Virus record (IMG/VR): IMGVR_UViG_3300033143_004212 | Span: 19,405-83,404 of that record | Reading direction: 5' to 3' (one strand) | DNA: 64,000 bases | Origin: a virus | In this document: positions 1 to 64,000 of the stretch, one piece after another | How positions within the stretch are numbered: position 1 is the stretch's first letter | Layout of the letters: each line of letters opens with the position of its first letter | Notes under the pieces: generated by a model | What the model saw: only the letters and a program-made list of their open reading frames with translations | The model's database searches: none | Told to the model about the DNA's origin: nothing | Translations under genes and position numbers: made by a program

Positions 1-83
1 ATAATGATAACTTTTCACTAAATAAAGGTAGCAGAGATGGCTTCTATTCAATCTGCAAGTGCTGTCGTAAGAAGAAGAAATAA
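1..83 (+). CDS. 3' end of a gene running in from the left (Cys-rich C-terminus)
   Basis: Frame from nt 3 reads NDNFSLNKGSRDGFYSICKCCRKKKK then TAA at 81-83. Partial. Confidence 0.6.
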   Translation, partial: NDNFSLNKGSRDGFYSICKCCRKKKK

Positions 84-98
84 GGAAGAGTAAATATT

Positions 99-626
99 AT
101 GGAAGAAGTATGGAAAGATATAGAAGGTTATGATGGTGATTATCAAATTAGCAATAAAGGAAATATAAAAAGTTTTAAAAGAATTAAAGATGGTAAGTTA
201 TTAAAAGCAACTGTAGGTAATACAGGATACTGCACAGTGAAACTATCTAATAAAGATAAAGAAAGAAAGACTTTTAGAGTTCATCGCTTAGTCGCTTTAC
301 ATTTTTTAGAATTAGTAGAAGGGAAAGATAATGTAAACCATAAGAATGGAGATAAAACAGATAATGATGTAAATAATCTTGAATGGTGTACTTATAAAGA
401 AAATAATATTCATGCTCGAAAAACTGGACTTAATAAAGCAAATGGAGAAAAACATTATTGCGCTAAGTTAACAGAAGAAAACGTAAAATATATTAGAGAA
501 AATTATATTAAAGGAAGTAGAACATTTGGACAAGGTGCTCTTTCAAGAAAATTTGGAGTGTCTCAATCGCAAATCTTTAATGTAGTTCATAATATAACCT
601 GAAAAAAGAAAAATAAAAAACAATAA
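99..626 (+). CDS. NUMOD4-HNH homing endonuclease (TGA 600-602 read as Trp)
   Basis: N-terminal EVWKDIEGYDGDYQISNKG (NUMOD4) and VHRLVA...VNHKNGDKTDN...NLEW (HNH). Readthrough gives HNITWKKKNKKQ then TAA. Confidence 0.85.
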
Positions 627-685
627 GAGTTCCAAGTGATGTTATTTTCTCTTGGGACTATGAGTCGTTAAGGAGAGAACCAGAA

Positions 686-1786
686 ATGGCAGAAAAGAAA
701 AAATGTTCCAATTGTCAAAGAGAACGTCCTTTAAAAGAGTTCTGAAAATCAAATAATCTTGAAATGTATCCCGGAGATGGTAAAGTTGACCTTTGCCGCT
801 TATGTCTTACTAAAGGTGTCAAAGATTTGAATGACTGAGCAGGAGTACGTGAAATATGTAAAGTGCTAGATTATCCTTTTATTCAAAGTAAATGGGATGA
901 CGTAGTTAAGAAAATGCGTGAGAATGCGGAAAGATACGATATTTCAACAGAGAAGAAAAAAAGAGAAACTATTCGTAAGACTATTGGTGACTATGCGCGA
1001 ATAATGAAATTAGGAAAATATATGAAAATGACTTACGAAGATTCCGATGAGATAGTGACTCTTGTCGCGGATGCGACTGACATAGCCGTTGAGCAGAAAC
1101 GAAAAGAAAAAGAACAAGAATTAGAAGAAGTAAGAGAAGCTAGTATGGGAAGTTTTTCTATAGAGGAAAGAGCCTTTCTTATGGCGAAATGGAGAACTAC
1201 AGATTTAGAAGATATGTTATGGTTAGAGAATTATTATTTAAGTATGATGGAAGATTTTGAAATAACTACTACTTCACATAAAGATTATTTAAGAAAAATT
1301 TGTAAAATATCTTTAAACTTAGATAAAGCAATTGAAGCGAATGATGGAGACAATATTAAAATATTACGTGCTACTTATAGTGCTTTTATGAAAGAAGGAA
1401 ATTTTACAGAGCAACAAGCTAATAAAGATAAATCTAATTTTGTTTCTTCTTTTGGAGAACTTGCGGCATTCCTTGAAGTAGAAGGTTTTGTAGAAATGAT
1501 AGATTTAACTTTCCCAAGAGATATGGTAGATAGAACGATAGGTAACTTAAATTCTTATATAAGAGACCTTGTTTTAAATGAGAGTGGACTTGCGGATTTA
1601 CTTGAATCTACAATCCAACTAATGAATGCTCCTGATGAAGATGAAGATGCTGATTATGAATACGGTTCTGATTATATGTGAGAAGATGATTTAGAAATAG
1701 ATTGGTCAAAAATAGATGAAGAGGAAGAAGATGAAGTTGACGAAGAAGTAAAAGAAAAAGTTGAAGGTGAAAAGAAAGATGAATAA
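686..1786 (+). CDS. Putative terminase small subunit / packaging protein with N-terminal CxxC...CxxC, 366 aa, 3 TGA (743, 836, 1679)
   Basis: SD AGGAGA before ATG 686. Reads MAEKKKCSNCQRERPLKEF[W]KSNN...CRLC in frame with the 863 ORF, with an acidic tail to TAA 1786 overlapping the TerL start. Function inferred from position. Confidence 0.65.
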
Positions 1787-3572
1787 TCTTACAGATAAAA
1801 GAAGACAACAAATTTTTCTTAGTGTAAAACAGCAAATAGATGAAGCAAAATTAAGAAATAGTAAAAGCAATAAAAAAGAAGATATTACTGAAGCAAGAGT
1901 AGTTGGTATAAAAGACGAATTGCGCAAACAATTTAGTTTTTGGAAAGCTTATCCCGATTTATTTTTGGATACTATCTTACCTAAAAGTTCTAGTTTTAAT
2001 TTTTATTTTTATCAAAGATTATTTCTTAGAATAGCAATTCGATATAAACTTGTTTATGCGACTTTTACTCGTGCGTTTTCAAAATCTTTTTTATCTATTA
2101 TTATAGAATATTTAAAATGTATCTTTTACCCCGGAGCGAAGCAATTTATTACAACAGGTGGTAAAGGACAAGCCGCGCAAATTGCGGAAGAAAAAATAAA
2201 AGAGATATGAGGAATTTGACCAGTATTAAAAGACGAACTTGTAAAATGGAGTTTCCAAAAAGATGGCGTTAAATTAGAATTCAAAAATGGTTCTATTCTT
2301 GATGTTGTTGGTATGAGAGATTCTACTCGTGGAGGACGTAGACATGGAGGTCTTATTGAAGAAGCTATACTTATTGATGGTAATCGTTTAAATGAAGTAA
2401 TTATTCCACTTATGAATATTAGTAGAACAGGTATGGATGGAGTTAAAGACCCAAGAGATGTAAATAATAAAAGTCAAATTTATGTTACGACTGCAGGTTA
2501 TAAGGGCAGTTTTGCATATGAGAAATTAATACAAGTTTTATTATGGCAAATAATTAAACCTAAAGAAGCTTTTGTACTTGGTGGCGATTATCGTATACCA
2601 GTTATGCATGGACTCTTGGATAAAAACTTTATTAAAGAATTAAAAGCAGATGGAACGTATAATGAAATGTCATTTTCTAGAGAATATGGATCCAGATGGT
2701 CAGGAACAAAAGATGGCGCTTTCTTTGATGCTGAAATCATATCAAAATATAGAGTTTTAGGTAATTCAGAGATTCAACCTGATGGAAGAAGTAGTAAAGA
2801 TACTTTTTATGTTTTTGGTATTGATGTTGGTAGACATAGAGCTCAAACAATAGTAGTTATTATTAAAGTTACTTTAAATCGTACAACTGGTGCTTGGGAT
2901 AAAAAAATAGTAAATTTACATGTATTTGAAGACATGCATTTTGAAGACCAAGCCGGAGAAATTAAATATCTATTTAATATATTCCGTCCTAGAGCAATTG
3001 CGATAGATGGTACTGGTTTAGGTACTGGATTAATAGACTTCTTAGTAAAAGAAACAGATTATAATGGAGTCTTATATGAACCTTTTGGTGTGCTCGGAGA
3101 AGATTATAAAGAGGATTATGAAGCTTATATTGTTCATAATACTATTCCAATTCTTTATATAGTTAAAGCAACTCCTGCTATTAATAGTGCAATGCATTCA
3201 AATATATATTCACAATTAACAGGAGGTCGAATTAAATTCTTAGCAAATGAACGTATTGCTAAAACTAAGTTTGCTTCTAAAAAAGGTTGGTCTAAATTGG
3301 CATCTGATAGTAGGGCAGAAAAGTTAAAACCATTTACTTTAACTTCTATATTAAAAGAAGAAATGCTGAACCTTAAAAGAGATGGGGAAGGAGCCGATAT
3401 TAGGTTAAAACGAGTTCATTCTAAAATTGGAAAGGATAAATTTTCTGCTCTTGAAATTGGATTATATTATATTTATCTTAAAGAAAGAGAAAAGAAAACT
3501 AGACGTGTTGGAATTGAAAGCATAATAAAAACGAAAAAGAAAAAGAAAAAAACTTGGAAGAGATGGGGATAA
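1779..3572 (+). CDS. Terminase large subunit, 597 aa, 2 TGA (2208, 2217)
   Basis: ORFs 1761 and 2313 are in the same frame, joined by EI[W]GI[W]PVLK. Motifs TRAFSKS (Walker A-like), RGGRR..GLIEEA (Walker B), GIDVGR, IAIDGTGLG and KDKFSAL (nuclease). Confidence 0.9.
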
Positions 3573-3645
3573 TAACTAAATCCCTTCTCTTTTTTATGAA
3601 AATGTGGTATAATTATATAAACGGTAGGAGGTGTAAAAAGATAAA

Positions 3646-5121
3646 ATGCTTAATAAAAGAAATGGAAATAAAAGCAGATATGCACAAGGAAATGGAGAAA
3701 ATGATTTAGAACCTTTAAAAAATATGAAGGCTATATATGATGCTCCAGAAATTCCTAAATATAATTTTACAGAAGATGCGATTAGAACAGCAATAAATAA
3801 TTTAGATGTGCCAAAAATGAGGGACATTTCTTTGTATTTCTATTATGCAAGTAAGAGTTATGGTAGATTAGTAGATTATTTCGCTAATATGTTAACTTTT
3901 GATTATTTAATTGTCCCAAAAAAACAATATAATCAAAAGAAAACAACTCCTGAAAAAATAGAAGAAGAATTAGCTGTAGTTTTAGATGTGTTTAAAAAAA
4001 GTAGAGTAAAACAAGAATTTAGAGAAATAGCTAGAAAAGTTATGATAGAAGGAGTATTTTTTGGATATTTAGTTTTTGCTTCTGATACTTGGGAAGTTCA
4101 AGAATTACCTTATAAATATTGTGAAACGAATTTCCAATATATGGGAATTCCAATTATAGAATTCAATCTAGAGTACTTTGATAGAGAGTTTAGAGATGAA
4201 AAATTAAGACTTGTAGTTTTAGAAACATATCCAGATGAAATAGCATCTGCTTATGATGTTTATAAAAATAATGGTGGCGATAAAATTTTTTATGTAGAAC
4301 CTAAACATTCTATGGTATTTTCTCAAAATGATAATCTCATTCCTTATTTGATCAGTATTATTTTAGATGTTATTAGATTTAATAATTATAAAGCTATTGA
4401 TGAAATTAGAAATGAACAAGAAATATTAAAACTTATAATTCAAAAGCTTCCAGTTGCAAAAGATGGAACTTTATTATTCTCTCCAGATGAAATGGAATAT
4501 TTACACAATATAGTTGCAGATATGATAGATGAAATGCCATCAATTGACTTGATTACTTCATATGCTGATGTAACAACTGAGAATCTTCAAGACCAAAAGA
4601 ATACAGCGCAGAACTCAATGAATAATGCGAAAGATAATATTTATGCTGAAGCAGGTGTTAGTTCTCAATTAATGGATGCTCAAGGGAATATTGCATTGGA
4701 CAAATCTATTAAAATAGATGAAGGTGAAATGTTTAATTTATTAGAGGCGCTAAAAAATTATTTCCAATTTGTTTTAGATGTAGAATATACATCTGCTAAA
4801 TTGTCTTATAATTTAATAATGCCTGAATTAACTATTTTTAACAGACAAGAATGGTTTGACAGATATCTAAAAGGTGGTCAATTTGGCTATCCTAAACTTT
4901 TAGCTTCTTTAGCTATGGGAATTGATCAATTAAGTTTTTATGATTTGTTAGAATACGAAGATGGTATTCTAAAATTAACAGAAAAAATGATTCCATTAAA
5001 ATCTAGTCATACTGAATCTTCAAATGGTTCAGATGCCGGAAATGACGATAAAGGTGGTAGCCCTGGTACTAAAGATGACAAAAAAGATGACAAAACAATA
5101 GACAATCTGAATAATGATTAA
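3646..5121 (+). CDS. Portal protein
   Basis: 491 aa directly after TerL, ending IPLKSSHT plus a low-complexity tail. Assignment mainly from synteny. Confidence 0.75.
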   Translation: MLNKRNGNKSRYAQGNGENDLEPLKNMKAIYDAPEIPKYNFTEDAIRTAINNLDVPKMRDISLYFYYASKSYGRLVDYFANMLTFDYLIVPKKQYNQKKTTPEKIEEELAVVLDVFKKSRVKQEFREIARKVMIEGVFFGYLVFASDTWEVQELPYKYCETNFQYMGIPIIEFNLEYFDREFRDEKLRLVVLETYPDEIASAYDVYKNNGGDKIFYVEPKHSMVFSQNDNLIPYLISIILDVIRFNNYKAIDEIRNEQEILKLIIQKLPVAKDGTLLFSPDEMEYLHNIVADMIDEMPSIDLITSYADVTTENLQDQKNTAQNSMNNAKDNIYAEAGVSSQLMDAQGNIALDKSIKIDEGEMFNLLEALKNYFQFVLDVEYTSAKLSYNLIMPELTIFNRQEWFDRYLKGGQFGYPKLLASLAMGIDQLSFYDLLEYEDGILKLTEKMIPLKSSHTESSNGSDAGNDDKGGSPGTKDDKKDDKTIDNLNND

Positions 5122-5131
5122 GGAGGTAAAT

Positions 5132-6574
5132 ATGGGAAAAAGAGATACAACAAAATTCTCTAATTGCTCTGTTAAAGTAACTTTTGTAGAAACAAAATAT
5201 GATTCAGATACGAATCCTCTTTTTTCAAAAGTTAAAATTAATTTCCTTTATAAGGGAATGAATAGGAATGGAAGTTATATTTCTAAACGAGTTGCGGAAA
5301 AAATGGGAGCGGCTATTAGTTACACTCCAATCATTGGAGAATTTTTAAAAGAAAAAGAAGATTTTGGAACACATGGTGGAAAATTAACTATTACAAGCGA
5401 AGATGTAATTTATGAAGAAACAACTGTTCCATACGGAGTTGTTGGCGCGGCTGACAATCTTTGGTGGGAAGACGTAGAAGATGATGATGGGAATGTACAA
5501 TCATATCTAACTACTTGAGGTTATTTATGGACTAAAAGATATCCTGATGCTGAAGTAGTTTTATCTGATAATAACTGGCAATCAATGGAGCTAGATAATG
5601 ACAGTGTGAAAGGGAGATGGATTCAAAAAAAAGATAGTGAAGATTTCTATTTTAAAATTGATGAAGCTCTTATTAGTGCTTTCTGCATCTTAGGACCTGA
5701 TGTTCGTCCTGCTTTTGAAAGATCGCAAGTTAAAAGTTTTTCACTAGCAGAAAATATGGGTAGCAGTTTTAAAGAAGAGTTTGAAGAAATGAAAGAAGAT
5801 TTTAAAACTTTCTTATTTACTTTGGGCGAAAAAGAACAAACTGATACTGATAATCTTAATAATGATTTAGAGGGAGGAACAGATTCTATGTTATTTAAAT
5901 TAAATATCGAAAATCCAAGTTCATTATTCTCTAGTTTAAATCCAGAAGATATTGCAACTAAGATCATCGTTAATGAAACAGATAACACTGTTACTTACTT
6001 TGATTTAGAAGACGGTAAATTCTATGCTAGACAATTTACTATGAATGAGGAAGAAGAGATAGTTTGGGCAGAAGAAGAACCTGTAGTTTATGAATATGGT
6101 CAACTTCCAAATGCTGAATTAGAGCAATCTAATGCAGAATTAACAGAAGATGTCGCTATTTTAAAAAATGCAGAAATCGATTTTGAAGCTCAAATAGAAA
6201 CAAAAGATGGCTCTATAGTAGAACTTAATAAAACTGTTGAAACATTAAATGGAACAATAGAAACATTAAATACTTCTATTGGAGAATATGAAGAATATAA
6301 AAAAGAAAAAGTAGCAGAAGAGAAAGAAAGTTTAATTGCAGGATTTGCAGAAAAACTATCTGAAGAAGTTATCGAATCAATCGAAAAAGAAATTAATAAT
6401 TTCACATTAGAAGAAATCGAAGCTAAACTTATTCGTGCTTTTTATGAAGAAAACAAGGGTGATGATATAGACAACTCTAAATTCACTCATAATAATAAAC
6501 CACATAAATCAAGTAATACACCTGATTGGTTTAAAGCTGTTAAAACAGTGGTTAATAAGAACGAAGAAAAATAA
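5132..6574 (+). CDS. Prohead protease-scaffold fusion, 480 aa, TGA at 5516
   Basis: AGGAGG before ATG 5132. ORFs 5114 and 5585 share a frame. Motifs G.NRNGSYISK, YLTT[W]GYLWTKRY, QSMEL and FCILG..V.PAFE, with an acidic coiled-coil C-terminus. Confidence 0.75.
5888..6574 (+). CDS. Probable nested scaffold protein from an internal in-frame start
   Basis: Strong SD GGGAGGA precedes in-frame ATG 5888 (MLFKLNIE), giving an acidic coiled-coil product. Confidence 0.5.
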   Translation: MLFKLNIENPSSLFSSLNPEDIATKIIVNETDNTVTYFDLEDGKFYARQFTMNEEEEIVWAEEEPVVYEYGQLPNAELEQSNAELTEDVAILKNAEIDFEAQIETKDGSIVELNKTVETLNGTIETLNTSIGEYEEYKKEKVAEEKESLIAGFAEKLSEEVIESIEKEINNFTLEEIEAKLIRAFYEENKGDDIDNSKFTHNNKPHKSSNTPDWFKAVKTVVNKNEEK

Positions 6575-6595
6575 TTTAAGGGAGGAAATCACATT

Positions 6596-7183
6596 ATGGC
6601 TAGATTAGCAATGAGTACGACTTATGGCGTATTAGAAATGAACAGAGTTGCGGCTGTAGATACTAAGCAAGTATTTTCTCAACTTCCATTAGATGCAACA
6701 GACTTTGCAAGCATCGCTTGTGAAAATGGTATGGTATGCGTTTACGATGAAGTTGCAGGAGCAGTTAGATTACCTGATGAGGACACAGGTGTAGTTATTG
6801 AAGAAGTACAACTTGTTGGAACTCATGAATTCTATTACGAAAATGCCGAATTAGGAGAATTTGCAGTATCAATCGAAACAACTGCAGTTAAATACTCTAC
6901 TATCGGACATGCGGGAACTGCCGCAGATCAATACACTTACCCAGATCTATACAACTTAACTGTTGGAGATACTTTTACTACAAATACTGTAGATTTAGAT
7001 TCTACTGCTTTCGCTGATACTTCAGTTGGAGAATATTTTACAGCTAGAGCTACAGGATTACTATTTTATGATGGAGCTACTGCTAATGCAGGTTCAGGAC
7101 TAATTTGTGTAATTATCAAAAAGTATACAGTACCAAATGGAGACGAAGCTTTCAAACTAAAAGTAGTACAAGTAAGAGTGTAA
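6596..7183 (+). CDS. Head decoration/cement-like protein
   Basis: Lies between scaffold and capsid genes, with a strong SD and codon usage like a highly expressed gene. Confidence 0.55.
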   Translation: MARLAMSTTYGVLEMNRVAAVDTKQVFSQLPLDATDFASIACENGMVCVYDEVAGAVRLPDEDTGVVIEEVQLVGTHEFYYENAELGEFAVSIETTAVKYSTIGHAGTAADQYTYPDLYNLTVGDTFTTNTVDLDSTAFADTSVGEYFTARATGLLFYDGATANAGSGLICVIIKKYTVPNGDEAFKLKVVQVRV

Positions 7184-7220
7184 TCAAAAAATAATTAATT
7201 AATTGGGAGGTTAAGAACTT

Positions 7221-8219
7221 ATGAAATTTGAAGAAGTTAGAGCGTTAGCGAAAAAAGTAGTTGTTGCTAAGCCTAATATGACGTTTACTTTCGATGGTGA
7301 GACTGTTAATACAGATCAAATGATGGAAGCATTGAAAGATGGACTGAATGAATTAGCAGGCGACTATAAAGCGTATAGACGTAATAAAGTAGATGTCTTC
7401 GAGTTAATCGAAGAAACTGCAGATCTTTATCTACCTGCGAAAGTAGAAGCTTCTATTGGTAGATTTGCAGAAATTAAAAATACAGAACATGGACAAAAAC
7501 CAAAGTTCTCTTTAAAAGTTGGTAAAGGAAGAGGTAAACAATTTGTAACAAAAGTTGGTACTTCAGGAATTTACGAAGTATTCAGACTTGACAAAGTTGA
7601 ATTTACTGTTGAAACTGACAGAGTTGGTGGCGCAGGAGTCATCTCTTTAGAGAGATTATTAACTGGTGCTGAAAACTTAATTGACATCTTAGATGTTATT
7701 TTAGAAGGTATCGAAGATACTATCTATGGTCAAGTACAAACAGCTTTACAAGCATCTTTAACAGCAGGTCCTGCTAGTAACTACGGTTCTAATGCTGGAT
7801 TCTCAGCAACAATCATGCAAGGATTATTAAATACAGTTTCTGCTTACGGAAAACCTGTTATTTATTGTACTCCTGAATTTGCGGCAACTATCGTTCCAGA
7901 TGATGGATGGATAGGAGCAGTAGATATGACAGAAAAAAGAGAATATGGATATATCGGAAAATGGAATGGTGCTCCAGTTAACGTTATGCCACAATCTTTT
8001 GTTGATGAAACTAACCTAGTTAAAGTTTTCAATCCTAAATTTGCTTACATTATCCCTGCAGGAAAAGAAAAAATCGTTAAGGTTTTATTCGAAGGTCCAA
8101 CAGTGGTAGCAGAATTAGAAAACAGAAACAGAACTAGAGAAATTTCAGCTACTAAAAAAATCGGTGTTGCAGTACTTTATAACAACCAATTCGCTCTTTT
8201 CCAAAATACTAGTCTATAA
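7221..8219 (+). CDS. Major capsid protein
   Basis: 332 aa at the canonical position, with biased codon usage and YRRNK..FELIEE and G.IGKWNG.PV segments. Confidence 0.8.
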   Translation: MKFEEVRALAKKVVVAKPNMTFTFDGETVNTDQMMEALKDGLNELAGDYKAYRRNKVDVFELIEETADLYLPAKVEASIGRFAEIKNTEHGQKPKFSLKVGKGRGKQFVTKVGTSGIYEVFRLDKVEFTVETDRVGGAGVISLERLLTGAENLIDILDVILEGIEDTIYGQVQTALQASLTAGPASNYGSNAGFSATIMQGLLNTVSAYGKPVIYCTPEFAATIVPDDGWIGAVDMTEKREYGYIGKWNGAPVNVMPQSFVDETNLVKVFNPKFAYIIPAGKEKIVKVLFEGPTVVAELENRNRTREISATKKIGVAVLYNNQFALFQNTSL

Positions 8220-8222
8220 GAT

Positions 8223-8251
8223 TTGTGTTTTTAGAGAAAGTGTAGTATAAT
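8223..8251 (+). promoter_or_regulatory. sigma-A-type promoter
   Basis: TTGTGT-17 nt-TATAAT upstream of 8332. Confidence 0.5.
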
Positions 8252-8274
8252 ATAAGTACAAGGAATAAAAAAAT

Positions 8275-8300
8275 ATGGGGATAATTAATTTTATCCCCGT
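8275..8300 (+). terminator. Hairpin after the capsid gene
   Basis: GGGGATA-ATTAATTT-TATCCCC. Confidence 0.6.
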
Positions 8301-8331
8301 AATTTTACTATAGAGAAATAAGGAGGAAACA

Positions 8332-8940
8332 ATGGCTAAAAAAGATATTTTACCAACTACTTTATGTAAGGTTATTAGTATAACACCTGGATTGAATGGA
8401 TTAACTGCTCCATCTTTTCATTATCATATCGTTTTTAAACGTCCTGGACAAGTAATGCGAGTTAGATTTGAGATTTTACAAGATGCACTCCATGCTGATG
8501 ATTCTTATATGTTAAATCACTGTTTAAGAGTTATGGATGGAGATGTGCGAAGAGAACTTGGATTAAATGATGATATCGAGTATAGTTTAAGTTTAGCAGA
8601 TGTAGAAAAAATTATTTTATCAGGAACGCTTGAAGAATTAAGAGATTTATTCACTTATGGACCAGAAGGATATGCAAGATTAGCGGCAGATTTAGCTGTT
8701 AGAAAAGGTATGGATAGTACTGCTAAACTTGAATTAATTCAAGAATATAGTGGAATAAATGTTATTTTCCAAATTAAAGAAGGAATAGGACTTGATGAAA
8801 TAGAGGCAGAAGTAGAAAGAAAAACTGAAAGAAGTTATGATACAGTTAAAAAAGATGAACCAGAGGAAGTAGATGAGATTGAAGAAGAAGATAATAAAGA
8901 AGCTGCTTTACCTAAGTACACTAGAGTAGATAAGAAATAA
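8332..8940 (+). CDS. Hypothetical head-module protein
   Basis: 202 aa ORF with AGGAGG SD. Confidence 0.6.
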   Translation: MAKKDILPTTLCKVISITPGLNGLTAPSFHYHIVFKRPGQVMRVRFEILQDALHADDSYMLNHCLRVMDGDVRRELGLNDDIEYSLSLADVEKIILSGTLEELRDLFTYGPEGYARLAADLAVRKGMDSTAKLELIQEYSGINVIFQIKEGIGLDEIEAEVERKTERSYDTVKKDEPEEVDEIEEEDNKEAALPKYTRVDKK

Positions 8941-8943
8941 TTT

Positions 8944-8967
8944 TAACTGGCGTACGCCAGTTTTTTA
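8944..8967 (+). terminator. Intrinsic terminator
   Basis: AACTGGCG-TA-CGCCAGTT followed by a T run. Confidence 0.65.
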
Positions 8968-8983
8968 TTGAGGAGGTTAAGAG

Positions 8984-9433
8984 ATGGTAACAAAATTTCA
9001 AGATGTTTATGATTTATTCTTTGGTACTATTACAGATGATCTTTATATAAGCATGACGATAGAAGATACAAAAGCTGATGCACAAACCTTCTTATTACTA
9101 TCAATGGGAGAATTTAAATATTGTAAATTAGATCTTTTAGATTATAATTTATCTTTAAAATCTTGGAATATAGAATTAACGCTTGATGAAATGACTCATT
9201 TAGTATTTTTAATGAAAAAGTTTTGGTTAAAAAGACAAATTGATGATACTAATATAACTGATCAAAAAATTTATTCAGATAAAGATATAAAGGTATATTC
9301 TCAAGCAAATCATTTAGATGTTTTATTAAAAGCTTATAAAGAATCTAAATTAGATGTGAGAAAAGATAAAGATAGTTATAATAGAATTGATGGAAGTAGG
9401 AATGCTCGTTTAGGAGCAACAGCAGGCAAGTAA
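8984..9433 (+). CDS. Head-tail adaptor-like protein
   Basis: 149 aa with F.DVYDLF...ITD at the N-terminus and YSQANHL. Neck position. Confidence 0.55.
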   Translation: MVTKFQDVYDLFFGTITDDLYISMTIEDTKADAQTFLLLSMGEFKYCKLDLLDYNLSLKSWNIELTLDEMTHLVFLMKKFWLKRQIDDTNITDQKIYSDKDIKVYSQANHLDVLLKAYKESKLDVRKDKDSYNRIDGSRNARLGATAGK

Positions 9434-9450
9434 GGAAGTAGGTAAGAGAT

Positions 9451-9747
9451 ATGAATAATGTTACTTTTATAAAATCAGATTGAGAAGTCTACCTACGTTG
9501 GTTAAAAAATCAGATATATAAATTACTTCCTTTAAGAGAGGAAAAAGGAGAATGGAAAAAATTTGCTGAATCTCTTATATGAGAATTAAAAGGAGCAGAC
9601 AATATTCAAAACAAAGTACCATTAATGAGTTTGATATTTAAATTATCTGCATTAACCAAAATGGAAGATTTTAGAATTTATAGAAAGACTATATTTGAAT
9701 GTATAAATTTAATTAATAAATTCGAATTAAAGCTAGGTGAAGAATAG
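9451..9747 (+). CDS. Neck-region protein, 98 aa, visible only with TGA=Trp (9481, 9580)
   Basis: MNNVTFIKSD[W]EVYLRWLKNQIYKLLPLREEKGEW...LI[W]ELKG...YRKTIFECINL... ends TAG 9747, abutting ATG 9748 and filling the gap exactly. Confidence 0.8.
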
Positions 9748-10962
9748 ATGGCAAACTTTTTTGATTTATACAAACGAAGAATGGCGATTAAAGGTAATTC
9801 TTTTTCAGAGAAAATGGAAAAAAATGCTAAAAAGGTATATGATACGTATATGAAAGATGCAAAAATAGAAACTGCTTATATTAATTTAAATACGTATGAA
9901 GTTGCAATGATTATAGATAAATCTGATGAAACTTTAAAACAATATATAGTTCTTGCAGATAAAGATTCTGTATTTGCAACTGGAGTAGTTTTTGAAATAG
10001 ATTATGTATTTTATATTATTTTACATGAAGAAGAAACTGCTCATGACCAGTATTTTAAAGGTTATGCAAAGAAATGTACTGACAATATAAATATAAAAAC
10101 TGAAACAGGATTATATAATTATTGGGTATATGTTGAAGGTGCAAATAAAATTAATATGAAAAGAACTGAAGAAGGCAATATAATTATAGATGACAACCAA
10201 GAGACTGGTAAAGTTATTATGAATAAAGGAGAAGGTTTTGAAAGTATTAAACCTTTACAAACTAGATTCTTTATAGGACAAGACGTATATAAAGTAACTG
10301 GAAAAAGTACATTAAGAGATTTAGGATATTTAACAGTACAAAGTGATGATATTAATACATTTAGAGATAATTTTGCGATTGGAATTGCAAATTATTATGA
10401 TGAAGTTACTCCTGAATACAATTACTATATCTCCGCAGAACTTGTTCCAGATGTTGTAATAACAAAAGATACAGAATATGCTATATCAGATATATTAGAA
10501 ATTGTAATAAAAGATAATTTAGGTAATCTAGTAAGTAAACCTTATACAATAGATGTAATTGCTACGGAAATTAATATAGATGGAAGTAATATTACTCCTT
10601 TAGAATTGGGAAATCATACTATTTATTTTACTTTAGATGATGATAAAAATTCAAGAGCTACAGTTGTAATTGATGTAGTAAAAGAAGGTACTACTGTTTA
10701 TGATTTCACTGGAGAAGATACTTTAATTTGGTCAGAAGAATCTGATTATATTATAACTAAAACAGTCGGTGGAACTCCTACTCCTGCAGTTTGGGTATTT
10801 ACTATTGAACAGGGAGATAGTTTAGTTGACTTAGTAATTATAGATGACTCTTCTTGCACTATTACCGCGAAAGAAGATATAGAAGTTGGAGATGTTGTTC
10901 TATTGGCAAAAAGCGGTGCTGAAGAAGTTAGAAAGAAAATAAGAATTAAAGCATGGTGGTAA
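9748..10962 (+). CDS. Head-closure/neck protein with C-terminal Ig-like beta domains
   Basis: 404 aa with a beta-rich C-terminal half. Assignment from synteny. Confidence 0.5.
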   Translation: MANFFDLYKRRMAIKGNSFSEKMEKNAKKVYDTYMKDAKIETAYINLNTYEVAMIIDKSDETLKQYIVLADKDSVFATGVVFEIDYVFYIILHEEETAHDQYFKGYAKKCTDNINIKTETGLYNYWVYVEGANKINMKRTEEGNIIIDDNQETGKVIMNKGEGFESIKPLQTRFFIGQDVYKVTGKSTLRDLGYLTVQSDDINTFRDNFAIGIANYYDEVTPEYNYYISAELVPDVVITKDTEYAISDILEIVIKDNLGNLVSKPYTIDVIATEINIDGSNITPLELGNHTIYFTLDDDKNSRATVVIDVVKEGTTVYDFTGEDTLIWSEESDYIITKTVGGTPTPAVWVFTIEQGDSLVDLVIIDDSSCTITAKEDIEVGDVVLLAKSGAEEVRKKIRIKAWW

Positions 10963-10976
10963 AAGGAGGTTAAAAG

Positions 10977-11471
10977 ATGGAACGCTCAAGAACAAATAGA
11001 GCAGTTTATAAAATGAATGCAAGTTTAAATAAAATAGCAAGAATACTTGCAGATGATGAAGAATTAAGAAAATTATTATTTTATCCATCAGATACTTTAG
11101 ATGATAATTTAGTAGATGTTACTAAAACAGAAGTAATAAATAAATGTACAGATATAGTAGCAAATTATCCTGATAGTATGGAATCTATTGGTGGTTTTTT
11201 AGTTATTGGGATTCCAGAAGGACATAGGAATAAAAATAATCCAAAATATTTTGATATCGTTCTTACTATTGATATAATGGTACATGAGGGCAGTGAAAAA
11301 TTTGGAGTAGGATTAAAAGCTCTTGAAATTTTTAATTTAATTGATTATTTGCTTACTGAAACAGATATACAGGGTATTGGTTTATTAAAATTAAAAGATT
11401 TCTTTTATCAAGTTTATACGCCAACTGTAAAAGGTTATACAATTGTTTTTACTAATAGAGATATGAACTAA
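10977..11471 (+). CDS. Tail terminator-like protein
   Basis: 164 aa with DEELRKLLFY and IQGIG.L. Assignment from synteny. Confidence 0.45.
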   Translation: MERSRTNRAVYKMNASLNKIARILADDEELRKLLFYPSDTLDDNLVDVTKTEVINKCTDIVANYPDSMESIGGFLVIGIPEGHRNKNNPKYFDIVLTIDIMVHEGSEKFGVGLKALEIFNLIDYLLTETDIQGIGLLKLKDFFYQVYTPTVKGYTIVFTNRDMN

Positions 11472-13117
11472 TGGGAAGTTTATTTCATAGAGATAAATAT
11501 AATAGAGTTTATAGTTTAATGAGTAAGTATGAAGAAGTAAAAGCTTGATACAGTTATGTAGGTGCTTATGCAAATCATGGATATGATGGAACTAATCCAT
11601 TATATGTTTCTATTTTTTCTTATATAGATGATGGGAATAAAGAAAGATCAACTAATATTAGAGGAACTAGTGCTAGACAATATTATATTTATAATCAAGG
11701 ATTATCTTTAGCAGATATAAATATTCCCAAAAGCAGTAAAGAAAAAGTAACATCAGCTTCTCAATTTAAAACTATGCTTGATTCAGAAGTTGATAAATAT
11801 TTATCTAAAGTAGCAGGTAAATATAAAGGTATGCCTGATGCGGTAGCTCATAAAATTTTAGAAAGAAGAGTAAAAGAACATCAAAAAGATTTAGGTATAC
11901 ATCCAGTAGGTTCAAATGAAGAATTTAATAGAAGATTCATTAAAGCAGTTTTTAGAAATGCTGAAATCGGTCCTCAAAGAGAGATGCATGATGAAATTAA
12001 AAAAGCTTTTAAAGGATTACAAACTTTTATTAATAAGAATATAGAGCAAGGTGCCGCAGAAATAAAAGCAAAAAATGATATTGGTTCTGGAAAAAAAAAT
12101 TATTATGTTTTAGAAATAAAAAATGGTGTAACAAGATTAGAAAGAGAATATTATAAATTATTAAAAAAATTAGCGATTACTATTTCAAAAGCTTCTGAAG
12201 AGGGTGCGTTAGATGCTGGAGCAGAAGCTAAAATAATTACATTATTAAATTCATTGAAAAGTAAAGTACTTGCTTATGAGAAGAAAGCAAATCGCAAACC
12301 TGTTAAAGGAACTACAATTCGTTATATTAATTCTAATGGAGTAAAAATGGATTTAAAAGATTTAACGGTAGGGAAAGATAAAGATCGTAAATTACATTTA
12401 ATAAATTTGGTTTCAAGTATTTTAGGTAATGCGGCAGGTCTTGGTTATGAAATTTCTATTTTGGCGGCGGCATCAGCCTTGATGGATAGAGGTCAAAAAG
12501 ATATAGAAAAATTTAGAGACGTTTCGCATGCTGAAATGAAAGGTAGGATACTTGATTTATTAACAAAAGACTCTCGAACTTTTAAATCAAAAAAAGGAGC
12601 AAAAAAATTCTCAGGAGCGGTTACTGGAGATTTAGTTATAGATGGAGTAACTTCAAAAGCAGACGTAATGTTTAAAATAGAAGACATAGTAAAAGGAACT
12701 CATCAAGAATTTAAAATTTCTGCTAAAAATTATAAGAGTTCTAATTTTAAGCTTCATACTGGAAAAGTACAAAATTTTGCATCAGCTATCGCCGCGAAAG
12801 GGAGAGAAAAAGAAGCTTATATTACACGTTCAATGTTTGATACTATCTCTTGGTATCCTGCTTATTTTAATACTGATGGTAGCGGTAATTATAAAGGGGA
12901 TACTCAAAACAATTCTGTATTTAATGTTTTTAGAACAATGCTATTATTGAATTTAGATTATTTTTATGGGTTTGATATAACTCATTTATTTTCTTCAAGG
13001 GATCAAAATCCTACAGCAATAGCAGATGCAATAATGAAAAGTACTATTAAAAGGATTCAAATTAATGGAGATTCAATTAGTTTAACAGTGAAAGCGGTGA
13101 AGAAGGATGTACAATAG
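11471..13117 (+). CDS. 548 aa basic protein with a possible PD-(D/E)xK nuclease motif, TGA at 11546
   Basis: ATG 11471 overlaps the previous TAA and is in frame with the 11774 ORF through one TGA. C-terminal half has GYE...SKADV...ISAKNY. Confidence 0.6.
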
Positions 13118-13967
13118 ATTAAAATTATTTGGAGCAAGACCTGTTTTTGATAAAGATTTAAAAGTTTATTTATACCCTTTAACACTTAGTTATATAATTG
13201 ATACTTTTGATGAAGAAACTTTATTTTTATTCCCTATGAATATTATTGCAATGGATGAATATGATTTAAAAACACAAGCTAATGAAATAATGGATAGATC
13301 AAGAAGAACTGCTAAACCAATTCGTAATCTTACTTTAACAAGATATGAAATCATTATGATTTATATTATGAATGGGATATCAAGTAATAAACCTGAATTA
13401 TTTGTAGATATGATTAATGGGTTTTTAAGAATATTTGAAGGAATTTTTAAATCAGAATTTGATTTTAATATGAAACTTTTTCAATTTTATTCTAAAGAAC
13501 AGATTACGATTGAAAAAATAACATATGAAGAAGATAAAATGGGCAAAATAGTTAAAAAGTATGTAAAAGATTTTTTAATTATAAATGAGAATAACTTTGA
13601 ACAAATTTGCGATTCAATAAAAGAAGTAAGTGGTTGGAATATGGGTGCTAATGAAAATAAGCCTGTCTACAATCCGGCAAGTGAGAAGGCAAAGCGAATA
13701 GCTGAAAAATTAGAGATGTCTAGAAAAAAGATACAAGCAATTAAAGCTAAATCATCAGACGAAGTAACACTAACAGACTTAATTTCTGCTTATTGTACAC
13801 AGACAAAAATCAATCCGAATGAAGTAGTCGGCACTTATACTTTATTCCAGTTTTTCTTACAAAGTGCGAGAGAATCCCTATTCTTAGAATACAATACGAG
13901 TATTCAAGCTATGCTTCATGGGGCTTCCGAAGTTAAATTAAAAAATTGGAGCAAAAAAATAAATTAA
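13107..13967 (+). CDS. Tail-module protein (possible assembly chaperone)
   Basis: 286 aa with INENNFE, YNPA.EKAKRIAEKL, YTLFQF and GA..VKL.NW. Precedes the tail tube gene. Confidence 0.55.
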   Translation: MYNRLKLFGARPVFDKDLKVYLYPLTLSYIIDTFDEETLFLFPMNIIAMDEYDLKTQANEIMDRSRRTAKPIRNLTLTRYEIIMIYIMNGISSNKPELFVDMINGFLRIFEGIFKSEFDFNMKLFQFYSKEQITIEKITYEEDKMGKIVKKYVKDFLIINENNFEQICDSIKEVSGWNMGANENKPVYNPASEKAKRIAEKLEMSRKKIQAIKAKSSDEVTLTDLISAYCTQTKINPNEVVGTYTLFQFFLQSARESLFLEYNTSIQAMLHGASEVKLKNWSKKIN

Positions 13968-13980
13968 GGAGGAACAATCC

Positions 13981-14805
13981 ATGAAATTTGGTATTAGAGA
14001 AGTTGCAAACGTAACTTTTAGAACTTTATCATCTATAGTTATTGGTGGTCAAACTTTCGGTATCGGCGAGCCTGTTCTTTATTTTGACTCTTTAAAAGCT
14101 TCTACTTTAGCAGGAAATGCTAATACGGTATTTGCTATGGGTGGAAGAGGAAATAATAAACTTTTAGGTTGGGACGGAGACAAGGAAATAACATTCACTA
14201 TCGAAGACGCTCTTATTTCTCAAGAATCTTTCGCTATCCTTTCAGGTGCGGACTTAGTATCATATGACGGTTCAGCTACAAAAGCTAAACTTCATAAAAG
14301 AGAAATTTTACAATTAGACTCTTCAGAAGAAGTTACAGTTTCACAAATTATTCTTGAAGATAATGCGGATTTCCCAGTTTTTATGTATCTAAGTAATGCA
14401 GATGAAGAAATTCTTGATCTAATTATCGATCCTGTTATAAATGTAGACGGAGTTACAGTTGAATTTACTACAGTAACAGTACCTTCATTAGCAGAAGATG
14501 ACTGGGTTATAGTTGATTACTACTACGAAAGTCTTAAAGTTGTTAAATCTCTTGTTGTTAAAAATGATTCATTCGGTGGATATTACAAAGTCGAAGGAGA
14601 TTCTTTATGGAGAAGAGAAAAAGATGGTGTTGATTTAGCAGCATACTTAACAATTCCTAGAGCAAAAATTAGAACTAACTTTGAATTCTCAATGACACCA
14701 GATGGAGATCCATCTACATTCACATTCGAATTAGATGCTTTCCCTACTAGTATTAGTGGTGTTGGAACTAACGTTCTATTCACAATGGATATTGAAGAAG
14801 ACTAG
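13981..14805 (+). CDS. Major tail (tube) protein
   Basis: MKFGIREVANV, A.GGRGN..L.GWDGDKEITFTIEDAL and DGDPSTFTF, with highly expressed codon usage and a following terminator. Confidence 0.8.
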   Translation: MKFGIREVANVTFRTLSSIVIGGQTFGIGEPVLYFDSLKASTLAGNANTVFAMGGRGNNKLLGWDGDKEITFTIEDALISQESFAILSGADLVSYDGSATKAKLHKREILQLDSSEEVTVSQIILEDNADFPVFMYLSNADEEILDLIIDPVINVDGVTVEFTTVTVPSLAEDDWVIVDYYYESLKVVKSLVVKNDSFGGYYKVEGDSLWRREKDGVDLAAYLTIPRAKIRTNFEFSMTPDGDPSTFTFELDAFPTSISGVGTNVLFTMDIEED

Positions 14806-14822
14806 TATTAAAAATTAAATAT

Positions 14823-14846
14823 TTGGAGAGATTAATTTCTCTCCAA
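14823..14846 (+). terminator. Hairpin after the tail tube gene
   Basis: TTGGAGAG-ATTAATTT-CTCTCCAA. Confidence 0.6.
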
Positions 14847-14877
14847 TAATTTACTTTAGAGAAGAAAGGATGAATAA

Positions 14878-15156
14878 ATGAAGATAACGTTTAAGGATAT
14901 TATTTGTCAAAGTTTAAGAAATAACCATATACAAAGAATTTTAAATGATTTTGGTATTATTACGCATGATAGAGATCCTCATGATATAATAGAAGATGTT
15001 GCGGTTGTTTGAAAAATTTTAAAGAAAGAAGAACAAGGAATTGCTATAAAGTATTATTTAGCACAAGCATTAGTAGGAATTAGACATAAATATAAATTTG
15101 TATTATTAATGGATATGTATACAAGAGAAAACAAGGAGGAACAAAATGAATATTAA
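14878..15156 (+). CDS. 92 aa protein resembling a segment of the tape-measure core, TGA at 15010
   Basis: SD AAAGGA before ATG 14878. Reads RDPHDIIEDVAVV[W]KIL...KYYLAQALVGIRHKYKFVLLMDMYTR to TAA 15156. Absent from the ORF track. Confidence 0.75.
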
Positions 15157-15703
15157 AAGAATAAAAGAACTTTCTAAAATTGAAAATAACATCAAAATGA
15201 TTAAAGTAGGAAATGAATTTATTAATGTAATTAAATATTTACCATCTGAAAAGAAAATGCTTTTCGTATATGATGTATTAGGCAGAAGTATTATATCAGG
15301 TAGAGTTAATCCTGTAGCAGTTGATATTTCAGTTTATGTAAATATTGTAATGAATTATTCTGATGTAGAAATAAATTTGGGAGAAGATAACATTTTTGAA
15401 GCATATGATATATTAGTACAAACTGGTATGCTAGATAAAATATTAGAAGCAATTCCTAAAGCAGAAATTGATTTAATGTTTGAGTATGTTAAAGATGCGA
15501 TTGAAACTGAATTAGCATATTTACATTCTGCAAGTGCAGCAATCTCTGATATTGCAAAAACTATAGCAGATAGTGCTATTGGAATGTTAAAGGAAAATCC
15601 TGAAATGTTAAATGTAAATGAAGTATTGTCAGAATCAAGAGAAGGTGTGGGAATACCAGCACCAGTAGAAAAAGAAAAAGAAATAGTATCGTTAGTTGAA
15701 TAA
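15146..15703 (+). CDS. Tail assembly chaperone-like protein
   Basis: 185 aa immediately before the tape measure gene, with AGGAGG SD. Confidence 0.5.
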   Translation: MNIKRIKELSKIENNIKMIKVGNEFINVIKYLPSEKKMLFVYDVLGRSIISGRVNPVAVDISVYVNIVMNYSDVEINLGEDNIFEAYDILVQTGMLDKILEAIPKAEIDLMFEYVKDAIETELAYLHSASAAISDIAKTIADSAIGMLKENPEMLNVNEVLSESREGVGIPAPVEKEKEIVSLVE

Positions 15704-15729
15704 TCCGTTAATTCGGATTATTTTTTTTT
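15701..15729 (+). terminator. Intrinsic terminator
   Basis: TAATCCG-TTAATT-CGGATTA followed by T9. Confidence 0.7.
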
Positions 15730-15741
15730 GCTCTAAATGGA

Positions 15742-15758
15742 TGGGCAATATTATTTAA
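15742..15758 (+). promoter_or_regulatory. Candidate late promoter/operator motif, copy 1
   Basis: TGGGCA-ATA-TTATTTAA, repeated at 32091. Confidence 0.4.
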
Positions 15759-15821
15759 ATATCCTAATAGATTTTTGATTTTTATATAGGAATACAATAG
15801 ATTTTAAAAGGAGGAATTATA

Positions 15822-18800
15822 ATGGCTGATTTTAGATATACCTATGAATTAGCAATGGCAAAGGTCTCTAAAAAACAATCATTGAAGGAATTAGAACAAT
15901 TTTCGGATGCAGTAAGAAAAATTTCACCAGAAATCTCTCCTTTTAGTCAAAAGGATTTAAAAAGACTAGATAGAGATTTAAGAAAGGCTAAAGCTACAAT
16001 TAGCGATACTTTCTCTGGACAACAATATGTTCAATTTGATGAAATGAATAAATCTTTAAAGAAAGCCGGAGTTAATCTACAAGATGTCAATGCGAAGATA
16101 GTCGCAATTAAAAAAGCAGGCAATGCAGTTACTGGAATTACTGGCAAATATCAACAACTAAGCCAACAAATGTCTAAGACTGCAGTGATTCAAGCAAGAA
16201 TGAATAAATTTGCGGCAACTTTTGTGAAATTAGTAAATTTCAAAGTTTCAATTGCGGCATATCAATTTGTCACACAACAATTAAGAGAAGCATTAGAATA
16301 CACAAAAGAACTAGATAAGACATTAACTGAAATTGCAACAGTTTCAGGTTTTTCTAGAGATCAATTAGAAAAATTTGCGATATCATTCAATAAAATGGCT
16401 TATGAAATGGGTCGTACTACGAATGAAATGGCTCAAGCTTCAGTAATCTTCTTTAGACAAGGTAAAGAGACTGCAGAAGTTATGCATTTAGTTGAAGCTA
16501 CAACTATTGCGGCATCTATTGCGCAAACAGAAATGGCTCAAACGTCAGAATACTTAACAGCTACATTAAATGGTTTTAAATTAGAAGCTACGGATGCAAT
16601 GTCTGTAGTAGATAAATTCTCTGCTATTGCTGCTAATGCCGGTACATCATTTGAAGAACTAGCTATTGGTTTAACAAAAGTTGCATCAGGAGCATCTAAT
16701 GCGGGAATAGACCTTGACCATATGTCATCTTATATTGCTACAGTTTCTGAAGCAACTAGAGAGACTGCAACAAATGTTGGTACATCTTTCAAAACTATTA
16801 TCGCTCGTATGAGAGGTATTACATCAGAAGGACATGAATCAGCAGATAGCTTAAATAGAGTAGACAAAGCTTTACAAGGATTAAGTATTTCTCTTAGAGA
16901 TGATGAAGGTCAATTAAGAGACTTACAAGATGTAATTGCTGAATTAGGAGCAAAATGGCAAGGATTAGACGTAAATACTAAGTCTTATATCGCGACAGTA
17001 ATTGCCGGTACTAGACAACAAAATAGATTCATTGCATTAATGGATAACTATGACAGAAGTTTAGAAATTTTAGAAACTTCTCTTAATAGTGCAGGCGCGG
17101 CTCAAGCACAATTTGGACAATATACAGAAGGTATCGAATATTCAATTAATCAATTAAGAGCTTCTGTAGAAGAGTTATGGCCTACATTACTATCTGGAGA
17201 TGCAGTAAAATTCTTAGTTAAAGGGTTAACTGGATTAGTTAAAATGTTAACTTATGTTTCTAAGAATATAGATCATATAGCATTAGTTATGATAGTCTTT
17301 AATAAAGCAATTTCTAAAATGGTTATGAGTGCGCATTTAGGTGCGACTGAAATGTCAACACTTAGTCAATCATTAGTTGTTCATGGAGGACATGTTAAAA
17401 GATTAACTACAACTTATAGAGTACTTGCAAAACAAAGACAAAAAATGAAAACAGATAAATTTGCTGAAACATTCTTATCTAGTAGCGACTGGGAAAGATA
17501 TTCAACAGGAGTATCTAAAGCAGCAGAAGCTTATAAAGCAATTTCTGCTCCTATAAAAGATATGACTAGCCAAATGGAAATTTACAAAATTAGTGTAAAT
17601 GAAGCAACATTAGCAGTAGAAGAGTTTGGTAGAAAATGGAGTAAAAGTTCAAGAAGAGGAACTAAAGCCGATTTATTCGCAGTAGAAAGAAAAGGCGAAT
17701 TTGAAGGACAAAGAGGACTAGATCCAAAAACTTTAAAAATTGAAAATCAAGAACTTTATAATATAAGACTTAAAGCTATGCATTTGAATGAAAAAGATAC
17801 AATTTTATATGAACAACAATTAGCATCAGCGAGAACTCAAGTAGGATTAAAGCAAGAAGCTTTAACAGCACAACAAGCGATGAACCCATTACTTACAAGT
17901 GCTAGAACAGAACAAGAATTAATGAAAAAAGCAGTCCAAGAGGAAGTTGCTTATAGAAAACAACAAGAAATATTAATAAATAAAGCTAGAAAACAACAAT
18001 TATTAATGAAATCAGCATTAATGCTTTCATTAGTAGTAGTATCTTCTCTTTCTGATGCTATTAAAAATGCAGATGGAAGTATAGAAGATACGAGAGATAG
18101 AATATTAAAACTTACTAACTCTATTGGTAGCATGTTACTTTTATTAGGTCCACCTATTGGCAAAGCTATTGGTGCGGCTATAATGGTTGGAAGTGCTTTA
18201 ATCCAAAAATTATGGAAAACTAATAAAGAAAAATTAGAAGAATTTAGAAATAGTATTAAAGCAGTAAGTGACGAAATAAAAGTATTAGGAGAAATGGGAG
18301 ATGCTTATGAAGAGTTAAGAAAGAAAGCCGCCGCAGGTGGTATTAGTTTCTTATCTGGAGAAGAGCAAGAACGACTATATGATTATATGCTAAGATTATC
18401 AGAATTAGAAGATATTGAAATAGTAGATTACTCTCCTGATGGAAAACCTATTATAGATATGACTAAATCAGTTGAAGAATTAATTGCGGCTAGAAGAGAA
18501 TTACTTCAAATAGATAAAGAAGGAATAAATAGTGCTTCTGAATTTAAGAAAAAATGGGAAGAAGCAAGCGATGTAGAAATGATTCAAATGGAGCATCTAT
18601 GGGAATCTCCTGCAGGTGATAACATTGTAGAAGAATTATCTAAGCAAGCAGTTCAAGCAATAAAACTTGAAAAACAATATGAACTTTTAATGGAAAAATT
18701 TACTTTCTTACTCAATGAAACTGCGGAATTTAAAGGCTCTTTCTTAGAGAATTTCGTAAAATATTTTGATACTGGAGAAATTGGACCAGAATTATTAACT

Positions 18801-21549
18801 AATGTTGAAGAAATATATAATACAATTCAAACTGCTTTTGCAAAAAAAGCAAGAGAAGGATTAATTTCTAAGGATGAAGCAAATGAAATTATTAATGCTA
18901 CAATGGGAATAAAAATATATTGAATTAGCAAAAGAAACTAATACTGTAAATGCTTCAACAACAGCATTAATGCAAACTTATAAAGATTTACAAGATGCTA
19001 CTTCAGATTTACGTAGCGCAAGACAAACTTTAGCAGAAGATGAAGAATTAGAAATTGGACAAGTTTTAGAATTAATAGATTCTCATAGTTCATTAATTAA
19101 ATATCTAGATTTAGAAGCTAAAAATTATGGTATTACTGCAAGAGCATTAGCAGAAGCATCTCAAGTTTTAGTACAAACTAGAATTAATGATAATTTAGCA
19201 ATTATTGCAGGTATTGATGCAGAGATAGCGGATCAAAAAGTTAAACTTTCTCAAATAACTATTGTTTATAATTTAGCAATAGCAATAAAATGGCTTAGTA
19301 GAGCCAGACTTGATTCAATAAAAGCTAATCTTTACGAAACTCAAGCAAGTATAAGAGGTCTTAAAGAACAAAGAAGTAATGTTTTGAAATTAAATACATT
19401 ACTTGAGAATTATACTATAAAAACAGAGAAAGCATCTAGTGCAACTCAAGCATTTACTTATAGTTTAAAAAAATCTGCATTAGAATTTAAAAATATGAAT
19501 GAATTAGTTGAAGAGTCTAATACAGTTGTTTCACAATTACGTGATACAATTAAAGCTTTAGAAAAAGATATGACAGATGCTGATTTAAGTACTATTGCTA
19601 CTTTAGCAGAACATATTAAAGCTTATGATGAAATAAAAGGTGCATTGCTTGGTCAAGCTAGTTTACAAGAAAGTTTAAAACAAGAAGCATTAACAGGATT
19701 AACTCAAATCCTTGCAGGTCTTGATAAAAACATTATTGGAATTAATATTAACGATATTATTATAGACGGAAGAGTCGATAATACTAAATTTAATAATTTA
19801 GCTAATTTTTTAAAAGAAGAAGTTAATAGACTAAATGCGATAATGAATAGAGGAAAAGGAACTAAAGAATTACAAGAACAACTTAAACTTTATCATACTC
19901 TTTATAGTGAAGTTGAAAGCTATAAAGATGCTATAGAAAAAGCTGATTTAGCAATATACAAAACAAATCAAACTCTTACAAAAACTATAGAAGATCAACA
20001 AGCATTCTATGAAAAATTAGTAATTTCTCAACTTGAATACATCCAAGATATATTAGTTGAAAAATATGAAGCCGCTCTTGAATTGATCAAAGAAGGAAAT
20101 GAAGCATCTGTTGAAGCGATAGAAAAAGAAAAAGATGCATGGGAAAAATTATTAGAACAACAAAGAGAAAGATTAAAAATAGATAAAGATTTAAGAGACT
20201 CTGAGAGAGAAAGAAGAGATATCTTAATAGAAATTGGAGACAAACAAGCGCTACTTAATAAATTAGCTCTAGATGAATCACAATTTGCTAAAAAAAGAAA
20301 GAAACAATTAACTGAAGGTATAACTAAAAATAGAGAAAAATTAACAGATATTGAATATGATAGAAGTTATGAAAGTAAATTAGGTTCTTTAGAAAGTTTA
20401 AATAAAATTAGACAAGAAGAATTTATAACAAGATTAACAGAATTAGAACAAAGTTTAGCTTTTGAAGAAGCTCGTTATGAAGTTCTTTTAACTCAACGTA
20501 ATATTGAAAAATCTGCTGAAGCTTTACTATTGGCCAAAGGAACTATTATTAGTTTTACTGGAGAAGTAATGACTTTAGATAGTTTAGTTCAAGAATTTGG
20601 AGAAACACTTTCTAAAACTGGAACTAGAGAACAATTAGAAGGTTTTAATAAGTTTAATGAAGAAATAGTAGCTATAAATGATTTATTAAATGAAATGGGA
20701 GTAGTTTATGAGGATGTAGTAATTGATTGGAGCCAAATTAAAACAGCTAATTTAGCAGATTTTGAAGCCGATCTTATAGGTGCGGCTGAAAAAGTTGGAT
20801 TATCATTTTCAGATTCACTTCTTGAACAATTTAAATTAGGGACTATTAAACTAACAACGCAATTTGGAACTGCAGCGACAGAAATGGAAACAGCAGTTGG
20901 TGAATATGCTAATAGTATATTAAAGATTTATAAATCAATGTTAAATGATATGGTATTTGGAGCAAAAGAAACAGGGAAAAATATTGGAGCTGCTTTGGAA
21001 GATGGAACTGCAGAAGAAATGGATATTGCAGAAGCTGTCTTTGGTAGAGAAGGAGAAGGTAAGGGACTATTAGATGAAGCTTATTGGGAAGGACGAAATA
21101 TTGATTTTGCTGTTATTCAAGGTATTAAAGATTCTCGTAAGAAAGGCGGTACTTCTACATGGGTTATTACTCCTGGAAGCGATGAAAACGATTCTGCTCC
21201 TACTGGTGATGGTGTATGAAGACCTCCAAGAGATTTAGGTATAGTTGGTTATCATAATGGTGGAATGGTTAATTTTGATGGAATAGCGGCTGTACATGGT
21301 GAATCTAGCCCTGAATGGATATTTAATTCTAACCAATTAGAATCTGTTATTAAAATGACTAATGCAAGTATGTTAGGAACTTTATCTAAATTAAACATAC
21401 CATTAGGTGGGACTGGAGTAACGATTGAAAATCTAATTAAGATTGAAGGAAATGCAACAGAAAACACAATAATAGAATTAAAAAAATTAGCTAAACAAAT
21501 CGCACCAATAGTGGGAAAACAATTAGTTAAACAAATTAAAAAGGTATAG
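15822..21549 (+). CDS. Tape measure protein (TP901-like core), about 1908 aa if a +1 frameshift near 18911-18915 is bypassed; TGA at 21217
   Basis: Core GTSFKTIIARM...IAGTRQQNRFIALMDNY, long helical coiled coils, and a C-terminal YHNGG...AAVHG..SPEWIFN reached through TGA 21217. The 15822 and 18970 ORFs differ by +1 frame. Confidence 0.85.
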
Positions 21550-21599
21550 GAGAAGGTTTACCTTCTCTTTATCTTTATTTGAGAAGAAAGGATAATATA

Positions 21600-22409
21600 A
21601 TGTTTACAGCAACAGATTTTACTTATAATGGTAGATTAGCAAGTGAATTTGGATTAACAGTTGTTAACGTTGGAACAATTAGTTCTACTCAATCATTTGG
21701 ATTAAATAGACAAATATTAGAAACCCAAAGATTAAGTGGAATAAATTCTTTTCATGGCTTTAGCTATGAACCAATAGAATTTCAAGTGACGTTAGCGAGA
21801 GAGTGTGAATGAGATTACTATACTAGAATAGAAGTTGCTAGATGGTTATTTCAAAATAATTATAAAGAATTAATTAATCCTGATCATCCAGAAATAATAT
21901 ATAATGTATTATTTTTTGGAGATAATCCAATAGGATTAGTTGGAAATATTCCACGCTATATTACATTAAATGTAAGAGCGGATGCCCCTTGGGGTTGGTC
22001 AGAAGAATATACTTATGAATACGATTGTGACACTGTTTTAGTAGTAGAATTAGAAAATTTATCTAATTTAAATATGCCAATTTACCCAGAAATAGAAATT
22101 GTTTTAACAACAGGAGAAACGTTATCAATCGATTTTGATACAGATAAAGAATGAAAATTTGTTGATGCAACTTACAGTGGAGATGACTATAATTTAGTAT
22201 CAGGAGAAACTATTTATGTAGATAATAATAAAAAAATAATAATTTCAGATCAAACAGGTTCTGAGGATGCGCGAATAAAAAATTTTATTAAAAGCGACGC
22301 AACAAAAGAAAGAAGTGATTGGTTCTATTTAACAGAAGGAACAAATACATTCACTTTAAATGGGAATGGAGATTTTTCTATAAGAATTAAATTCCCAATG
22401 GTAGCATAG
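21600..22409 (+). CDS. Distal tail protein (Dit)-like, 269 aa, 2 TGA (21810, 22152)
   Basis: FTYNGRLASEFGL N-terminus, ARWLF, DAPWGWS, IYPEIEI and WFYLTEGTN. Open to TAG 22409 with TGA=Trp. Confidence 0.8.
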
Positions 22410-22427
22410 AGAGAAAGGAGTGAAAAG

Positions 22428-25262
22428 ATGTTAGGAGATATAAATTACCTACTTGGACCTATTGAGTACGTTTTAGAAGTAACGAAACCAAATAAAGAAC
22501 CAATAGTTGCGATCTCCAATGATTATGGAAAGGTATACTCACCTTCTATGAAAGCTATTAATGAATTTAGTTTTATGATTAATAAATTTTATGAAGATGG
22601 CAGTATAAATGCATCTTATGAAGCAGTACAAGAAAAATATTTAATAAGTTTAAATCAACAAGAGTATTTCGTAATTACTGAAATTGAAGAAGATGAAATA
22701 GAAGGTATTAAAGCAGTTATATGTTATTCTCTTGAATACGAACTTGGACAAAAATTTGTACAAGCATATGAAGTTGTTTCCGCAAAATTATATAGTAATA
22801 ATTCAGATTTTGATGGTGTTATGAATATGGTAAACAGTTTGGCTCCCTCTTGGACAGTAGGTACGATAGATGGAGAAATTCTTGAATCTTATAGATCATT
22901 TGATGTGAGTAACGTAGATATTTATACTTTTATTACAAAAGATATTAGTGAAGCTTTTGGTTGTATCGCTCTTTTTAATACAGATGAAAAAACAATAAGC
23001 TTTAAATTTTTAGAACATATAGGAGTAAACAACTCATTATTCTTATCAAGCGATAATTTAATTAAAACTTTAACGAGAACTAGAAAATTAGAAAATATAG
23101 CAACAAGAGTTTATGGTTTTGGTTCAGAAGATTTAACAATGAATACTGTTAATCCTAATGGATTAAGTTATATAGATAATTTTTCATATTTCAAGAATAG
23201 AAATTGGATGTCTCAACGATTAATAGATGCATTAGACGCACATGATGCGATTGTAACTGCAAATATTCCAGAATTCCAAACAGTTCTTTCTGATTATCAA
23301 GATGAATATGAAGATAAATTTGGTTCATCTATTTATAAAACTTTATTAGTAACAGATATTTCAGGAGCAAACATTACTTTTGATGATAACGCATCTGATG
23401 TAGATAATTATTACAATGGTTGGAAATTATTAATTGAATTACCAACTTCTGAGAATCAAAATTGTGCAGGTCAAACTGCAACGATTTTATCATATAACGG
23501 AACAACAAAAATTGCAACACTAAGTTCTGCTTTTTCAGAGGTAAATCATACTTATGAAACTGTAGAAGTTACAGTAAAAACAATCCCTGCTAATCCAGAG
23601 GGAGAAGAAATATATGCAGAAGGTAGCTATTACATTTCTGAGAATATTGGTAATTATCAATATTTACAATTATCTTTAGTTAAACAAGGTAATTGGGAAG
23701 AAATTGAAAAAGCTTTAGTTGCTAGACATGCATCAATAACGCCAACACAAGATGATTTAGATGAACTAGCTGAAGCTAGAACTCATTTAGATTATTGGAA
23801 TGGTCAAGTAGGAGTATGGCAAACTTTAGTAGATGCAAATGATGTAGTACTTGATGCAAAAACAACTAGATTAGAAGAACTTAATGTAATTATGGATATA
23901 GAAACTAATTTAACTTTTGATGAATTGCAAGAATTAGATCCATATATTATTGAAACTACTTATACAAATTCTAATATTATAGATGAAGTAGATTTATATG
24001 ATGAAGTTGTAGAAATTTCTGATAGAGTTGGGTATCCTAGATATGAATTTTCATTAGATGCAGACGATCTTTTAAAAATGGTTGAATATCAACATATTAG
24101 ACATAGATTAAAAATTGCAGATATAATAAATATTAAAATATCTGAAACAGAAGAAATTGAAGTTAGAATAACTGGATATTCTCATGAATACGATGAGAAT
24201 ATAATAAATATAAGTTTTTCATCTGTAAATTCTATTTTTGATTCAAGTTATGAATTAGCAGAGTTATTGAAGAACAATACTAGTGCAGCATCATCATTAA
24301 ACGTAGAACGTTTTAAATTTAAAACTTATGTAAAAGAAGACCAAAATACAATTTTAACTTTCTTAGATAGTGCTTTAGATGCGGCTAAAAATGCGGTTAT
24401 AGCAGGAAATAATCAAGAAGTATTGATAGATAGAACAGGTATTACATTACGAGAATATGATGCAATAACTGGTGGTTTTACAGATTCACAAATGAGATTA
24501 ATTAATAATACAATTGCAATAACAGATAATAATTGGAATACAGTTAAAACCGCAATAAGTCCTGACGGAGTATTTGCCGATGTATTAATTGGTAGAGCAA
24601 TCCTTGGTGCCGAACTTCAAATTGAAGCGGCAGATGGAACTTTTGAGGTTGATGAAACTGGTACAACTCTTAAAAATATGTCGTTAACAGCGGTTAAAGA
24701 TGAAGGATTAGGAACAGAAAGAAAAATAGTATTAAATGATACAGATGTGTTTAGAGTTTCTATTGGTGGAGTAGATAAATTATGGATAGATGTCTCTGGA
24801 GACATGAATATAGCAGGTAATATATTTATGAGTGCAAGTTCTAGAATTACTTGGACGAATGTCACAGATGCAGATTCTGAAGCAGTATCAGCATGGGACG
24901 ATAATTATATGACTACTATTGGTCCTGATTATGTTTTTACTGGAAAAATTCAAGCCAATAAAATCACAGGTAATACTTTGACAGCATTAGATGAAATAAA
25001 TATAGGAGATGTATCTATGAGTACTAATGGTATATTAAGAATGCATTCTGCGGGTACTTGGTGGATAGGAATGCAAACTTATGAATCACCGGGACCATCT
25101 TGAGAAATCGGATATCTTAGTTCTATAACAGATACGACAATATCTGAACTTAATAGAATTATGTTAGCAGCTAACATGGTGTATACAAGTAGTAATTTAT
25201 CAGTACTTGGGAATCTTTCAGTAAGCGGAACTGTAACAGGTGTTACTGCAGTATTTGGATAA
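22428..25262 (+). CDS. Tail tip / Tal-like (prophage endopeptidase-tail type) protein, 944 aa, TGA at 25101
   Basis: Follows Dit. Contains TRVYGFG..DL....VNPNG..YIDNFSYF and TDNNW.TVKTAI. Readthrough ends ...GVTAVFG then TAA. Confidence 0.75.
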
Positions 25263-25295
25263 AATATAGATAAAATGAGAAGGAAGGAGTAAAAT

Positions 25296-25646
25296 ATGGC
25301 TAGACCTAGTGATTGGGCTTGGACAACAACAATCGCTTCTGGACAACCTTGTTATAGCACTTATAACTCTGGTGGGAAAGCATATATAGCAGTGATAACA
25401 GCTGTAGAATGGAATGATTTTACTACTAGAATAAATGATTTTAGAGTTTATAAAGAACTTAGTACTTATTCTTTTACTACAGCATCATCAGGAGGAGCTT
25501 TTTATGCTTCGATAATTAATGAAGCTAGAACTGCTATTAATGACATGTCACCACCAACTTCAGTGCCAGGACCAGCATCTTCAGGAGGAATAGTTACAGC
25601 TTATATATTAAATAGATTAAAGGATGCTTTAAATTCGATAACATAA
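25296..25646 (+). CDS. Small tail-tip protein
   Basis: 116 aa with SD AAGGAG and ITAVEWNDF. Confidence 0.55.
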   Translation: MARPSDWAWTTTIASGQPCYSTYNSGGKAYIAVITAVEWNDFTTRINDFRVYKELSTYSFTTASSGGAFYASIINEARTAINDMSPPTSVPGPASSGGIVTAYILNRLKDALNSIT

Positions 25647-25679
25647 TAAATATAGTCCTAGAATTTAATACTTCTAGGA

Positions 25680-25708
25680 TTGACTTATTTTTAAAAATAT
25701 GTTATACT
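25680..25708 (+). promoter_or_regulatory. sigma-A promoter with extended -10
   Basis: TTGACT-17 nt-(TG-T)-TATACT, directly after the hairpin TCCTAGA...TCTAGGA. Confidence 0.65.
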
Positions 25709-25754
25709 AAGATAAGAAGTAAAAAAGGATGTATTATGAATAAGGAGGAGCAAA

Positions 25755-25931
25755 ATGGTAGTTAAAATGACAAGAGAACAAATAGGAAATTTAATGAATT
25801 TATTAGATAGAGTTGGAATTAAAGGTTTTAAAGAAATACAAGCTATGACAGATATAGTTAAATCACTTCAAGAAGCTCAAGAAGAAGTTGTAAAGCCAGT
25901 TCAACCAATTAAAAAACCTGATAAGGAGTAA
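25755..25931 (+). CDS. 58 aa hypothetical protein (below the ORF-track cutoff)
   Basis: AGGAGG SD. Reads MVVKMTREQIGNLMNLLDRVGIKG..., and its TAA overlaps the next ATG. Confidence 0.7.
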   Translation: MVVKMTREQIGNLMNLLDRVGIKGFKEIQAMTDIVKSLQEAQEEVVKPVQPIKKPDKE

Positions 25932-26275
25932 TGTTTATGATATGTAAAGATATAATTACATTTACTGCAGGAGATACTGTTTGGCTTGAAGTGGAAGTTA
26001 GAGATAGAGATGGGACATTAATGGATTTGTCAACGGCAACTCCAATTAATTTTGCTATACAAGTATTTGGAAGAATAGATGAAGATCCTGTAGTTACAAA
26101 AGAGAAAGCAGATATGACAATATTATCTTTAGGTAATATTAGAATAGTTTTAGACCCCGTAGATACAGCTGATTTACATGGCAAATTTAAAGTAGAATTA
26201 GAAGTGACAGATTCTGTAGGAGCAGTATCTACTGTATTGAGTCAAGAACTTATAATTGAAAGAACAATAATTTAA
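25931..26275 (+). CDS. BppU-N-like baseplate/Ig-like adaptor
   Basis: GDTVWLEVEVRD.DG..MDLS...LDP.DT.DL.GKF. Confidence 0.55.
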   Translation: MFMICKDIITFTAGDTVWLEVEVRDRDGTLMDLSTATPINFAIQVFGRIDEDPVVTKEKADMTILSLGNIRIVLDPVDTADLHGKFKVELEVTDSVGAVSTVLSQELIIERTII

Positions 26276-26288
26276 GGAGGAAATATTT

Positions 26289-26690
26289 ATGAGTATGACT
26301 AATTATTTAGAAGATAAAATATTAGACCATATTTTTGGTGATACTGCTTATGTTGCTCCAACAACTTTATATATAGGAGTTTCTACAACTCATGTGACTG
26401 AGCTTGGATTAGGGATTACAGAACCAACAGACGCAGTTTATGCAAGAATAGCAATAACAAATAATACTACTAATTTTTTAGATGCGGTATTAGGAGAAAA
26501 AAAGAATGCAACATTCCAAGAGTATGAAGTAGCAACAGAATCTTGAGGAGAGATTTTAGACTATTTTATTTCAGATGCTGCTTCAGGTGGAAATATACTT
26601 GTGTATGGACCTTTAAGTGTATCTAAAACGATAAGTATTAATGATCAATTAGTGCTACCAATAAATGGGTGGGTCTTAACATTAGATTAA
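26289..26690 (+). CDS. Small virion fibre-associated protein, 133 aa, TGA at 26544
   Basis: MTNYLE..ILDH.F...ATES[W]GEI....ISDAASGGNIL..G.L. From my knowledge of this family, the AT.SWG Trp is conserved. Confidence 0.75.
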
Positions 26691-26712
26691 AAGATTAGAG
26701 GTGTAAAAATAA

Positions 26713-27042
26713 ATGCCTACAATTATAAAAATTAAAACATCTGTTGAAACAATTCGTTTCGAGGACGTTTTTTTTTACGGTAATAGGACTGTAATTAAAA
26801 CGTATGGACAATTTATATTAGAGATTATTACAAAATATCTCCAAATTGAAGGATTGATTCAATCAACAGAAACTATAAGTTTAGGAGCAATAAGCTCTAT
26901 AAATAATATTACAGTTCTAACCTCAGAAGGCACTGTTGCTTTTGAATCATGAGTTCTTCTTACAATAGGAGATCATAATGAAGAAACACTTGGTGATTTG
27001 GGAGATTTAGAATTGATAGATATGATACGTACAGTAAATTAA
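26713..27042 (+). CDS. Hypothetical virion protein, 109 aa, TGA at 26950
   Basis: Readthrough gives a TIGD...TLGDLGDL tail ending TAA 27042, just before the next SD. Confidence 0.65.
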
Positions 27043-27059
27043 TGAAAGGAGGAAATTAA

Positions 27060-30000
27060 ATGGTTATTTCAACGAATTATGGATTTGTTATTTATGATTC
27101 AACAGTTGATACACTTGAATTATTTAAAGATTATATAGATGATATTGCTAGTAACTTTGAAACTATAGATGCAGTAATACCAGAAAAAATAGAAATAGCA
27201 GATATTATGAGCGATTGGGTTGTTTCAGGATTATTACCTGCAGAGCATGGATCGTCTTTAACATCAAGTATATCTGCCGGTTATATCTATATTGATGGAG
27301 TTCGTATATACAAAAATGGAACACCACATACTTATACTGCAAGTAAAGATACCTATGTAGATATAGATCCTACTGGAACATATGTATTTTCAGAGGTGCC
27401 ATTAGATGACCCTGAACCTACATTAACAGAAGGTAATATGAGACTTGCCAAGGTAGTAACTGATGCAACAACAATCCCAACAGTTGTAGATATGAGAACT
27501 TTAGAATATAGTTTATCTAAAAATGATAAATTAAATCAAATAACATGGGACGATCCTAATCTTTGGATTGGAGCCGGTTCAGGAGGAGAATTATTCCTAC
27601 AAGCAGGTGGCTCAACAAAACTTACAATGGGTGCTCATACAACAGTTTCTAATGGTTATTTTTATGTTAATGACAATATATATTTAAATACTGGATCAGC
27701 TATCCTTAAAGGTAGAGATTCTGGTGCGGCAAGTGTAAATTTATTACAAATGGATGCTAGTGTTGATAAAGTTAAAGTAGGAACTACTTCTTATCCATTA
27801 ATGTTTAATTCAAGTGTTGAACCAATTTGGTATAATGGAACAACAGAAAAATCAATAATATTTGAAGCACCAAATGACGGAGAAGAATACGTTCGTAAAA
27901 ATGAAGCTTGGGCAATCGTATCTGAGCATGCTATAAATGATATAACTGATATAGTTATTACAAGTGTAGCAGATAATGAAATACTTCAATATGATAATGG
28001 TAGTGGAGATTGGATAAATCAAACTTTAGCCGAAGCAGGAATATCAGCAACAGGTCACAGTCATGTAGCGACAGATGTTACAGACTTCGATACTGAGGTA
28101 TCAAATAATACGTCAGTTTCTGCAAATACTGACAAGATTTCATTTGATGCAACTGCATCAGCTAAAGTAGCTTGGTTAACAGTAACTCAAGCAGTAGACT
28201 TAGATACGATAGAAACTGATACAAGCTCAAATAATTCTCACAGAACTACGACTACTGGAAATCCTCATAGCCTTGAATTGGCAGATTTAGATGATGTCGA
28301 CTCAACAGTTGGCTCACCTACTGATGGCAAAATTATGGTATATAGAACTGCCGGTGGAGACTGGATTCTAGAAGATAAACCTGCATCAGGTTCAACACCT
28401 TCATTAGATGAATTAACTGATGTTACAATTACTGGGACACCTGCAGATGATGAAGTTTTAGCATATAATACTGGTACGAACCAATGGATTAATCAGACTG
28501 CGGCAGAAGCAGGACTAGCTATATCAGGACACAGTCATACAGCAACAGATGTTACAGATTTTGACACAGAGGTATCAAATAATACGTCAGTTTCTGCGAA
28601 TACTAGCAAAATATCTTTCCCCGAAGCACCAAACGATGGAGAAGAATACGTTCGTAAGAATTTAGCTTGGGCAATTGCAACTGGTGGTGGAGCATCAGCT
28701 ATAAATGATTTAACTGATGTTGTAATATCTGGAACACCTGCTGATAATGAAGTTTTAGCATACGATACTAGCAGTGGAGACTGGATAAATCAAACTCCTG
28801 GCGAAGCAGGATTGTCTGCATCAGGACATGGACATACAGCAAGTAATATTTCAGACTTCGATACTGAAGTTGGGAATCATACAGACGTTACAGATAATAC
28901 AACTCATAGTGGAACTACAACAGGAAATCCACATTCATTAGAATTAGCTGATTTAAGTAATGTAGTAATTACATCAGTAGGAGATAATGATATAATCGGT
29001 TACGATTCAGGTGGGAACTTTATTAATCAAACAGCTTCTGAATTAGGATTATCTGTAACAGGTCATAGCCATGTAGCAATAGACGTTACAGATTTCGATA
29101 CTGAAGTTGCGAATAATACTGCTGTTGCAGCTAACACTGATAAAATAAGTTTTGATGCAACTGCATCAGCTAAAGTAGCTTGGTTAACAGTAACACAAGC
29201 GGTTGACCTTGATACTATGGAAAGTAATATAAGTACAAATAATGGGAAAGTTACGAATGCGGATCACACTGGAGAAGTAACTGGCTCAGGAGCTTTAACA
29301 ATCGCAGATAATGTTGTTGATGAAGCTAATTTAAAATTAGAAACTGGACCAACAAACGACTATGTACTAACAGCTGATAGTACTAAGTCTGGTGGTATGA
29401 AATGGGCAGCAGCTCCTGGTGGAGGCGGAGCTATAGGCGATTTATCAGATGTAACGATAAGTTCTATAGGAAACGATGAAATTTTAGTTTGGGAAACAGA
29501 TGAATTTGTTAATCAAACTTTTGCCGAAGCTGGAATAGGAACAGCAACAGATGTAGCTACTAACAGAGATGACGTTGATGCATTATTTAAAATAAAAGAT
29601 GGAGTTACAACTGGTAGTGCTATTGCAATAACTACGGATGGAACATTTGATTACGTAGATGGTAGATGGATTATGTTTAAGGCAGATGCAAATATTACTG
29701 CTCCCGCAACTATTGCCATAGACGGTGGGTCTGCATTGACTGCAAAGGATAAAGATGGGAATAATATTGATATCGTAATAAATATTACTTATCTATGTCG
29801 ATTTGTTGACGATACTACGGATTTTTTCGAGTTAGCCCCTAAAGAAACAATCTTAGCCGGGGGCTATCAAAAGACTTATGAGGCGAGTGGAACTGTTAAT
29901 TCTGGAGATATGGTCGATATCGATTATATCAATGAAACAGCAACAGCAGTTTCTGAAAGAGAGCGTTTAGCTCTTATTTCTCAAAATCTATTGTCAGCAA

Positions 30001-31118
30001 CTGACTATGATTATCCTGCTATTGCAAAATTAACAAGCACAACATTTTTATTTATAGGACAAGATGATGTAACTGGAGATTTAGATGCTTTTGTATGTAC
30101 TCATGATGGAGAAAGAGTTACTTCAACTGGTACTGTTCTTGAAGTATCTGGAGATAGTACAGCTTTCCCTAGAATTAAAGAAGTTACTTCTACAACTTTC
30201 CTTGTAACTTTTATAAATTTAACTGGAACTGATTTTTTAAGTGCTATAATGCTTAGTGTAAGTGGAACTACAGTTACAAAAGGTACTGCTGTTTCAATTG
30301 ATACTTTTACTCTACATCCTAGTAATTATCATGAAAGTACAATACTAGAATCAACTAAAGCTTTAGTAACATACGCAGATAAAGATGATACAAATGCATT
30401 AAATTCTGTTGTTCTTACAATCTCTGGTTTAGCATTAACAGTTAATACAATATACACTCATTCTACTAATAGTTGTTTAGAAATGTCATTAGTAACTCTA
30501 AGTTCTACTAGAGCTTTCTTAGCATCACCATATGATGCTAGTGGAGACGATATGTGGGGTTATATTATTGATGTATCTGGAACTGTTGTAACTTATACCG
30601 ATGATGCACAAATTGATACTGATGATACTGGCGATTGTAGTGCAATTGCTCTTTCATCTACTTCTATAGCTTTACTTTATAGAAGTAATACTACAGATGT
30701 TGTTTATTTTGTATTAGTTGGAATTACTACAGATACAATAGATACTGTTTCAACTTGGAATGATGTTTTTGAAGGAGATTTATCTCATGTTCATTTATTA
30801 TCTATGAGTTCAACAGAATTTATTGCACTAGCGGCAGATGATGTTTCCAATGTTTGTAAAGGTGTAAGATTTACGATTTCTGGTGATACTATTAACTCTT
30901 ATGGAGAAGTTGAAGAACTTAGTGAATATAGTGCTTTTAATACAGACTGGATTACTGGCTATATAAATGATACCGGTGCAACTCAACCGTTATTAGTAAT
31001 TGGAGTAGAATCAGATAACTCTTCTTATAGTTCATTAGCTAGGTTAATTAAAAGAGGAGATGGAGTAGCTATTACTAGTGCTTCTGATGGAAATAATACT
31101 GAAATAGTAGTATTCTAA
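27060..31118 (+). CDS. Long repetitive tail fibre / receptor-binding protein, 1352 aa
   Basis: Repeats L.DL.DV.I....D.EVL.Y....W.NQT, HSH motifs, two foldon-like motifs and a beta-repeat C-terminal domain. Confidence 0.75.
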   Translation: MVISTNYGFVIYDSTVDTLELFKDYIDDIASNFETIDAVIPEKIEIADIMSDWVVSGLLPAEHGSSLTSSISAGYIYIDGVRIYKNGTPHTYTASKDTYVDIDPTGTYVFSEVPLDDPEPTLTEGNMRLAKVVTDATTIPTVVDMRTLEYSLSKNDKLNQITWDDPNLWIGAGSGGELFLQAGGSTKLTMGAHTTVSNGYFYVNDNIYLNTGSAILKGRDSGAASVNLLQMDASVDKVKVGTTSYPLMFNSSVEPIWYNGTTEKSIIFEAPNDGEEYVRKNEAWAIVSEHAINDITDIVITSVADNEILQYDNGSGDWINQTLAEAGISATGHSHVATDVTDFDTEVSNNTSVSANTDKISFDATASAKVAWLTVTQAVDLDTIETDTSSNNSHRTTTTGNPHSLELADLDDVDSTVGSPTDGKIMVYRTAGGDWILEDKPASGSTPSLDELTDVTITGTPADDEVLAYNTGTNQWINQTAAEAGLAISGHSHTATDVTDFDTEVSNNTSVSANTSKISFPEAPNDGEEYVRKNLAWAIATGGGASAINDLTDVVISGTPADNEVLAYDTSSGDWINQTPGEAGLSASGHGHTASNISDFDTEVGNHTDVTDNTTHSGTTTGNPHSLELADLSNVVITSVGDNDIIGYDSGGNFINQTASELGLSVTGHSHVAIDVTDFDTEVANNTAVAANTDKISFDATASAKVAWLTVTQAVDLDTMESNISTNNGKVTNADHTGEVTGSGALTIADNVVDEANLKLETGPTNDYVLTADSTKSGGMKWAAAPGGGGAIGDLSDVTISSIGNDEILVWETDEFVNQTFAEAGIGTATDVATNRDDVDALFKIKDGVTTGSAIAITTDGTFDYVDGRWIMFKADANITAPATIAIDGGSALTAKDKDGNNIDIVINITYLCRFVDDTTDFFELAPKETILAGGYQKTYEASGTVNSGDMVDIDYINETATAVSERERLALISQNLLSATDYDYPAIAKLTSTTFLFIGQDDVTGDLDAFVCTHDGERVTSTGTVLEVSGDSTAFPRIKEVTSTTFLVTFINLTGTDFLSAIMLSVSGTTVTKGTAVSIDTFTLHPSNYHESTILESTKALVTYADKDDTNALNSVVLTISGLALTVNTIYTHSTNSCLEMSLVTLSSTRAFLASPYDASGDDMWGYIIDVSGTVVTYTDDAQIDTDDTGDCSAIALSSTSIALLYRSNTTDVVYFVLVGITTDTIDTVSTWNDVFEGDLSHVHLLSMSSTEFIALAADDVSNVCKGVRFTISGDTINSYGEVEELSEYSAFNTDWITGYINDTGATQPLLVIGVESDNSSYSSLARLIKRGDGVAITSASDGNNTEIVVF
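28143..29194 (+). repeat. Internal direct repeats in the fibre gene
   Basis: Exact 44-nt repeat at 28143-28186 and 29151-29194. Degenerate GHSH..TDVTDFDTEV units near 28050, 28525, 28825 and 29060. Confidence 0.85.
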
Positions 31119-31123
31119 TATAT

Positions 31124-31159
31124 AAAAAAACACCCTTTAATTAGGGTGTTATTTTTTTT
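31124..31159. terminator. Bidirectional terminator between the fibre and amidase genes
   Basis: A run, then CACCCT-TTAATT-AGGGTG, then a T run. Confidence 0.7.
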
Positions 31160-31988
31160 ATTCTTTTTTTAGAATGCCGTATAGATCAGATAGTAAAATA
31201 CTTATTTCATTTGCTATTGCTAAGGAATCATTTATTTTTTTATCTTGTTTTTTAATTGTTTCTTCGTATTTTTTGATTTTTTTATCTTTTATATCTTCTT
31301 CATCATTTTCAAATAATGGCATATAATCAATTCCGAAGTATTTACAAATTCCAACTGCGTGCGCTAAAGCAATTTTTTCTCGGTAACCATCATCTAATAA
31401 TTTTTTTGCATCTTCTTTATTAGTCATAAATCCGCTTTCAGTAAGTATTGCAGGTGCATCTGTATTTTTTATTACATAAAATCTTGCATTCTTAACTTTT
31501 CTATCAACCATTCCAGTCGCATCTATTAATTCTTTGTGAACTGTTTTTGCTAATCTAGGTCCTATTCTACTACCAGTAGAGTAATAAGTTTCAATTCCTG
31601 TAACAGTATTCCATCCACCCATTCCATAAGCATTCGCATGTATTGAAATAAAGATGTCTACTTTTGCATCGTTAGCAATTTTGACTCTAGATTTAAGAGG
31701 TAGATCTATACCTTCTTTATAAGTTCTTACTACTTTAAAACCTCGTTTTATTAATTTACGTTCTAATTTCTTTGCGACCGCGAGATTAAATTCATATTCG
31801 TGCATGAATTTACCATTTTCCCATCTAGGCGTGCGTTTTCCCCGAGTTAATGGACCGTGACCTACATCTATTCCTACTGTAATATCTTTTGATGTTTCTA
31901 ATATGATTCTTTGTGTTCGTACTGCGATATACTTTCTCATATTTATTGCAGTAGTATTTTTTATTCCTATTATAATATTTCTTTTCAT
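31158..31988 (-). CDS. N-acetylmuramoyl-L-alanine amidase (Amidase_3 endolysin) with intact active site
   Basis: IDVGHG, HEYEFN, ISIHAN and LTESGF motifs. ATG 31988 follows AGGAGG. Confidence 0.9.
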   Translation of the reverse strand: MKRNIIIGIKNTTAINMRKYIAVRTQRIILETSKDITVGIDVGHGPLTRGKRTPRWENGKFMHEYEFNLAVAKKLERKLIKRGFKVVRTYKEGIDLPLKSRVKIANDAKVDIFISIHANAYGMGGWNTVTGIETYYSTGSRIGPRLAKTVHKELIDATGMVDRKVKNARFYVIKNTDAPAILTESGFMTNKEDAKKLLDDGYREKIALAHAVGICKYFGIDYMPLFENDEEDIKDKKIKKYEETIKKQDKKINDSLAIANEISILLSDLYGILKKE

Positions 31989-32016
31989 TTCTATCCTCCT
32001 TATCCTATATATAATA

Positions 32017-32045
32017 ATTATAACATATTTTCTCCTATTTGTCAA
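32017..32045 (-). promoter_or_regulatory. Perfect-consensus sigma-A promoter for the amidase
   Basis: TTGACA-17 nt-(TG-T)-TATAAT on the - strand. Confidence 0.8.
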
Positions 32046-32090
32046 ACCTCTTGGATAAAAGTTTTATAAGACTAAAAATAGATTACGATT

Positions 32091-32107
32091 TGGGCAGAAT
32101 TATTTAA
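32091..32107 (+). promoter_or_regulatory. Candidate late promoter/operator motif, copy 2
   Basis: TGGGCA-GAA-TTATTTAA upstream of the holin cassette. Confidence 0.4.
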
Positions 32108-32179
32108 TTACTTTTAATTACTTTAAATATTATTAGACATAAAGAGGTTATTTATGAATAGAGTAGAAAGGATGGTAAT

Positions 32180-32464
32180 ATGCTTAAAAAATTTTTAAAA
32201 CTACAAACCTCTAAAAAACTTATTACAATAGTTGTATTGGTATGGGTATTGTCAATCATAATTGGATATATAGGAACATTCTTTGGAATTTCTTTTATTG
32301 ACATTATTCAAATTGTAAATTTAGATTTTTTAGTTATTTTAGGATTCTATTTTACAAAAGCAGGTTCAGAAAATATTGTTAAAATTACCAAAGATTTTAC
32401 TATGAAGAAAAAAGAACCTGAATATGATGAACTCAATGAATATGACGAAGTGCCTTACAAATAA
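32180..32464 (+). CDS. Holin-like protein with two transmembrane (TM) segments
   Basis: Two hydrophobic segments, GFYFTKAG.EN..KI, and a charged C-tail. Confidence 0.65.
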   Translation: MLKKFLKLQTSKKLITIVVLVWVLSIIIGYIGTFFGISFIDIIQIVNLDFLVILGFYFTKAGSENIVKITKDFTMKKKEPEYDELNEYDEVPYK

Positions 32465-32476
32465 GGAGGAGAAAGG

Positions 32477-33148
32477 ATGGGAGCTTGAGTAGAAATAACT
32501 CTTGCAATTATTGCTTTAATTTCAAGCGTGAGTACGGCATTAATTAATAGGAGATATAGAAAAGTTAAGAAACAAGAAAAAAGAAATAAACTTATAAATC
32601 ATCCTGTCCACAGTAGAATGAAAAGCTATAAAAGAAGATTTTTAATAGATTTTCAACTTAATAACAAAGGGAAGGAAGCAGTTCTTAGAGATTTATTTGT
32701 AAAAAAATTTGAATTATGAACTGATGCATTATACGATTTAGCAAAAGAGATTGATGAATATATTAAAATTTATTCTGAAAATGATGATAAGAATTATGAA
32801 ACTATTAAAGAAAAAAATTTATTATGTTTTAATGAAACTTTAGAAAAATTTAATGCATATCACTATGGTCCTGAATACACGCCAGAAGAAAAAATATTAA
32901 TTGAGATTGTTATTGGAAAATTTAATATATGGCAAAGTCATCGTTCCAGATTTATCGAAGAACAAATTATGGATATTTGTAATAATTCGATGATGTATCC
33001 AACATGTGAAAGAAAACAAATTGCAATTTTTGACATATACATGGCAGTTTTTGCAATGACTCTAAATGATGCAATGAAAACAGTAGAGTCAATTAATGGT
33101 CAATTGGAAGGTAAATATTTCAGAGGTATAAAAATAAGTAAGGAGTAG
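32477..33148 (+). CDS. Membrane-anchored lysis-cassette protein, 223 aa, TGA at codon 4 (32486) and at 32717
   Basis: MGA[W]VEITLAIIALISSVSTALI forms a TM segment. Open to TAG 33148 with TGA=Trp; strong SD. Confidence 0.7.
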
Positions 33149-33151
33149 AGA

Positions 33152-33844
33152 ATGTCAGATATTAAATTAATAATATTAGATATTGGTTACAAAGAAGATG
33201 CCTTTGGATTAAAAAAAGGAACTAAAGTATGAACTAAAGAATTCAAATTCAATAGTAAAGTTGCAAAACTTATAAAGAAAATTTTAGAATTAAATGGAGT
33301 AAAAGTAATTTTAACGCAACCATTAAACACATCTAAGATTTCTTTAAATGAAAGAATTATTTTAGAAAAAGAATTAAATCCAAAAGCAGACGGATTAGTT
33401 TCCATGCAAGCTGATTGGAATTCAGAAGAAGCTACTGAAGGTAGTTGGATTTTTTATTGGCACACTTCTCAAGAAAGTGGGAAATTAGCCGCTCTTATAG
33501 ATAGAGCATTAGTTGATTGTTCGAACAATGAGCACCGAGATATAACGGCATCTATGCCAGACTCTTGGAACGATTTCCAAATTTTAAGAGAAACAAATTG
33601 TCCTTCTGTATTAATTGAGTATGGTTATATCGATAATAAAGATAGAATGAGAATATTTAGAAATAGATATTTTGCTTTAGATTGTGCGAAATCAACTTCT
33701 GAGGGGATTTTACAATTTTTAGGAATAAAGAATTATACTTTAAAAACAAAAGGAAAAAGAATTATAAAAGTAATCAAAGGTTTAATAAAACTTTTGAATA
33801 AAATATTAAACAAAATAGAAAAAGGAGGAAACAAATGAATCTAG
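33152..33844 (+). CDS. Amidase_3-like protein lacking both Zn-binding His (pseudo-amidase), TGA at 33230 and 33836
   Basis: LDIGY in place of DxGH and SMQAD in place of SIHAN. KEF and VLIEYGY are retained. Confidence 0.75.
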
Positions 33845-34194
33845 CTATTGTTTTTGCTTTTTTAATGGTTATAGCTATTGTAGCTTATTTACGATATTTA
33901 TCACCTTATTTAAGAGTTAAAGGATTAGACTACTACAGTGAAGTTAGATTAGCTTTAATGCTTACTGGCTATGTTTTTAGAGAGAAAAAGGTAAAAGATA
34001 TTGCAAGAGTAGCTTTATTAGTAGTAACAGAATTAGAGGAACTATCAATATCCCCTGAAGAGAAACATGTAGAGGGCGTTGAAAGACTAAGTATTAAATT
34101 ATTAGAAGAATTCAACTTAGAATTAGAAGAAGGTGCATTAGATCTATTGATACAAGTAGCAGTAGCAATGCTACCAAAAACTAACATAGAATAA
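33835..34194 (+). CDS. Holin-like protein (single N-terminal TM, LL-H-like)
   Basis: Hydrophobic N-terminus, then V..LE....EEK...LDLLIQVAV. Confidence 0.55.
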   Translation: MNLAIVFAFLMVIAIVAYLRYLSPYLRVKGLDYYSEVRLALMLTGYVFREKKVKDIARVALLVVTELEELSISPEEKHVEGVERLSIKLLEEFNLELEEGALDLLIQVAVAMLPKTNIE

Positions 34195-34212
34195 TAAAAG
34201 GAGGAACCCTAT

Positions 34213-34653
34213 ATGGCAGTAACTGCTAAAATGATGGGACAATGTTTAATAAAAGCTTTAAATAAAGAACTTGACTGGGATACAGATACTATTAAAGTTA
34301 TGCTTTATGAAGACGATCTTGTTATAGATCAAGACACTATGATATATCTAGACGATATAGTAACTGGAACAGAAGCTTCTGGAACAGGCTACACAGCAGG
34401 TGGAGACACTTTAGCTTCAAAGACTATAGATTATACTGCAGGAACTAATACAATCAAATTAGATGCGGCAGATACAACTTGGACAGCTTCAACAATAACT
34501 GCTATGTATGCAGTTATCTATCAAGATACAACAGTAGCATCAACAAGTGTATTAATAGCTTATGTTGACTTTGGTCAAAATGAGTCATCAAGCAATGGTG
34601 ACTTTAAAATAACATGGCATACAGATGGAATTGCAACTATAGTAGCATCATAA
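34213..34653 (+). CDS. Virion structural protein (DTDTIK / GYTAGG family)
   Basis: DWDTDTIKVML...E.SGTGYTAGG.TL...DAAD.TW..STITA.YAVIY...YVDFG. Confidence 0.65.
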   Translation: MAVTAKMMGQCLIKALNKELDWDTDTIKVMLYEDDLVIDQDTMIYLDDIVTGTEASGTGYTAGGDTLASKTIDYTAGTNTIKLDAADTTWTASTITAMYAVIYQDTTVASTSVLIAYVDFGQNESSSNGDFKITWHTDGIATIVAS

Positions 34654-34657
34654 TATA

Positions 34658-34682
34658 AAAGGACTATAATAGTCCTTTTTTT
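34658..34682 (+). terminator. Intrinsic terminator
   Basis: AAAGGACTA-TAA-TAGTCCTTT followed by a T run. Confidence 0.6.
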
Positions 34683-34710
34683 ATTTTATAACCCAAAGGA
34701 GGGAAAGTAG

Positions 34711-37068
34711 ATGGCAGAAGTAATTAAAACCTTTACATTTACTAGTACCTTAGAAGGTTGGACAGGAACTGATGAAGGTAAGGCATATGCTGTCAATACG
34801 TCAACAGATATTGGATTTGATGCGATTGGTCGTAACCAAGCAGGAACTCCAGATTGGACTTGGACAGGAGATTGGGAAGATTTAGGAGTAACGCCTGGTC
34901 ATACAGTAACAGAAGTATTATTATCATTTGATGTTAATTGTGATTTATATAATATTGTAGATGTTGCTAGTTTTACTTACACACTGACTGCAGGAGGAGA
35001 AACATCTCAAATTATTTGAGATCCAACAGCGACAGAGTCTTATAACACGAAAACAGGTATTTTAAAAGTATTTTCAACTGCGAAAGATAGTACTGGTACC
35101 CTTAGTTTAGTTATTTTAGGTGATATGGATACAGGTAATAATAGTGCCGCAGAGCTATCTGTAAATTTTGATAATGTTAAAATAACTATTACAACAGAAG
35201 CAGCATCAACGCCAGTAACAGTTAATGCAGTGACAAGTACAAATACTTCGAGTGCTCTGATTCCAACAATTCTTGCAATTAAGAATGTGGATATCACAGG
35301 AGTAACATCAACTAATACTTCAGATGCAGAAGTACCAATTATTGTTGCAGAAACTTCTACTAATATTTTAGCAGAGACATCAACTAATAATACAGTTGCT
35401 AAAGAACCTAGTATAAATACTATTAGAGCTCCTACCATTGATGCAGAAGTATCAACTTCTACTTCAGATGCGCAAGAACCTTCTATAAGTGCAAGTTTAA
35501 ATATAAATGGAGAAGTATCAACTTCAACAAGTGATACAAATATTCCTACATTAAGTACCGGAGCAGGTATAAGTGGAGAAGCATCTATTTCAAATACCGA
35601 TGCTAAAATTCCTACATTAAGTGTAGGAATAAACATTCCAGGAGAAACATCAACTTCAACAAGTGATGCTAAAATTCCTACATTAAGTTTTGATACAAGT
35701 GTTATTATTACAGGTGAAGTATCTATTTCAAATACTGATGCTAAAATTCCTACATTGAGCATAGAAATAAATGTAAATGGAGAAACATCTACTTCAACAA
35801 GTAATGCTAATGAACCTACTATAATTGTAGATACAAGTACAGATATTGCAGGCGAGGTAGCAATTTCAAATACGAATGCTCAAATTCCTTTATTAAGTTT
35901 AGGATTGAACATAAATGGAGAAACATCTACTTCAACAAGTAATACTAATATTCCTACACTAAGTGTAGAAATAAATATTTTAGGAGAAACATCTATTTCA
36001 ACAAGTGATGCTAACGAACCTGTATTGAGTTTAGGATTAAATATAGATGGAGAAACATCTACTTCAACAAGTAATGTTAACGTTCCTACATTAAGTTTAG
36101 GATTAAATATAGATAGTGAAGTAGCAACTTTAACGAATGATGCGAATATTCCTATATTAAGTACTGGAATAGGTATAAATGGTGAAATAGCAACTTCAAC
36201 AAGCAGTATTAATGAACCTGTTATTACAACAGTTAGAAATATTAATATTTCTAATGAGGTATCTACTTCAACGAGTAGTGCTAATATTCCTACATTAAGC
36301 TTTGGAGGAAGTGTTAATATTGCAGGAGAAACATCAATTTCGAATACGAATATTGAAACTCCTTCATTAAATATAGAAATAAATATAAGCAGTGAGGTAG
36401 CAACTTCAACAAATAATGCTAATGAGCCTACATTAAGTTTAGGATTAAATATAATTGGAGAAATATCAACTTCAACAAGTGATGCTTATGAAGCAATTAT
36501 AGATACAAAATCAAATGTCGATATTAGCGCGGAAACATCTATTACTAATACAACTGCAGAAGAACCTTTACTTAGTTTATCTACAGTAATAAATAATGAA
36601 ACATCAATTTCAAATACAAATATTGAAATCCCTGTAATATTTACAGAAACTAATATAAATATTAATAGTACAGTATCAAATTCAAATACAAATATTAATA
36701 TACCTATAATAGATGCTATAATAAATTCTTATATAAATTCTGTTTTAGTGACATCAAATACTGATGCTTTAGAACCAACTATTGAAACTATTATGAATGC
36801 ATTAATAAGTGCGGAAATAGCAGAATCCAATATAGAAATTCCTCTTCCTTTCTTTGGAGAGCCAATAAATATAGAAGTGAATGCAGAAATAGCAACTTCT
36901 AATAGTTTTGCTTTTGGAGATGCAGTCTATACAAGTATAGATGGAAGATTAAAGTATATTTCAGAAGTTATCGTATACGAATCTGTTAGAGATATATTAT
37001 TAGAAAGTAAAATTAGAAATATTCTTATTAAAGGATTAATAAGAAATATTAAAATACAATCAAAATAG
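34711..37068 (+). CDS. 785 aa fibre-like protein with about 20-aa tandem repeats, TGA at 35017
   Basis: ORFs 34711 and 35125 are joined in frame by QII[W]DPT. Repeat consensus INGETSTSTSDA.(I/E)PTLSLG. Confidence 0.8.
35220..36910 (+). repeat. Tandem repeat array with about 60-69 nt period
   Basis: Recurring gga gaa aca tc. act tca aca agt ... att cct aca tta agt units. Confidence 0.85.
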
Positions 37069-37076
37069 TTAGGAGG

Positions 37077-37406
37077 ATGAGAATGACTAGAGTCACAGTA
37101 GGAGATACAGTAAGACTTATTGTAGAATTCTATGATTTTAATGGAGACCCAATAGATCCAACATCTATAACTATAACAGTAGAAAATAAGCAACGAGAAA
37201 TTTTATTACAAGAATCAATTACTGGAGCAGATCATGTATTAAATGATAAAGGTCTTGCAATCCCTGGACAGTATTATTATGATTTTGAAACAACAGAAGT
37301 AGGAATCCAATACTACTATTTTAAGGGTACAATAAATGGAACTCCAGGATTAAGGAATGGAAGTTTTTCAGTTATGGATATAGACGGAACAGGAGGAAGA
37401 ATATAA
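37077..37406 (+). CDS. BppU-N/Ig-like adaptor protein
   Basis: VGDTVRL.VEFYD.NG.PIDP..IT...GQYYYDF resembles the 25931 product. Confidence 0.55.
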   Translation: MRMTRVTVGDTVRLIVEFYDFNGDPIDPTSITITVENKQREILLQESITGADHVLNDKGLAIPGQYYYDFETTEVGIQYYYFKGTINGTPGLRNGSFSVMDIDGTGGRI

Positions 37407-37631
37407 ATGGATATTCAAATAAATTATACGGATTACCCAGATGTAATTGAAACTATAGTTATCAATACAGGAACTAATCAAAAAATTACGATAAGCTTCC
37501 CGGCCGCGGATACAATTGAATTGCTATCTGAAGATACTTCAACTTTAGAAACAGTTACGCATACAATAACTAAAGAAGAATTAGCAGACATGATAGCGGT
37601 GCTTATTGAAGCATCAGGTCAAATAGAATAA
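37407..37631 (+). CDS. Hypothetical protein
   Basis: 74 aa, abutting the previous stop codon. Confidence 0.55.
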   Translation: MDIQINYTDYPDVIETIVINTGTNQKITISFPAADTIELLSEDTSTLETVTHTITKEELADMIAVLIEASGQIE

Positions 37632-37667
37632 AAAAAATAAAGAGTGATTAATTTCACTCTTTTTTTT
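37630..37667. terminator. Bidirectional terminator where the two genome arms converge
   Basis: A run, then AGAGTG-ATTAATTT-CACTCT, then a T run. Confidence 0.75.
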
Positions 37668-37671
37668 ACGT

Positions 37672-38397
37672 CTAATCTCAGTCTAAATATGTTTTTTCAT
37701 TTATTTTACTTGATCCGTATTTCCCAATACAGATTGCTTCGGCTTCATCATCTGTAACTTTTATTCCAAATTCTTTAAGTACGTATTGTTGGGCACTTCT
37801 TTTTAATTGCTGTCTATTTTGTCCTTTAATACCGCAGAATTTACGTCATTCAGAACTATAAACAGATTCATAAGAAATATCTAATGAATGTGCTACCAAT
37901 TTACATACTCCTAAAACCATTGAAAGAGTTTTAAACAATCCCACATTATGCTCTAGTTGTATATCTTCAAAATATATTATATCCGCATTTCTTTCTTCAA
38001 TAAAATTTTTTAATCATTTACTTATCATGTGTAATCTGTGTATTACATTTTTACTGCCTGCAAAATCCACTACTCCATAATCTGTTAAACTACCTGCCTC
38101 TCAAACAGAATATCCAATAAGTCTAGAAGATTGGTCAAAAGCCAATACTGTTTTAGCATTTTTTGGTTTTTCTATAATACCTCCAGTTGTTTTAATCTTC
38201 TCTCTTCGAGTATCTTGAACAGAAGAAATTTCTTTAACGGTAATTCTACCATTCCTATTAAATTGTTCTCGATACCTTTTAATAGTTTGTAATGAAGCTC
38301 CCATTTTTTCTGCTATCTCTTGATCGAATAAAAAGTCTTTAAATAATGATTCCATCTTTTCTAAATTCTCCATAGTTGGATTAAATCGTTCTTTCAT
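37672..38397 (-). CDS. RuvC-like Holliday junction resolvase with N-terminal HTH, 241 aa, 4 TGA (38101, 38014, 37846, 37678)
   Basis: LAFDQSS..IGYSV[W], FEDIQ, FKTL, SSE[W]RKFCGIKG, TDDEAEAICIG, ending LD[W]D then TAG. Confidence 0.85.
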
Positions 38398-38404
38398 TAT
38401 TTAC

Positions 38405-38854
38405 CTACTCTCCGGTAGAGCCGAATCCTCCTGCTCCTCTTTCTGTCTCTCCTAAATCTTCTAATTCTTCTACTACTTCCCATTCTTCTACAACCGCATA
38501 AGAGTTAAGAACCATTTGTGCAATCCTGTCTCCAATATTAATTGTATAAGGTTCATTACTTAAATTTACTAAAGGTACTCCAAGTTCACCTCTATAATCA
38601 CAATCAAGTGTACCAACACAATTAATTAAAGTGATACCATATTTAATTGCCAATCCACTTCTAGGTCTAATTTGCATTTCGATACCAAAAGGTAATTCAA
38701 CATAGAGCCCAGTTGAAATAATTGCTCTTTCCATTGGTTGTAAAGTAATATTCATAGTTGAATATAAATCTGCTCCAGAACTTCCTACAGTTTTATAGCG
38801 AGGTAATTTAGAATTTTTATCTTTCATATATACTTTTACTTTAACTCTATCCAT
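38405..38854 (-). CDS. dut: Trimeric dUTPase
   Basis: SSGADL, RPRSGLA, GTLDCDYRGE, GDRIAQ and RGAGGFGSTG. Confidence 0.95.
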   Translation of the reverse strand: MDRVKVKVYMKDKNSKLPRYKTVGSSGADLYSTMNITLQPMERAIISTGLYVELPFGIEMQIRPRSGLAIKYGITLINCVGTLDCDYRGELGVPLVNLSNEPYTINIGDRIAQMVLNSYAVVEEWEVVEELEDLGETERGAGGFGSTGE

Positions 38855-38857
38855 AGA

Positions 38858-39079
38858 TTACTCCTCTCCATTGAATATTTTCTTTAATTTAACGATATAA
38901 AAATCATCATAGACTTCGCCTTTCTTAGTTTTAGTTTTATGTTGACTAGTATAATCTTTTAATTCATATTGATCTTCATATTGGTTATCTTTTGCTGATT
39001 GGATTAAAGCTTCTGCTTCAGGTTCACTTTCGCATCTGTAAGTTTCTAATACTTCTTTTAAAATTCCCATTCTTTCCAT
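38858..39079 (-). CDS. Hypothetical protein
   Basis: 73 aa with AGGAG SD. Confidence 0.6.
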   Translation of the reverse strand: MERMGILKEVLETYRCESEPEAEALIQSAKDNQYEDQYELKDYTSQHKTKTKKGEVYDDFYIVKLKKIFNGEE

Positions 39080-39097
39080 TTGTATCTCCTTTTTTCT

Positions 39098-39352
39098 CTA
39101 GTAAGTTTTTATTTCAATTCTTGATTCTGAATAAACAGAATTCATAAATTCTTTATTAAGTCGTTCTATTGATCTTACAAAAATTTGAATCTTTTTATTT
39201 TTATCTTTTTTTAATTCTTTTTCAATAAATTCTTTAACTGCTGAATCATTATTATGAACTGTTTCAGTATAAGGTTCTGGTTTATTATCTTCTTTTATAA
39301 ATAGAACTACATCACGTGCAAAATTTGTTGAATTATTATAATAAATAATCAT
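39098..39352 (-). CDS. Hypothetical protein
   Basis: 84 aa, translationally coupled to its neighbour. Confidence 0.55.
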   Translation of the reverse strand: MIIYYNNSTNFARDVVLFIKEDNKPEPYTETVHNNDSAVKEFIEKELKKDKNKKIQIFVRSIERLNKEFMNSVYSESRIEIKTY

Positions 39353-39744
39353 TATATACCTTCTTTCACATCTACGGTAAAGAAATCTGCAGATACAAGG
39401 CTATAGCAAATCCCTCCTATCCAAAAATCTACTTTATTCTCGTCATCAAAAGAAGTATCTATTAATTGAATTTTTCCTACATACTTTTCTAAAAATTTGA
39501 ATACATCACTTGATTTTTCTAAATTAAGAAATAAAGTAATATAAAATGAATCTGATTCTCTATCATAAGGTTTTAAAATAAGGAATCTGTCAGATTCATA
39601 TTTAGATAAAAATTCTTTATCAATTATTTTGATTCTTTTTAATTTATCTTCAACAGAGATTTCATCAGGTAAGTTAGCTTCAATTAAATTATTAACTGTA
39701 AATCTTTCGTCATTATTCATTGTCTTTACCTTTCTCTTCTTCAA
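39352..39744 (-). CDS. Hypothetical protein (start probably ATG 39720)
   Basis: Operonic ORF. Confidence 0.55.
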   Translation of the reverse strand: MKKRKVKTMNNDERFTVNNLIEANLPDEISVEDKLKRIKIIDKEFLSKYESDRFLILKPYDRESDSFYITLFLNLEKSSDVFKFLEKYVGKIQLIDTSFDDENKVDFWIGGICYSLVSADFFTVDVKEGI

Positions 39745-40300
39745 GTTTTTTAGCTCTTTCTGCCTTTTCTGCTTTTTCTTTTTCTCTTTCTTCTTGTCTG
39801 CGCTTAATTCTTAATTCCTTACTTATTTTCTTTAGAGCAGACTCTGCAAGTAAGAAAGTTCTATAAACTGCACCATTCTTTTGTATCGCTCCAATTAAAA
39901 ATTGATCAAATGAAACTGGAGTATAAATTAGTTCATAAAGATCATTATCATAAATTCTTTCATCTTCTGCATAAGCAATAATTTGAATCTTACTTTCTTT
40001 ATCTCTAGTGATATTAATTCGATCAATTGCCGCAATAATCATAGCTGTTGTAGTATCTGCATTATGAATATCTAAAAGTATATAATCTGCTAATGCTATT
40101 GAAAGCATTAATCTATCTAATATTTCTTCACAATGTTTTAATTCTACTGTGTAATAAAAATCGCTTATCTCATGAAGACTTTGGAAATTTATGTGTCTCA
40201 TTCTGTTATTTTCTTTCAAATCTTTTAACTCTTTTCTTCTCATTTCTTTATTCGTTCTGCCATAAAAAGGACTAGCAATTAAACAAAGTTTGTCTTCCAT
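39713..40300 (-). CDS. Nucleoside 2-deoxyribosyltransferase-like protein (divergent)
   Basis: IASPF N-terminus, ADYILL...D.TT, D.R and QF.IGAI patterns. Confidence 0.45.
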   Translation of the reverse strand: MEDKLCLIASPFYGRTNKEMRRKELKDLKENNRMRHINFQSLHEISDFYYTVELKHCEEILDRLMLSIALADYILLDIHNADTTTAMIIAAIDRINITRDKESKIQIIAYAEDERIYDNDLYELIYTPVSFDQFLIGAIQKNGAVYRTFLLAESALKKISKELRIKRRQEEREKEKAEKAERAKKLEEEKGKDNE

Positions 40301-40340
40301 ACAATTCTCTCCTTTATTCTCATATTTTCCTTATATATAT

Positions 40341-40369
40341 ATTATAACATTTTTTTTTCAAAAAGTCAA
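40341..40369 (-). promoter_or_regulatory. sigma-A promoter
   Basis: TTGACT-17 nt-(TG-T)-TATAAT. Confidence 0.75.
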
Positions 40370-40380
40370 GTAATTCAGTT

Positions 40381-40406
40381 AAAAAAGAGAGAATTTATCT
40401 CTCTTT
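40381..40406 (-). terminator. Terminator after nrdJ
   Basis: AAAGAGAGA-ATTTA-TCTCTCTTT with an A run on the + strand. Confidence 0.6.
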
Positions 40407-42735
40407 ATTTTATTGGACATGCACCAGTATCACACGAACTACCAATGATTTCAAAATCTTCTCCTGTTTCGTATTTTGCGATTAGATGAGGTTTAAAATC
40501 TGACATTTCTTTTTTCATCTTTAAGTATGTTTCTTCATCTATTTCCTCGTAAGGTAATAATTCGAATGCATTATCATCTAATGATAAGAACGAAATTGCT
40601 ACAATGTCATCCCAATTGTTTCATACCCATTGTTCTACTTCTTCCCATTCATGATTTCTAACATGAACAGTAATTGAAGCATTATGATCTACATAATGTG
40701 TCATGAACATTTTGTATACTTCTAATTGTTCAATCGCGCTAACATCCATTTTTGTTTTTCCTTTTGGTGCTTTAACCGGAAATTCAACTACGTATGTTTT
40801 AACATTTGGTTCTGATTGTCCTACTTCTGGAACCATATTCCAACCTAAATCTCTTACAACTTTAGCCATTGGATCATTAGCACTAATTCTAACTCTTCTA
40901 ATATAGTAAGGAGAATGTGCAAAATGTAACCCACTTGATACTGTAGGTAATTGTGATAATGTACCTTCTGGTTTTACAGTTGTTGCTAATATAGGTTCAT
41001 TTCCTCCCATTACTTGTGCTATATCTTTTGCAGTCTTTTTAACTATTTTTTTCATATGAGCGAGTAATATCGCTTGTTTATCTTTATTTAATCCTGATAA
41101 ATTAACCATGTCTTGATATCCTGTCATAGATACACCAATTAATCTATCTCGTTTATTAACGCTATTCCATCTTGGAAGTTCCATTTCTATATTCGTCATT
41201 CTATATGCTGCTCTAGTTAATAATTCTAATGCACGGTCCATTCCTTTTCGATCTATGCTACCATCTTCATTAACAAACATTCTGATAACAAGAGTAACTA
41301 AATTACACATTCCTTTATTATCTAATAGTATTTCAGCGCACGGATTGAGTCCTACAAAATTATCTCTTCGTTTTTTAGCAGCTTCTTCATTTGAGAGTCC
41401 TGGTTCTCCTGTATATCTCATTTGTTGTATGTGCCAATGTAGCTGTTCTCTTTTAGGCTTATTTTTATAAATGATTGTATTGTTACTCATTTGTCTATGG
41501 ATGATTTCTTTATCAACTATCCATTGACCATCAATTTGTTTATATATATTGTTTTTAGCAGTCAATATATCTTGGTCATCATAATCAAATAGAATCATTT
41601 CGCTAGTTCTTCTAACTCCACCACTTACTACATTTTCTCCTATAATATTTGCTATATCCATGAGTTCATAAGTTTCTAAATATCTAATTGGATCAATTCC
41701 ATTTTTTAGAACTTTATCTATTTTTTCATACATATTCGTCAATGCAGTATGACCGCTTGCGTATCCACCGAAAGTTTTTAATCTTTCTCCTTTTGGTCGG
41801 ACACTATCATAATCGAATATAATTGTTTCAACAACTTTAAAATCATTTGCTGTTAAAATTTCAAAAAAGTATCTAATACTTCTTGCTCAACCTTTTTTAC
41901 TATCTCCAACTATAATTTTAACTACTGTATTATCATTATTAAATTTTAAAGTAGTATGTTCATCACGCTCGCTTCTAATTTTTTTTGGATTATAATTTTT
42001 ATTAATAATCTCAACATCTGTTCTGATTAAAGGTAGCATATCTTTTTGTTCTTTTGTAATCTTTAATCCCATTCCTGAACCAAGCATTAACAAATAAAAT
42101 AATTCATAAAAACATTCATAATCATTAACACTATCAAAAGCACAATTAAAATTACTTTGTGGACTAATTTCCGCAACTGGAGTTCCACCTATCCAGAATG
42201 TACGTCCTGATAAGAAACCTTTTAAATTATATATTAAATCGAATAATTCTTCTGCTTCACGCTTGCTACAATTACCAAGTGAACAATTATAATCTACCGC
42301 TCTCGCTACAGTTTCCCACCAACGTTCTCTTCTTTTCTCTCCTGGTAAATATCTAGAATATGTTCTGTAATAAACAAAGCTACCTATTTGATGCTCAAAT
42401 GGGTCTGGTAAATGTTTATATTTACTTATAAAATCTTCACTTAAAAATTGATATATTCTTTTAATTCTATTTTTCTTTTCATTCTTATAATTAATGTAAT
42501 CACTAGCAACTTCAAAAAAACCTTGCTCCATTAAAGAAATTTGTACAAATTTTTGAATTTCTTCGACGTGTACTTCATCTTTTGTAATCTTATCTATAAT
42601 TCCTGCTGAAATTAATTTAATTTCACTTAATTTTAGCAACGTATCAGATTCTTTAGCCGCACTTTTAATATTTCTTTCTATGACAGAAATATCGAAAGGG
42701 ACTTTTTTACCATTTCTTTTTATAACTATTGCCAT
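40405..42735 (-). CDS. nrdJ: Class II (B12-dependent) ribonucleotide reductase with ATP-cone, 776 aa, TGA at 41887 and 40621
   Basis: VIKRNG ATP-cone, YYRTYSR, FNCAF, GDSKKG[W], RP.GERLKTFGG.ASG, GGVRR, NPCAEI, TVKPEGT and C-terminal C..GACP. Confidence 0.92.
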
Positions 42736-42745
42736 ATGTTCTCTC

Positions 42746-43207
42746 CTAATCGATTGCTTTAAAGAATTCTATTTCTTCTCCATCTGCTAGCCCTTCCTTT
42801 AATGCTACTAAAGTTTCTTCTAAATTCTCTATCTCATAGATTTCATCTGGTTCACTTTCTATAGAGAATGCAAATTTAACATCTTCATTTCTAACAATAA
42901 AAAGCATCATTTCATATACATCTATTTCTTTCCAACCGCATATTTTTAAATCGAATCTATCATACAAGATATCTTGTAATCCTATGCCTTCAAGATAATT
43001 ATTATAATTATATGGTTCTTCTGCGAATCCTAAATTTCCTGTTGGTTCCATAACTACTAAGTCTATAACTTTACCATTCATATTATAAGATGTTTGAATT
43101 TCATTTCCATTTAAAGTTATTTCTAAAACTTTACTTTTATTTTCCAAATTATTTAAATATTCAATTAATTCTAAGAGATTAAATCTTTTATCTTCATACA
43201 ATACCAT
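42746..43207 (-). CDS. Hypothetical acidic protein
   Basis: 153 aa with AGGAGG SD. Confidence 0.6.
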   Translation of the reverse strand: MVLYEDKRFNLLELIEYLNNLENKSKVLEITLNGNEIQTSYNMNGKVIDLVVMEPTGNLGFAEEPYNYNNYLEGIGLQDILYDRFDLKICGWKEIDVYEMMLFIVRNEDVKFAFSIESEPDEIYEIENLEETLVALKEGLADGEEIEFFKAID

Positions 43208-43292
43208 TTGTATACCTCCTTTTATTATATACTATATTTTGTGCCCTTAAATAATTATAGCATATTTTTGAATAAAGCGGAATATGAGGAGT

Positions 43293-46200
43293 CTATGACT
43301 CCCCATTATTTCTTTCCCAAATGAGAGAAATGCTTCCATCTTCATGTATATCTGTAATTTTATAAATAGTATGACGACCACTATTTTTATAAGTTTTAGC
43401 AACGAATTGGGTCTCTCTTCTAAAACCAGTAATTAATAATTTGTTTCCACGCTTAAACCAAGAACGTTCAACAATTTTCTTTTTGTTTGAACCAGGTATT
43501 CTTTCTGATATTTGTTTATCGAAAGCAGCGAATTGGTCTCTATACATTTTTACTACTGCAATTCCGTTAGTAGTTAATATAGTTACAGTATGTCTTTGTT
43601 TATCTTTATCTAATACTGTACCTGCTATAGTATCTAATTTATATATAGGTCTATCAATTCCTTTTATTCTATAATATCTGACAATTGTTGGTTCTGTAGG
43701 TAAGTTATTGAACTCTATAACACCATATGATTCATTATCCATACCAATTAATTCATGTTCATGATGGTAGTAGCAAATAGATTCCATTTCCCAATGAGAG
43801 ATTGTTCCACTTGCATATTTTTCTCATAGCTCATTGAATAAAGAATTATTATAATCTATTAACATTTGATTATGATTTTTTTTAATGAATGCTTTGATTG
43901 GAGCCATTATAGGTTGATATACTTTATCCCATAGTTTCTTTGAGACGTATAGCGCTCCTTCTATCTCTTCTACGAATGCTTCGGGGAATTCAAAAATATT
44001 ATAGTATCCTTCTTTAATAGTATCATCAAATAAGTAATACTCAACTTTATTTTCTCCTATTAAATATTTATTTCCTCTTCTTCTTAAATATTTATTAAAT
44101 TTAAAAACTCTTTTTTCCTTAGCAAATTCATCTGGAATAAATCCACCATCTATTAATGCATTCGCATTTTGCATAGTTAACTTTAATTTTGGTGCGCTTG
44201 CATATCGTAAATAATCTTCTAGAATCTCTTCTCTAGGTTTTTGTTCTAGTTCATCAAATGATCCACCTTTAATTAGTGAAATGATTTGTGTTTTATTAAC
44301 TTTTACTTTGTCATAAAAATCTCACATAGATTCATAAGGTCTATTTTCAATAATTTCAGCAACTAAATCTTGACCAATTCCATTCATACTTTTTAATCCA
44401 AATAAAATAGAATCAGTTTCTGCATCAGGACTAAAATCGAAATTGGCTCTATTAATGTCAGGATAAACAAGCACAATACCATTCTCTTTCATTTTACTGA
44501 TCGCGGAAGCAATAGCACCATAATCTGTAGGTTTAGGTTTTAAAGCTTCAGAATCTTCTAAAGAACCGGCATTAACAGATAAGCAAGCAGTATTCCAATA
44601 AACTGCAGGATATAAGAATGCAAGATTCAATTGCGCTACTGCAATTACTGTATAAGGTAAAGTATGATTTTTAGAGAATGAATAACCTGCTTGAGGTAGA
44701 ATACATTCTTTTCATATATACTTCAATAAATTTATAGATGTTCCTAATTCCAAACCTTTCTCTTTAAATAACTCTTTAACTTTATCCATTAAAACTTTTT
44801 TCTTCTTAGCCACTGCTTTTCTTAATTTATTCGCTTGTACAACATTGAATCCAGATATTCTTTTATCCATTACTATTTCCATAATAACTTCTTGAGTATC
44901 TGCTACTCCATAGTTTTCTCCTAAATGCTCTAACATTATTTTCATTTCATCTTTAGTTAATCCATAACTATCCATTACTCTATACCAAAGATTAATATCA
45001 GCTTTAAATCGCACATATTTATCTATAGGTTGTTCTTTTCCTTGCTCTGCCATTAATCTCATTAAGTTATTACCGATTGCGCCCTCTTTAAGAGAGAAAG
45101 GTCTAATCTTCATAGCCGCTTGTAGTCCAACAGAAGTACAGTATTGGAATAAATCTAATACTTTATTTTCGTGCATTAGTTTCCACATTTCTCTATTATC
45201 ATAAATTAACTTGTCAGGATGTAGATAGAATTCATATGTTTCTTTTAAAGAATTCTTCCATTCAATATATCCATCTTGAGATAGTAATTCTAAAGTAACT
45301 CTTATTTTATCCATAGCTTTAACTGTAAGGAAATCATATTTTAATCCACCTAAATAATCGCTATCTGCCATATTGAATTGTGTAACTGGTAATCCACTTG
45401 GAGCTCTCATCATTGCATTCCAATCAGTAAAATCAGAAGAGAAGATATAAACTCCACTTGCATGACTAGAACGTTTATTAATAAGTCCTTCGATTCCAAG
45501 CGCAACTTCTTTAAGTCTTGGATATCTTTCTACTTCTTTAATTATTTTTTCTAATGGTTTCCTTTCTTTTTCTTCGTCACCAAAGAAGCATTCTTTAAGA
45601 GACCAGTTGAAACCTCTTTCAACAGGAATTAAACTAGAAAGATATTCTGCTGTATCAATATCAATTTTTAATCCTCTACATGCAGTAAGCATTGCAGATT
45701 TTGATTTCTCAGTACCAAAAGTAGCGATATTAAGAATCTTTTTGTAACCAAGTTTTTCCTTAATAATTCTAAGTATTCTTGACCTCTTGGAAGCTTCAGT
45801 ATCAAAATCGATATCAGGAATCTCTGGTCTCTCAGCTGATAAATGTCTCCAATGTGGTAATTCATGTTTTATAGAATCAATTTGAGTAATATCCATTAAA
45901 TATGCAGTTAAGAATCCGTTTACAGAACCACGTCCTGGACCAACTAAACTATTACCACCATCGTCTGCCCATACCAAATTCATAATGTATTCCATTGTAT
46001 TATAATACTGACTTAAGTTTTCATCCATGTTAATACCTGCACCGATAATTTCTCCTATTTCTGTATCTATTCTTTTTAAATATGAATCACTCCATAAATC
46101 TTTTTCATATAATCCATAAAGATTTCTAATTCCAAAATACATTTCTTGTTCATCTTTAGAATTTACATATGCTTCTATATTAGAATAATTATCTACTGCA

Positions 46201-47231
46201 TAAATTATTGATTCTCGAAATTTTTTATCTTGAAGCATTTTATTCTCTATTTCATTCAATTTTAATTTTTCACGTATATTTATACTAGGTACTACTTGTT
46301 TATGGAATAAATCATAGTTCTCGCACATATCAGAAATCTTGATAGTATTATTAATTATATCTTCTATTTGATCATCTTCTAATGAAAATTGTAAGTATTC
46401 TATTATTTCATCTACATCCATCATATAAGTAGTAGAATAGAAATCATCTACTTCTCTATCTCCTTGTTTAGAATTTAAATACGCTTTATGGACTTCTCTA
46501 TCTTCTTTAGTTAGATAATGAGAATCTGTAGTTACAATAACTTTTACTCCATAAGCATTAGCGATTTGATATGCCAATTTATTAAAAATATTTTGGTCAT
46601 CTTGCGCAGATGGTTGAACTTCAACAAAGAAGTCTTCTTTTCCGAACACTTCAATACAGAAAGTCATAAAATTATCTATCCATTGTTTAGATTCTAAGCT
46701 TCCTTCACTTCTATAATAGTTTAGAATGGCTTGTGGAAATTCTCCTCCTAAACAAGCAGTCGATCCTATTATATCGCCTTTATATTTTTTCATAATTTCA
46801 ACTAAATGAGCTTTTTCAGTTGGTACTCTTGTCATTGGTCCTCTTGTAACAAAAGAATTTATCCAAGCTTCACTAGAAAGAAGTCTTAATGCTTCATGAC
46901 CTCTTTTATTTTTTGCTAATAGAATAAAGTGATAAAACATTGCTTTACCGCCATCTTCATATAATTGTTTCATTGCATCTACATTATCTATTAGGTATAT
47001 TTCATTTCCTAAAATTAATTTAAATTCTCTATCTAATTCCATTTCTTTTAAATGTTCGATTGCTTGGACATGTGCTGATAAGACTTCATGGTCTGTAATC
47101 GCTACTCCGTTGCTTCCTAACCCATATGCTCTATCCATTAAATTAGAAACTTTATTAATACTATCTAGTAATCTTATATTTGAATATTCTGTATGATTAT
47201 GTAGGAAGGGCAATTGATTTTTATTTTTCAT
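43293..47231 (-). CDS. dnaE: DNA polymerase III alpha subunit (DnaE-type), 1312 aa, TGA at 44712, 44322 and 43824
   Basis: Four track ORFs lie in one frame, joined only by TGA. PHP motifs HNHTEYS/AITDH, GPGRGS, PDIDFD, HASG, KYDFL, YI[W]..Q.GYSFSKNH and a C-terminal OB fold. Confidence 0.93.
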
Positions 47232-47255
47232 ATTTTCTCCTTTATCGTTTTATTA

Positions 47256-47284
47256 ATTATATCAAATTTTTAATTATAATACAA
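47256..47284 (-). promoter_or_regulatory. sigma-A-type promoter for dnaE
   Basis: TTGTAT-17 nt-(TG-A)-TATAAT. Confidence 0.5.
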
Positions 47285-47768
47285 CCGATTTTGTTTCAAA
47301 AATACGTCTTTCTGTTTTTTTGATTTTATTTTTCATAGCAGTTGTTGCTAATTTGTCTGCGCGTTCGTTTCCTAAAATACCTGAATGACCTTTAACTTTT
47401 ACAAATTCTACTTTATCAAAAAAAGTAACTAAAGCATCTAATATTATTCATAAATCTTTATTTTTAACTTCTTCTTTTTTAGAATTTTTTCAACCATTTC
47501 TTTTTCAGTTATTTATCCATTTTTTATTATACGCATTAGCTACATAAGAAGAATCTGTATAAATAATAACTCTTGTTTCTATCATTTGCGTTCATGTAGA
47601 AATTTCTTCTAATGCTTTTATTACTGCGGTTAATTCCATTCTATTATTTGTTGTTTTTTCTGAGTATCCCATGTGACCCATATTACCGATACAATATCCT
47701 CAACCGCCTTCTCAAGTTCCATTCTGTGAACAAGCACCGTCTGTATAAATTTCTATTAAATTTGTCAT
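47274..47768 (-). CDS. rnhA: Ribonuclease HI, 164 aa, 6 TGA (47712, 47700, 47592, 47505, 47490, 47448); absent from the ORF track
   Basis: IYTDGACS, GG[W]G, TTNNRMELTA, YTDSSYV, WINN[W]KRNG[W]K...VKNKDL[W] and VKGHSG..GNERADKLA. Confidence 0.95.
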
Positions 47769-47769
47769 T

Positions 47770-48915
47770 TTAATCCTCCATTACAATTATCACATTTTGT
47801 GTTGCTCTTGTTATAGCAGTATATAATTGTCTTAAATAAGTTTTTCTATCTATTTTTTCATCCATTATAATTATATTAGGGAATTCGCTACCTTGAGCTT
47901 TATGAACTGTTATAGCATATCCATAATCGAAATGATTAATTCCTTGTCTATCATGTTTAAATCCTTTATCATTAAAAGGATTCGCACTAACTCTTAATTC
48001 AGAATACGTATCTGATAAATTATGAGTTGGAGCAAAGTATAAATCAAATAAATTGTCAAATCCTACCATTGCGCTATTATTAGCGTAACCTATCATTCCA
48101 TTAATTAATGGAATATCTTCTAATCTACTTCCTATTTGCCAATCATTTTTTAGACAAACCATTTTATCGCCTTTTATTGGTAATAAACTTTCTCTTCCTA
48201 AAATTTCTTCTCTAAAATATTTATTTATTCTTTGTCTAGTATTATTTCTTCCACAAATTATTTGATCAGCCGCTTGCATTGATTCAACTCTTAAAATACT
48301 TTTTTTAATTATTGCAACATTACTTCCTTTATGGAGTGTTAATCTTTCTCCATTTCTCACTCTCATGCTTAAATCAATAATTTCATTATCTTTTGCTTGT
48401 CTATGAATTTCATCTAAGAATACATGAGGATTATCTAAAATTCCATTATCACTTCCATCTACTGGTGGTAATTGGAATGGGTCTCCTAATGCAACTACTG
48501 GTATTTTATAAGATGCTAAGTCTGCTAAAAGGTGTAGTGGAACCATTGATATTTCATCAACAATAATTAATTTTATATGTTCACTAAGTCTTATTTTTTT
48601 AACAAATTCAATTTGATCTAGTCTTCTATTTCTATTTCTTTTTTTATTTTTACTTTTTTTAACTTCATAAATTAATCTATGAATGGTAGTAGCAGGCAAG
48701 CCCTTGCTCCTAAGAACAAGACTTGCTCTACCTGTATATGAAACGAATACAGTATTTTTCATAAGATTCATTTCTTCAATAATATATCTAATTAAAGTAG
48801 TTTTTCCAGTTCCCGCATATCCAGCTATAGTACTAATGCGTTCGTGCTGTTCTAAACGTTTTATAACTTTATACATACCATTCTTTTGTTGAAGTGTCAA
48901 TAGTATATCATCCAT
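47770..48915 (-). CDS. RecD/Dda-like SF1 helicase
   Basis: GYAGTGKTT, IVDEISM, GDPFQLPPV, IHRQ, YAITVHKAQGSEF and LYTAITRA. Confidence 0.9.
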   Translation of the reverse strand: MDDILLTLQQKNGMYKVIKRLEQHERISTIAGYAGTGKTTLIRYIIEEMNLMKNTVFVSYTGRASLVLRSKGLPATTIHRLIYEVKKSKNKKRNRNRRLDQIEFVKKIRLSEHIKLIIVDEISMVPLHLLADLASYKIPVVALGDPFQLPPVDGSDNGILDNPHVFLDEIHRQAKDNEIIDLSMRVRNGERLTLHKGSNVAIIKKSILRVESMQAADQIICGRNNTRQRINKYFREEILGRESLLPIKGDKMVCLKNDWQIGSRLEDIPLINGMIGYANNSAMVGFDNLFDLYFAPTHNLSDTYSELRVSANPFNDKGFKHDRQGINHFDYGYAITVHKAQGSEFPNIIIMDEKIDRKTYLRQLYTAITRATQNVIIVMED

Positions 48916-48928
48916 TATTAGCGTCCTC

Positions 48929-49105
48929 CTATTTTACTTCTTTTTCGTATCCATAAGCCTTAGTTAAAGCTTCATTTAAAGTTTTTCCATAAAAAGTTCC
49001 TAGATTCGTTACAACTTTACAAATTCCTTTTCCTACAGAATAGTATATTAAACTTTCTGCCAATATATCAAGTAATATAAGTTCTCTATTAGTTAATTCT
49101 TTCAT
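48929..49105 (-). CDS. 58 aa hypothetical protein
   Basis: AGGAGA SD. Reads MKELTNRELILLDILAES... and fills the gap. Confidence 0.6.
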   Translation of the reverse strand: MKELTNRELILLDILAESLIYYSVGKGICKVVTNLGTFYGKTLNEALTKAYGYEKEVK

Positions 49106-49116
49106 AATATTTCTCC

Positions 49117-50853
49117 TTAAAATAGGTCTCTCGCATTTAGAGTGCTCTTTTCATAATCTTCAATAAAAATTTGGTAACTTATTTCGCCATTCCATTCATT
49201 TTCATTCGCTCTGCCAATAATATCTATAAATTTCATTTCTCTTATTTTTTCAACTTCTTCAATTGTAGAAGAGAACATAACAAAGTTAATATCTCCTACC
49301 ATAATTTTTATACTTGGTTTCTCAGGGTTCTTGCCCATTACAATTAAACTATCTTTAGTGATAGGAACACTTTTAATAAGAATAAAAGGTTCTTCAAATC
49401 CTTTAGCATAATGATTTTTAAATACTGTAATTTCTGCTAATAAATTAGAATTGATTTCTCTTGCAGAATATTTTAAATCAATTTTATAAGCTTTACTAAA
49501 TTCATATTCTTTTAAATCTTCATTAGATTGGTCGATGAAAGCTTGTAGATTCTCATCTTTAATTGCCGCACCAAAAGCTGATTGGTGACCTTCTGCAAAA
49601 ATAAATAATCCAGTACTATTAAGGTAATCTTTAAAATTTTTAAAATCTGATTGATTAATACCTCTTCCACTACCTGACCATTCTTTTGTTTTTGAATCCT
49701 TTGCTAATACTAAAGTTGGCTTTTTAAAAGCCGCCGCTAGTTGCATAGCAATTAAACCTCTTAATGGAGAAGGAATTCCAAAAGCATTACCAATAATGAT
49801 TTTATTCTTGTCCATTCCTTTTCTTGTAATTTTTAAATGTAACTTAACTAATCCTTCATCTCTATCTCTATCTTGTTTTCTTTTTACTGTTCCACAAATT
49901 TTTACCGCGGCATCTGCTAATGTTATCGTTCCACCAAAACCGCCGTTAGGACCGTCTTCTATTTCGTCTCCTCTAATCATTGCATTAAACATTGCTAATT
50001 TCTCCTCTTGGCTACCTGTTCTAACCATAGCATTAATTAATGGTGCGATATAGAAAGAAATTTTCATAGGAGATAAGTCTCCCGCTAATTTAAAGTTATT
50101 TCCTTTAATAATCGCTTTAAGAAAAGGATTATTTATATTCTTCATACCTTTCTGGATATAGTACATTGTTTCTAGATTTATAACATCCATCATATCTGCA
50201 ACCATTCCAACTGCTACTAAATCTAAAAAGAAAGGTGCTATCGGACCAGCATTAACTCTATAGTCTTCTTCTACCATAGGAATTATATCTTCAAGAGCTT
50301 GGAATACTTTATATACTACTCCAACTCCACTTAAACTTTTATTAGGATAATCGAATTGATTATTAACAACTATTGCATCTTTACTAAGATGAGAAGTCTC
50401 ATGGTGATCAATAACGATTACTGTTTTACCTAAATCTTTTAATTCTTTATGTTCCTTAAACTGATTAGATCCTGCATCAGGAATTAAAACTAAAGTGCAG
50501 TCTTCAGGTACATCACTTACAATAACACCATGTTCTTTTTCTTTATGGATGTTAATAACTATATTTTCTTCTTTTACTCCAAAGTGCACTAACATCATCC
50601 AACTTACTGCCGCACTTGTATAACCATCTGCATCTGAGTCAACTTGTAAGAATATCTTTTCATTATCTTTGATAGCTTCAATGATTCTCTCTGCACATAG
50701 TTCAATATTTGGTAATAATTTATAACTAAGTTCTCCTTTATATGTTGGATTCAACATATCTTCCATTATTTCAAATGGGATATTCCTATTTTCAAAAACA
50801 GTTTGTAATGGTTTCATAAAATTTGCTTTATCATTTATTATTTCATATAACAT
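49117..50853 (-). CDS. recJ: RecJ-like ssDNA exonuclease (DHH/DHHA1)
   Basis: DSDADGYTS, IDHH, LSGVGVVYK, APLINA, GSGRG and GHQSAFG. Confidence 0.9.
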   Translation of the reverse strand: MLYEIINDKANFMKPLQTVFENRNIPFEIMEDMLNPTYKGELSYKLLPNIELCAERIIEAIKDNEKIFLQVDSDADGYTSAAVSWMMLVHFGVKEENIVINIHKEKEHGVIVSDVPEDCTLVLIPDAGSNQFKEHKELKDLGKTVIVIDHHETSHLSKDAIVVNNQFDYPNKSLSGVGVVYKVFQALEDIIPMVEEDYRVNAGPIAPFFLDLVAVGMVADMMDVINLETMYYIQKGMKNINNPFLKAIIKGNNFKLAGDLSPMKISFYIAPLINAMVRTGSQEEKLAMFNAMIRGDEIEDGPNGGFGGTITLADAAVKICGTVKRKQDRDRDEGLVKLHLKITRKGMDKNKIIIGNAFGIPSPLRGLIAMQLAAAFKKPTLVLAKDSKTKEWSGSGRGINQSDFKNFKDYLNSTGLFIFAEGHQSAFGAAIKDENLQAFIDQSNEDLKEYEFSKAYKIDLKYSAREINSNLLAEITVFKNHYAKGFEEPFILIKSVPITKDSLIVMGKNPEKPSIKIMVGDINFVMFSSTIEEVEKIREMKFIDIIGRANENEWNGEISYQIFIEDYEKSTLNARDLF

Positions 50854-51981
50854 TTATTTTCCTCTTTCTTTAGCTTCTTTAACCAATTTTGAAAAAACAG
50901 CTTCGCCTTTATCTGTAGGACTGTCTTTAAAATCTAGTATTTTACCTCTATCCTCTACAATAAAAACATTAAAGAAATTTTCTAATTTTTCTATCATTCC
51001 TTGTATCTTTAAAGTATATTCTGTTAAGTATTTATCATCTTCATATTCTTCATAATCTCTATCTAGTGCTAGATATATATCTTCAACACCTAAATCTAAT
51101 AGGATATTAATATGTTCTTCAAATAAATTACTTCCACCTAATCCTAAACCTATATTTTGATCGGGATAGAATGTTTCTAGTTGAAGCACAGATTTTTCTG
51201 CTTCAAAGAGTATTGCTTTTTTTAACTTCCTTATCATATCTTGATTTTGATATAATCCATACATTACTGCACTCATTGGAAATGTTAAGTATTGTCCTCT
51301 ATGTTTCATTGGTAAATATTTTACTTTATTTAATAAATCTATTTCTCTTAGAGTTCTACCTCTAACTCCAACTAAGTTTCCTTTTATATCAAAGAAAGGA
51401 ATCGTAATTCTTTCAGTTGGGATATGCAATCCAATTTGAAACTTCTCCATAGTTTTAATAGAGATTCCTTCTTGTATCCATCCACTATAATACAAAGATC
51501 TATAAACTTTTAAAATCATTTTAGAGTAATGCACAAGTTCCTGCTTTTCTGGAGTTTGCTCTTTCTTTAATATCTTTAATTGCTTATTTATAAATTCCCA
51601 ATCTTCTCTTAAAGTATCTTCGCCATCTACTAAAAAGTTATCATCAGAGAAATCAAAAGCCTTACCTAATTTATCTACTACGTAATTAACAGCATCATCT
51701 AAACTATACTCGCAACCTTTTTGTATGTACATTGCTTTGCAAATGAGTTCAAATATATCAAAATAATCTCCACAACCAGTATAACATTTGAACAATTTAG
51801 TATTATCATAATAATATAATTTAAAACTAATTTTAGGATTTGGTCTATTATGACAAATTGTTTGAAATTTTGGATTACCATGTTTATCAGGATAAGGAGG
51901 TGCACTACCAAGTCCAATCATTAATTCAGTTATTTCTTCAACTGTTAGATTTTGTTTTATAAAATCTTTATCTATATACAC
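50854..51981 (-). CDS. dnaG: DNA primase
   Basis: Zn finger TICHN...CYTGC, ITIPF...GVRGR, and TOPRIM FEAEKS...ALDRD. Confidence 0.85.
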   Translation of the reverse strand: MYIDKDFIKQNLTVEEITELMIGLGSAPPYPDKHGNPKFQTICHNRPNPKISFKLYYYDNTKLFKCYTGCGDYFDIFELICKAMYIQKGCEYSLDDAVNYVVDKLGKAFDFSDDNFLVDGEDTLREDWEFINKQLKILKKEQTPEKQELVHYSKMILKVYRSLYYSGWIQEGISIKTMEKFQIGLHIPTERITIPFFDIKGNLVGVRGRTLREIDLLNKVKYLPMKHRGQYLTFPMSAVMYGLYQNQDMIRKLKKAILFEAEKSVLQLETFYPDQNIGLGLGGSNLFEEHINILLDLGVEDIYLALDRDYEEYEDDKYLTEYTLKIQGMIEKLENFFNVFIVEDRGKILDFKDSPTDKGEAVFSKLVKEAKERGK

Positions 51982-52001
51982 TAATGCACCCCTCCTTTCT
52001 T

Positions 52002-53567
52002 TTAGAAGTCGTCAGCAGAAGCTTCTTCACTTACATCAAATGCTTTAAGTTTAGGTACTTTTATTTTGAAATTCTCAATAGGAATTGAACGAGTATCTGT
52101 TACTAATACATCATGGATTCTACAAGTTCCTAAATCTACAACAGACCAGATTTTAACTGATTTATATTTACTTCCTCTATTTTTATATATTGTAGTAACC
52201 ATATTAGGTTTAATTATATCAAATTGTGTAACAAATATATCTGCAAAATCTTCTTCTTCTTCATTTAATGGTAAAGAAATTGCGCCCATATCTAATTTAT
52301 CTCCCATTGCTTTCGCACCTCTAAGCACATTAACACTTTGTACTTTTCTATCTTCCCAAGTACCATTAAGTTGACTTGCAGTTTCTATATAAATACATAA
52401 TTCATTTGCTAAATCTTTTAACATTACAGTAAATAGGAATAAGATTGTATCTTCTCTTAATTTAATTCCTGATTTAGATGCTGATTCAAAAAGTAGTTTT
52501 GGAGTAGAATGTATATAATCAAAGAATATATATTCTAATTTCTTTTTATCTCCTTTGCCATCATACATTGAATGAAGTTTTCTTATCATCATTTCTATAT
52601 CGTCAGAATCGAAATTTGAAATGTATCCTATTTCAAGACTACTCTCATCCATTATTTCTGCCGCTCTAGCCAATAATTCATCTTGAAAATCATTTGTTGT
52701 TCCATCTTTAATATCATCTTCATTAATACCAGTAATCCATGCCAGTACCATTGTTTGGATTTCTTCTAATTCCATTTCAGTTGTAATAAATCCTGCACCA
52801 ACTGTATTCTCATTCTTCATCCATTTACCAAGTTTATGATCATACCATTCTTTAATAGATAAATTACAAGCATTACCAACAGCAAGTCTAGTTTTACCAA
52901 CTCCTGATGCAGCACTTCTCATGTACAATTTTCGTAATCTTGCACCACGAACAGCACTATTATACATAGCTCCTTGAAGAGGTAATCCTATATCAGGACT
53001 TTCTTTTAATCTCTTTAATAGCGCACTAACGCCTTTTGAGATTGAATTTATTTCATAGCTATTATTTATTTGAAATTCTGTCTTCGCATCAATAACTATT
53101 TTATCTAAGCGTTCTGTTAATTCTCTTAATGTTAAAGAATCAAATTCTTCTTGTCTTTTTTTATTAGTTTCTAATCCATTTATTCCTAAAAATAGCGAAC
53201 TATTTGTCATTCCTAATGATTTCAAATACTCAATGAACGCATATTTTTTTATTCTTTCATAATAATAATTAAAGTTCTTTTCTTCTTTTTTTGCAAGTTG
53301 CATTGCACTATTAATATAAGGAACTCCATCTTTACCATTAAATATATCGTATTGCTCTTGGTATTTAGATAAAAAGTTATCTATTGTTATCCCATCTATT
53401 GTATCAATTCCACTTACATGTAAATTATTAATAGCAGAGAATATAATCCCATAGAATCTATTCCCAAAGTCTTCTTCTCTAAAAGAAAATTTCTTGTCAT
53501 TTAGAATATTTGGATTATTTGCTAGTCCACCTAGCACTTGTAATATTGCTCGTTTGTCTAATAACAT
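52002..53567 (-). CDS. DnaB-like replicative helicase
   Basis: SAASGVGKTR, ITTEM, FFDYIH, SQLN and KNRG. Confidence 0.85.
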   Translation of the reverse strand: MLLDKRAILQVLGGLANNPNILNDKKFSFREEDFGNRFYGIIFSAINNLHVSGIDTIDGITIDNFLSKYQEQYDIFNGKDGVPYINSAMQLAKKEEKNFNYYYERIKKYAFIEYLKSLGMTNSSLFLGINGLETNKKRQEEFDSLTLRELTERLDKIVIDAKTEFQINNSYEINSISKGVSALLKRLKESPDIGLPLQGAMYNSAVRGARLRKLYMRSAASGVGKTRLAVGNACNLSIKEWYDHKLGKWMKNENTVGAGFITTEMELEEIQTMVLAWITGINEDDIKDGTTNDFQDELLARAAEIMDESSLEIGYISNFDSDDIEMMIRKLHSMYDGKGDKKKLEYIFFDYIHSTPKLLFESASKSGIKLREDTILFLFTVMLKDLANELCIYIETASQLNGTWEDRKVQSVNVLRGAKAMGDKLDMGAISLPLNEEEEDFADIFVTQFDIIKPNMVTTIYKNRGSKYKSVKIWSVVDLGTCRIHDVLVTDTRSIPIENFKIKVPKLKAFDVSEEASADDF

Positions 53568-54049
53568 TATAATTCTCCTATATTAATTAATTTTCCTTTT
53601 GTTCTTTTACGTTCTTTTCCTATTATTACTGTTAATTCAACAGTTTCATAATTTAATGATTTCGATTCCTGTATTTCCATTTTTCTTATGTAAAGGTCTT
53701 TAGCCTTATTATAGAAACGAGGAACTAATGCGACTCCACCATTTGCTTTTTCTTTATTCATTTTTTCTATTCGATACATATAATCTAAAGTTAATTCAAT
53801 ACCTTTAAAAGTAAAGTTATATTCCTCTATCATTTCATTAATTTGTTTTTTTATATATGGCATTACATATTCATATCCAAACAACTTGCACATATAAGTA
53901 TATAAACTTTCTCTGTCTGAACTTATATTTGAGACACTCTCATAGCATTCTTTATGGAAGTATCGTTTCTTCTTTTCGTCAAATATATATTCAGTTTCTT
54001 CTCGTATGAACCACTCATTACAACCGGGACATTTTACTTTTCTTGACAA
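53567..54049 (-). CDS. Zn-finger protein upstream of the helicase (possible loader)
   Basis: KCPGC...YFHKEC. Function inferred from position. Confidence 0.5.
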   Translation of the reverse strand: MSRKVKCPGCNEWFIREETEYIFDEKKKRYFHKECYESVSNISSDRESLYTYMCKLFGYEYVMPYIKKQINEMIEEYNFTFKGIELTLDYMYRIEKMNKEKANGGVALVPRFYNKAKDLYIRKMEIQESKSLNYETVELTVIIGKERKRTKGKLINIGEL

Positions 54050-54106
54050 ATTGTACTCCCTTCAATTTAAAATAAGAGGTATTTTATTTAAACACCTCTT
54101 ACTATA

Positions 54107-55069
54107 CTATAATTTTTTTACATCTTCTGTTACTAAGTGAATAACATCAGCTTGTTTACAATTTTTAATATTTCTTTCCATTCCAATATGACATTCAATT
54201 ATTGCCGCGATATCTTCTTGGTCTATTCCCGCATCTAATTTTTCATTAGCTACTTGGTAGAATATTTCAAGTTCTTCTTCTAGGTCATATTCATCTTGGT
54301 CTAAAATATAATGGTTTTCTTTTTCTTCTATTAAAGTAGCACCATTATCTCCTAATTTTTTAATAGCATTTTCTATATCTTCAACAAGATTCTCATAAGA
54401 AAATTCTATATAATCAGAAGTATATTTAAATCTTGAACCGGCTTCAAAACGAGTAGTTCCTCTCATAAATAAGAAAGTTTTTTCTTCGCCAGTATCTAAA
54501 TCTTTTGCAACTCTTGCATATCCAACAATGTCACTCATTCTATTTATAACTTTTCTTCCTCTTTTTTCAAGAGTAGGAATAATTCTATTATATTCTTCCC
54601 CATTTTGATCTTCCATTGTTTTATCTTGTGCATGTGAAATAAATATTAATCCATATCCCAATTGAACAATTTTTCTCATACATTTATCGAATTCTTTCTC
54701 AACCATTCCATAACCTGCACCATAACCAATATCGCCATATCCTTGAACTCCTTCTCTATTAAAGATAAATTGCTCAGCGAATAAGAAAGCTAAGTCTGCT
54801 GTATCTATTATAACATATTTATACATTGCTTTTGCTTCATCTGATTCTAATTGTAATAAAAGTTCTTTAAATTCTGTCCATTTATTTAAGTCTTGCGCTT
54901 TAATACCTGGGATAGCATTATATCCTTTTTCAAAAGCTAATAATAAAGGCTTATTAAACTGACAAGATATAGTTGTTTTTCCTGTTTTAATATCTCCATA
55001 AAAAGTTACTATATAACCTGCTAAATTAATAGAGACTTGATGTGGTTGTATATCTAAAATATTTATCAT
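54107..55069 (-). CDS. AAA_24 / Sak4-like ATPase (recombinase)
   Basis: YGDIKTGKTT, LLAFEKG, IIDT.D, YG.GY, ISH and EAGSRF. Confidence 0.75.
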   Translation of the reverse strand: MINILDIQPHQVSINLAGYIVTFYGDIKTGKTTISCQFNKPLLLAFEKGYNAIPGIKAQDLNKWTEFKELLLQLESDEAKAMYKYVIIDTADLAFLFAEQFIFNREGVQGYGDIGYGAGYGMVEKEFDKCMRKIVQLGYGLIFISHAQDKTMEDQNGEEYNRIIPTLEKRGRKVINRMSDIVGYARVAKDLDTGEEKTFLFMRGTTRFEAGSRFKYTSDYIEFSYENLVEDIENAIKKLGDNGATLIEEKENHYILDQDEYDLEEELEIFYQVANEKLDAGIDQEDIAAIIECHIGMERNIKNCKQADVIHLVTEDVKKL

Positions 55070-55109
55070 CTATTTCCCCTTTCCTTAACGACAAGCATGG
55101 TGCCCATTC

Positions 55110-56033
55110 TTAGAATGGGAACCCAGCTTTCTTATTAGTATTAGGAGTAGCATTATCTGATTTAGGTGCTGCTTTTTGAGCTCCACCTTTCATTTTTGCT
55201 TCTTTTTTAGCTTTCTTTTCAGCAAGCATTTTATTTCTATTTTGAACAGCTTCTTGTGCATCTTCTTGAGAGAATGCATTTTCATCATATGGAGGAGTTC
55301 CTGAAGTAACAACAAATTCTTTTGTTACTTTATCGTATTCTTTAGTGATATCTTCTCCAAAAGCAGATTCAATTGTTTTACTTGTTTTTTCAGCAATATA
55401 TCTAATGTCTCCAAAAACTTTAACTGTACGACCAGGTTGGTAGTAAGTTCTAATGTATTGGATTGCCTTTGGTTTTTCAATAACAAATTTAACAGGAGTC
55501 GCGTTACCTGCATAGTTAATTCCTACGATTTCAACAATTAATCTTCCAGTTTCTCTATCATCTTTAATTTCATCAAAAGCATTTCTTACAATACCTTCAT
55601 ACTCAAAAGTTGCTTTTGGTTTGTAATTTTTTGTAACTTTTTTAATAAAATTACTTTTAAGTTCTGGATAAGTTATAAGTTCCATTTCATCAGTATAGAA
55701 ATCATTAACAAAAATTTCTCCACCTGAGATAGTAATTTTAGTTCCTACACCATTCTCTGCTACAGAAAGTAATCCTGAGCCATCAGGCTTAATTCTAATT
55801 ACTTGTAAAGACTTATAGATTTTATTTAATCCACCATCATTTTTTAATTCTTTAGCAAAGAAATTAACAGGAATACTATCTATGTGTTCTGTTTCTTTAC
55901 CTTCATCTATTGTTACTTCTATTACTAAGTCACCACTAATGAATTTTCCTAATATATCATTTTCTAAAGCTTCTAAATTATTTTCTATTAAAAGTCCTTC
56001 AATGTTTGTATTGTTTAATGTTTGTCTAGCCAT
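55110..56033 (-). CDS. ssDNA-binding protein-like (OB folds)
   Basis: Adjacent to the Sak4-like gene, with a flexible tail ending in aromatic ...GFPF. Confidence 0.6.
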   Translation of the reverse strand: MARQTLNNTNIEGLLIENNLEALENDILGKFISGDLVIEVTIDEGKETEHIDSIPVNFFAKELKNDGGLNKIYKSLQVIRIKPDGSGLLSVAENGVGTKITISGGEIFVNDFYTDEMELITYPELKSNFIKKVTKNYKPKATFEYEGIVRNAFDEIKDDRETGRLIVEIVGINYAGNATPVKFVIEKPKAIQYIRTYYQPGRTVKVFGDIRYIAEKTSKTIESAFGEDITKEYDKVTKEFVVTSGTPPYDENAFSQEDAQEAVQNRNKMLAEKKAKKEAKMKGGAQKAAPKSDNATPNTNKKAGFPF

Positions 56034-56394
56034 TTTTTTCCTCCAGTTTTTTTATTTTTAATTTTTTTCCTTCTTCTGTTATTAAGTATTTATTACCATT
56101 ATTTGAAGAAATTTTTATTACTAACCCATCGTTGATCAATTTTCTCATTGACCCCGCCACAGATTTACTAGTATATCCAATCTTCGCTGCAATTTCCCTA
56201 GCGGCAAGTGGGGTCGGATTCAATTTTAAAAATCCAAGTATTAATGTTCCATTCTCTGTAAGAGTAATGGTATCATTCTCCGCTTCAAATTTGTTGATTA
56301 ATTTTTTGATATATTCGATATCATCGCTAGTCTCGAATTCAAAGCTATCCGTTATTTTTTTTAATATTTTTATTAGTTTTCTATCTATTTTCAT
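56026..56394 (-). CDS. Winged-helix DNA-binding protein
   Basis: LTENG..ILGFL...AREIA..IG.TSKSVAGSMRKL..DG.V.K...Y.ITEEG. Confidence 0.7.
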   Translation of the reverse strand: MKIDRKLIKILKKITDSFEFETSDDIEYIKKLINKFEAENDTITLTENGTLILGFLKLNPTPLAAREIAAKIGYTSKSVAGSMRKLINDGLVIKISSNNGNKYLITEEGKKLKIKKLEEKNG

Positions 56395-56432
56395 AATCAG
56401 CTCCTTTCATTTTTTTTCCAACGTCTATCTAT

Positions 56433-56461
56433 ATTATATCAAATTTTCTCAAAAAAGTCAA
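56433..56461 (-). promoter_or_regulatory. sigma-A promoter for the replication operon
   Basis: TTGACT-17 nt-(TG-A)-TATAAT. Confidence 0.75.
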
Positions 56462-56470
56462 CCAATATAG

Positions 56471-56989
56471 TTACTTTCTTCGAACAAATGTTATAAAGCG
56501 TAAATCGAAATCCCTGTCTTCGTTTTTCTCCTGGACGTGAGAGTTTTGATCTATAAAATCTTCTGCTTTTATTTTAGGAAAAAAAACGTCTACTTCTTTA
56601 TACTCTTTCATAAAAACAGTTAATTCTATTACATCTGCATATTGATAAAATTGTTTATAAATACTTCCTCCACCAATAATAAAGATGTCTTCAGTCTTAG
56701 CTAATTCTAATATAGTTTCGATATCACGAGCAATCATATCTGCACCTGTAAACATGCATTTGGCACGTGATATTATTATATTTTTTCTTCCTTTTAATCC
56801 TCTAGTTGGTAATTCACCTTCTTCTTCTAATCTCATTGGAAGAGATTGTCATGTTTTTCTGCCCATTACAACAGTTTTGCCCATTGTTATTTTTTTAAAA
56901 TGAGCCATGTCCTCAGGAACCATTGCTAGAAGTTCTCCTTTATTGCCTAACCCCCAATTTTTATCTACTGCCGCGATCATTGTAATCAT
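56471..56989 (-). CDS. folA: Dihydrofolate reductase, 172 aa, TGA at 56849
   Basis: MIAAVDKNWGLG, PEDM.HFK..T.G..VVMGRKT[W]QSLP, L.GR.NIIIS, IIGGGSIY and DVFFP. Confidence 0.93.
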
Positions 56990-57852
56990 TATATCGCCAA
57001 CTCAAATTTAGGTAGTTTCTTCATCGGTTTGTAATCAACCATTTCAAAATCATCTATTGTGAAATCATAGAAATTATCTGATTTTGGATTGAACACTAAT
57101 ATAGGATGAAGTTCTTTTTCATCTAATAGAGCTTCTTTTAATTCTATTTCAAAACCTCTATCTCTTAATATACGTGCGGCTTTAATATGTCTGTCATATA
57201 TGTGAAGATTGTCTACAACATGTACAAATTTTCCTGGCTTTAAGCCAACTGCTTTTGCTATCATCATCATTAATGCAACGTATTGAATTTTATTTATATG
57301 ACCTGCAACTAAATAATCATTTGAGCGTTGTGTTAATTTCATATCTAAATATCCATCTGCTCTTACCATCCAAGTAGTTGAATAGGCACATGGATGTAAT
57401 CCTTTTGTTTCCTCTAAATCTGCATATTGATACATATTCATAATATGTCTACGTCCCATAGGAGATTCTTTTAATCCTTTAATTAACTTATCAATTAATC
57501 CATATTTCCTAATAGTCGCACCATATCTTTGACCTATTGTTCCGTCTCCAATATCTCATTCATCCCACCAACGAATATTATATTTTTCTTTTAATAAAGC
57601 CAAATCATTCGACTGGTCTTGATAAATCCAAAGAATCTCTTTAATTCCTGCTTTTCAAGCTACAGGTCTAAGAGTCGTGATTGGAAATTCGCCTTTTGAA
57701 ATATCATACTCTTCTGTAACGAATGTAGTATAAATAGTATGTGCAGGAGATCCATCATGCCAAACAGGTCTAACTTCAAAATCTTCACTAGTGTATCCAT
57801 TTTCTAATAAATGTATTATATTATCAATGAACATTTTATCTGTTTTTAACAT
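56989..57852 (-). CDS. thyA: Thymidylate synthase, 287 aa, TGA at 57655 and 57556
   Basis: FPITTLR.VA[W][15 protein letters not shown][W][22 protein letters not shown] and HIYDRH. Confidence 0.93.
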
Positions 57853-57880
57853 AGAATTTTTAATCCTCCTTTAATGCAAA

Positions 57881-57910
57881 GAAAGAAGATTATTTTAAAA
57901 ATCTTCTTTC
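57881..57910 (-). terminator. Hairpin terminator
   Basis: GAAAGAAGATT...AATCTTCTTTC. Confidence 0.55.
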
Positions 57911-57927
57911 TAATTTACATTTTATTA

Positions 57928-58179
57928 TTACGCTTCGTCTGCAACTACAGCTAATCCTTCTTCAGAAAGTTTTAAAAACTTAATAGTTTTTTCTTTTCCT
58001 TCAATCTCAACAGTAGCTTCCTCTCTGTAAGCCCAACCTTTTTTAACGAAAGAGTTGAAAGAGCCTATAACTGATCTAGGTCCGATGTTTAAAGCTTTTG
58101 CAACATCATTATGAGTCATGTCTTCTCCGTTATTGTCTTGTAAAAATACTAAAATTTTCTTTGTGCTTTCTTTCATCAT
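57928..58179 (-). CDS. Small winged-helix protein
   Basis: KKILVFLQ...DVAKAL.I.PRSV.GS..SFVKKG...LSEEG, similar to the 56026 product. Confidence 0.7.
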   Translation of the reverse strand: MMKESTKKILVFLQDNNGEDMTHNDVAKALNIGPRSVIGSFNSFVKKGWAYREEATVEIEGKEKTIKFLKLSEEGLAVVADEA

Positions 58180-58295
58180 AGTGTTTGTTTCTCCTTTTTA
58201 ATTTAATTTGTTTGTGAATAATCATTTATTTTTATGATTATTATTACTTATTATTTATTATATTAAAAGTAAATATTTATTTACTTCTTATATAT

Positions 58296-58324
58296 ATTAT
58301 AACATTTATTTATTCAAAAGTCAA
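58296..58324 (-). promoter_or_regulatory. sigma-A promoter
   Basis: TTGACT-17 nt-(TG-T)-TATAAT. Confidence 0.75.
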
Positions 58325-58342
58325 TTATTTCAGTTAAATAAT

Positions 58343-58957
58343 CTAACTATCTATATATTCTCATCTATATCCATAAGCAGTTTTTCGTTGACCGTTACAT
58401 ACCTTACATATATGACTAACTTTTTTTACATCTCCGAGTTGTCTTGCTGCTTCATTTACTGATTCATAAGTTTTTAATACTTTTAAAGTATTCTTATCTA
58501 ATTTAGCTACTTTTCTTTTATGACCATCAATCTTAATATTATTCCCTTTTAAGATTCTTCTTATCATTTCTTTGCAAGTATTAAAATACTCAGCAGTATT
58601 ATTAACATGTTTTAACTCTTTGTATTTTTTAATAACTTCTTTATCAGTATATGGAAAAGTTCTTGTGCCTTCTCCACCAAGCGTTGCATTATAGCCATTA
58701 TTATAAGAATCATATTCTTTAATAAATTCAATTTCCATTAATTCTAATAGACCTTCTTCATACTCTCCAATTAATTCAACTGAAAAATTTTCAATTCCAT
58801 ACTTATTTATTGCTCTATATAGAGGTCTATGCTTATTATTTTCTCTTTTTGAGTTATAAATATGCTGTTTATATCTTTCTTTAATAGTTAGATATGTTTT
58901 TCCTATATAAATCTTGCCATTCATTTTATTTATAATTTTATATATTTTACCAATCAT
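58343..58957 (-). CDS. GIY-YIG homing endonuclease with NUMOD1 tail, TGA at 58361
   Basis: KIYKI.NK.NGKIYIG, AI.KYG..NF, GYN.T.GG, and KTAYGYR[W]EY to TAG 58343. Confidence 0.85.
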
Positions 58958-59019
58958 CTTTTTTATTCTCCTTATCACCTCTATATATTATATCATTTTT
59001 CTTAGAAAGGTAAACTATT

Positions 59020-60147
59020 TTAGTTAAATATTTTTGCAAGTGTGCAATCTTTAGGGTCTATATCATCTCTAAATCCTAGTAATCCAATTTTTGAGTTTAG
59101 ATATAAATGTCTTAATTTATTTATATTAACTCCTGGTTCCATTGCTCCTATAACCATTGGCATACCAATAAATTTTTCTTGGTCATACTTAATTTTCCTA
59201 AGTAATTCCTCTGTTATTCCTGAAGATACAGTTCCTATATATTGTAATACTTCATTTTCATCATATGCACCAACTCGAATAGAGCCTATCCAATTCATAT
59301 ACGCTGCTTTCGTAATTGCATCCCCATAATTATCAAAATAACTCCAAGTTTCTAGTTCTTTACCTTCATAATAATAAGTTGGTTCACAAAATCCCATGCA
59401 TACTACGTCTAAATCTGCTAGTTCTTTTTTAAATTTAATTGTATTCCAAGCCGGACGTTTATTAGGAACTATTAAACCAAGTTTACTTTTTAATACAATT
59501 CCTTCTTCTTCATTAGCAAATGCATCCGAATATACTTGTCCTAAATCTTTTGTATACGTTTCTGCAAATTCGATAAACATTTTATCTCTATCTGAAGCAA
59601 GCTCTTCAAATTGCATTTCTAATGCATGTAAAAGTACTAATCTTTCTTCAGTAGTTACTTTTAAAAGTGAATTGCCATTAAGCATAGATATGTCATGTAT
59701 ATAAAATCGCAACTTTGTGTTGTCATCATTTTGTTGACGCTTACAAGCTTTAGCTGGCAAGCAACCCATAATCTTCGTAACTTCATTAGAGCCTCCCTTG
59801 GCAGATATAATTTCTCCTATTAATATTGTATCATCTGATATATGCTTTTTTAATATTTCCGCAATATGTGGTACGTTAGATAATTTTTCAGATAATAATC
59901 CAGTTTTCTTTGATACGCTTTTACTAAAAAGATAACAATTTTTTTCATGTTTCTCGTATGAATAGTAATAACCATCTTTTTTAATTTGTGCAATATATTT
60001 TCCACCTGAAAGTATATCATCTTTCATATGTTTTTTATTTTTTGGTAAAGTCCAAACTTTCATTGGCATAATCATTATTGCTTCTGGATAAAGAGCATCT
60101 ATTTGTTCCCTTGTAAAATCATTAATCTTAATTCCTTGTAACTCCAT
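59020..60147 (-). CDS. ATP-dependent DNA ligase
   Basis: KKDG (KxDG), GEI, F.IHDI, EEGIVLK, K.K and a C-terminal FRDD...C. Confidence 0.85.
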   Translation of the reverse strand: MELQGIKINDFTREQIDALYPEAIMIMPMKVWTLPKNKKHMKDDILSGGKYIAQIKKDGYYYSYEKHEKNCYLFSKSVSKKTGLLSEKLSNVPHIAEILKKHISDDTILIGEIISAKGGSNEVTKIMGCLPAKACKRQQNDDNTKLRFYIHDISMLNGNSLLKVTTEERLVLLHALEMQFEELASDRDKMFIEFAETYTKDLGQVYSDAFANEEEGIVLKSKLGLIVPNKRPAWNTIKFKKELADLDVVCMGFCEPTYYYEGKELETWSYFDNYGDAITKAAYMNWIGSIRVGAYDENEVLQYIGTVSSGITEELLRKIKYDQEKFIGMPMVIGAMEPGVNINKLRHLYLNSKIGLLGFRDDIDPKDCTLAKIFN

Positions 60148-60157
60148 AGTACCTCCT

Positions 60158-60892
60158 TTATCTCAAAACGAAATATTTCATTATATATTCAACCACTTCA
60201 AAAGGCGTCATGCTTTCTGCTTTTATGACATTTTGCACTGGTATATTCTTTTCTATTTTCTTTAATACATTTTCTCTATCATCTTTTGCTCTTCTCATCC
60301 ATTCTAACTCATTGAAATTAGAACGTTTAAGAGCTCTTTGTCTTCTTGTTTCTTCTGACACTTCTAAATAAATTGGGATAACTATATCTCCCAATTCTTT
60401 TTTTAGTTTATCGTATCCATCATAATCTACTATCGCTATATAATTCTTTTTCCCTAACTCTAAATCTTTAGTTGAGTATCCATAATACCAAATATCAGCT
60501 TCATTATTCTCATTTATAACATTATATGACCTTTCAATATTAAAACCTTTTTCAAATGCCAAGTCAAGATATTCTTGTCTAGTTAAAAAATAATAAGTCT
60601 CACCTTCAATTTCTCCATCTCTTTTAGGACGAGAAGTGAAGCTTTTTATCCTGTTAAAATTATAATGCTCTATTAACAGATCTTCGGTTAAATCTTTCCC
60701 CGCTCCACTAAATCCTATAATAGCAAATACTCTACCACGAGCAGTAAAATTATCATAAAACATGAATCTTGGATATTCAAAATCTATTCCCCTACTTCTT
60801 AAAATTATTGTTTTTTCTGTTTGCTTAACAATAAATCCATTTAAGACAGGTTCAGAATTGTGATTATTATAAAATTTTATATAACCATTCAT
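60158..60892 (-). CDS. Guanylate kinase-like nucleotide kinase
   Basis: GFSGAGKD, TSRPKRDGEIEG..YYF and WYYG. Confidence 0.8.
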   Translation of the reverse strand: MNGYIKFYNNHNSEPVLNGFIVKQTEKTIILRSRGIDFEYPRFMFYDNFTARGRVFAIIGFSGAGKDLTEDLLIEHYNFNRIKSFTSRPKRDGEIEGETYYFLTRQEYLDLAFEKGFNIERSYNVINENNEADIWYYGYSTKDLELGKKNYIAIVDYDGYDKLKKELGDIVIPIYLEVSEETRRQRALKRSNFNELEWMRRAKDDRENVLKKIEKNIPVQNVIKAESMTPFEVVEYIMKYFVLR

Positions 60893-60902
60893 ATACTACT
60901 CC

Positions 60903-61877
60903 TTATTTTTTTCGTTTTTGTTTCCTTTCGGCTCTTCTTTTCTTTCTACAGTCTGAACATTTGCATCCTTTTCCATGTACTGCTATAGGTTCTACATGAA
61001 CTTTTTTGACCTTCTCTGTTGTCTTTTTTTTTAAAGGATAAGTTCTGCATGCTACGCAATCACAATTTTCATTATCTTCATCATGTCCTGTTGTTATAGC
61101 AAGTATTCCTTTTTTATCTTCTATTTCTTTAGGTTCTTCTTTAGGTTCTTCTTTAGGTTCTTCAACTTTTTTTACTTTTTCTTGTGCTTTTTTTTGTACT
61201 TCTTTAATAGCTTTCATAATTTCTGTAACAGTATCTGTTTTTTTATCGCTATTAGGAGTAGTTCCTTTATCGTCAGGAGTAGTTGATGATTGTTTACTTG
61301 CTAATACTTCATTTGCTCTATATGTTTCTAAATCATATACCATATCAATAATTCCATTCTCAAATGCTTCATCATTGTCCATATAGTATTGAAAATCTTC
61401 TTTTCTAACTCTTTCCATTATATCTTCTGGTATTCTACATTCTTTTCTAGTAATTGCTACTAATTTTTCATACATTTTTAAATACATTTCAGAAAACTCA
61501 CTCACTTGATTAGGAGAAGAATTTAAAATTCCCCATTTAGCAGAATGATATAAGAAAGTTGTATGAATATGTGCAACTCTTTTAGCTCCTCCTAGGAAGG
61601 CAAGCAAAGCCGCACTTCCCACTAAACCACTTGCTATTGTAATTACAGGCGTTTCACTATTCTTAATAATAGCATACAGAGACATTCCCGCGTGTAATGA
61701 ACCTCCTCCAGAATTAATATGTAGACTAATAGGATGTGATTTATAACTTCTTGGTCCATTATTAACCATCTCTGTATCATATCTATTAATAGCATTAATT
61801 TTTTCTATTACTTGTCTTGCTGATTTTAAATTAATTTCTCCAAATAAGTAAATATCTCTTTCAAAGTTAAATTCCAT
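60903..61877 (-). CDS. ClpP-like protease domain with a charged Cys/His C-terminal extension
   Basis: IYLFGEI, LHINSGGGS, GSAA (Ser), FLYH (His) and EA...GIID. Confidence 0.75.
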   Translation of the reverse strand: MEFNFERDIYLFGEINLKSARQVIEKINAINRYDTEMVNNGPRSYKSHPISLHINSGGGSLHAGMSLYAIIKNSETPVITIASGLVGSAALLAFLGGAKRVAHIHTTFLYHSAKWGILNSSPNQVSEFSEMYLKMYEKLVAITRKECRIPEDIMERVRKEDFQYYMDNDEAFENGIIDMVYDLETYRANEVLASKQSSTTPDDKGTTPNSDKKTDTVTEIMKAIKEVQKKAQEKVKKVEEPKEEPKEEPKEIEDKKGILAITTGHDEDNENCDCVACRTYPLKKKTTEKVKKVHVEPIAVHGKGCKCSDCRKKRRAERKQKRKK

Positions 61878-61955
61878 AAGTAAACTCCAATCTTTACTGT
61901 GTATAGTTTGATTATGTATAAATTATACATTTTTTTTATATTCTTTATTATCTAT

Positions 61956-61984
61956 ATTATAACAAAAATAAGAAAAAAACACAA
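61956..61984 (-). promoter_or_regulatory. sigma-A-type promoter for the ClpP-like gene
   Basis: TTGTGT-17 nt-(TG-T)-TATAAT. Confidence 0.5.
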
Positions 61985-61996
61985 GGATAATAGTTG

Positions 61997-62209
61997 CTAA
62001 TCTAAGTAATCTCTTGTATTCTTCTTATGTTTCCCTTTTCTGTTGTAATCACGTTTCGATTTATGCGCACCAGTGCCTGATTTTACGACATCTAAGTGTT
62101 TACCTAATTTTCCGGCGGAGTTTTTAACTAAATCTTTCCCAGAAAATACGCCGATTGTTATTTTTTTCTCCTTTTTCTTTCTATATTTTTTACTCATTTT
62201 TTTCATCAC
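61997..62209 (-). CDS. Small very basic protein, ArfA/BrfA-like ribosome rescue factor candidate
   Basis: C-terminal HKSKRDYNRKGKHK resembles the ArfA Y-x-RKGKH tail. Probable start is ATG 62197. Confidence 0.45.
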   Translation of the reverse strand: MMKKMSKKYRKKKEKKITIGVFSGKDLVKNSAGKLGKHLDVVKSGTGAHKSKRDYNRKGKHKKNTRDYLD

Positions 62210-62230
62210 CTTTCATGGTAAATACGAGGA

Positions 62231-62728
62231 CTAATCAAATCCTCGTATTTTTTTTATTTCTTCAAAGCTGATAGGAGTATAATTAATGTTCTCCACAGAT
62301 ACATTAAAATAATACTTTTCTATCATGTTGTTATCATGGATATGTCCATGAATGTTTAGATATGGTGTCCATCCTTTCGTATAAATCGGCTCATGAGATA
62401 TTATAAAGAATTTTTTATAAAGGATAGGATATTTATATACTTCTTTAAATCCTAAATCTTTATAATAGGTTTGACTAGTTCGATCATGGTTTCCTAGTAT
62501 AAGGATTTTTCTTCCTTTAAGTCTGTCTATTATAGCTTTAGTTTGTTTTTTTGTTCCAAAAGAAACATCTCCAACTACAAAGACCGTATCTGCTTTCTTT
62601 ACTACTCTGTTCCAATTATCAATTATAGCTTCATTCATTTCATTAACATCTTTAAAAGGTCTATTACAAAACTTAATAATCCTTTCGTCATAAAAATGCA
62701 TGTCTCCGATAAAAAATATTCTTGACAT
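62231..62728 (-). CDS. Calcineurin-like metallophosphoesterase
   Basis: GDMHF, WN..V...D.V..VGD, GNHD, SHEP and HGHIH. Confidence 0.85.
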   Translation of the reverse strand: MSRIFFIGDMHFYDERIIKFCNRPFKDVNEMNEAIIDNWNRVVKKADTVFVVGDVSFGTKKQTKAIIDRLKGRKILILGNHDRTSQTYYKDLGFKEVYKYPILYKKFFIISHEPIYTKGWTPYLNIHGHIHDNNMIEKYYFNVSVENINYTPISFEEIKKIRGFD

Positions 62729-62735
62729 AATCCAC

Positions 62736-63281
62736 CTACCATTTACTATATTTATCTGCATATCCTGATGCCGCATATGAATCTGGTTTAATTTTTACAT
62801 CGCAACCCATAGCATTAAACATTCGATATACTTCTTCAATGAATTTTTTTGTTTTTCCATTGTGACCAATGTCTACATGTGGTACAAGTAAGAATGATGC
62901 ATCTTTATATACATAGTCTATTGTAATTTCTAATACTTTTTCTGCAATATTTGATTCAAAAAATTTGTAAGATAACATTTGAGTTAATTGACATTCAGTC
63001 ATAATTTTTTCTTTTAATTCAGAATAACGTCTTTTTTCTACTTGTACATATCTCCATCCCCAAGCACCTTGACCTACTCTGTGTAAATGTACAACACTTA
63101 CAAATTTAGTAGCATTAGCTTTAGGTTTAACTTGTGAATCTGTTCCAACAGAAAGAACATATTTTGCATCTGGTCTTTCTCCTATTATTCTTAATATTTC
63201 TTGTTCCATTTCTGAGAAAGTTACTATTTCTCCAATTCCATTAATAAAAATTCTTCCTTCAAAATTTGACTCCCAATTCAT
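62736..63281 (-). CDS. YkuK-family RNase H-like protein
   Basis: VGTDSQ, HRVG.G, HVDIG..GKT and IKPDSYAAS.YAD. Confidence 0.75.
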   Translation of the reverse strand: MNWESNFEGRIFINGIGEIVTFSEMEQEILRIIGERPDAKYVLSVGTDSQVKPKANATKFVSVVHLHRVGQGAWGWRYVQVEKRRYSELKEKIMTECQLTQMLSYKFFESNIAEKVLEITIDYVYKDASFLLVPHVDIGHNGKTKKFIEEVYRMFNAMGCDVKIKPDSYAASGYADKYSKW

Positions 63282-63308
63282 AAAATTCCCCTCACTCCCG
63301 TTGTTCTC

Positions 63309-63698
63309 CTATCCTCTATATAATTTTAAATTACCTGTTATCTTATCTATTTCGTTATTAAATCCTGGTCCAATACCTAGGCAAGTTGCAGTTCCTGGCT
63401 CGACTTCTGTTCTGCCATCATCCACGATTAAAGCGCACGGTAATCCTTTACTCTTGGCTAATTTATATAAAGCTATTAACTCTGCTTCACTATCAACTTG
63501 CAATACTACTTTCGTGAAGTCTTCTGCTAACCACTTATATGCCGCAGATTTTTTCTTTAATTTAAAGACTGTATCTCCTTTTGATTCTCTTATTTCATCC
63601 AAAAGTGCACCTAATGAAGCATGAGCTACTTGCGCCGCTAATTTTCCGGCTGATAAGTTTAAGTCTCTCCGTGCTATAATTACTTGTTTCACTTTCAT
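63309..63698 (-). CDS. pth2: Peptidyl-tRNA hydrolase type 2 (Pth2)
   Basis: KQVI..R.DL.LS.GKLAAQVAHA, KVVL, DDGRTEV.PGT.TCLGIGP and ID.ITG.LKL. ATG 63698 follows AGGGAG. Confidence 0.92.
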   Translation of the reverse strand: MKVKQVIIARRDLNLSAGKLAAQVAHASLGALLDEIRESKGDTVFKLKKKSAAYKWLAEDFTKVVLQVDSEAELIALYKLAKSKGLPCALIVDDGRTEVEPGTATCLGIGPGFNNEIDKITGNLKLYRG

Positions 63699-63708
63699 GA
63701 TTCCCTCC

Positions 63709-64000
63709 CTAGTTACTTGAATATTGGCTTTCACTCCATACATCCTTAAATAGTTTATCTAATTCTTCCTTTTGCGATTCATCAGTTATAATGAAAGCCG
63801 CGTCTGCAAATCCTGAGATTGCAAGGTTTATTCCTCCTGCTATATATAAGTCACCAATGTTGTATAGCTTTAAATGGGACTTTTGATGATATTTGATATT
63901 ATGAGTTAAATCTAACATATTTTCTGTATCTTCAAAACGTTCCATAACTGCTTGATAACGTTCTTCGCAATGTTTACATCCTTCAATACATTTATTAAAG
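63709..64000 (-). CDS. Partial hypothetical protein running off the window
   Basis: Frame stays open to the edge: FNKCIEGCKHCEERYQAVMERF...HLKLY...GGINL. Confidence 0.55.
   Translation of the reverse strand, partial: FNKCIEGCKHCEERYQAVMERFEDTENMLDLTHNIKYHQKSHLKLYNIGDLYIAGGINLAISGFADAAFIITDESQKEELDKLFKDVWSESQYSSN

Follow-up and report, generated by a model that had tools for sequence, protein, structure and literature searches.

What does TGA encode in this phage, and in which host is it read? The DNA analysed here, a window of 64 kb, belongs to an incomplete contig of 83.4 kb with a GC content of about 30%. The contig derives from a large tailed phage. It is best explained as about 55-65% of a large siphovirus (about 130-150 kb) that groups with Enterococcus EF1/VRE9-like, Lactococcus 949-like, and phAss-1-like phages. 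A megablast search with 20 kb as the query found no match among GenBank phages, and a query of sequencing runs with a 10-kb stretch brought up none. A sister phage, JRFF01000053.1, is collinear with the contig at 50-80% amino-acid identity and was assembled independently of it. The sister genome of about 128 kb is circular and therefore complete.

When TGA was treated as sense in a greedy ORF call, the window contained 43 in-frame TGAs in 24 genes, of which the + arm holds 23 (16 genes) and the - arm 20 (eight genes). The gene straddling the window start holds five more, beyond these 43. A sequence-only reading of the same DNA had arrived at about 41 TGAs in about 22 genes, and its statement that other genes end in TAA or TAG holds for all 123 ORFs of the contig (TAA 76, TAG 47, TGA 0). 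The sister phage has no TGA stop among 210 ORFs, and in distant standard-code relatives with tRNA-Trp(CCA), TGA terminates 20-25% of the ORFs. Coding density is highest when TGA is sense, rising from 0.882 under the standard code to 0.940; when TAG or TAA was taken as sense instead, as a control, the values were 0.884 and 0.916, respectively. Near-terminal TGAs had been pointed out at 600, 33836, 37678, and 58361, and a fifth lies at 18921 in the tape-measure gene. These were considered as residual stops, but the excess of near-terminal TGA over TGG is slight and non-significant, and two of the five (in the RuvC-like and GIY-YIG/NUMOD-like genes) are clearly sense. TGA is thus a sense codon equivalent to TGG and is never needed as a stop.

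The TGA-bearing genes span structural, lysis, and replication functions. On the + strand, a NUMOD4/HNH homing endonuclease gene (99..626; Pfam NUMOD4 and HNH_3) carries the TGA at 600 as codon 168 of 175, and the sister has TCT at the aligned codon. The adjacent gene for a phrog_3314 protein with no assigned function (686..1786, +) contains three in-frame TGAs, one of which is common to the sister and one of which is TGG there. The large terminase TerL (1761..3572, +; 603 aa) has PHROG matches on both halves and TGAs at codons 150 and 153; both columns are Trp in a standard-code relative (L002). The tape-measure gene (15822..18941, +; Pfam PhageMin_Tail) has its TGA at codon 1034 of 1039. In the distal tail protein Dit (21579..22409, +), the N and C domains of Pfam DUF6558 flank two TGAs, one of which is common to the sister, and the tail-associated protein Tal (22428..25262, +; YOMG_N and Prophage_tail domains) has one. 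Two genes encode Amidase_3 (N-acetylmuramoyl-L-alanine amidase) domains. The one at 31158..32045 (-; Pfam 151 bits) contains no TGA and lies on the strand opposite to its neighbours, and among named homologues, amidases of Paenibacillus and Aneurinibacillus come closest to it; the other (33152..33844, +; Pfam 85 bits) has TGAs at codons 27 and 229 of 230.

On the - strand, all four Trp codons of a RuvC-like resolvase (37672..38397) are TGA, including the penultimate codon, and all four are also TGA in the sister. The B12-dependent ribonucleotide reductase NrdJ (40405..42735, -) shows Pfam domains ordered across two TGAs, both of which are TGG in the sister. A DnaE-type DNA polymerase III alpha subunit identified by Pfam (43293..47231, -; 1312 aa) has three TGAs, and reading through them yields the PHP, pol3-alpha, finger, and HHH domains in order. 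RNase HI (47274..47768, -) uses TGA for six of its seven Trp codons. Dihydrofolate reductase (DHFR; 56471..56989, -) has one TGA, within the MGRKT[x] motif, and thymidylate synthase ThyA (56989..57852, -) has two. In the GIY-YIG/NUMOD-like homing endonuclease (58343..58978, -), the NUMOD-like domain match (residues 169-207) extends through the near-terminal TGA at codon 206 of 211. Read-through gives full-length DnaE, NrdJ (776 aa), RNase HI, ThyA, and DHFR, as well as Dit, Tal, the tape-measure protein, TerL, and an Amidase_3 protein. Domain order is intact across the TGAs of DnaE, NrdJ, RNase HI, ThyA, DHFR, Dit, and TerL. The domain and PHROG matches thus bear out the earlier view that read-through unites fragments into full-length proteins. 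Read-through products of the contig are already present in the protein collection.

The amino acid read at TGA was addressed by alignments in which TGA was masked as X. Between orthologues of the contig and the sister, the codon pairs were TGG/TGG in 105 cases, TGG/TGA in 34, TGA/TGA in 15, and TGA/TGG in 13; the remaining sister partners of contig TGAs are scattered, and none is Gly. In standard-code homologues, TGA columns of RNase HI, ThyA, DnaE, TerL, and the RuvC-like protein are Trp. The RNase HI alignments with PDB entries, likewise masked, agree with the conserved Trp residues proposed from the sequence, with three invariant Trp, one Trp/Tyr, and two positions in variable loops. Both ThyA TGAs align to Trp in the best PDB thymidylate synthase matches, 1b02 and 1bko. 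DnaE TGAs 840 and 1136 correspond to Trp in nine of nine standard-code relatives, and TGA 970 is at a variable position. The four RuvC-like columns are Trp with one Phe, Trp with Glu in two distant homologues, Trp, and Trp. The proposal of a conserved Trp in the DHFR motif MGRKT[W] was upheld in part: the sister has TGG at this position, but three PDB homologues have Phe or Ala. Overall, Trp or an aromatic residue dominates the TGA columns.

Two other readings of the TGAs have next to no probability. One takes them as artefacts, arising from systematic G-to-A errors or hypermutation, or as pseudogene marks in a decaying element. Only the formal possibility speaks for this. Fifteen TGA positions are common to an independently assembled sister, the 47 TGA/TGG swaps with it run in both directions, the large genes are free of TAA/TAG interruptions and frameshifts, and TGA is entirely missing as a stop. 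The other takes TGA as glycine, with a code 25 (Gracilibacteria/Absconditabacteria) host, or as selenocysteine. The default ARAGORN label for the sister tRNA with anticodon UCA is indeed 'SeC', and the Thermus enzyme has Gly opposite one of the DnaE TGAs. Nevertheless, none of the TGA columns in the PDB, standard-code relative, and sister alignments has a Gly majority, and the tRNA, at 74 nt and with a short variable arm of the normal type, does not resemble tRNA-Sec. Judged from these alignments, the TGA-to-Trp recoding is real and genome-wide, and the residue is Trp rather than Gly or Sec.

The phage probably reads TGA through its own tRNA. A tRNA search of the contig found none of any kind, so we infer the suppressor from the relative. 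The sister encodes 24 tRNAs, one with the anticodon UCA, and this set does not include tRNA-Trp(CCA). By synteny, the contig end coincides with the start of the 24-tRNA cluster, which in the sister begins just past the point matching the peptidyl-tRNA hydrolase gene pth2 (63309..63743, -; Pfam PTH2 127 bits), the final complete gene before the contig end. Next to the tRNA region lie Pth2 and a small basic protein whose tail carries an ArfA-like motif; no Pfam family matched this small protein even at E = 10. In the complete sister genome, no RF-1 domain or release factor and no TrpRS-class synthetase was found. Of the genes suggested earlier as search targets (tRNA-Trp(TCA), release factor, TrpRS), a tRNA with anticodon UCA is the only one recovered, in the sister and not on the contig. 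The tRNA(UCA) scores 36.6 bits in Rfam, the weakest match above the family cut-off within the sister cluster, and has the discriminator G73 and an A1-U72 pair. It is irregular: its acceptor stem contains two U.U mismatches, and its anticodon stem has only three Watson-Crick pairs. An origin from the tRNA-Trp(CCA) of relatives is not clear by sequence, the best match being a tRNA-Gln at 69%. A pattern search of IMG/VR for further copies returned the sister phage only, as did a search of IMG/VR and metagenomes with the neighbouring GyrA-like protein as a query.

We therefore consider it reasonably likely that this lineage has recoded TGA from stop to Trp by means of a phage tRNA(UCA) charged by the host TrpRS in a standard-code host. 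A phage-encoded tRNA(UCA) would decode TGA as in the complete sister genome, and the copy of the contig phage would be located in the unassembled part just past the contig end. Since the sister encodes neither a TrpRS nor a release factor, charging would fall to the host TrpRS, and the charged tRNA would compete with RF2 of the standard-code host. The leftmost early-gene block is nearly TGA-free and may for this reason be translatable before the tRNA accumulates. In this block of the contig, TGA accounts for three of 41 Trp codons versus 20-23% elsewhere, a weak depletion (Fisher p of about 0.02, from rounded counts). The sister, with 21% in the early block and 34-39% elsewhere, does not clearly show this depletion.

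The host is less clear than the code. The only link to a host that was found is the binning of the sister contig in a Candidatus Izimaplasma genome. According to the literature, this organism inhabits deep-sea methane seeps, and later papers describe Izimaplasma as wall-less; by gene content, the Izimaplasma genome holding the sister has no penicillin-binding transpeptidase. The Amidase_3 genes that this genome contains all belong to the phage, and Amidase_3 is present in five of 151 Izemoplasmatales genomes. A walled host had been proposed from amidases and sigma-A promoters. The two Amidase_3 genes conserved in the contig and the sister, and an additional SLT domain in the latter, do suggest a wall, but the sole host link leads to an organism without a penicillin-binding transpeptidase. 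Sigma-A-type promoters do not discriminate between hosts, as mollicutes also use sigma-70-family promoters. CRISPR spacers were no help. Blastn of window positions 1-20000 against the 151 Izemoplasmatales genomes, with two candidates scored per genome, gave only matches of 27-33 nt, and these are not taken as spacers because no repeat arrays lie beside the four best. Cas1 was not found in the HR2 genome. Each of two Izemoplasmatales genomes holds a different TGA-containing phage contig, and in both of these genomes prfB (RF2) is above the curated cut-off. It is doubtful, but conceivable, that TGA=Trp phages with their own tRNA(UCA) infect free-living, wall-less, standard-code Izemoplasmatales. 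This order is related to the code-4 Mollicutes.

The phage might instead share the code of a code-4 host resembling Mycoplasmatales or Entomoplasmatales, with no phage-specific recoding. The low GC content (30%) and the sole host hint, which points to a mollicute-related order, would fit, but we regard this as improbable. TGA is a minority Trp codon, at 20% in the contig and 37% in the sister, whereas in Mycoplasma phage P1, of similar GC, TGA makes up 39 of 41 Trp codons (95%), and this difference argues against a code-4 host. The sister itself carries the tRNA(UCA), the linked Izemoplasmatales genomes contain RF2, and a phage infecting a wall-less code-4 host would not be expected to conserve two peptidoglycan amidases. 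The earlier suggestion that phage and host codes differ is therefore probably correct, in view of the 20% TGA share, the sister tRNA(UCA), and RF2 in both candidate host genomes. Equally improbable is read-through of TGA without a dedicated phage tRNA, the sister tRNA(UCA) being a degenerate pseudogene; the near-cognate host tRNA-Trp(CCA), or a phage factor weakening RF2, could then act on TGA, and these two variants taken together have the same low probability. The low score and mismatched stems of the tRNA agree with such read-through, as do the ArfA-like-tail protein and Pth2 beside the tRNA region and the report that only 35% of code-4 phages have suppressor tRNAs (Borges et al., bioRxiv 10.1101/2021.08.26.457843). 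However, leaky read-through of genes with four to six TGAs (RNase HI and the RuvC-like resolvase) would leave almost no full-length product, the UCA tRNA occupies the slot left by the absent tRNA-Trp in a set of 24 that is otherwise broad, and the small protein lacks a Pfam ArfA match.

The preferred reading, recoding by a phage tRNA(UCA) in a standard-code host, has precedents. Phages that use code 4, carry suppressor tRNAs, and infect standard-code hosts have been described, including hosts among the Firmicutes (Borges et al.), and thus this kind of phage is known. In the gut phages of that study, such as the virulent Agate (about 127 kb, a genome size similar to that of our phage) and Jade, TGA likewise aligns with Trp, the predicted host code is the standard one, the phages themselves encode suppressor tRNAs, and many genes contain one in-frame TGA or more, as here, where the standard host code and the phage-encoded tRNA are probable. 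Unlike these gut phages, the only known source of the contig's lineage is marine, the sister being in the MAG of a methane-seep organism. Jade has an RF1/TrpRS 'code-change module', whereas the sister has none, and the contig has TGAs in replication genes besides late genes. The large phage phAss-1 (OQ749652, 135,976 bp; PMC10607447), whose portal is 29% identical to that of the contig, also recodes a stop, but TAG instead of TGA, and is of human gut origin. The nearest portals of cultured phages, at 25-31% identity, are from Enterococcus EF1/VRE9, Lactococcus 949, and Brevibacillus Sundance. EF1 and VRE9, at about 140 kb, are similar in size to the phage, and all of these phages infect walled Bacillota; the identity is too low for the host to be transferred from them. 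Mycoplasma phage P1 (NC_002515), with a code-4 host, shares in-frame TGA and the lack of TGA stops, but differs from the contig in having a genome of 11.7 kb and no amidase among its annotated products.

For annotation, the contig needs translation table 4; otherwise about one fifth of the genes, including those for TerL, DnaE, NrdJ, and RNase HI, look broken. With this phage, the known code-4 phages, reported so far chiefly from guts, gain a further lineage. The complete sister genome points to one irregular tRNA(UCA) as sufficient for recoding, without a release factor or TrpRS, and the TGA share of 20-37% resembles recoding at an intermediate stage. The Izimaplasma binning and the peptidoglycan amidases are in conflict, which frames a concrete, testable host question. 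If Izemoplasmatales are indeed the hosts, the conserved amidases would need a role other than lysing the host wall, and phage UGA-decoding tRNAs would be circulating in the type of lineage in which UGA=Trp arose. Code 4 could then have originated by way of such phage-borne tRNAs.

The window holds 43 in-frame TGAs across 24 genes, 23 on the plus arm and 20 on the minus arm, which confirms the sequence-only reading of about 41 in about 22 genes. Open reading frames (ORFs) were chosen greedily, without overlap and with TGA as sense. The 123 ORFs of the contig, the whole IMG/VR record, end in TAA (76) or TAG (47) and never in TGA, in line with the TAA/TAG gene ends noticed earlier. Once TGA is sense, coding density climbs to 0.940 from 0.882, above the controls with TAG (0.884) or TAA (0.916) as sense. 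Read-through had been proposed to restore full-length proteins, and it does so for DnaE (1312 aa, with the domain order PHP, pol3-alpha, finger and HHH kept), NrdJ (776 aa), the terminase (603 aa), RNase HI, ThyA, DHFR, Dit and Tal, as well as for the tape-measure protein and an Amidase_3 protein. The protein collection contains a 241-aa read-through RuvC-like product from this same contig, which shows that gene calling with TGA as sense had been done on it before.

The amino acid encoded by TGA was examined in alignments with TGA masked as X to avoid bias. Against solved structures, three of the six TGAs in RNase HI fall at invariant Trp, one at a Trp/Tyr column and two in variable loops. Both TGAs of ThyA lie opposite Trp in the best PDB thymidylate synthase matches, 1b02 and 1bko. 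In standard-code phage relatives from IMG/VR, both TGA columns of TerL are Trp, and so are DnaE TGAs 840 and 1136 (9/9 relatives); DnaE TGA 970 is at a variable position (Asp, Gln or Gly). The RuvC-like protein has four TGAs, which lie opposite Trp in homologues, with one column Glu in the two distant homologues. For the DHFR TGA, within MGRKT[x], the column is Phe or Ala in the three solved enzymes listed. None of the aligned TGA columns had a Gly majority.

The strongest test of TGA identity is the codon-pair comparison with a collinear sister phage (IMGVR_UViG_2597490295_000013, JRFF01000053.1; G001), which shares 50-80% amino-acid identity. Orthologue codon pairs, this phage first, are TGG/TGG in 105 cases, TGG/TGA in 34, TGA/TGA in 15 and TGA/TGG in 13. 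The other partners of TGA are scattered (Phe, Cys, Tyr and others), much like those of TGG. As a codon, TGA appears 164 times and TGG 278 times in the sister, and none of its 210 ORFs stops at TGA. In contrast, 20-25% of stops are TGA in distant relatives (34-36% GC), which show no coding gain with TGA as sense and carry tRNA-Trp(CCA). From the alignments, the codon swaps and this contrast, the recoding is real, is to Trp and is specific to this lineage; the sister's codon pairs and lack of TGA stops, with the TGA stops of the distant relatives, rule out an assembly artefact.

The four near-terminal TGAs noticed earlier are all present, and a fifth lies at 18921 in the tape-measure gene. In the GIY-YIG endonuclease, a NUMOD-like domain match extends through the near-terminal TGA, and the penultimate TGA of the RuvC-like protein is a conserved Trp, distant homologues included. 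The last 10 codons hold 5/52 TGAs in this phage and 15/122 in the sister (about 4% expected). This slight excess, which is not significant relative to TGG in the two phages, may be a trace of earlier TGA stops; near-terminal TGAs of both gave no evidence that TGA still terminates.

The record is single and linear (83,404 bp, GC about 30%), with a CheckV completeness of about 56%; the window covers its bases 19405-83404. Domain and family matches place packaging, head, tail and lysis genes on the plus arm up to about 37.6 kb, followed by replication and nucleotide-metabolism genes on the minus arm. By portal (25-31% identity), the nearest cultured phages are the gut phage phAss-1 and, at 115-170 kb, phages that infect Enterococcus, Lactococcus, Brevibacillus, Mammaliicoccus and Bacillus. 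The sister genome is complete: LGVD01000731.1, a metagenome contig of 128,148 bp that is another record of this sister, bridges its end to its start with 0 mismatches over 22.3 kb. It is circular or circularly permuted, about 127.8 kb. The CheckV estimate of 84% is therefore too low for this phage group, and the contig would be about 65%, not 56%, of the genome if sizes are alike.

Two loci differ in layout. In this phage the tape-measure gene is separate from the 859-aa gene that follows it (window 15822-21549; ...IY[TGA]ISKRN, then TAA); the two form one 1947-aa frame without any kind of stop at the junction in the sister (stretch L019:7400-13243). The phrog_3314 gene of this phage is preceded by an HNH/NUMOD4 homing endonuclease (window 99-3572), whose sister homologue (38% identity) lies between that gene and the C-terminal part of TerL (G001:31708-35347). 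PHROG, too, has the N and C halves of the terminase as separate families, and mobile-endonuclease or split-gene variation at the terminase of this phage group is suggested. By blastn, a 40-100-nt stretch at the phrog_3314/TerL junction (window 1714-1780) matches 15 or more Izemoplasmatales genomes at 73-89%.

How UGA is decoded was sought in tRNA and code-change genes. The contig, a fragment, has no tRNA by ARAGORN or the Rfam tRNA model and no RF-1 domain. By synteny, it ends exactly where the sister's cluster of 24 tRNAs starts. This cluster includes a 74-nt tRNA with anticodon UCA (G001:115102-115175) and no tRNA-Trp(CCA), and the complete sister genome lacks a release-factor domain and a TrpRS-class synthetase. 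We infer that this phage carries tRNA(UCA) too. These findings suggest a mechanism in which the phage tRNA(UCA) would decode UGA as Trp, would be charged by the host TrpRS and would outcompete RF2. The D and T arms of the sister tRNA(UCA) are good, and it has A1-U72 and G73. It is irregular in that two pairs of its acceptor stem are U.U and its anticodon stem is weak, and its Rfam score (36.6 bits) is the lowest above-cut-off match in the cluster. Descent from the relatives' tRNA-Trp(CCA) is not recognisable by sequence.

Other genes lie near the cluster. No complete gene follows Pth2, an archaeal/eukaryotic-type peptidyl-tRNA hydrolase (window 63309-63743, minus strand; 127 bits), before the contig breaks off. 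In the sister, Pth2 adjoins the start of the tRNA cluster; it may have a bearing on the drop-off of peptidyl-tRNA at recoded UGA. A very basic 70-aa protein (window 61997-62209, minus strand) adjoins Pth2, a metallophosphatase and a YkuK-type RNase H-like protein. Its counterpart in the sister is 72% identical, and a Pfam search gave no match, not even at E = 10. The protein ends in ...HKSKRDYNRKGKHKK, which resembles the RF2-recruiting tail of ArfA. Beyond the tRNA cluster, the sister has an Rnl2-type RNA ligase and a metallophosphatase (stretch L022:8904-9812 and L022:7534-8217), which usually make up a tRNA-repair kit that counters anticodon nucleases.

TGA makes up 20% of Trp codons in this phage and 37% in the sister, whereas it is 39 of the 41 Trp codons of Mycoplasma phage P1 (GC 27%). 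The minority share thus fits partial, phage-driven recoding better than adaptation to a host that itself reads TGA as Trp (code 4). TGAs are spread unevenly over the genes (over-dispersion, permutation p < 0.0002), and the TGA share correlates only weakly between orthologues (rho 0.37, p 0.04). An early block of small minus-strand genes left of the window (contig 4100-17300) has 3 TGA against 38 TGG, two of the three TGAs within one doubtful ORF; the TGA share outside it is 20-23% (Fisher p about 0.02, rounded counts). The contrast is weaker in the sister (21% against 34-39% elsewhere). The timing model of Borges et al. can accommodate this distribution, which is not strong evidence for it.

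The candidate hosts are a wall-less member of the Izemoplasmatales and a walled member of Bacillota. Binning has put the sister contig into the genome of Candidatus Izimaplasma bacterium HR2, which speaks for the former, and Izimaplasma is wall-less according to the literature. The bin has prfB (472 bits against a cut-off of 370), implying termination at UGA; Cas1 and PBP transpeptidase were not found in it. In a second genome of the order, also with prfB, a 2.2-kb contig encodes a distant portal (23% identity) that has two in-frame TGAs at aromatic positions; four further portal matches among 400 genomes of the class have no TGA. The gene content of the phages speaks against an Izemoplasmatales host: two Amidase_3 genes are kept in both, and the sister has an SLT domain. 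Amidase_3 occurs in 5/151 Izemoplasmatales genomes and in the HR2 bin only as the two genes on the phage contig, and among named amidases the closest belong to Paenibacillus and Aneurinibacillus. Composition-based binning could easily have drawn the phage contig, with its GC of 28.5%, into a low-GC bin. Since both candidates would use the standard code, phage and host codes likely differ in either case. The sequence-only interpretation stands on the recoding and probably on the code mismatch, but its walled host is not established, with the phage amidases set against a bin lacking PBP transpeptidase.

Recoding of this sort is already known from code-4 phages: Borges et al. (bioRxiv 10.1101/2021.08.26.457843) described code-4 phages predicted to infect standard-code Firmicutes, including the ~127-kb virulent Agate phages, with suppressor tRNAs in 35% of code-4 genomes and an RF1/TrpRS module in some Jade phages. 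The portal of phAss-1 is 29% identical to that of this phage, but phAss-1 recodes TAG (PMC10607447). Of modest interest are the intermediate TGA share of Trp codons, the complete sister genome with a single odd tRNA(UCA) as its only visible code-change gene, the Izimaplasma binning at odds with the phage amidases, and the source of the sister, whose bin is that of an organism known from methane seeps in the deep sea.

Follow-up and report, generated by a model that had tools for sequence, protein, structure and literature searches.

Results

Gene content of the window and its one close relative

The stretch of DNA analysed here (64,000 nucleotides, hereafter the window) covers about three quarters of the 83-kb IMG/VR record IMGVR_UViG_3300033143_004212, i.e. 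about half of the phage genome; the record is AT-rich and, according to CheckV, 56% complete. Its sole close relative is a 128-kb contig, colinear with it over 68 gene pairs and binned with a Candidatus Izimaplasma MAG, and all two-genome comparisons below are made with this one relative. Pfam or PHROGs matches confirmed the gene assignments, and Trp codons were tabulated per gene with TGA read as Trp (ratios with a colon are TGA:TGG).

The window opens with the 3' end of a phage sigma factor gene (positions 1-83, plus strand), which starts 930 bases before the window and uses TGA for five of its eight Trp codons. The ortholog in the relative (PHROG 5767, 4.5e-45) uses TGA for three of eight, and three sites are common to both phages. 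Packaging genes follow at 686-3572 (plus strand, PHROG 3314), namely a TerS-like gene (3 TGA, 4 TGG) and the large terminase, TerL (2 TGA, 8 TGG). In the head and tail-tube module at 3646-14805 (plus strand, assigned by PHROGs), the portal (0 of 2 Trp codons), the capsid (0 of 2) and the virion protein at 13981-14805 (0 of 3) are TGA-free in both phages. The tail genes at 15822-25262 (plus strand), recognised by the Pfam families PhageMin_Tail, DUF6558/SPP1_Dit and Prophage_tail/YOMG_N, carry few TGA codons: 1:7 in the tape measure, 1:6 in the gene at 18970-21549, 2:4 in the Dit-like gene and 1:12 in Tal, the last ratio being the same in both phages. The tail fibre (27060-31118, plus strand, 1352 aa) has no TGA and 18 TGG; 289 aa of it can be aligned to the relative, at 41% identity, and it has no full ortholog there. 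At its synonymous sites, 13.3% of K/E/Q codons are G-ending against 13.4% in the genome (GC3 0.136), and a recent import of the fibre from a GC-richer source was rejected on this ground. The lysis region (31158-33844, both strands) holds a minus-strand Amidase_3 gene (0:2), a holin-like gene with a weak PHROG match (2:1) and a plus-strand Amidase_3 gene (2:4); the Pfam matches of the two amidases are 3.5e-44 and 6.5e-24.

The genes further to the right discussed here lie on the minus strand. The RuvC-like Holliday junction resolvase (37672-38397; PHROG 5e-19, Pfam RuvC weak) has 4 TGA and no TGG, its last TGA standing two codons before the gene end. It is followed by a class II ribonucleotide reductase, NrdJ (40405-42735, Pfam RNR domains; 2 TGA, 10 TGG), a DnaE-type polymerase (43293-47231, Pfam DNA_pol3_alpha and PHP; 3 TGA, 15 TGG) and RNase HI (47274-47768, Pfam RNase_H 1.7e-39; 6 TGA, 1 TGG). 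The replisome block at 47770-56033 (SF1 helicase, RecJ-like, DnaB-like, AAA_24 and others, by Pfam) contains 13 Trp codons, none of which is TGA. Dihydrofolate reductase, DHFR (1 TGA, 1 TGG; DHFR_1, 1e-39), and thymidylate synthase, ThyA (2 TGA, 5 TGG; Thymidylat_synt, 1e-61), occupy 56471-57852. From 59020 to 63743, a run of 16 TGG codons spans an ATP-dependent DNA ligase, a kinase, ClpP, a phosphoesterase, an RNase H-like protein and Pth2, all identified by Pfam. An antisense ORF with two TGA codons (63301-63753, plus strand) was rejected as spurious, the real gene there being Pth2 on the minus strand. At 63709-64000 (minus strand) an ORF runs off the end of the record, within about 300 bases of the point where a 24-tRNA array begins in the relative.

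No match to GenBank phages was obtained with 25 kb by megablast, and metagenome scans with the DnaE protein and the capsid alignment gave no relative above 45%; the capsid search added five more proteins, 71-77% identical, on short contigs. TerL gave tblastn matches to phages of Bacillus and related hosts, some of these records carrying the name YonF, and large phages and prophages of such hosts have a similar terminase and polymerase. This wider family is mostly standard-code, and its closest members use either the standard code or TAG recoding; among them, TGA recoding is confined to the present phage and the Izimaplasma-binned contig.

TGA encodes tryptophan

Across the whole window, 42 Trp codons are TGA and 170 are TGG, which puts the TGA share at about 20%, compared with 36% in the relative. 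Reading through TGA raises the coding density from 0.877 to 0.944 in this phage and from 0.818 to 0.905 in the relative. In RNase HI three TGAs fall on conserved Trp residues and a fourth matches a Trp in one of two solved structures, and 47 TGA codons are aligned to TGG in the relative; TGA is therefore read as Trp. TGA-bearing genes make up 29% of the genes here (35/119 ORFs) and 45% in the relative. For comparison, the figures of Borges et al. (bioRxiv 10.1101/2021.08.26.457843) are 26-71% where the host of a phage uses the standard code and 90% where the host is recoded.

The decoder most likely lies outside the available sequence. No tRNA gene was found in the 83-kb record, whereas the relative carries 24 tRNAs, one of which (115102-115175) has the anticodon UCA. 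This is an ordinary 74-base tRNA without a long extra arm, scoring 36.6 bits against a 29-bit Rfam cut-off, with A1-U72, G73 and U.U mismatches at 2:71 and 3:70; no close copy of it was found elsewhere in the MAG. Given a truncated record and a colinear relative with tRNA(UCA) in its array, this phage is most probably of the alternatively coded, TGA-to-Trp kind described by Borges et al. More generally, a recoded phage record that lacks a suppressor tRNA may simply be truncated, a point worth keeping in mind during annotation.

Uneven TGA use is carried by two small genes

A first-pass annotation of the same DNA had proposed that TGA is spread unevenly among the genes and may act as a translational dimmer. 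Its hand counts are correct and were reproduced by our table: 6 of 7 Trp codons as TGA in RNase HI, 4 of 4 in the RuvC-like gene, 0 of 18 in the fibre, 0 of 7 in portal, capsid and tail tube together, TGA-free replisome and ligase blocks, one to three TGA each in low-copy assembly genes (TerS-like 3, TerL 2, tape measure 1, Dit-like 2, Tal 1), and TGA also in dnaE, nrdJ, thyA and folA. The unevenness is statistically real as well, a single binomial rate being rejected (X2 = 86.5, 51 df, permutation P = 0.0004), also when only ortholog-supported codons are considered (P = 0.00015). It is carried, however, by RNase HI, the strongest outlier (binomial P = 0.0004), and the resolvase. Without these two small nuclease genes the remaining genes fit one rate (P = 0.16, or P = 0.37 if the fibre is removed too). 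Long TGG-only runs are within chance, the longest being one of 21 codons spanning the fibre (permutation P = 0.29). TGA is not biased toward structural and lysis genes (24 TGA:99 TGG) over replication genes (20 TGA:63 TGG).

Within genes, TGA seemed enriched over the first 15-30 codons (OR 2.6-2.7), an artefact of longest-ORF calling, since in ortholog-aligned regions the OR is 1.7 (p = 0.18). Enrichment near C-termini was not significant, and TGA did not differ between less conserved and other Trp positions (8/40 vs 26/162).

TGA positions turn over rapidly between the two phages

Were TGA a tuned regulator, its positions might be conserved among related phages. The turnover of TGA positions is in fact close to that of ordinary synonymous sites (OR 4.4 for TGA-site conservation vs 1.5-3.0 in controls; z-test on counts, p ~0.1). 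RNase HI, with 6/7 TGA here, has 2 TGA and 5 TGG in the relative. The replisome block, TGA-free here, has TGA at 8/15 Trp codons there, with its genes 55-74% identical between the phages, similar to other genes, and the ligase ortholog of the relative has TGA at three of its four Trp codons. DnaE has no TGA site in common with its ortholog, which has four others, and DnaE and NrdJ together share 0/12. Since neither the RNase HI load nor the TGA-free state of the replisome block is kept in the relative, and TGA positions in general are no better conserved than control sites, gene-specific dimming is disfavoured.

Some signals nevertheless point the other way. The resolvase has TGA at the identical four sites in both phages, the HNH and GIY-YIG endonucleases of the relative use TGA at 3/3 Trp codons each, and the per-gene TGA shares of the two phages are weakly correlated (rho 0.37, p = 0.046). 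Judging from the resolvase sites and this correlation, gene-level selection of some kind may still be at work.

TGA is under-used and its context is biased

The first-pass annotation had also remarked that TGG dominates although the genome is very AT-rich, which proved to be real: in K, E and Q, the other A/G-ending pairs, 87% of codons are A-ending, yet TGA accounts for only 20% of Trp codons. A recent recoding cannot explain this dominance, because the two phages have diverged to about 87% saturation at synonymous A/G sites. Moreover, the base following the codon (+4) is T after 10% of TGA and 22% of TGG codons (OR 0.40, p = 0.0004). The corresponding OR is 1.0-1.2 for the controls K, E, L and R; in one further control pair, CAA/CAG, the effect of the next base is about as large (OR 0.52). 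G is the second-strongest RF2 context in E. coli work, and +4 G after sense TGA is not avoided. Across bacteria, +4 T is a context favoured by RF2 (PMC6764699). Under-use against the AT bias, together with the avoidance of +4 T, suggests that UGA is probably a costlier and less efficiently read codon. No description of such a context bias in recoded phages was found in the literature searched.

In the conserved genes of the left region, which is presumed early, 18/18 Trp columns are TGG in both phages, versus 84/150 elsewhere (p = 7e-5), and this too supports a cost of TGA; a few TGA are still present in the crude small ORFs of this region.

Host and release factors

No release-factor domain gene was found in either phage, and no TrpRS gene among ten large ORFs in the extra regions of the relative. 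The MAG that holds the relative, a host link that is based on binning, contains prfB (472 bits, over the cut-off), and neither PBP nor MurG is present in it. The binning-based Izimaplasma label conflicts with the holin-like gene and the two amidases of the phage. Free-living Izemoplasma have been reported from a deep-sea cold seep.

Discussion

Taken together, the uneven spread of TGA seems to reflect a costly codon that is tolerated rather than a dimmer tuned to control expression. The explanation that we favour, and hold to be reasonably probable as a whole, combines a UGA-to-Trp decoding of the phage's own, a mildly costly TGA at mutation-selection balance and a few relaxed outlier genes. 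A small phage lineage would read UGA as Trp by its own means, most likely through a phage tRNA with anticodon UCA, whose gene, to judge from the one relative, would be among the sequence missing from the assembly. The host most likely retains release factor 2, so that each sense UGA would be a race between suppressor tRNA and termination, and this race would render TGA slightly deleterious compared with its synonym TGG. TGA would be made again and again by AT-biased mutation and purged by selection, with a balance near 20% TGA in this phage and 36% in its relative. Sampling noise around that balance would then account for most of the gene-to-gene spread. The absence of TGA from the conserved small genes on the left may mean that their translation precedes the supply of suppressor. 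Drift may have taken some small genes to the mutational equilibrium, at about 87% TGA: in both phages the resolvase, only here RNase HI, and in the relative the homing endonucleases; presumably little of these proteins is needed and the cost is not felt.

The first-pass annotation had held that UGA is decoded inefficiently or only after a switch, and that this throttles nucleases and low-stoichiometry proteins. The idea of a switch agrees with the tRNA(UCA) of the relative and with the TGG-only conserved genes, which are presumed early; the throttling found no support, given that the other genes fit one rate and that neither the RNase HI load nor the TGA-free blocks are conserved. A selected gate on a few genes deserves consideration all the same. 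Selection would then keep TGA in DNA-cutting enzymes (the resolvase and homing endonucleases) and in the late sigma factor, which would be made only, or only weakly, once the suppressor tRNA is abundant; late transcription and DNA cutting would await tRNA(UCA) out-competing host RF2, and the same competition would keep the rest of the genome TGA-low. Late-gene gating has been proposed by Borges et al., and the resolvase, the partly shared TGA sites of the sigma factor, the fully TGA endonucleases of the relative, the RNase HI load here and the weak correlation of per-gene shares are what would be expected of it. We nevertheless regard it as unlikely, as RNase HI is mostly TGG in the relative, a gene at 87% equilibrium is calculated to share all four sites about one time in three, TGA sites overall are no more conserved than control synonymous sites, all other genes fit one rate, and the replication block has at least as large a TGA share as the structural and lysis block.

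Two further readings were weighed. In one, the phage is a mosaic whose TGA-free stretches (fibre, replisome and ligase blocks) came in from relatives with the standard code too recently to have acquired TGA. A mostly standard-code family, a fibre without a full ortholog and TGA-free blocks that differ between the two phages are compatible with it; the fibre's synonymous sites, fully at the AT bias of the genome, the ordinary divergence of the replisome genes and the chance expectation of TGG runs of such length make it quite improbable. In the other, the host itself would read UGA as Trp, Mycoplasmatales-like, with the phage following its host and the unevenness due to drift. The record without a tRNA and the binning of the relative with a wall-less relative of Mollicutes would fit, and in such a host the tRNA(UCA), one of the 24 tRNAs of the relative, could serve as a normal Trp tRNA. 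We give this reading very little credence: the MAG has RF2, TGA, which in such a phage would be expected to dominate among Trp codons and to occur in almost every gene, makes up only 20-36% of Trp codons despite the 87% A-ending bias and occurs in only 29-45% of genes, the conserved left-region genes are TGA-free, +4 T is avoided after sense TGA, and two peptidoglycan amidases suggest a walled host. We know of no walled code-4 Bacillota. To return to a costly synonym at mutation-selection balance, the strong under-use of TGA against the AT bias and the avoidance of +4 T are two signs in its favour, and the comparison of two genomes offers a simple population-genetic reading of a recoded stop. 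Should other recoded phages show the +4 T bias too, their sequences would provide evidence that the host release factor stays active after the code switch.

The phage resembles the TGA-to-Trp phages of standard-code hosts of Borges et al. (e.g. the Agate and Jade clades) in its low GC, in-frame TGA at Trp and recoding of only some genes, and in closest family members that are standard-code or TAG-recoding; the suppressor tRNA(UCA) of that kind is seen in the relative. It differs in that the source of the relative is a Candidatus Izimaplasma MAG rather than a gut sample, and in that RF1 and TrpRS genes were not found (release-factor domains searched in both phages, TrpRS among the ten large ORFs of the relative). 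Unlike their emphasis on late and lysis genes, replication and nucleotide-metabolism genes are equally recoded here. Borges et al. had already put forward the general idea that recoded stops represent codon-based regulation in an extreme form. The kinship of our phage is with large Bacillus-type siphophages and prophages (YonF-type terminase, DnaE-type polymerase): its TerL is 33-49% identical to those of Geobacillus E3, Enterococcus and Bacillus phages, its DnaE-like polymerase has 71 relatives in IMG/VR, and its Tal has a YOMG_N domain. These relatives use the standard code, unlike this phage. In its lineage, related to large Bacillus-type phages, the replication genes are recoded too.

In Streptomyces, bldA and the TTA codon provide a case of rare-codon control by a dedicated tRNA. 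Such control is touched on in PMC10732093. As with bldA, genes containing a codon that a single tRNA must read could be delayed or limited; unlike TTA, TGA occurs here in about a third of the genes, in numbers per gene that are for the most part not conserved.

Gene content and reassignment of TGA

The full virus record is 83,404 bases long with 30% GC, and its bases 19405-83404 form the window. With genes called by a simple longest-ORF rule, coding density rose from 0.877 to 0.944 once TGA was read through. The annotated gene set is that of a large siphophage, with head and packaging genes (HNH endonuclease, TerS-like gene, TerL, portal, capsid and a tube-like virion protein), tail genes (tape measure, Dit-like protein, Tal and a 1352-aa fibre, 27060-31118(+)) and lysis genes (an Amidase_3 gene on each strand and a holin-like gene, together occupying 31158-32045(-), 32477-33148(+) and 33152-33844(+)). 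The minus strand carries a RuvC-like resolvase (37672-38397), a class II ribonucleotide reductase, a DnaE-type polymerase and RNase HI (47274-47768), replisome genes (SF1 helicase, RecJ-like and DnaB-like proteins), and also DHFR, ThyA, an ATP-dependent ligase, ClpP, an RNase H-like protein and Pth2. TerL shares 33-49% identity with terminases of Geobacillus, Enterococcus, Bacillus and Lactococcus phages.

Judged by alignment, TGA is a tryptophan codon in this phage. When RNase HI is aligned with solved structures of this enzyme, three of its TGA codons fall on conserved tryptophans, and one more matches a conserved tryptophan in one of the two structures displayed. In the 68 pairs of orthologs, TGG stands opposite 47 of the TGA codons, and mostly aromatic residues opposite the others. 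The first-pass annotation had proposed that uneven TGA use acts as a translational dimmer of nucleases and low-copy proteins. Its hand counts were all reproduced by our per-gene TGA/TGG table, the window holding 42 TGA and 170 TGG tryptophan codons, and these counts do not fit a single binomial rate (X2 = 86.5, 51 df, permutation P = 0.0004; restricted to ortholog-supported codons, P = 0.00015). The excess is due, however, to two genes only, RNase HI (TGA at 6 of 7 tryptophans) and the resolvase (4 of 4): P rises to 0.16 when both are removed, and to 0.37, at a TGA rate of 17.5%, when the fibre is removed as well. The TGG-only stretches to which attention had been drawn are within what chance produces in a set of 212 codons with 20% TGA (longest run 21, permutation P = 0.29). 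A 150-aa code-4 ORF with two TGA codons at 63301-63753(+) was rejected as spurious; it is antisense to Pth2 and would inflate TGA counts.

A close relative, its suppressor tRNA and the host

No tRNA was found by ARAGORN or Rfam anywhere in the 83,404-base record, whose completeness is 56% according to CheckV. When IMG/VR was scanned with TerL, a single close relative emerged: contig JRFF01000053.1 (127,832 bases; completeness 84%), from the MAG 'Candidatus Izimaplasma bacterium HR2'. The two phages are colinear across 68 reciprocal best pairs (35-82% amino-acid identity), and the relative is likewise TGA-recoded (160 TGA, 282 TGG; density 0.818 to 0.905 with readthrough). Its minus strand encodes 24 tRNAs from 102,150 to 115,175, the most upstream of which, 115102-115175(-), has the anticodon UCA. 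This is an ordinary 74-base tRNA (A1-U72, G73, CCA encoded; 36.6 bits against an Rfam cut-off of 29), with U.U mismatches at acceptor-stem positions 2:71 and 3:70, an anticodon stem whose end pairs are weak, and no second anticodon-like arm. Our record ends just past Pth2, at most about 300 bases from the point matching the start of this array, so that, most simply, this phage's own suppressor tRNA would have been lost where the contig broke. The genes adjoining that point, at 61997-63743(-), encode Pth2, a YkuK-type RNase H-like protein, a metallophosphoesterase and a 70-aa basic protein, all without TGA; a peptidyl-tRNA hydrolase next to a suppressor array would fit with ribosome drop-off at UGA.

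The MAG contains prfB above the curated cut-off, so its organism should read UGA as stop. Neither a PBP transpeptidase nor MurG was found in this MAG, in agreement with the description of Izemoplasma as wall-less (PMC7301438). Since both phages carry a holin-like gene and two peptidoglycan amidases, the binning-based link to Izimaplasma is doubtful: either the relative is mis-binned or the amidases serve another role. A low-GC member of the Bacillota with a cell wall is the more probable host, and in neither case is there a sign that the host reads UGA as Trp.

TGA-to-Trp recoding is known in low-GC phages of standard-code hosts: 26-71% of their genes are recoded, a suppressor tRNA can be detected in just 35% of the code-4 genomes, and a role of recoded stops in toggling the efficiency of translation has already been suggested (Borges et al., bioRxiv 10.1101/2021.08.26.457843). 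Our phage fits this kind, but differs in its probable habitat, in its family (large Bacillus-type phages, most members of which are standard-code) and in that replication genes are recoded as much as late genes. Two more distant DnaE-bearing family members, IMGVR_UViG_3300021400_001009 and IMGVR_UViG_3300021400_000219, seem to be TAG-recoded, their density increasing only with TAG readthrough (0.67 to 0.91 and 0.70 to 0.96, respectively). Thus, standard-code, TGA-recoded and TAG-recoded phages appear to occur in one family.

Conservation and probable cost of TGA codons

Three kinds of observation suggest that reading TGA carries a cost in these phages. Lys, Glu and Gln codons are 87% A-ending, yet TGA makes up only 20% of Trp codons here and 36% in the relative, an odds shift of about 20-fold from that baseline. 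Between the two phages, the A/G sites of Lys and Glu codons have diverged to about 87% of what saturation would give, which argues that the low TGA share is a balance and not a sign of young recoding. T as the next base (+4) follows 18 of 177 sense TGA codons versus 100 of 453 TGG codons in the two phages together (OR 0.40, p = 0.0004), with the same direction in each. Four control codon pairs showed no comparable effect (OR 1.0-1.2); the CAA/CAG control did (OR 0.52), the odd codon there being the G-ending one. A +4 T is enriched after bacterial stops, most strongly after TGA, which has been attributed to RF2 contact (PMC6764699), and T follows 71 of the 157 TAA stops of the phages themselves. 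Moreover, in the conserved genes of the small-gene region on the left, presumed early, all 18 Trp columns are TGG in both phages, versus 84 of 150 elsewhere (p = 7e-5); crude small ORFs of that region do contain some TGA.

Among 168 columns with Trp in both phages, 102 were TGG/TGG, 34 TGG/TGA, 13 TGA/TGG and 19 TGA/TGA. The odds ratio for sharing of TGA sites, 4.4, compares with 2.1 (AAA/AAG), 3.0 (GAA/GAG) and 1.5 (CAA/CAG) in controls, and does not differ significantly from the Lys value (z-test on the counts, p about 0.1); conservation of TGA positions, a check suggested with the dimmer, does not exceed that of control synonymous sites in the one relative compared. RNase HI has 2 of 7 TGA in the relative, with one site in common; DnaE and NrdJ have similar TGA numbers in both phages and 0 of 12 sites in common; the replisome block, 47770-56033(-), has 0 of 13 here versus 8 of 15, and the ligase 0 of 4 versus 3 of 4. 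The resolvase is the sole gene among those compared individually with 4 of 4 at identical sites in both phages. The TGA shares of individual genes show a weak correlation between the two phages (rho 0.37, p = 0.046; rho 0.32, p = 0.13 once the resolvase and the left-region genes are set aside). Together with the shifting loads, this suggests that gene-specific TGA loads are mostly not maintained.

The outlier genes fit relaxed selection against a costly codon where little product is needed. The TGA shares of the resolvase and RNase HI, like those of the relative's HNH and GIY-YIG endonucleases (3 of 3 each), are near the approximately 87% expected from neutral AT-biased drift, so that selection for TGA is not required. 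An adaptive gate by TGA on the resolvase and the phage sigma factor would draw on the identical resolvase sites and on the sigma-factor gene (genome 18474-19487(+), that is 930 bases before the window plus window 1-83), which has TGA at 5 of 8 tryptophans here and 3 of 8 in the relative, three sites being common. At the 87% equilibrium, four common resolvase sites would arise in about one case out of three. We consider such a gate improbable on the comparison with one relative. The sigma-factor gene immediately precedes the packaging and structural operon; if a late sigma factor depended on UGA reading, late transcription would be tied to the code switch.

The two genomes also differ in gene organization. 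TerL (1761-3572) is unsplit in our phage, unlike the relative's large terminase (about 32.7-35.3 kb), which is interrupted by an inserted HNH endonuclease ORF with 3 of 3 TGA. Two genes here (15822-21549), one for the tape measure and one for the 859-aa tail protein that follows it, correspond to one 1947-aa open frame in the relative (47400-53243), the junction being without TGA. In the relative's tail-fibre region, a 559-aa function-unassigned protein at 63974-65653(+), with TGA at 8 of 10 tryptophans, is the strongest outlier of that genome.

Follow-up and report, generated by a model that had tools for sequence, protein, structure and literature searches.

A stand-alone homologue of the conserved tape measure core encoded upstream of the tape measure gene in an uncultured phage

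Known tail systems and the layout of the locus

Tape measure proteins (TMPs) are long, single-copy length rulers. To our knowledge, no case has been described in which the most conserved sub-domain of a TMP stands alone as a separate protein, and we know of no description of a class of structural-protein-derived mimics. The 92-aa product (P0001) of the small open reading frame described here, the mini-ORF, is homologous to the last ~93 residues of the core of TP901-family TMPs (TIGR01760; PF10145, PhageMin_Tail), with which it shares the same five helices and the invariant tryptophan and glycine. Unlike TP901 TMPs, which are 600–3000 aa in length, it is devoid of the length-determining helical region, is encoded upstream of a chaperone-like gene and matches no curated model. 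The domain belongs to a known family and occurs here in a new, stand-alone form.

In size and position, the mini-ORF recalls the G/GT chaperones of lambda-like phages: it is small, lies between the tube and tape measure genes and would be made with the tail genes, and a role in handling the TMP is conceivable by analogy. In contrast to G/GT, it copies the client protein rather than a chaperone and is not part of a frameshift pair; against chaperone families it gave no Pfam or PHROG match and no PDB fold match. A second parallel is found in large Firmicutes siphophages (phiCD211 and Perkons), where the gene content upstream of the TMP gene also varies between relatives. The slots of phiCD211 and Perkons hold kilobases of regulators and integrases with their own signals, whereas the slot described here is ~270 nt long, precedes a chaperone-like gene and is without a promoter of its own. 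The third parallel is a trigger of immunity. SeAvs18 is reported to bind a central helical TMP segment of ~130 residues, the most conserved part of the TMP, and the bound segment to be both necessary and sufficient for cell death (preprint 10.64898/2026.01.04.697583). This trigger segment and the TMP counterpart of the mini-ORF are both described as the most conserved helical stretch of the TMP, a likeness of description only.

The window analyzed is a stretch of 64,000 nucleotides (bases 19405–83404) of the 83.4-kb IMG/VR record IMGVR_UViG_3300033143_004212, which comes from an uncultured phage, has a completeness rating of 56% and a G+C content of 30%. Its nearest relative, L003 (also L013; JRFF01000053.1), is a 127.8-kb contig binned with Candidatus Izimaplasma HR2, and orthologues in the two phages are 49–71% identical. 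All window features given here are on the + strand. The region begins with a tube-like (major tail-like) structural gene (13981–14805), which matches the virion structural protein family phrog_2729 (E = 5.7e-55), has a weak match to major tail protein and is 71% identical to its L003 orthologue. A terminator-like hairpin 3' of this gene (14823–14846; 9-bp stem followed by a T-rich tail) forms the upstream edge of a variable slot. The L003 counterpart of the hairpin (8836–8859) differs by a compensatory change in both arms (GAGAGA/TCTCTC versus GAGTGA/TCACTC). The 13 bases 3' of the hairpin are identical in the two phages, and beyond them the sequences diverge completely. L003 retains both the hairpin and the chaperone-like gene, with an unrelated ORF of 72–87 codons between them. 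This L003 ORF (8841–9104) has a strong AGGAGG, yet none of ATG, GTG and TTG is suitably spaced from it, and ATA or ATT may serve as the start codon; its product begins with NIKELKKF, a stretch similar to the beginning of the chaperone-like gene.

In the window, the slot is occupied by the mini-ORF (14878–15156, translated with table 4). A Shine-Dalgarno-like GAAAGGA, read from the sequence, lies 7 nt 5' of its ATG (14864–14870). No promoter-like site was found in the ~30 nt between the hairpin and the ATG, which offer no space for one, and an Rfam search of 12000–23000 returned nothing. The 3' end of the mini-ORF contains an AAGGAGG (15133–15139) that serves as the Shine-Dalgarno site of a 185-aa gene (15146–15703). 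This gene is 52% identical to its L003 orthologue and is tail-assembly-chaperone-like by position only; searches of Pfam, PHROG and NCBIfam gave no curated family match. The mini-ORF stop (15154–15156) lies beyond the ATG of the 185-aa gene at 15146, an overlap of 11 nt that suggests translational coupling. A second terminator-like hairpin (15698–15723; 10-bp stem, then a T run) closes the pair, and the tape measure gene follows (first reading frame 15822–18941, 1039 aa; PF10145, E = 3.5e-27; TIGR01760, E = 3.2e-31; phrog_4211, E = 3.6e-57).

Two overlapping ORFs between the tube and TMP genes, the downstream one in the +1 frame, are what would be expected of a G/GT-type chaperone pair in which the mini-ORF supplied G and a programmed +1 shift joined it to the 185-aa ORF. 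However, the 185-aa ORF has a strong AAGGAGG and an ATG of its own, and L003 preserves its N-terminus despite having an unrelated ORF upstream. Moreover, no more than 12 open codons precede the ATG in the +1 frame, and no slippery site was seen in the sequence. A frameshift fusion is scarcely credible and was rejected on the strength of the separate start signals, the conserved N-terminus and the lack of an extension frame.

Homology to the tape measure core and the in-frame TGA

A preliminary description of this DNA had proposed that the mini-ORF encodes a stand-alone homologue of the TMP core, and five lines of comparison agree with it: BLASTP, shuffling, a profile, the wider set of TMPs and a MAFFT alignment. 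BLASTP aligned residues 16–83 of P0001 with TMP residues 345–412 (21/73 identical, 35.4 bits, E = 2e-7). The Smith-Waterman score of the pair was 82, compared with a shuffle mean of 33.8 (sd 4.7, maximum 59; Gumbel p ~1e-6), and this score was reached by 0/5000 shuffles of the mini-ORF and 0/2000 shuffles of the TMP. A profile of 62 TMP modules scored P0001 at 26.1 bits (E = 3e-6), the best of 10,000 shuffles scoring 12.4 bits; among the other ORF fragments of the 83-kb genome (the TMP itself aside), none scored above ~5 bits. The mini-ORF was matched at the same module by ~40 of the 62 collected TMP homologues, with 22–36% identity. Pairwise and profile alignments alike are significant against shuffled sequences. 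The positions given in the preliminary description proved exact for the tryptophan codons and for the TMP segment: R366–R412 corresponds to 16917–17057, and W379 is the TGG at 16956–16958.

The MAFFT alignment extends the homology over the whole ORF, placing residues 1–83 on TMP residues 320–412 (16779–17057), the segment that holds most invariant columns of the TMP core alignment. The mini-ORF is a stand-alone paralogue of this conserved C-terminal sub-domain of the core, and its N-terminal MKITFKDII is aligned to the TMP motif GTSFKTII. Relative to the TMPs, it has a deletion of ~17 residues and an insertion of 5. It keeps the invariant tryptophan, the invariant glycine and the arginine of the AGTRQQ motif. 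Other TMP-invariant residues are replaced, namely R329 (by Q) and Q399, and the TRQQ motif reads IRHK; the loss of the R329 and TRQQ signature residues, together with the deletion and the insertion, sets the mini-ORF apart from TP901 TMPs. No Pfam model matched it at E ≤ 1 and no NCBIfam model at E ≤ 10, whereas the window TMP is scored at 96 and 108.6 bits by the same curated models (PF10145 and TIGR01760, respectively). With 92 aa, as against 575–1947 aa in the TMP homologues, it also falls short of the long, length-setting protein that defines a TP901-type TMP.

P0001 is truly homologous to the TMP core, and this homology is secure. Both sequences are helical and AT-biased, and the missing Pfam and NCBIfam matches might suggest a similarity due to chance or to shared composition. 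This explanation is effectively refuted by the shuffles and by the TMP module profile; the matches to multiple targets and the invariant W and G columns also speak against it.

The reading of the mini-ORF hinges on its only TGA (15010–15012; W45 of P0001), at which a table 11 translation stops after 44 codons. The alignment confirms the earlier proposal that this TGA faces the TMP TGG at 16956. The codon falls on the invariant tryptophan of 22 TMP sequences and of P0003, a stand-alone relative considered below, and the column is W in 24/24 aligned rows. The half of the mini-ORF that follows the TGA carries most of the signal: by itself it scores 16.3 bits with the TMP profile, against a shuffle maximum of 9.2. 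Because most of the signal lies 3' of the TGA, the frame must run on past it. Elsewhere in the genome, comparison with L003 shows TGA facing TGG in at least 6 columns of four genes, and facing Phe in two more. The invariant W column and these TGA/TGG columns together uphold the claim, made in the preliminary description, of internal support for TGA = Trp.

Release factor 2 scores above the curated cut-off in both metagenome-assembled genomes (MAGs) that hold relatives of this phage, Candidatus Izimaplasma HR2 (L013, JRFF01000053.1) and a Bacilli MAG (L014, JAEDGC010000001.1). If the binning is right, the hosts therefore stop at TGA and it is the phage that is recoded; this looks like a TGA-recoded phage of standard-code hosts. 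No tRNA was found on the 83-kb record. Within this genome, the mini-ORF is a clear-cut instance of TGA = Trp, and the likely hosts of the phage retain release factor 2.

Coding character, distribution and kin of the mini-ORF

A short homologue in such a position could be a non-functional remnant, that is, a piece of a foreign, unsampled TMP left behind by illegitimate recombination and open by chance or recency. We regard this as a fairly unlikely but serious possibility, and the frame itself argues against it in several ways. An open frame of 92 codons has a probability of ~0.003 at the local base composition. The in-frame codon log-odds (0.35/0.57 per codon) are positive on both sides of the TGA, so that a coding signature is present in both halves, and the other five frames are negative or near zero. 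The ORF begins and ends where the five-helix unit does, with an ATG and a Shine-Dalgarno site of its own. GC3 is 0.15, like that of this phage's genes, and is typical of a gene in either half. The codon score nonetheless stands at about the 5th percentile of true in-frame windows, which would suit a remnant, as would the loss of TMP-invariant residues described above.

An AF2 model of P0001 is compact and has five helices (pLDDT 84, pTM 0.71); it was run on a 24-row alignment and leans on the TMP-based alignment, so it is not independent of the latter. The helices map one to one onto those of the TMP core model at TMP residues 316–421. The best BFVD matches to the P0001 model are tape measure or minor tail proteins, with TM-scores of 0.6–0.69. 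One BFVD entry, A0A8S5PX45 (111 aa, 'Minor tail protein', Siphoviridae sp. ct2vX3), matches the model over its full length (TM-scores 0.65 and 0.56), and may be either another free-standing copy or part of a TMP that was truncated because the wrong genetic code was applied. PDB fold searches with the mini-ORF and the TMP core gave nothing above background, and the ESM Atlas gave scores below 0.9 and no lead. Judged by its sequence features, the mini-ORF looks like a working accessory gene.

The mini-ORF is absent from L003 and from four further relatives, with none in L005, L009, L014 or the shorter loci. A six-frame profile search of six cultured phages with this TMP type, covering 8 kb on either side of the module, found no second copy. 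Among 399 scored genomes of the class to which the relative-holding MAG belongs, no mini-ORF was found, the weak matches being to the tail of P0003 or to a long TMP-like frame. In searches of 50,697 deposited phages, tblastn with P0001 gave only a chance-level match and blastn with 13000–19000 gave none. IMG/VR scans with P0001, P0003, an alignment of the two and an alignment of the chaperone-like protein returned no relatives. A word-indexed protein search with P0001 retrieved only itself, and a search for shorter proteins with the TMP module as query retrieved nothing. In 130 deposited module-bearing phages, the module was found at one place each, by a test that would miss a copy as diverged as P0001.

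Since the mini-ORF is absent from relatives, it is not needed for tail assembly in this lineage, and its distribution marks it as a lineage accessory rather than as core tail machinery. Like a moron-type gene, it is present or absent at a fixed site between close relatives (L003 has the same flanks and another ORF); the promoter and terminator of its own that such a gene would carry were not found. Variability of this kind is also compatible with a remnant. The slot holds an unrelated ORF in the nearest relative, and in related large siphophages the stretches 5' of the TMP gene are places where DNA is exchanged. Furthermore, the TMP modules of different phages are only 24–46% identical to each other, so a fresh fragment of an unknown TMP would also look ~30% identical.

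A phmmer/HMMER search of 1.84 billion representative proteins identified a sole relative besides the query. This protein, P0003, is a 151-aa singleton encoded on an 1866-bp contig of a Logan assembly, and it scores 20.8 bits with the TMP module profile. P0001 and P0003 are 36% identical over 58 ungapped residues (48.9 bits) and are closer to each other than either is to any TMP. The 5-residue insertion is common to both and occurs in none of 22 TMP sequences; in both, the module also breaks off at an identical position and is followed at once by an acidic tail. The recurrence of the insertion, the truncation point and the acidic tail in a protein from another source argues against a remnant. 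Conservation of the ORF, to which the preliminary description had tied its proposal, thus holds in part: none of the available relatives of this phage has the ORF, and a single distant stand-alone homologue occurs elsewhere.

In a tree of the module (58 columns), P0001 and P0003 are sisters with a bootstrap of 99; both are on long branches, and long-branch attraction could inflate the grouping. On sequence comparison, the two look like a lineage separate from the TMPs, and the long branches would fit relaxed constraint as well as new function. P0003 is without the first two helices and has ~85 extra C-terminal residues that form an unrelated extension. Pfam and PHROG scans of P0003 and of the slot ORF of L003 gave nothing significant. 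P0001 is 29% identical to the TMP of its own genome and 36% identical to the best other TMP. As its own TMP is no closer than others, the mini-ORF is an old and diverged copy, and its origin by recent duplication of the resident TMP was rejected.

Possible roles of the mini-ORF and features of related tape measure genes

We favor the reading that the mini-ORF is a genuine small gene, specific to this lineage and of ancient origin in a sub-domain of a TP901-type TMP core, and that its product mimics that TMP segment; our confidence in it is evenly balanced. The ancestral piece would have been the five-helix unit equivalent to TMP residues 320–412, placed in the variable slot between the conserved terminator of the tube gene and the chaperone-like gene. 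The mini-ORF would probably be transcribed by read-through with the late tail genes. Its full-length product would require TGA to be read as tryptophan and, given the overlap of stop and start, would probably be translated together with the 185-aa chaperone-like protein. We infer that the product would be made late and at a modest level, and that it would be a soluble protein that mimics the TMP segment and occupies the site to which this segment normally binds. It could hold or tune the chaperone-like protein before the TMP is made from the next transcription unit. Because the two genes would be co-produced, the chaperone-like neighbor would be the likeliest partner, and we favor it in a mechanism that is wholly conjectural. 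The proposal that phages can detach this sub-domain as a soluble small protein, to serve as a decoy that leaves an Avs18-type sensor inactive or as a client mimic that tunes the chaperone, strikes us as unlikely in that form.

The preliminary description had put forward three candidate functions, namely chaperone regulator, superinfection exclusion factor and decoy. An anti-defense role would have the mini-ORF copy the TMP segment seen by Avs18-type sensors and bind the sensor without allowing its assembly. The preprint on SeAvs18 supplies a concrete candidate partner, and the mini-ORF corresponds to 93 residues in the best conserved part of this TMP family. The protein would be made together with the late tail proteins, and some invariant residues are missing from it, which would suit a mimic that does not activate. 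However, a copy of the trigger would be expected to activate the sensor rather than to block it, and the gene is absent from relatives. The segment copied by the mini-ORF and the segment bound by SeAvs18 are likened by description, the preprint text giving no coordinates. We consider a decoy quite unlikely. As an immune sensor is reported to recognize such a TMP segment, the idea is directly testable by co-expression.

A further point against a decoy is that we know of no structural protein that has given rise to an inhibitor. The TMP is the target of some accessory proteins, such as HK97 gp15 and TP-J34 Ltp, and the slot resembles a moron site; both would suit a superinfection exclusion factor, which would mimic the TMP of incoming phages at the membrane and so block them. 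Such a role is very improbable for P0001. No signal peptide or membrane helix was seen in it, and the model is that of a soluble five-helix bundle. There is no promoter space between the hairpin and the ORF, and the in-frame TGA ties full-length translation to a recoded, late state.

If the mini-ORF is functional, it marks the conserved TMP sub-domain as an interaction unit in its own right and offers a handle on what the conserved core binds, whether a host sensor, the chaperone or the TMP itself. Should it prove to be a remnant only, it would still record that pieces of TMP genes have moved by recombination through the slot that precedes the chaperone gene.

Three further observations concern the tape measure genes of this phage and of its distant relatives. 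In the window, the TMP is broken across two frames (18900–18972), and the resulting products of 1039 aa and 859 aa correspond to the N- and C-terminal halves of the L003 TMP. The second reading frame (18970–21549) matches the C-terminal half of the single 1947-aa TMP of L003 over 840 aligned residues, with 49% identity. The break lies at an A5 run, immediately 5' of TGA and TAA, and may reflect programmed +1 frameshifting, a true mutation or a fault in the assembly. In Psychrobacillus phage Perkons (L015, 4507–7108), an integrase gene, a ribbon-helix-helix gene and small ORFs are found directly upstream of the tape measure gene, a further example of the variable slot in this phage group. In Clostridium phage phiCD211 (L017, 5791–8001), the deposited annotation has a group I intron splitting the tape measure gene; in the second exon the profile match picks up again at model position 34, which puts the intron within the conserved module that is copied by the mini-ORF.

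What the first reader, a model, noticed from the sequence alone, without database searches (positions are those of the whole stretch)
61997..63698. Candidate phage translation-rescue module: ArfA/BrfA-like protein, Pth2 and RNA-processing enzymes
Seen: four adjacent co-oriented TGA-free genes encoding Pth2, a YkuK RNase H-like protein, a metallophosphoesterase and a 66-70 aa basic protein with HKSKRDYNRKGKHK. Established: ArfA (Y-x-RKGKH tail) and BrfA bind the empty mRNA channel and recruit RF2, the factor that reads UGA. Pth recycles peptidyl-tRNA after drop-off. Inference: this may be support machinery for a UGA code switch, rescuing ribosomes stalled at UGA, recycling tRNA, or diverting RF2. 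This is the best candidate here for an undescribed system. The alternative role is countering host tRNA- or mRNA-cleaving defences. The ArfA similarity rests on a short motif only.
Basis: partly seen in the sequence, partly recalled or inferred. Interest (0 to 1): 0.8.

Follow-up and report, generated by a model that had tools for sequence, protein, structure and literature searches.

The report
Candidate phage ribosome-rescue factor
A 66-aa basic phage protein belongs to an undescribed family whose bacterial members are built like the back-up ribosome-rescue factors ArfA and BrfA (a transcription terminator inside the reading frame), so it is probably a phage-borne rescue factor next to a peptidyl-tRNA hydrolase, and it shows no specific tie to the phage's UGA-to-Trp code.

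Summary
The four genes are real: Pth2, a YkuK/PF04308 RNase H-like protein, a phrog_547 metallophosphoesterase and a 66-70 aa Lys-rich protein. The phage does read TGA as Trp.

The small protein is not an ArfA or BrfA homologue by any profile test. It shares only K-x-K-x-x-Y-x-RKGKH (8 of 12 residues) with E. coli ArfA.

It does belong to a family of about 50 clusters. In 12 of 23 members with DNA, mostly solitary chromosomal genes, a covarying hairpin plus T-run lies inside the ORF before any stop codon. That is the non-stop-mRNA design known from arfA and brfA. The four carrier genomes tested have RF2 and tmRNA. The phage copies keep the hairpin but place the stop codon in its loop.

Best reading (about 0.5): a release-factor-dependent rescue factor, freed from tmRNA control in the phage.

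A relative's 24-tRNA array, including tRNA(UCA), ends 38 nt upstream of Pth2. The suppressor tRNA, not this cluster, is the visible recoding tool.

TGA-freeness of the four genes is not significant (P = 0.15). Pth2 and the family also occur in standard-code phages and bacteria. The four-gene order is conserved only in close relatives.

The parts
61997..62209 (-). Small Lys-rich protein. The longest ORF is 70 aa from GTG 62209. The likely start is ATG 62197, giving 66 aa, behind an AAAGGTGA ribosome-binding site. Conserved core: I-G-x-x-S-G-x-D-L-x-x-N-S-x-G-K-x-G-K-H-x-D-x-V-x-x-G-T-G-x-H-K-S-K-x-x-Y-x-R-K-x-K-H.
   Evidence: ORF and sequence. Family of 51 representative clusters at E<=1e-3. 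No Pfam, PHROG, NCBIfam or PDB match. AlphaFold2 gives pLDDT 71.6 and pTM 0.25, with only short helices and no globular fold.
61968..62028 (-). Terminator-like hairpin. Its 5' arm is the AAG AAG AAU ACA AG lysine-rich codons and its 3' arm is the U-rich tract after the gene. It encloses the last 8 codons and the TAG stop codon, which sits in the loop.
   Evidence: RNA fold -15.5 kcal/mol, z=-3.3, with 0 of 200 shuffles folding as well. Hairpins at the same place in relatives L161 (z=-3.6) and L003 (z=-2.1). The simple terminator scan, limited to loops of 3-8 nt, does not list it.
62231..62776 (-). Calcineurin-type metallophosphoesterase of the phage family phrog_547. The likely start is ATG 62728 (MSRIFFIGDMHF...), which removes the apparent 41-nt overlap with the upstream gene. 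The substrate is unknown.
   Evidence: PF00149 E=5.5e-10 and phrog_547 E=1.2e-55. Best solved relative is Aquifex aq_1665 (1xm7), E=1.2e-11, function unknown. The homologue in L003 starts at the corresponding Met. A 30%-identical homologue lies directly upstream of a motif-bearing small protein in unrelated phage contigs L036 and L024.
62736..63281 (-). YkuK-family RNase H-like protein (PF04308, formerly DUF458). Its function is unknown.
   Evidence: PF04308 E=8.7e-40, covering profile positions 1-145 of 145. No PDB sequence match at E<=0.01. No tblastn match in 50,697 GenBank phage records at E<=1e-5. 82% identical in relative L003.
63309..63743 (-). Peptidyl-tRNA hydrolase Pth2. The likely start is ATG 63698 (MKVKQVII...), giving 129 aa.
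   Evidence: PF01981 E=4.8e-37. NCBIfam equivalog NF003314 136.2 bits (cut-off 126). TIGR00283 125.8 bits (cut-off 82). 83% identical in relative L003, which starts at the corresponding Met.

Best explanation
The 66-aa protein is a phage-borne member of an undescribed family of small basic proteins. These most likely act as release-factor-dependent alternative ribosome-rescue factors. They would be functional analogues of ArfA and BrfA, not detectable homologues.

Inferred mechanism:
- The Lys/Arg-rich C-terminal part, with the conserved H-K-x-K-K-x-Y-x-R-K-x-K motif, enters the empty mRNA channel of a ribosome stalled at the 3' end of a truncated mRNA.
- The conserved N-terminal part recruits a class-I release factor, which hydrolyses the peptidyl-tRNA.

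In bacteria the gene is a solitary unit whose intrinsic terminator lies inside the ORF. The mRNA therefore has no stop codon. The product is tmRNA-tagged and destroyed unless trans-translation is saturated. This is a back-up design.

The phage copy keeps the hairpin but has its stop codon inside the loop. It would therefore be made regardless of tmRNA. That would keep ribosomes free during infection, when truncated mRNAs are expected to be abundant.

It lies at the end of a translation-maintenance island: tRNA array in the relative, then Pth2, YkuK-like protein, phosphoesterase, then this gene. Pth2 would clear dropped-off peptidyl-tRNA.

Shown: the family, the motif, the in-ORF terminator and its covariation, the gene order, and RF2 and tmRNA in the four carrier genomes tested. 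Inferred: ribosome binding, release-factor recruitment, and any cooperation among the four genes.
For: 1. A real family exists: 51 representative clusters at E<=1e-3 and 8 at E<=1e-10, with a conserved core over about 45 residues.

2. In-ORF terminator. In 12 of 23 members with DNA, a hairpin of -17 to -33 kcal/mol followed by a T-run begins 6-60 nt before the stop codon. The ORF then runs on into an unconserved, mostly hydrophobic tail. Mechanical ORFs in the same loci show such a feature in 28 of 1026 cases. Fisher p=1.6e-12.

3. The hairpin covaries. 90.5% of cells are paired, against 43-68% when the partner is slid. 7 of 14 pairs show compensatory changes. 0 of 500 shuffles reach the observed score. 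At protein level this appears as the conserved 'NQQL...AADF'.

4. The same design is documented for brfA (terminator within the coding region, about 62 of 71 codons translated) and for arfA (PMC6881298).

5. The non-stop members are solitary genes among unrelated housekeeping genes: MFS transporter, IlvD, TrpP, aldo-keto reductase, MarR, antiporter, GNAT. The four carrier genomes tested have prfB above the cut-off and tmRNA. The distribution is narrow and patchy, as for ArfA and BrfA: 6 of 35 Vallitaleaceae, and in samples of 151 genomes of their order and 300 of their class only the centre genome itself.

6. Motif: K-x-K-x-x-Y-x-RKGKH is identical in 8 of 12 positions to the ArfA tail. It is 30-fold over-represented against a codon-shuffled control.

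7. The model has no globular fold, as expected for a peptide that orders only on the ribosome.

8. Context: in the 127.8-kb relative, the 24-tRNA array ends 38 nt upstream of Pth2 on the same strand. A phage-encoded ArfA (PF03889) is on record in pelagiphage HTVC027P (PMC12753301).
Against: - No homology to known rescue factors. The Pfam ArfA model matches none of 52 members at E<=1. Profile search of the PDB, which holds ArfA- and BrfA-ribosome structures, finds neither at E<=10. hhalign against an ArfA alignment aligns only 15 columns, probability 1.1%. The ArfA alignment was enterobacterial only.
- The window's own gene is not of the non-stop type. The strongest evidence is therefore borrowed from homologues that are 33-61% identical.
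- The motif also occurs in other architectures, including 200-2300-aa marine phage proteins (DUF7230). It may be a general RNA- or ribosome-binding or other basic motif.
- Six family members with DNA show no terminator near the stop.
- No biochemical or expression data exist.
- The four-gene order is kept only in close relatives.
Confidence: 0.5

Rival explanations
1. This is support machinery for the UGA-to-Trp switch. Either the small protein diverts or titrates RF2 so that tRNA(UCA) wins at UGA, or the rescue factor and Pth2 absorb the extra stalled ribosomes created when host mRNAs that end in UGA are read through.
For: The phage reads TGA as Trp. Four of six TGAs in its RNase H fall on conserved Trp, and DnaE, RNR and the amidase span TGAs. 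It encodes an Amidase_3, so the host is walled, and the candidate host bin has RF2. In the relative, the cluster adjoins the tRNA array that holds tRNA(UCA). A crude ORF-coverage measure flags 15 of 97 motif-bearing loci as code-4-like.
Against: Core-family members sit in standard-code bacteria with RF2 and tmRNA. They also sit in contigs with dense standard-code ORFs. Pth2 homologues are in 34 GenBank phage records of standard-code hosts such as Mycobacterium, Sinorhizobium and Xanthomonas. TGA-freeness has P=0.15. Spot checks of flagged loci (L066, L022, L153) did not clearly confirm recoding, and there is no base-rate control. Published 'code-change modules' consist of suppressor tRNA, TrpRS and RF1 (bioRxiv 10.1101/2021.08.26.457843).
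Confidence: 0.12
2. The small protein binds ribosomes or nucleic acid through its basic motif, but not as a rescue factor. Examples would be a host-translation inhibitor that plugs the mRNA channel, an RNA chaperone, or a DNA-binding or packaged protein.
For: The shared motif occurs inside large marine phage proteins and in many unrelated small-protein architectures. There is no similarity to the RF2-binding part of ArfA. The protein is very basic and has no predicted fold.
Against: A terminator inside the ORF, conserved by covariation in the bacterial members, makes the protein accumulate only when tmRNA is saturated. That is hard to explain for an inhibitor or a DNA-binding protein. It is known so far only for back-up rescue factors.
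Confidence: 0.2
3. The four genes form a counter-defence RNA-damage module against host tRNA- or mRNA-cleaving nucleases. The phosphoesterase heals 2',3'-cyclic or 3'-phosphate ends. The YkuK-like nuclease trims. Pth2 and the small protein clear the ribosomes stalled on cut mRNAs.
For: A phosphoesterase of the same PHROG family lies directly upstream of a motif-bearing small protein in a second, distant phage lineage (L036, L024; 30% identity), and again in L161. An ATP-dependent ligase lies 2 kb downstream. The cluster adjoins the tRNA array in the relative.
Against: No substrate is known for this phosphoesterase clade (best PDB relative is a hypothetical protein) or for PF04308. The YkuK-like gene and Pth2 accompany the small protein only in close relatives. 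The ligase matches DNA-ligase families. Other phage- or element-borne family members have unrelated neighbours.
Confidence: 0.15
4. The four genes are simply neighbours in an accessory-gene region and do not work together. Each acts alone.
For: The order Pth2, YkuK, MPE, small protein is seen only in the window and its close relative (59-83% identical proteins), where one extra ORF is already inserted. Bacterial family members are solitary. Neighbours further along are a ClpP-like protease, a guanylate kinase, a ligase and a homing endonuclease.
Against: MPE plus small protein recurs in distant lineages. Intergenic gaps are short, at 7-27 nt. The position next to a tRNA array suggests a shared theme.
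Confidence: 0.35

Closest known systems
ArfA (E. coli YhdL, Pfam PF03889)
   Same: Small size (55-72 aa) and a basic tail with K-x-K-x-x-Y-x-RKGKH, 8 of 12 residues identical. No stable fold on its own. In bacterial family members the protein would be made from an mRNA that ends before any stop codon. Narrow, patchy distribution. The four carrier genomes tested have RF2 and tmRNA.
   Different: No profile-level similarity outside the motif (hhalign probability 1.1%; no PF03889 match in 52 members). The N-terminal region is unrelated. arfA mRNA is truncated by RNase III or a hairpin, whereas here the element is a classic hairpin plus T-run. The hosts are Bacillota, candidate phyla radiation bacteria (CPR) and phages, not beta- or gamma-proteobacteria. 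The phage copy retains its stop codon.
BrfA (B. subtilis YqkK)
   Same: A Gram-positive small protein with a rho-independent terminator inside the coding region. The last 9 codons are not in the mRNA (PMC6881298). The bacterial members here are built the same way, with 2-20 untranslated codons.
   Different: No sequence match to the BrfA chain in the PDB at E<=10. BrfA is confined to Bacillaceae. This family is in Vallitaleaceae, Fusibacter, other Bacillota MAGs and many viral contigs.
Pfam DUF7230 (PF23876) and other phage proteins with the G-x-G-x-HK-x-KK-x-Y-x-RK motif
   Same: They share the roughly 20-residue motif. 10 of 52 family members give weak DUF7230 hits at the motif. The clusters are mostly viral (ESM Atlas).
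   Different: The window protein itself does not match DUF7230. DUF7230 proteins have an 'NPVAKHSRN' lead-in and often long C-terminal domains, or sit inside 200-2300-aa proteins. The function of DUF7230 is unknown.
Phage-encoded ArfA (pelagiphage HTVC027P gp30) and phage Pth2 (e.g. mycobacteriophage Myrna gp36, Xanthomonas phage XacN1)
   Same: Precedent exists for phages carrying rescue-pathway genes. Pth2 is typical of large tRNA-rich phages, and here it follows a tRNA array in the relative.
   Different: Those phages use the standard code. Their ArfA is a true PF03889 member. No described phage pairs Pth2 with a family of this kind.
'Code-change module' of TGA-recoded Jade phages (suppressor tRNA + TrpRS + RF1; Borges et al.)
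   Same: A code-4 phage of a presumably standard-code host. The relative carries tRNA(UCA).
   Different: No release-factor-domain gene was found in the window's contig or in the 127.8-kb relative. The cluster studied here holds no component known to change decoding.

Membership tests
ArfA (PF03889) | Match to the family profile | tested here: not met
   No PF03889 hit for the window protein at E<=0.1, nor for any of 52 family members at E<=1. hhalign against an ArfA alignment gives probability 1.1% over 15 columns. The positive control, E. coli arfA, scores 89.7 bits.
ArfA (PF03889) | C-terminal KGKGSY-x-RK-x-KH tail that occupies the mRNA channel | tested here: inconclusive
   8 of 12 residues are identical (KSKRDYNRKGKH against KGKGSYMRKGKH), pairwise E=0.014. 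Y, R and the first K of RK are conserved in the family, but the G of RKGKH is not. Ribosome binding cannot be tested here.
ArfA (PF03889) | N-terminal region that contacts RF2 | tested here: not met
   No alignable similarity upstream of the motif.
ArfA/BrfA-type back-up rescue factors (functional class) | [quoted passage not shown] | tested here: met
   Met for bacterial family members: 12 of 23 have hairpin plus T-run before the stop, against 2.7% of control ORFs, p=1.6e-12, with covariation. Not met for the window's own gene, whose stop codon lies in the hairpin loop.
ArfA/BrfA-type back-up rescue factors (functional class) | Release-factor-dependent hydrolysis of peptidyl-tRNA on non-stop ribosomes | not testable with these tools
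   This needs a reconstituted translation assay. RF2 and tmRNA are present in the four carrier genomes tested.
BrfA (YqkK) | Sequence similarity to BrfA | tested here: not met
   Single-sequence and profile searches of all PDB chains at E<=10 return neither a BrfA nor an ArfA chain. That a BrfA-ribosome entry is in the PDB is my recollection of the deposit that accompanied PMC6881298.
DUF7230 (PF23876) | Score above the Pfam gathering cut-off (27 bits) | tested here: not met
   The window protein has no hit. 10 of 52 relatives match weakly, and the three of these scanned on their own score 13.8-19.7 bits and cover only profile positions 19-37 of 42.
Pth2 (PF01981 / NF003314) | Equivalog-level profile match over the full length | tested here: met
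   136.2 bits against a cut-off of 126, profile positions 2-117 of 117.
YkuK / RNaseH_like (PF04308) | Full-length profile match | tested here: met
   136.4 bits, profile positions 1-145 of 145.
Calcineurin-like metallophosphoesterase (PF00149; phrog_547) | Profile match including the N-terminal metal-binding D-x-H motif region | tested here: met
   PF00149 40.4 bits (cut-off 21.5). phrog_547 189 bits. The sequence begins IFFIGDMHF.
Genetic code 4 (TGA = Trp) | In-frame TGA at conserved Trp positions of conserved proteins | tested here: met
   The RNase H has 6 TGAs, 4 of them on Trp of the closest solved RNase H, 3h08. Pfam domains continue across TGAs in DnaE, RNR and the amidase.

The most novel reading that the evidence does not exclude
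The family is a fourth, independently evolved lineage of release-factor-dependent ribosome-rescue factors, after ArfA, ArfT and BrfA. It would be spread across Bacillota, candidate phyla radiation bacteria (CPR) and many phages. Phages would have captured it and removed its tmRNA brake. In code-4 phages it would have an added role. Once tRNA(UCA) is expressed, host and early mRNAs that end in UGA are read through to their 3' ends. This floods the cell with non-stop ribosomes, which the factor and Pth2 then recycle. Ribosome rescue would thus become part of the cost-control of a genetic-code switch.
Probability: 0.12. Interest if true: 0.85.

Novelty: new variant of a known kind. Interest (0 to 1): 0.68.

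Why it matters
RF-dependent back-up rescue factors are known from only three narrow lineages: ArfA, ArfT and BrfA. Most Gram-positive bacteria have none assigned.

A new family recognisable by the same regulatory signature would widen that picture. It would also give a simple genomic rule for finding more: a small basic ORF that runs through its own terminator.

A phage version that has lost the tmRNA brake and sits beside Pth2 and a tRNA array would show that large phages manage ribosome availability, not only tRNA supply.

For stop-codon-recoded phages this turns a vague idea into a testable one: does a code switch raise the rescue load?

All of this rests on sequence inference. One in-vitro release assay would settle it.

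Tried and rejected
- Homology to ArfA or BrfA was tried with Pfam, NCBIfam and PHROGs on the protein and on 52 relatives, with single-sequence and profile searches of the PDB, and with hhalign against an ArfA alignment. Nothing appeared beyond the short motif. I rejected 'is an ArfA'.
The prepared job was never sent. It paired one Vallitaleaceae genome's family member (alignment A6) with its own RF2 (alignment A5). There is therefore no result either way.
I obtained DNA for relatives through motif scans instead.
- I did not run a fold search on the AlphaFold2 model. With pTM 0.25 and no globular fold, matches would be meaningless. ESM Atlas look-alikes are only unnamed viral clusters and a DUF7230 cluster.
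- GenBank phages: tblastn found no match for the small protein (E<=0.01) or for the YkuK-like protein (E<=1e-5).
- Enrichment in recoded phages: a crude ORF-coverage measure flagged 15 code-4-like and 4 code-15-like loci among 97. Spot checks were unconvincing. The codon-shuffled control scan returned too few loci (3) to give a base rate. The question is left open.
- 'TGA-free genes mark early, code-neutral genes' was rejected as evidence for these four genes (P=0.15).
- Literature searches found no paper on DUF7230 and none describing this family.
Full report
**What the window is.** The window is the last 64 kb of an 83.4-kb IMG/VR viral contig that CheckV rates 56% complete. GC content is about 30%. 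Genes are on the plus strand up to about 37 kb and on the minus strand after that.

**The genetic code.** Reading TGA as a sense codon joins fragments into full-length proteins.
- The RNase H at 47274-47768 has six in-frame TGAs and then matches PF00075 end to end.
- DnaE, the class II RNR and an Amidase_3 also span TGAs.
- Four of the six RNase H TGAs align with Trp of the closest solved RNase H, 3h08.

So TGA = Trp. This agrees with earlier notes of the scan on the same genome. The amidase implies a walled host. No tRNA and no release-factor-domain gene lie on the contig.

**The observation.** Four adjacent minus-strand genes are as described.
- Pth2 is at equivalog level.
- The YkuK/PF04308 protein matches the full profile.
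- The metallophosphoesterase belongs to phrog_547.
- The fourth is a 66-70 aa Lys-rich protein.

Comparison with the relative L003 moves three starts inward: Pth2 to 63698, MPE to 62728 and the small protein to 62197. This removes the apparent gene overlap.

The four genes have no TGA. They hold only 8 Trp codons, and TGA makes up 21% of Trp codons in the window, so P = 0.15.

**Is the small protein ArfA-like by sequence?** Only at the motif. E. coli ArfA, read from NC_000913, carries KGKGSYMRKGKH. BLASTP aligns 8 of 12 residues.
- Pfam ArfA matches neither the protein nor any of 52 relatives.
- PDB searches with the sequence and with the family profile return no ArfA or BrfA chain at E<=10.
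- hhalign against an ArfA alignment gives 15 aligned columns and probability 1.1%.
- AlphaFold2 with the family alignment gives pLDDT 71.6 and pTM 0.25, with short helices only.

Membership in ArfA or BrfA is therefore not met.

**The family.** Word-based search found four close relatives. A full HMMER scan of 1.84 billion representatives found 51 clusters at E<=1e-3. The conserved core is I-x-G-x-D-L-x-x-N-S-x-G-K-x-G-x-H-x-x-x-V-x-x-G-T/C-G-x-H-K-S-K-K-x-Y-x-R-K-x-K. One member is a RefSeq hypothetical protein of Fusibacter.

Ten of 52 members touch Pfam DUF7230 weakly at the motif. Many longer members end in odd hydrophobic tails.

**The key finding.** I fetched DNA for relatives by scanning collections with the back-translated motif. 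This gave 93 viral stretches (against 3 for a codon-shuffled control), 38 genome stretches and 29 metagenome stretches.

In 12 of 23 core members, a hairpin of -17 to -33 kcal/mol followed by a T-run starts 6-60 nt before the stop codon. The ORF then runs on into an unconserved tail. Examples are three Vallitaleaceae chromosomes (L108, L111, L137) and several metagenome contigs. A motif-only relative from Paceibacterota (L132) shows the same design.

With the same detector, 28 of 1026 other ORFs in these loci score. Fisher p=1.6e-12.

The hairpin is conserved by covariation. 90.5% of cells are paired, against 43-68% when slid. 7 of 14 pairs carry compensatory changes. 0 of 500 shuffles reach the score. 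The protein-level 'NQQL...AADF' is the two arms of the stem read as codons.

In L136, L170 and motif-only relatives L131 and L121, the stop codon lies inside the hairpin.

This is the architecture reported for brfA and, by another route, arfA. The mRNA lacks a stop codon, so the product is tmRNA-tagged and accumulates only when trans-translation fails (PMC6881298).

The non-stop members are solitary genes among unrelated housekeeping genes. The four carrier genomes tested have prfB and tmRNA. The family is patchy: 6 of 35 Vallitaleaceae, but only the centre genome itself among 151 genomes of the order and 300 of the class sampled.

**The phage copies.** The window, its relative L003 and L161 keep a hairpin at the same place, with z of -3.3, -2.1 and -3.6. 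The stop codon lies in the loop, so the transcript would carry a stop. I read this as a copy released from tmRNA control. That is inference.

**Context.** The 127.8-kb relative (G468) is rated 84% complete. The same contig is binned as 'Candidatus Izimaplasma HR2', JRFF01000053. It keeps the order Pth2, an extra 108-aa ORF, YkuK, MPE, small protein, then ClpP-like, ligase and GIY-YIG.

Its array of 24 tRNAs ends 38 nt upstream of Pth2 on the same strand. The array includes a 74-nt tRNA with anticodon UCA and no tRNA-Trp(CCA). No release-factor gene is present. The Izimaplasma bin has RF2. Bin membership is not proof of host.

The window's contig ends 257 nt upstream of the Pth2 ORF (302 nt from its likely start), so its own array, if any, is out of view.

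**Is the cluster a module?**
- YkuK and Pth2 accompany the small protein only in the close relatives.
- The phosphoesterase recurs directly upstream of a motif-bearing small protein in L161. At 30% identity it also recurs in another lineage (L036, L024), where a SpoU methylase is nearby.
- Other phage- or element-borne core members have unrelated neighbours.
- Pth2 homologues occur in 34 GenBank phage records, all large phages of standard-code hosts. In Myrna, Pth2 lies 3.4 kb from a tRNA nucleotidyltransferase.

So a shared translation theme is plausible, but a four-gene system is not shown.

**The recoding idea.** The visible code-switch tool is the tRNA(UCA). Published code-change modules contain suppressor tRNA, TrpRS and RF1. 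The family and Pth2 exist in standard-code settings. A crude coverage measure hinted at many code-4-like motif loci, but spot checks and the lack of a base rate leave this open. I put the recoding link at about 0.12.

**Other carriers of the motif.** Marine phage contigs carry NPVAKHSRNKSGAGAHKS-x-KDYDRK (DUF7230) in small proteins. They also carry it inside 200-2300-aa proteins, after 'SPHP..G+LVGE'. The motif alone therefore does not define function.

**Literature.** I found no paper on DUF7230 or on this family. A phage ArfA (PF03889) is reported for pelagiphage HTVC027P.

**Verdict.** The ArfA/BrfA-like function is supported by new, independent evidence from homologues, though homology is not. 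The recoding role is not supported.

Noticed in passing
L216:2650-15675 (relative G468, contig positions about 102150-115175): The 127.8-kb relative has 24 tRNA genes in one array. One is a 74-nt tRNA with anticodon UCA (ARAGORN labels it SeC; Rfam tRNA 36.6 bits). There is no tRNA-Trp(CCA). The array ends 38 nt upstream of Pth2. This is probably the UGA-to-Trp suppressor of this phage lineage.
   Followed up: partly
L107 / L003 (JRFF01000053.1 = IMGVR_UViG_2597490295_000013): The close relative of this phage is deposited as a contig of the 'Candidatus Izimaplasma bacterium HR2' genome bin. It reads TGA as sense, while the bin has prfB (RF2). It is either mis-binned or a code-4 phage of a standard-code host.
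   Followed up: partly
L014, L013, L032, L050, L072, L080 and others (marine viral contigs): The motif NPVAKHSRNKSGAGAHKS-x-KDYDRK (Pfam DUF7230) sits inside 200-2300-aa proteins, preceded by a conserved 'SPHP..G(K/R)LVGE'. That lead-in looks like a processing site. These may be processed or head-internal proteins.
   Followed up: no
L036:5102-6194 and L024:2990-4062: In a distant phage lineage a phrog_547-type phosphoesterase (30% identical) lies directly upstream of a 43-aa protein with the same motif (…GCGLHKNKKKYNRKDKSW…). A SpoU RNA methylase and a dCMP deaminase follow in L036.
   Followed up: partly
97 motif-bearing loci (L007-L099, L146-L174): By a crude ORF-coverage measure, 15 loci gain at least 10% coverage when TGA is read as sense, and 4 when TAG is. 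Spot checks of L066, L022 and L153 were not convincing, and no base rate is available.
   Followed up: partly
window 60903-61877 (-): The ClpP-family protein has a roughly 140-aa Lys/Glu/Pro-rich C-terminal extension with two C-x-C and C-x-x-C pairs. PHROGs call it either a head-maturation protease or an ATP-dependent protease. It sits among replication and nucleotide genes, not head genes.
   Followed up: no
window 58361-58978 (-) and L003:11232-12137: A GIY-YIG/NUMOD homing endonuclease lies next to the ATP-dependent ligase. The relative's copy is 96 aa longer through internal repeats of a roughly 40-aa unit.
   Followed up: no
L003:6534-6860: The relative has an extra 108-aa ORF with two in-frame TGAs inserted between Pth2 and the YkuK-like gene. 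It is absent from the window.
   Followed up: no
L132, L131, L121 (Paceibacterota/Parcubacteria), L134 (Pacearchaeota), L105 (Melainabacteria): Short motif-bearing proteins (…GGGAHKDKKKYDRKRDKK…) occur in candidate phyla radiation (CPR) bacteria and in a DPANN archaeon. In the CPR members, a terminator hairpin lies inside the ORF or over the stop codon.
   Followed up: partly
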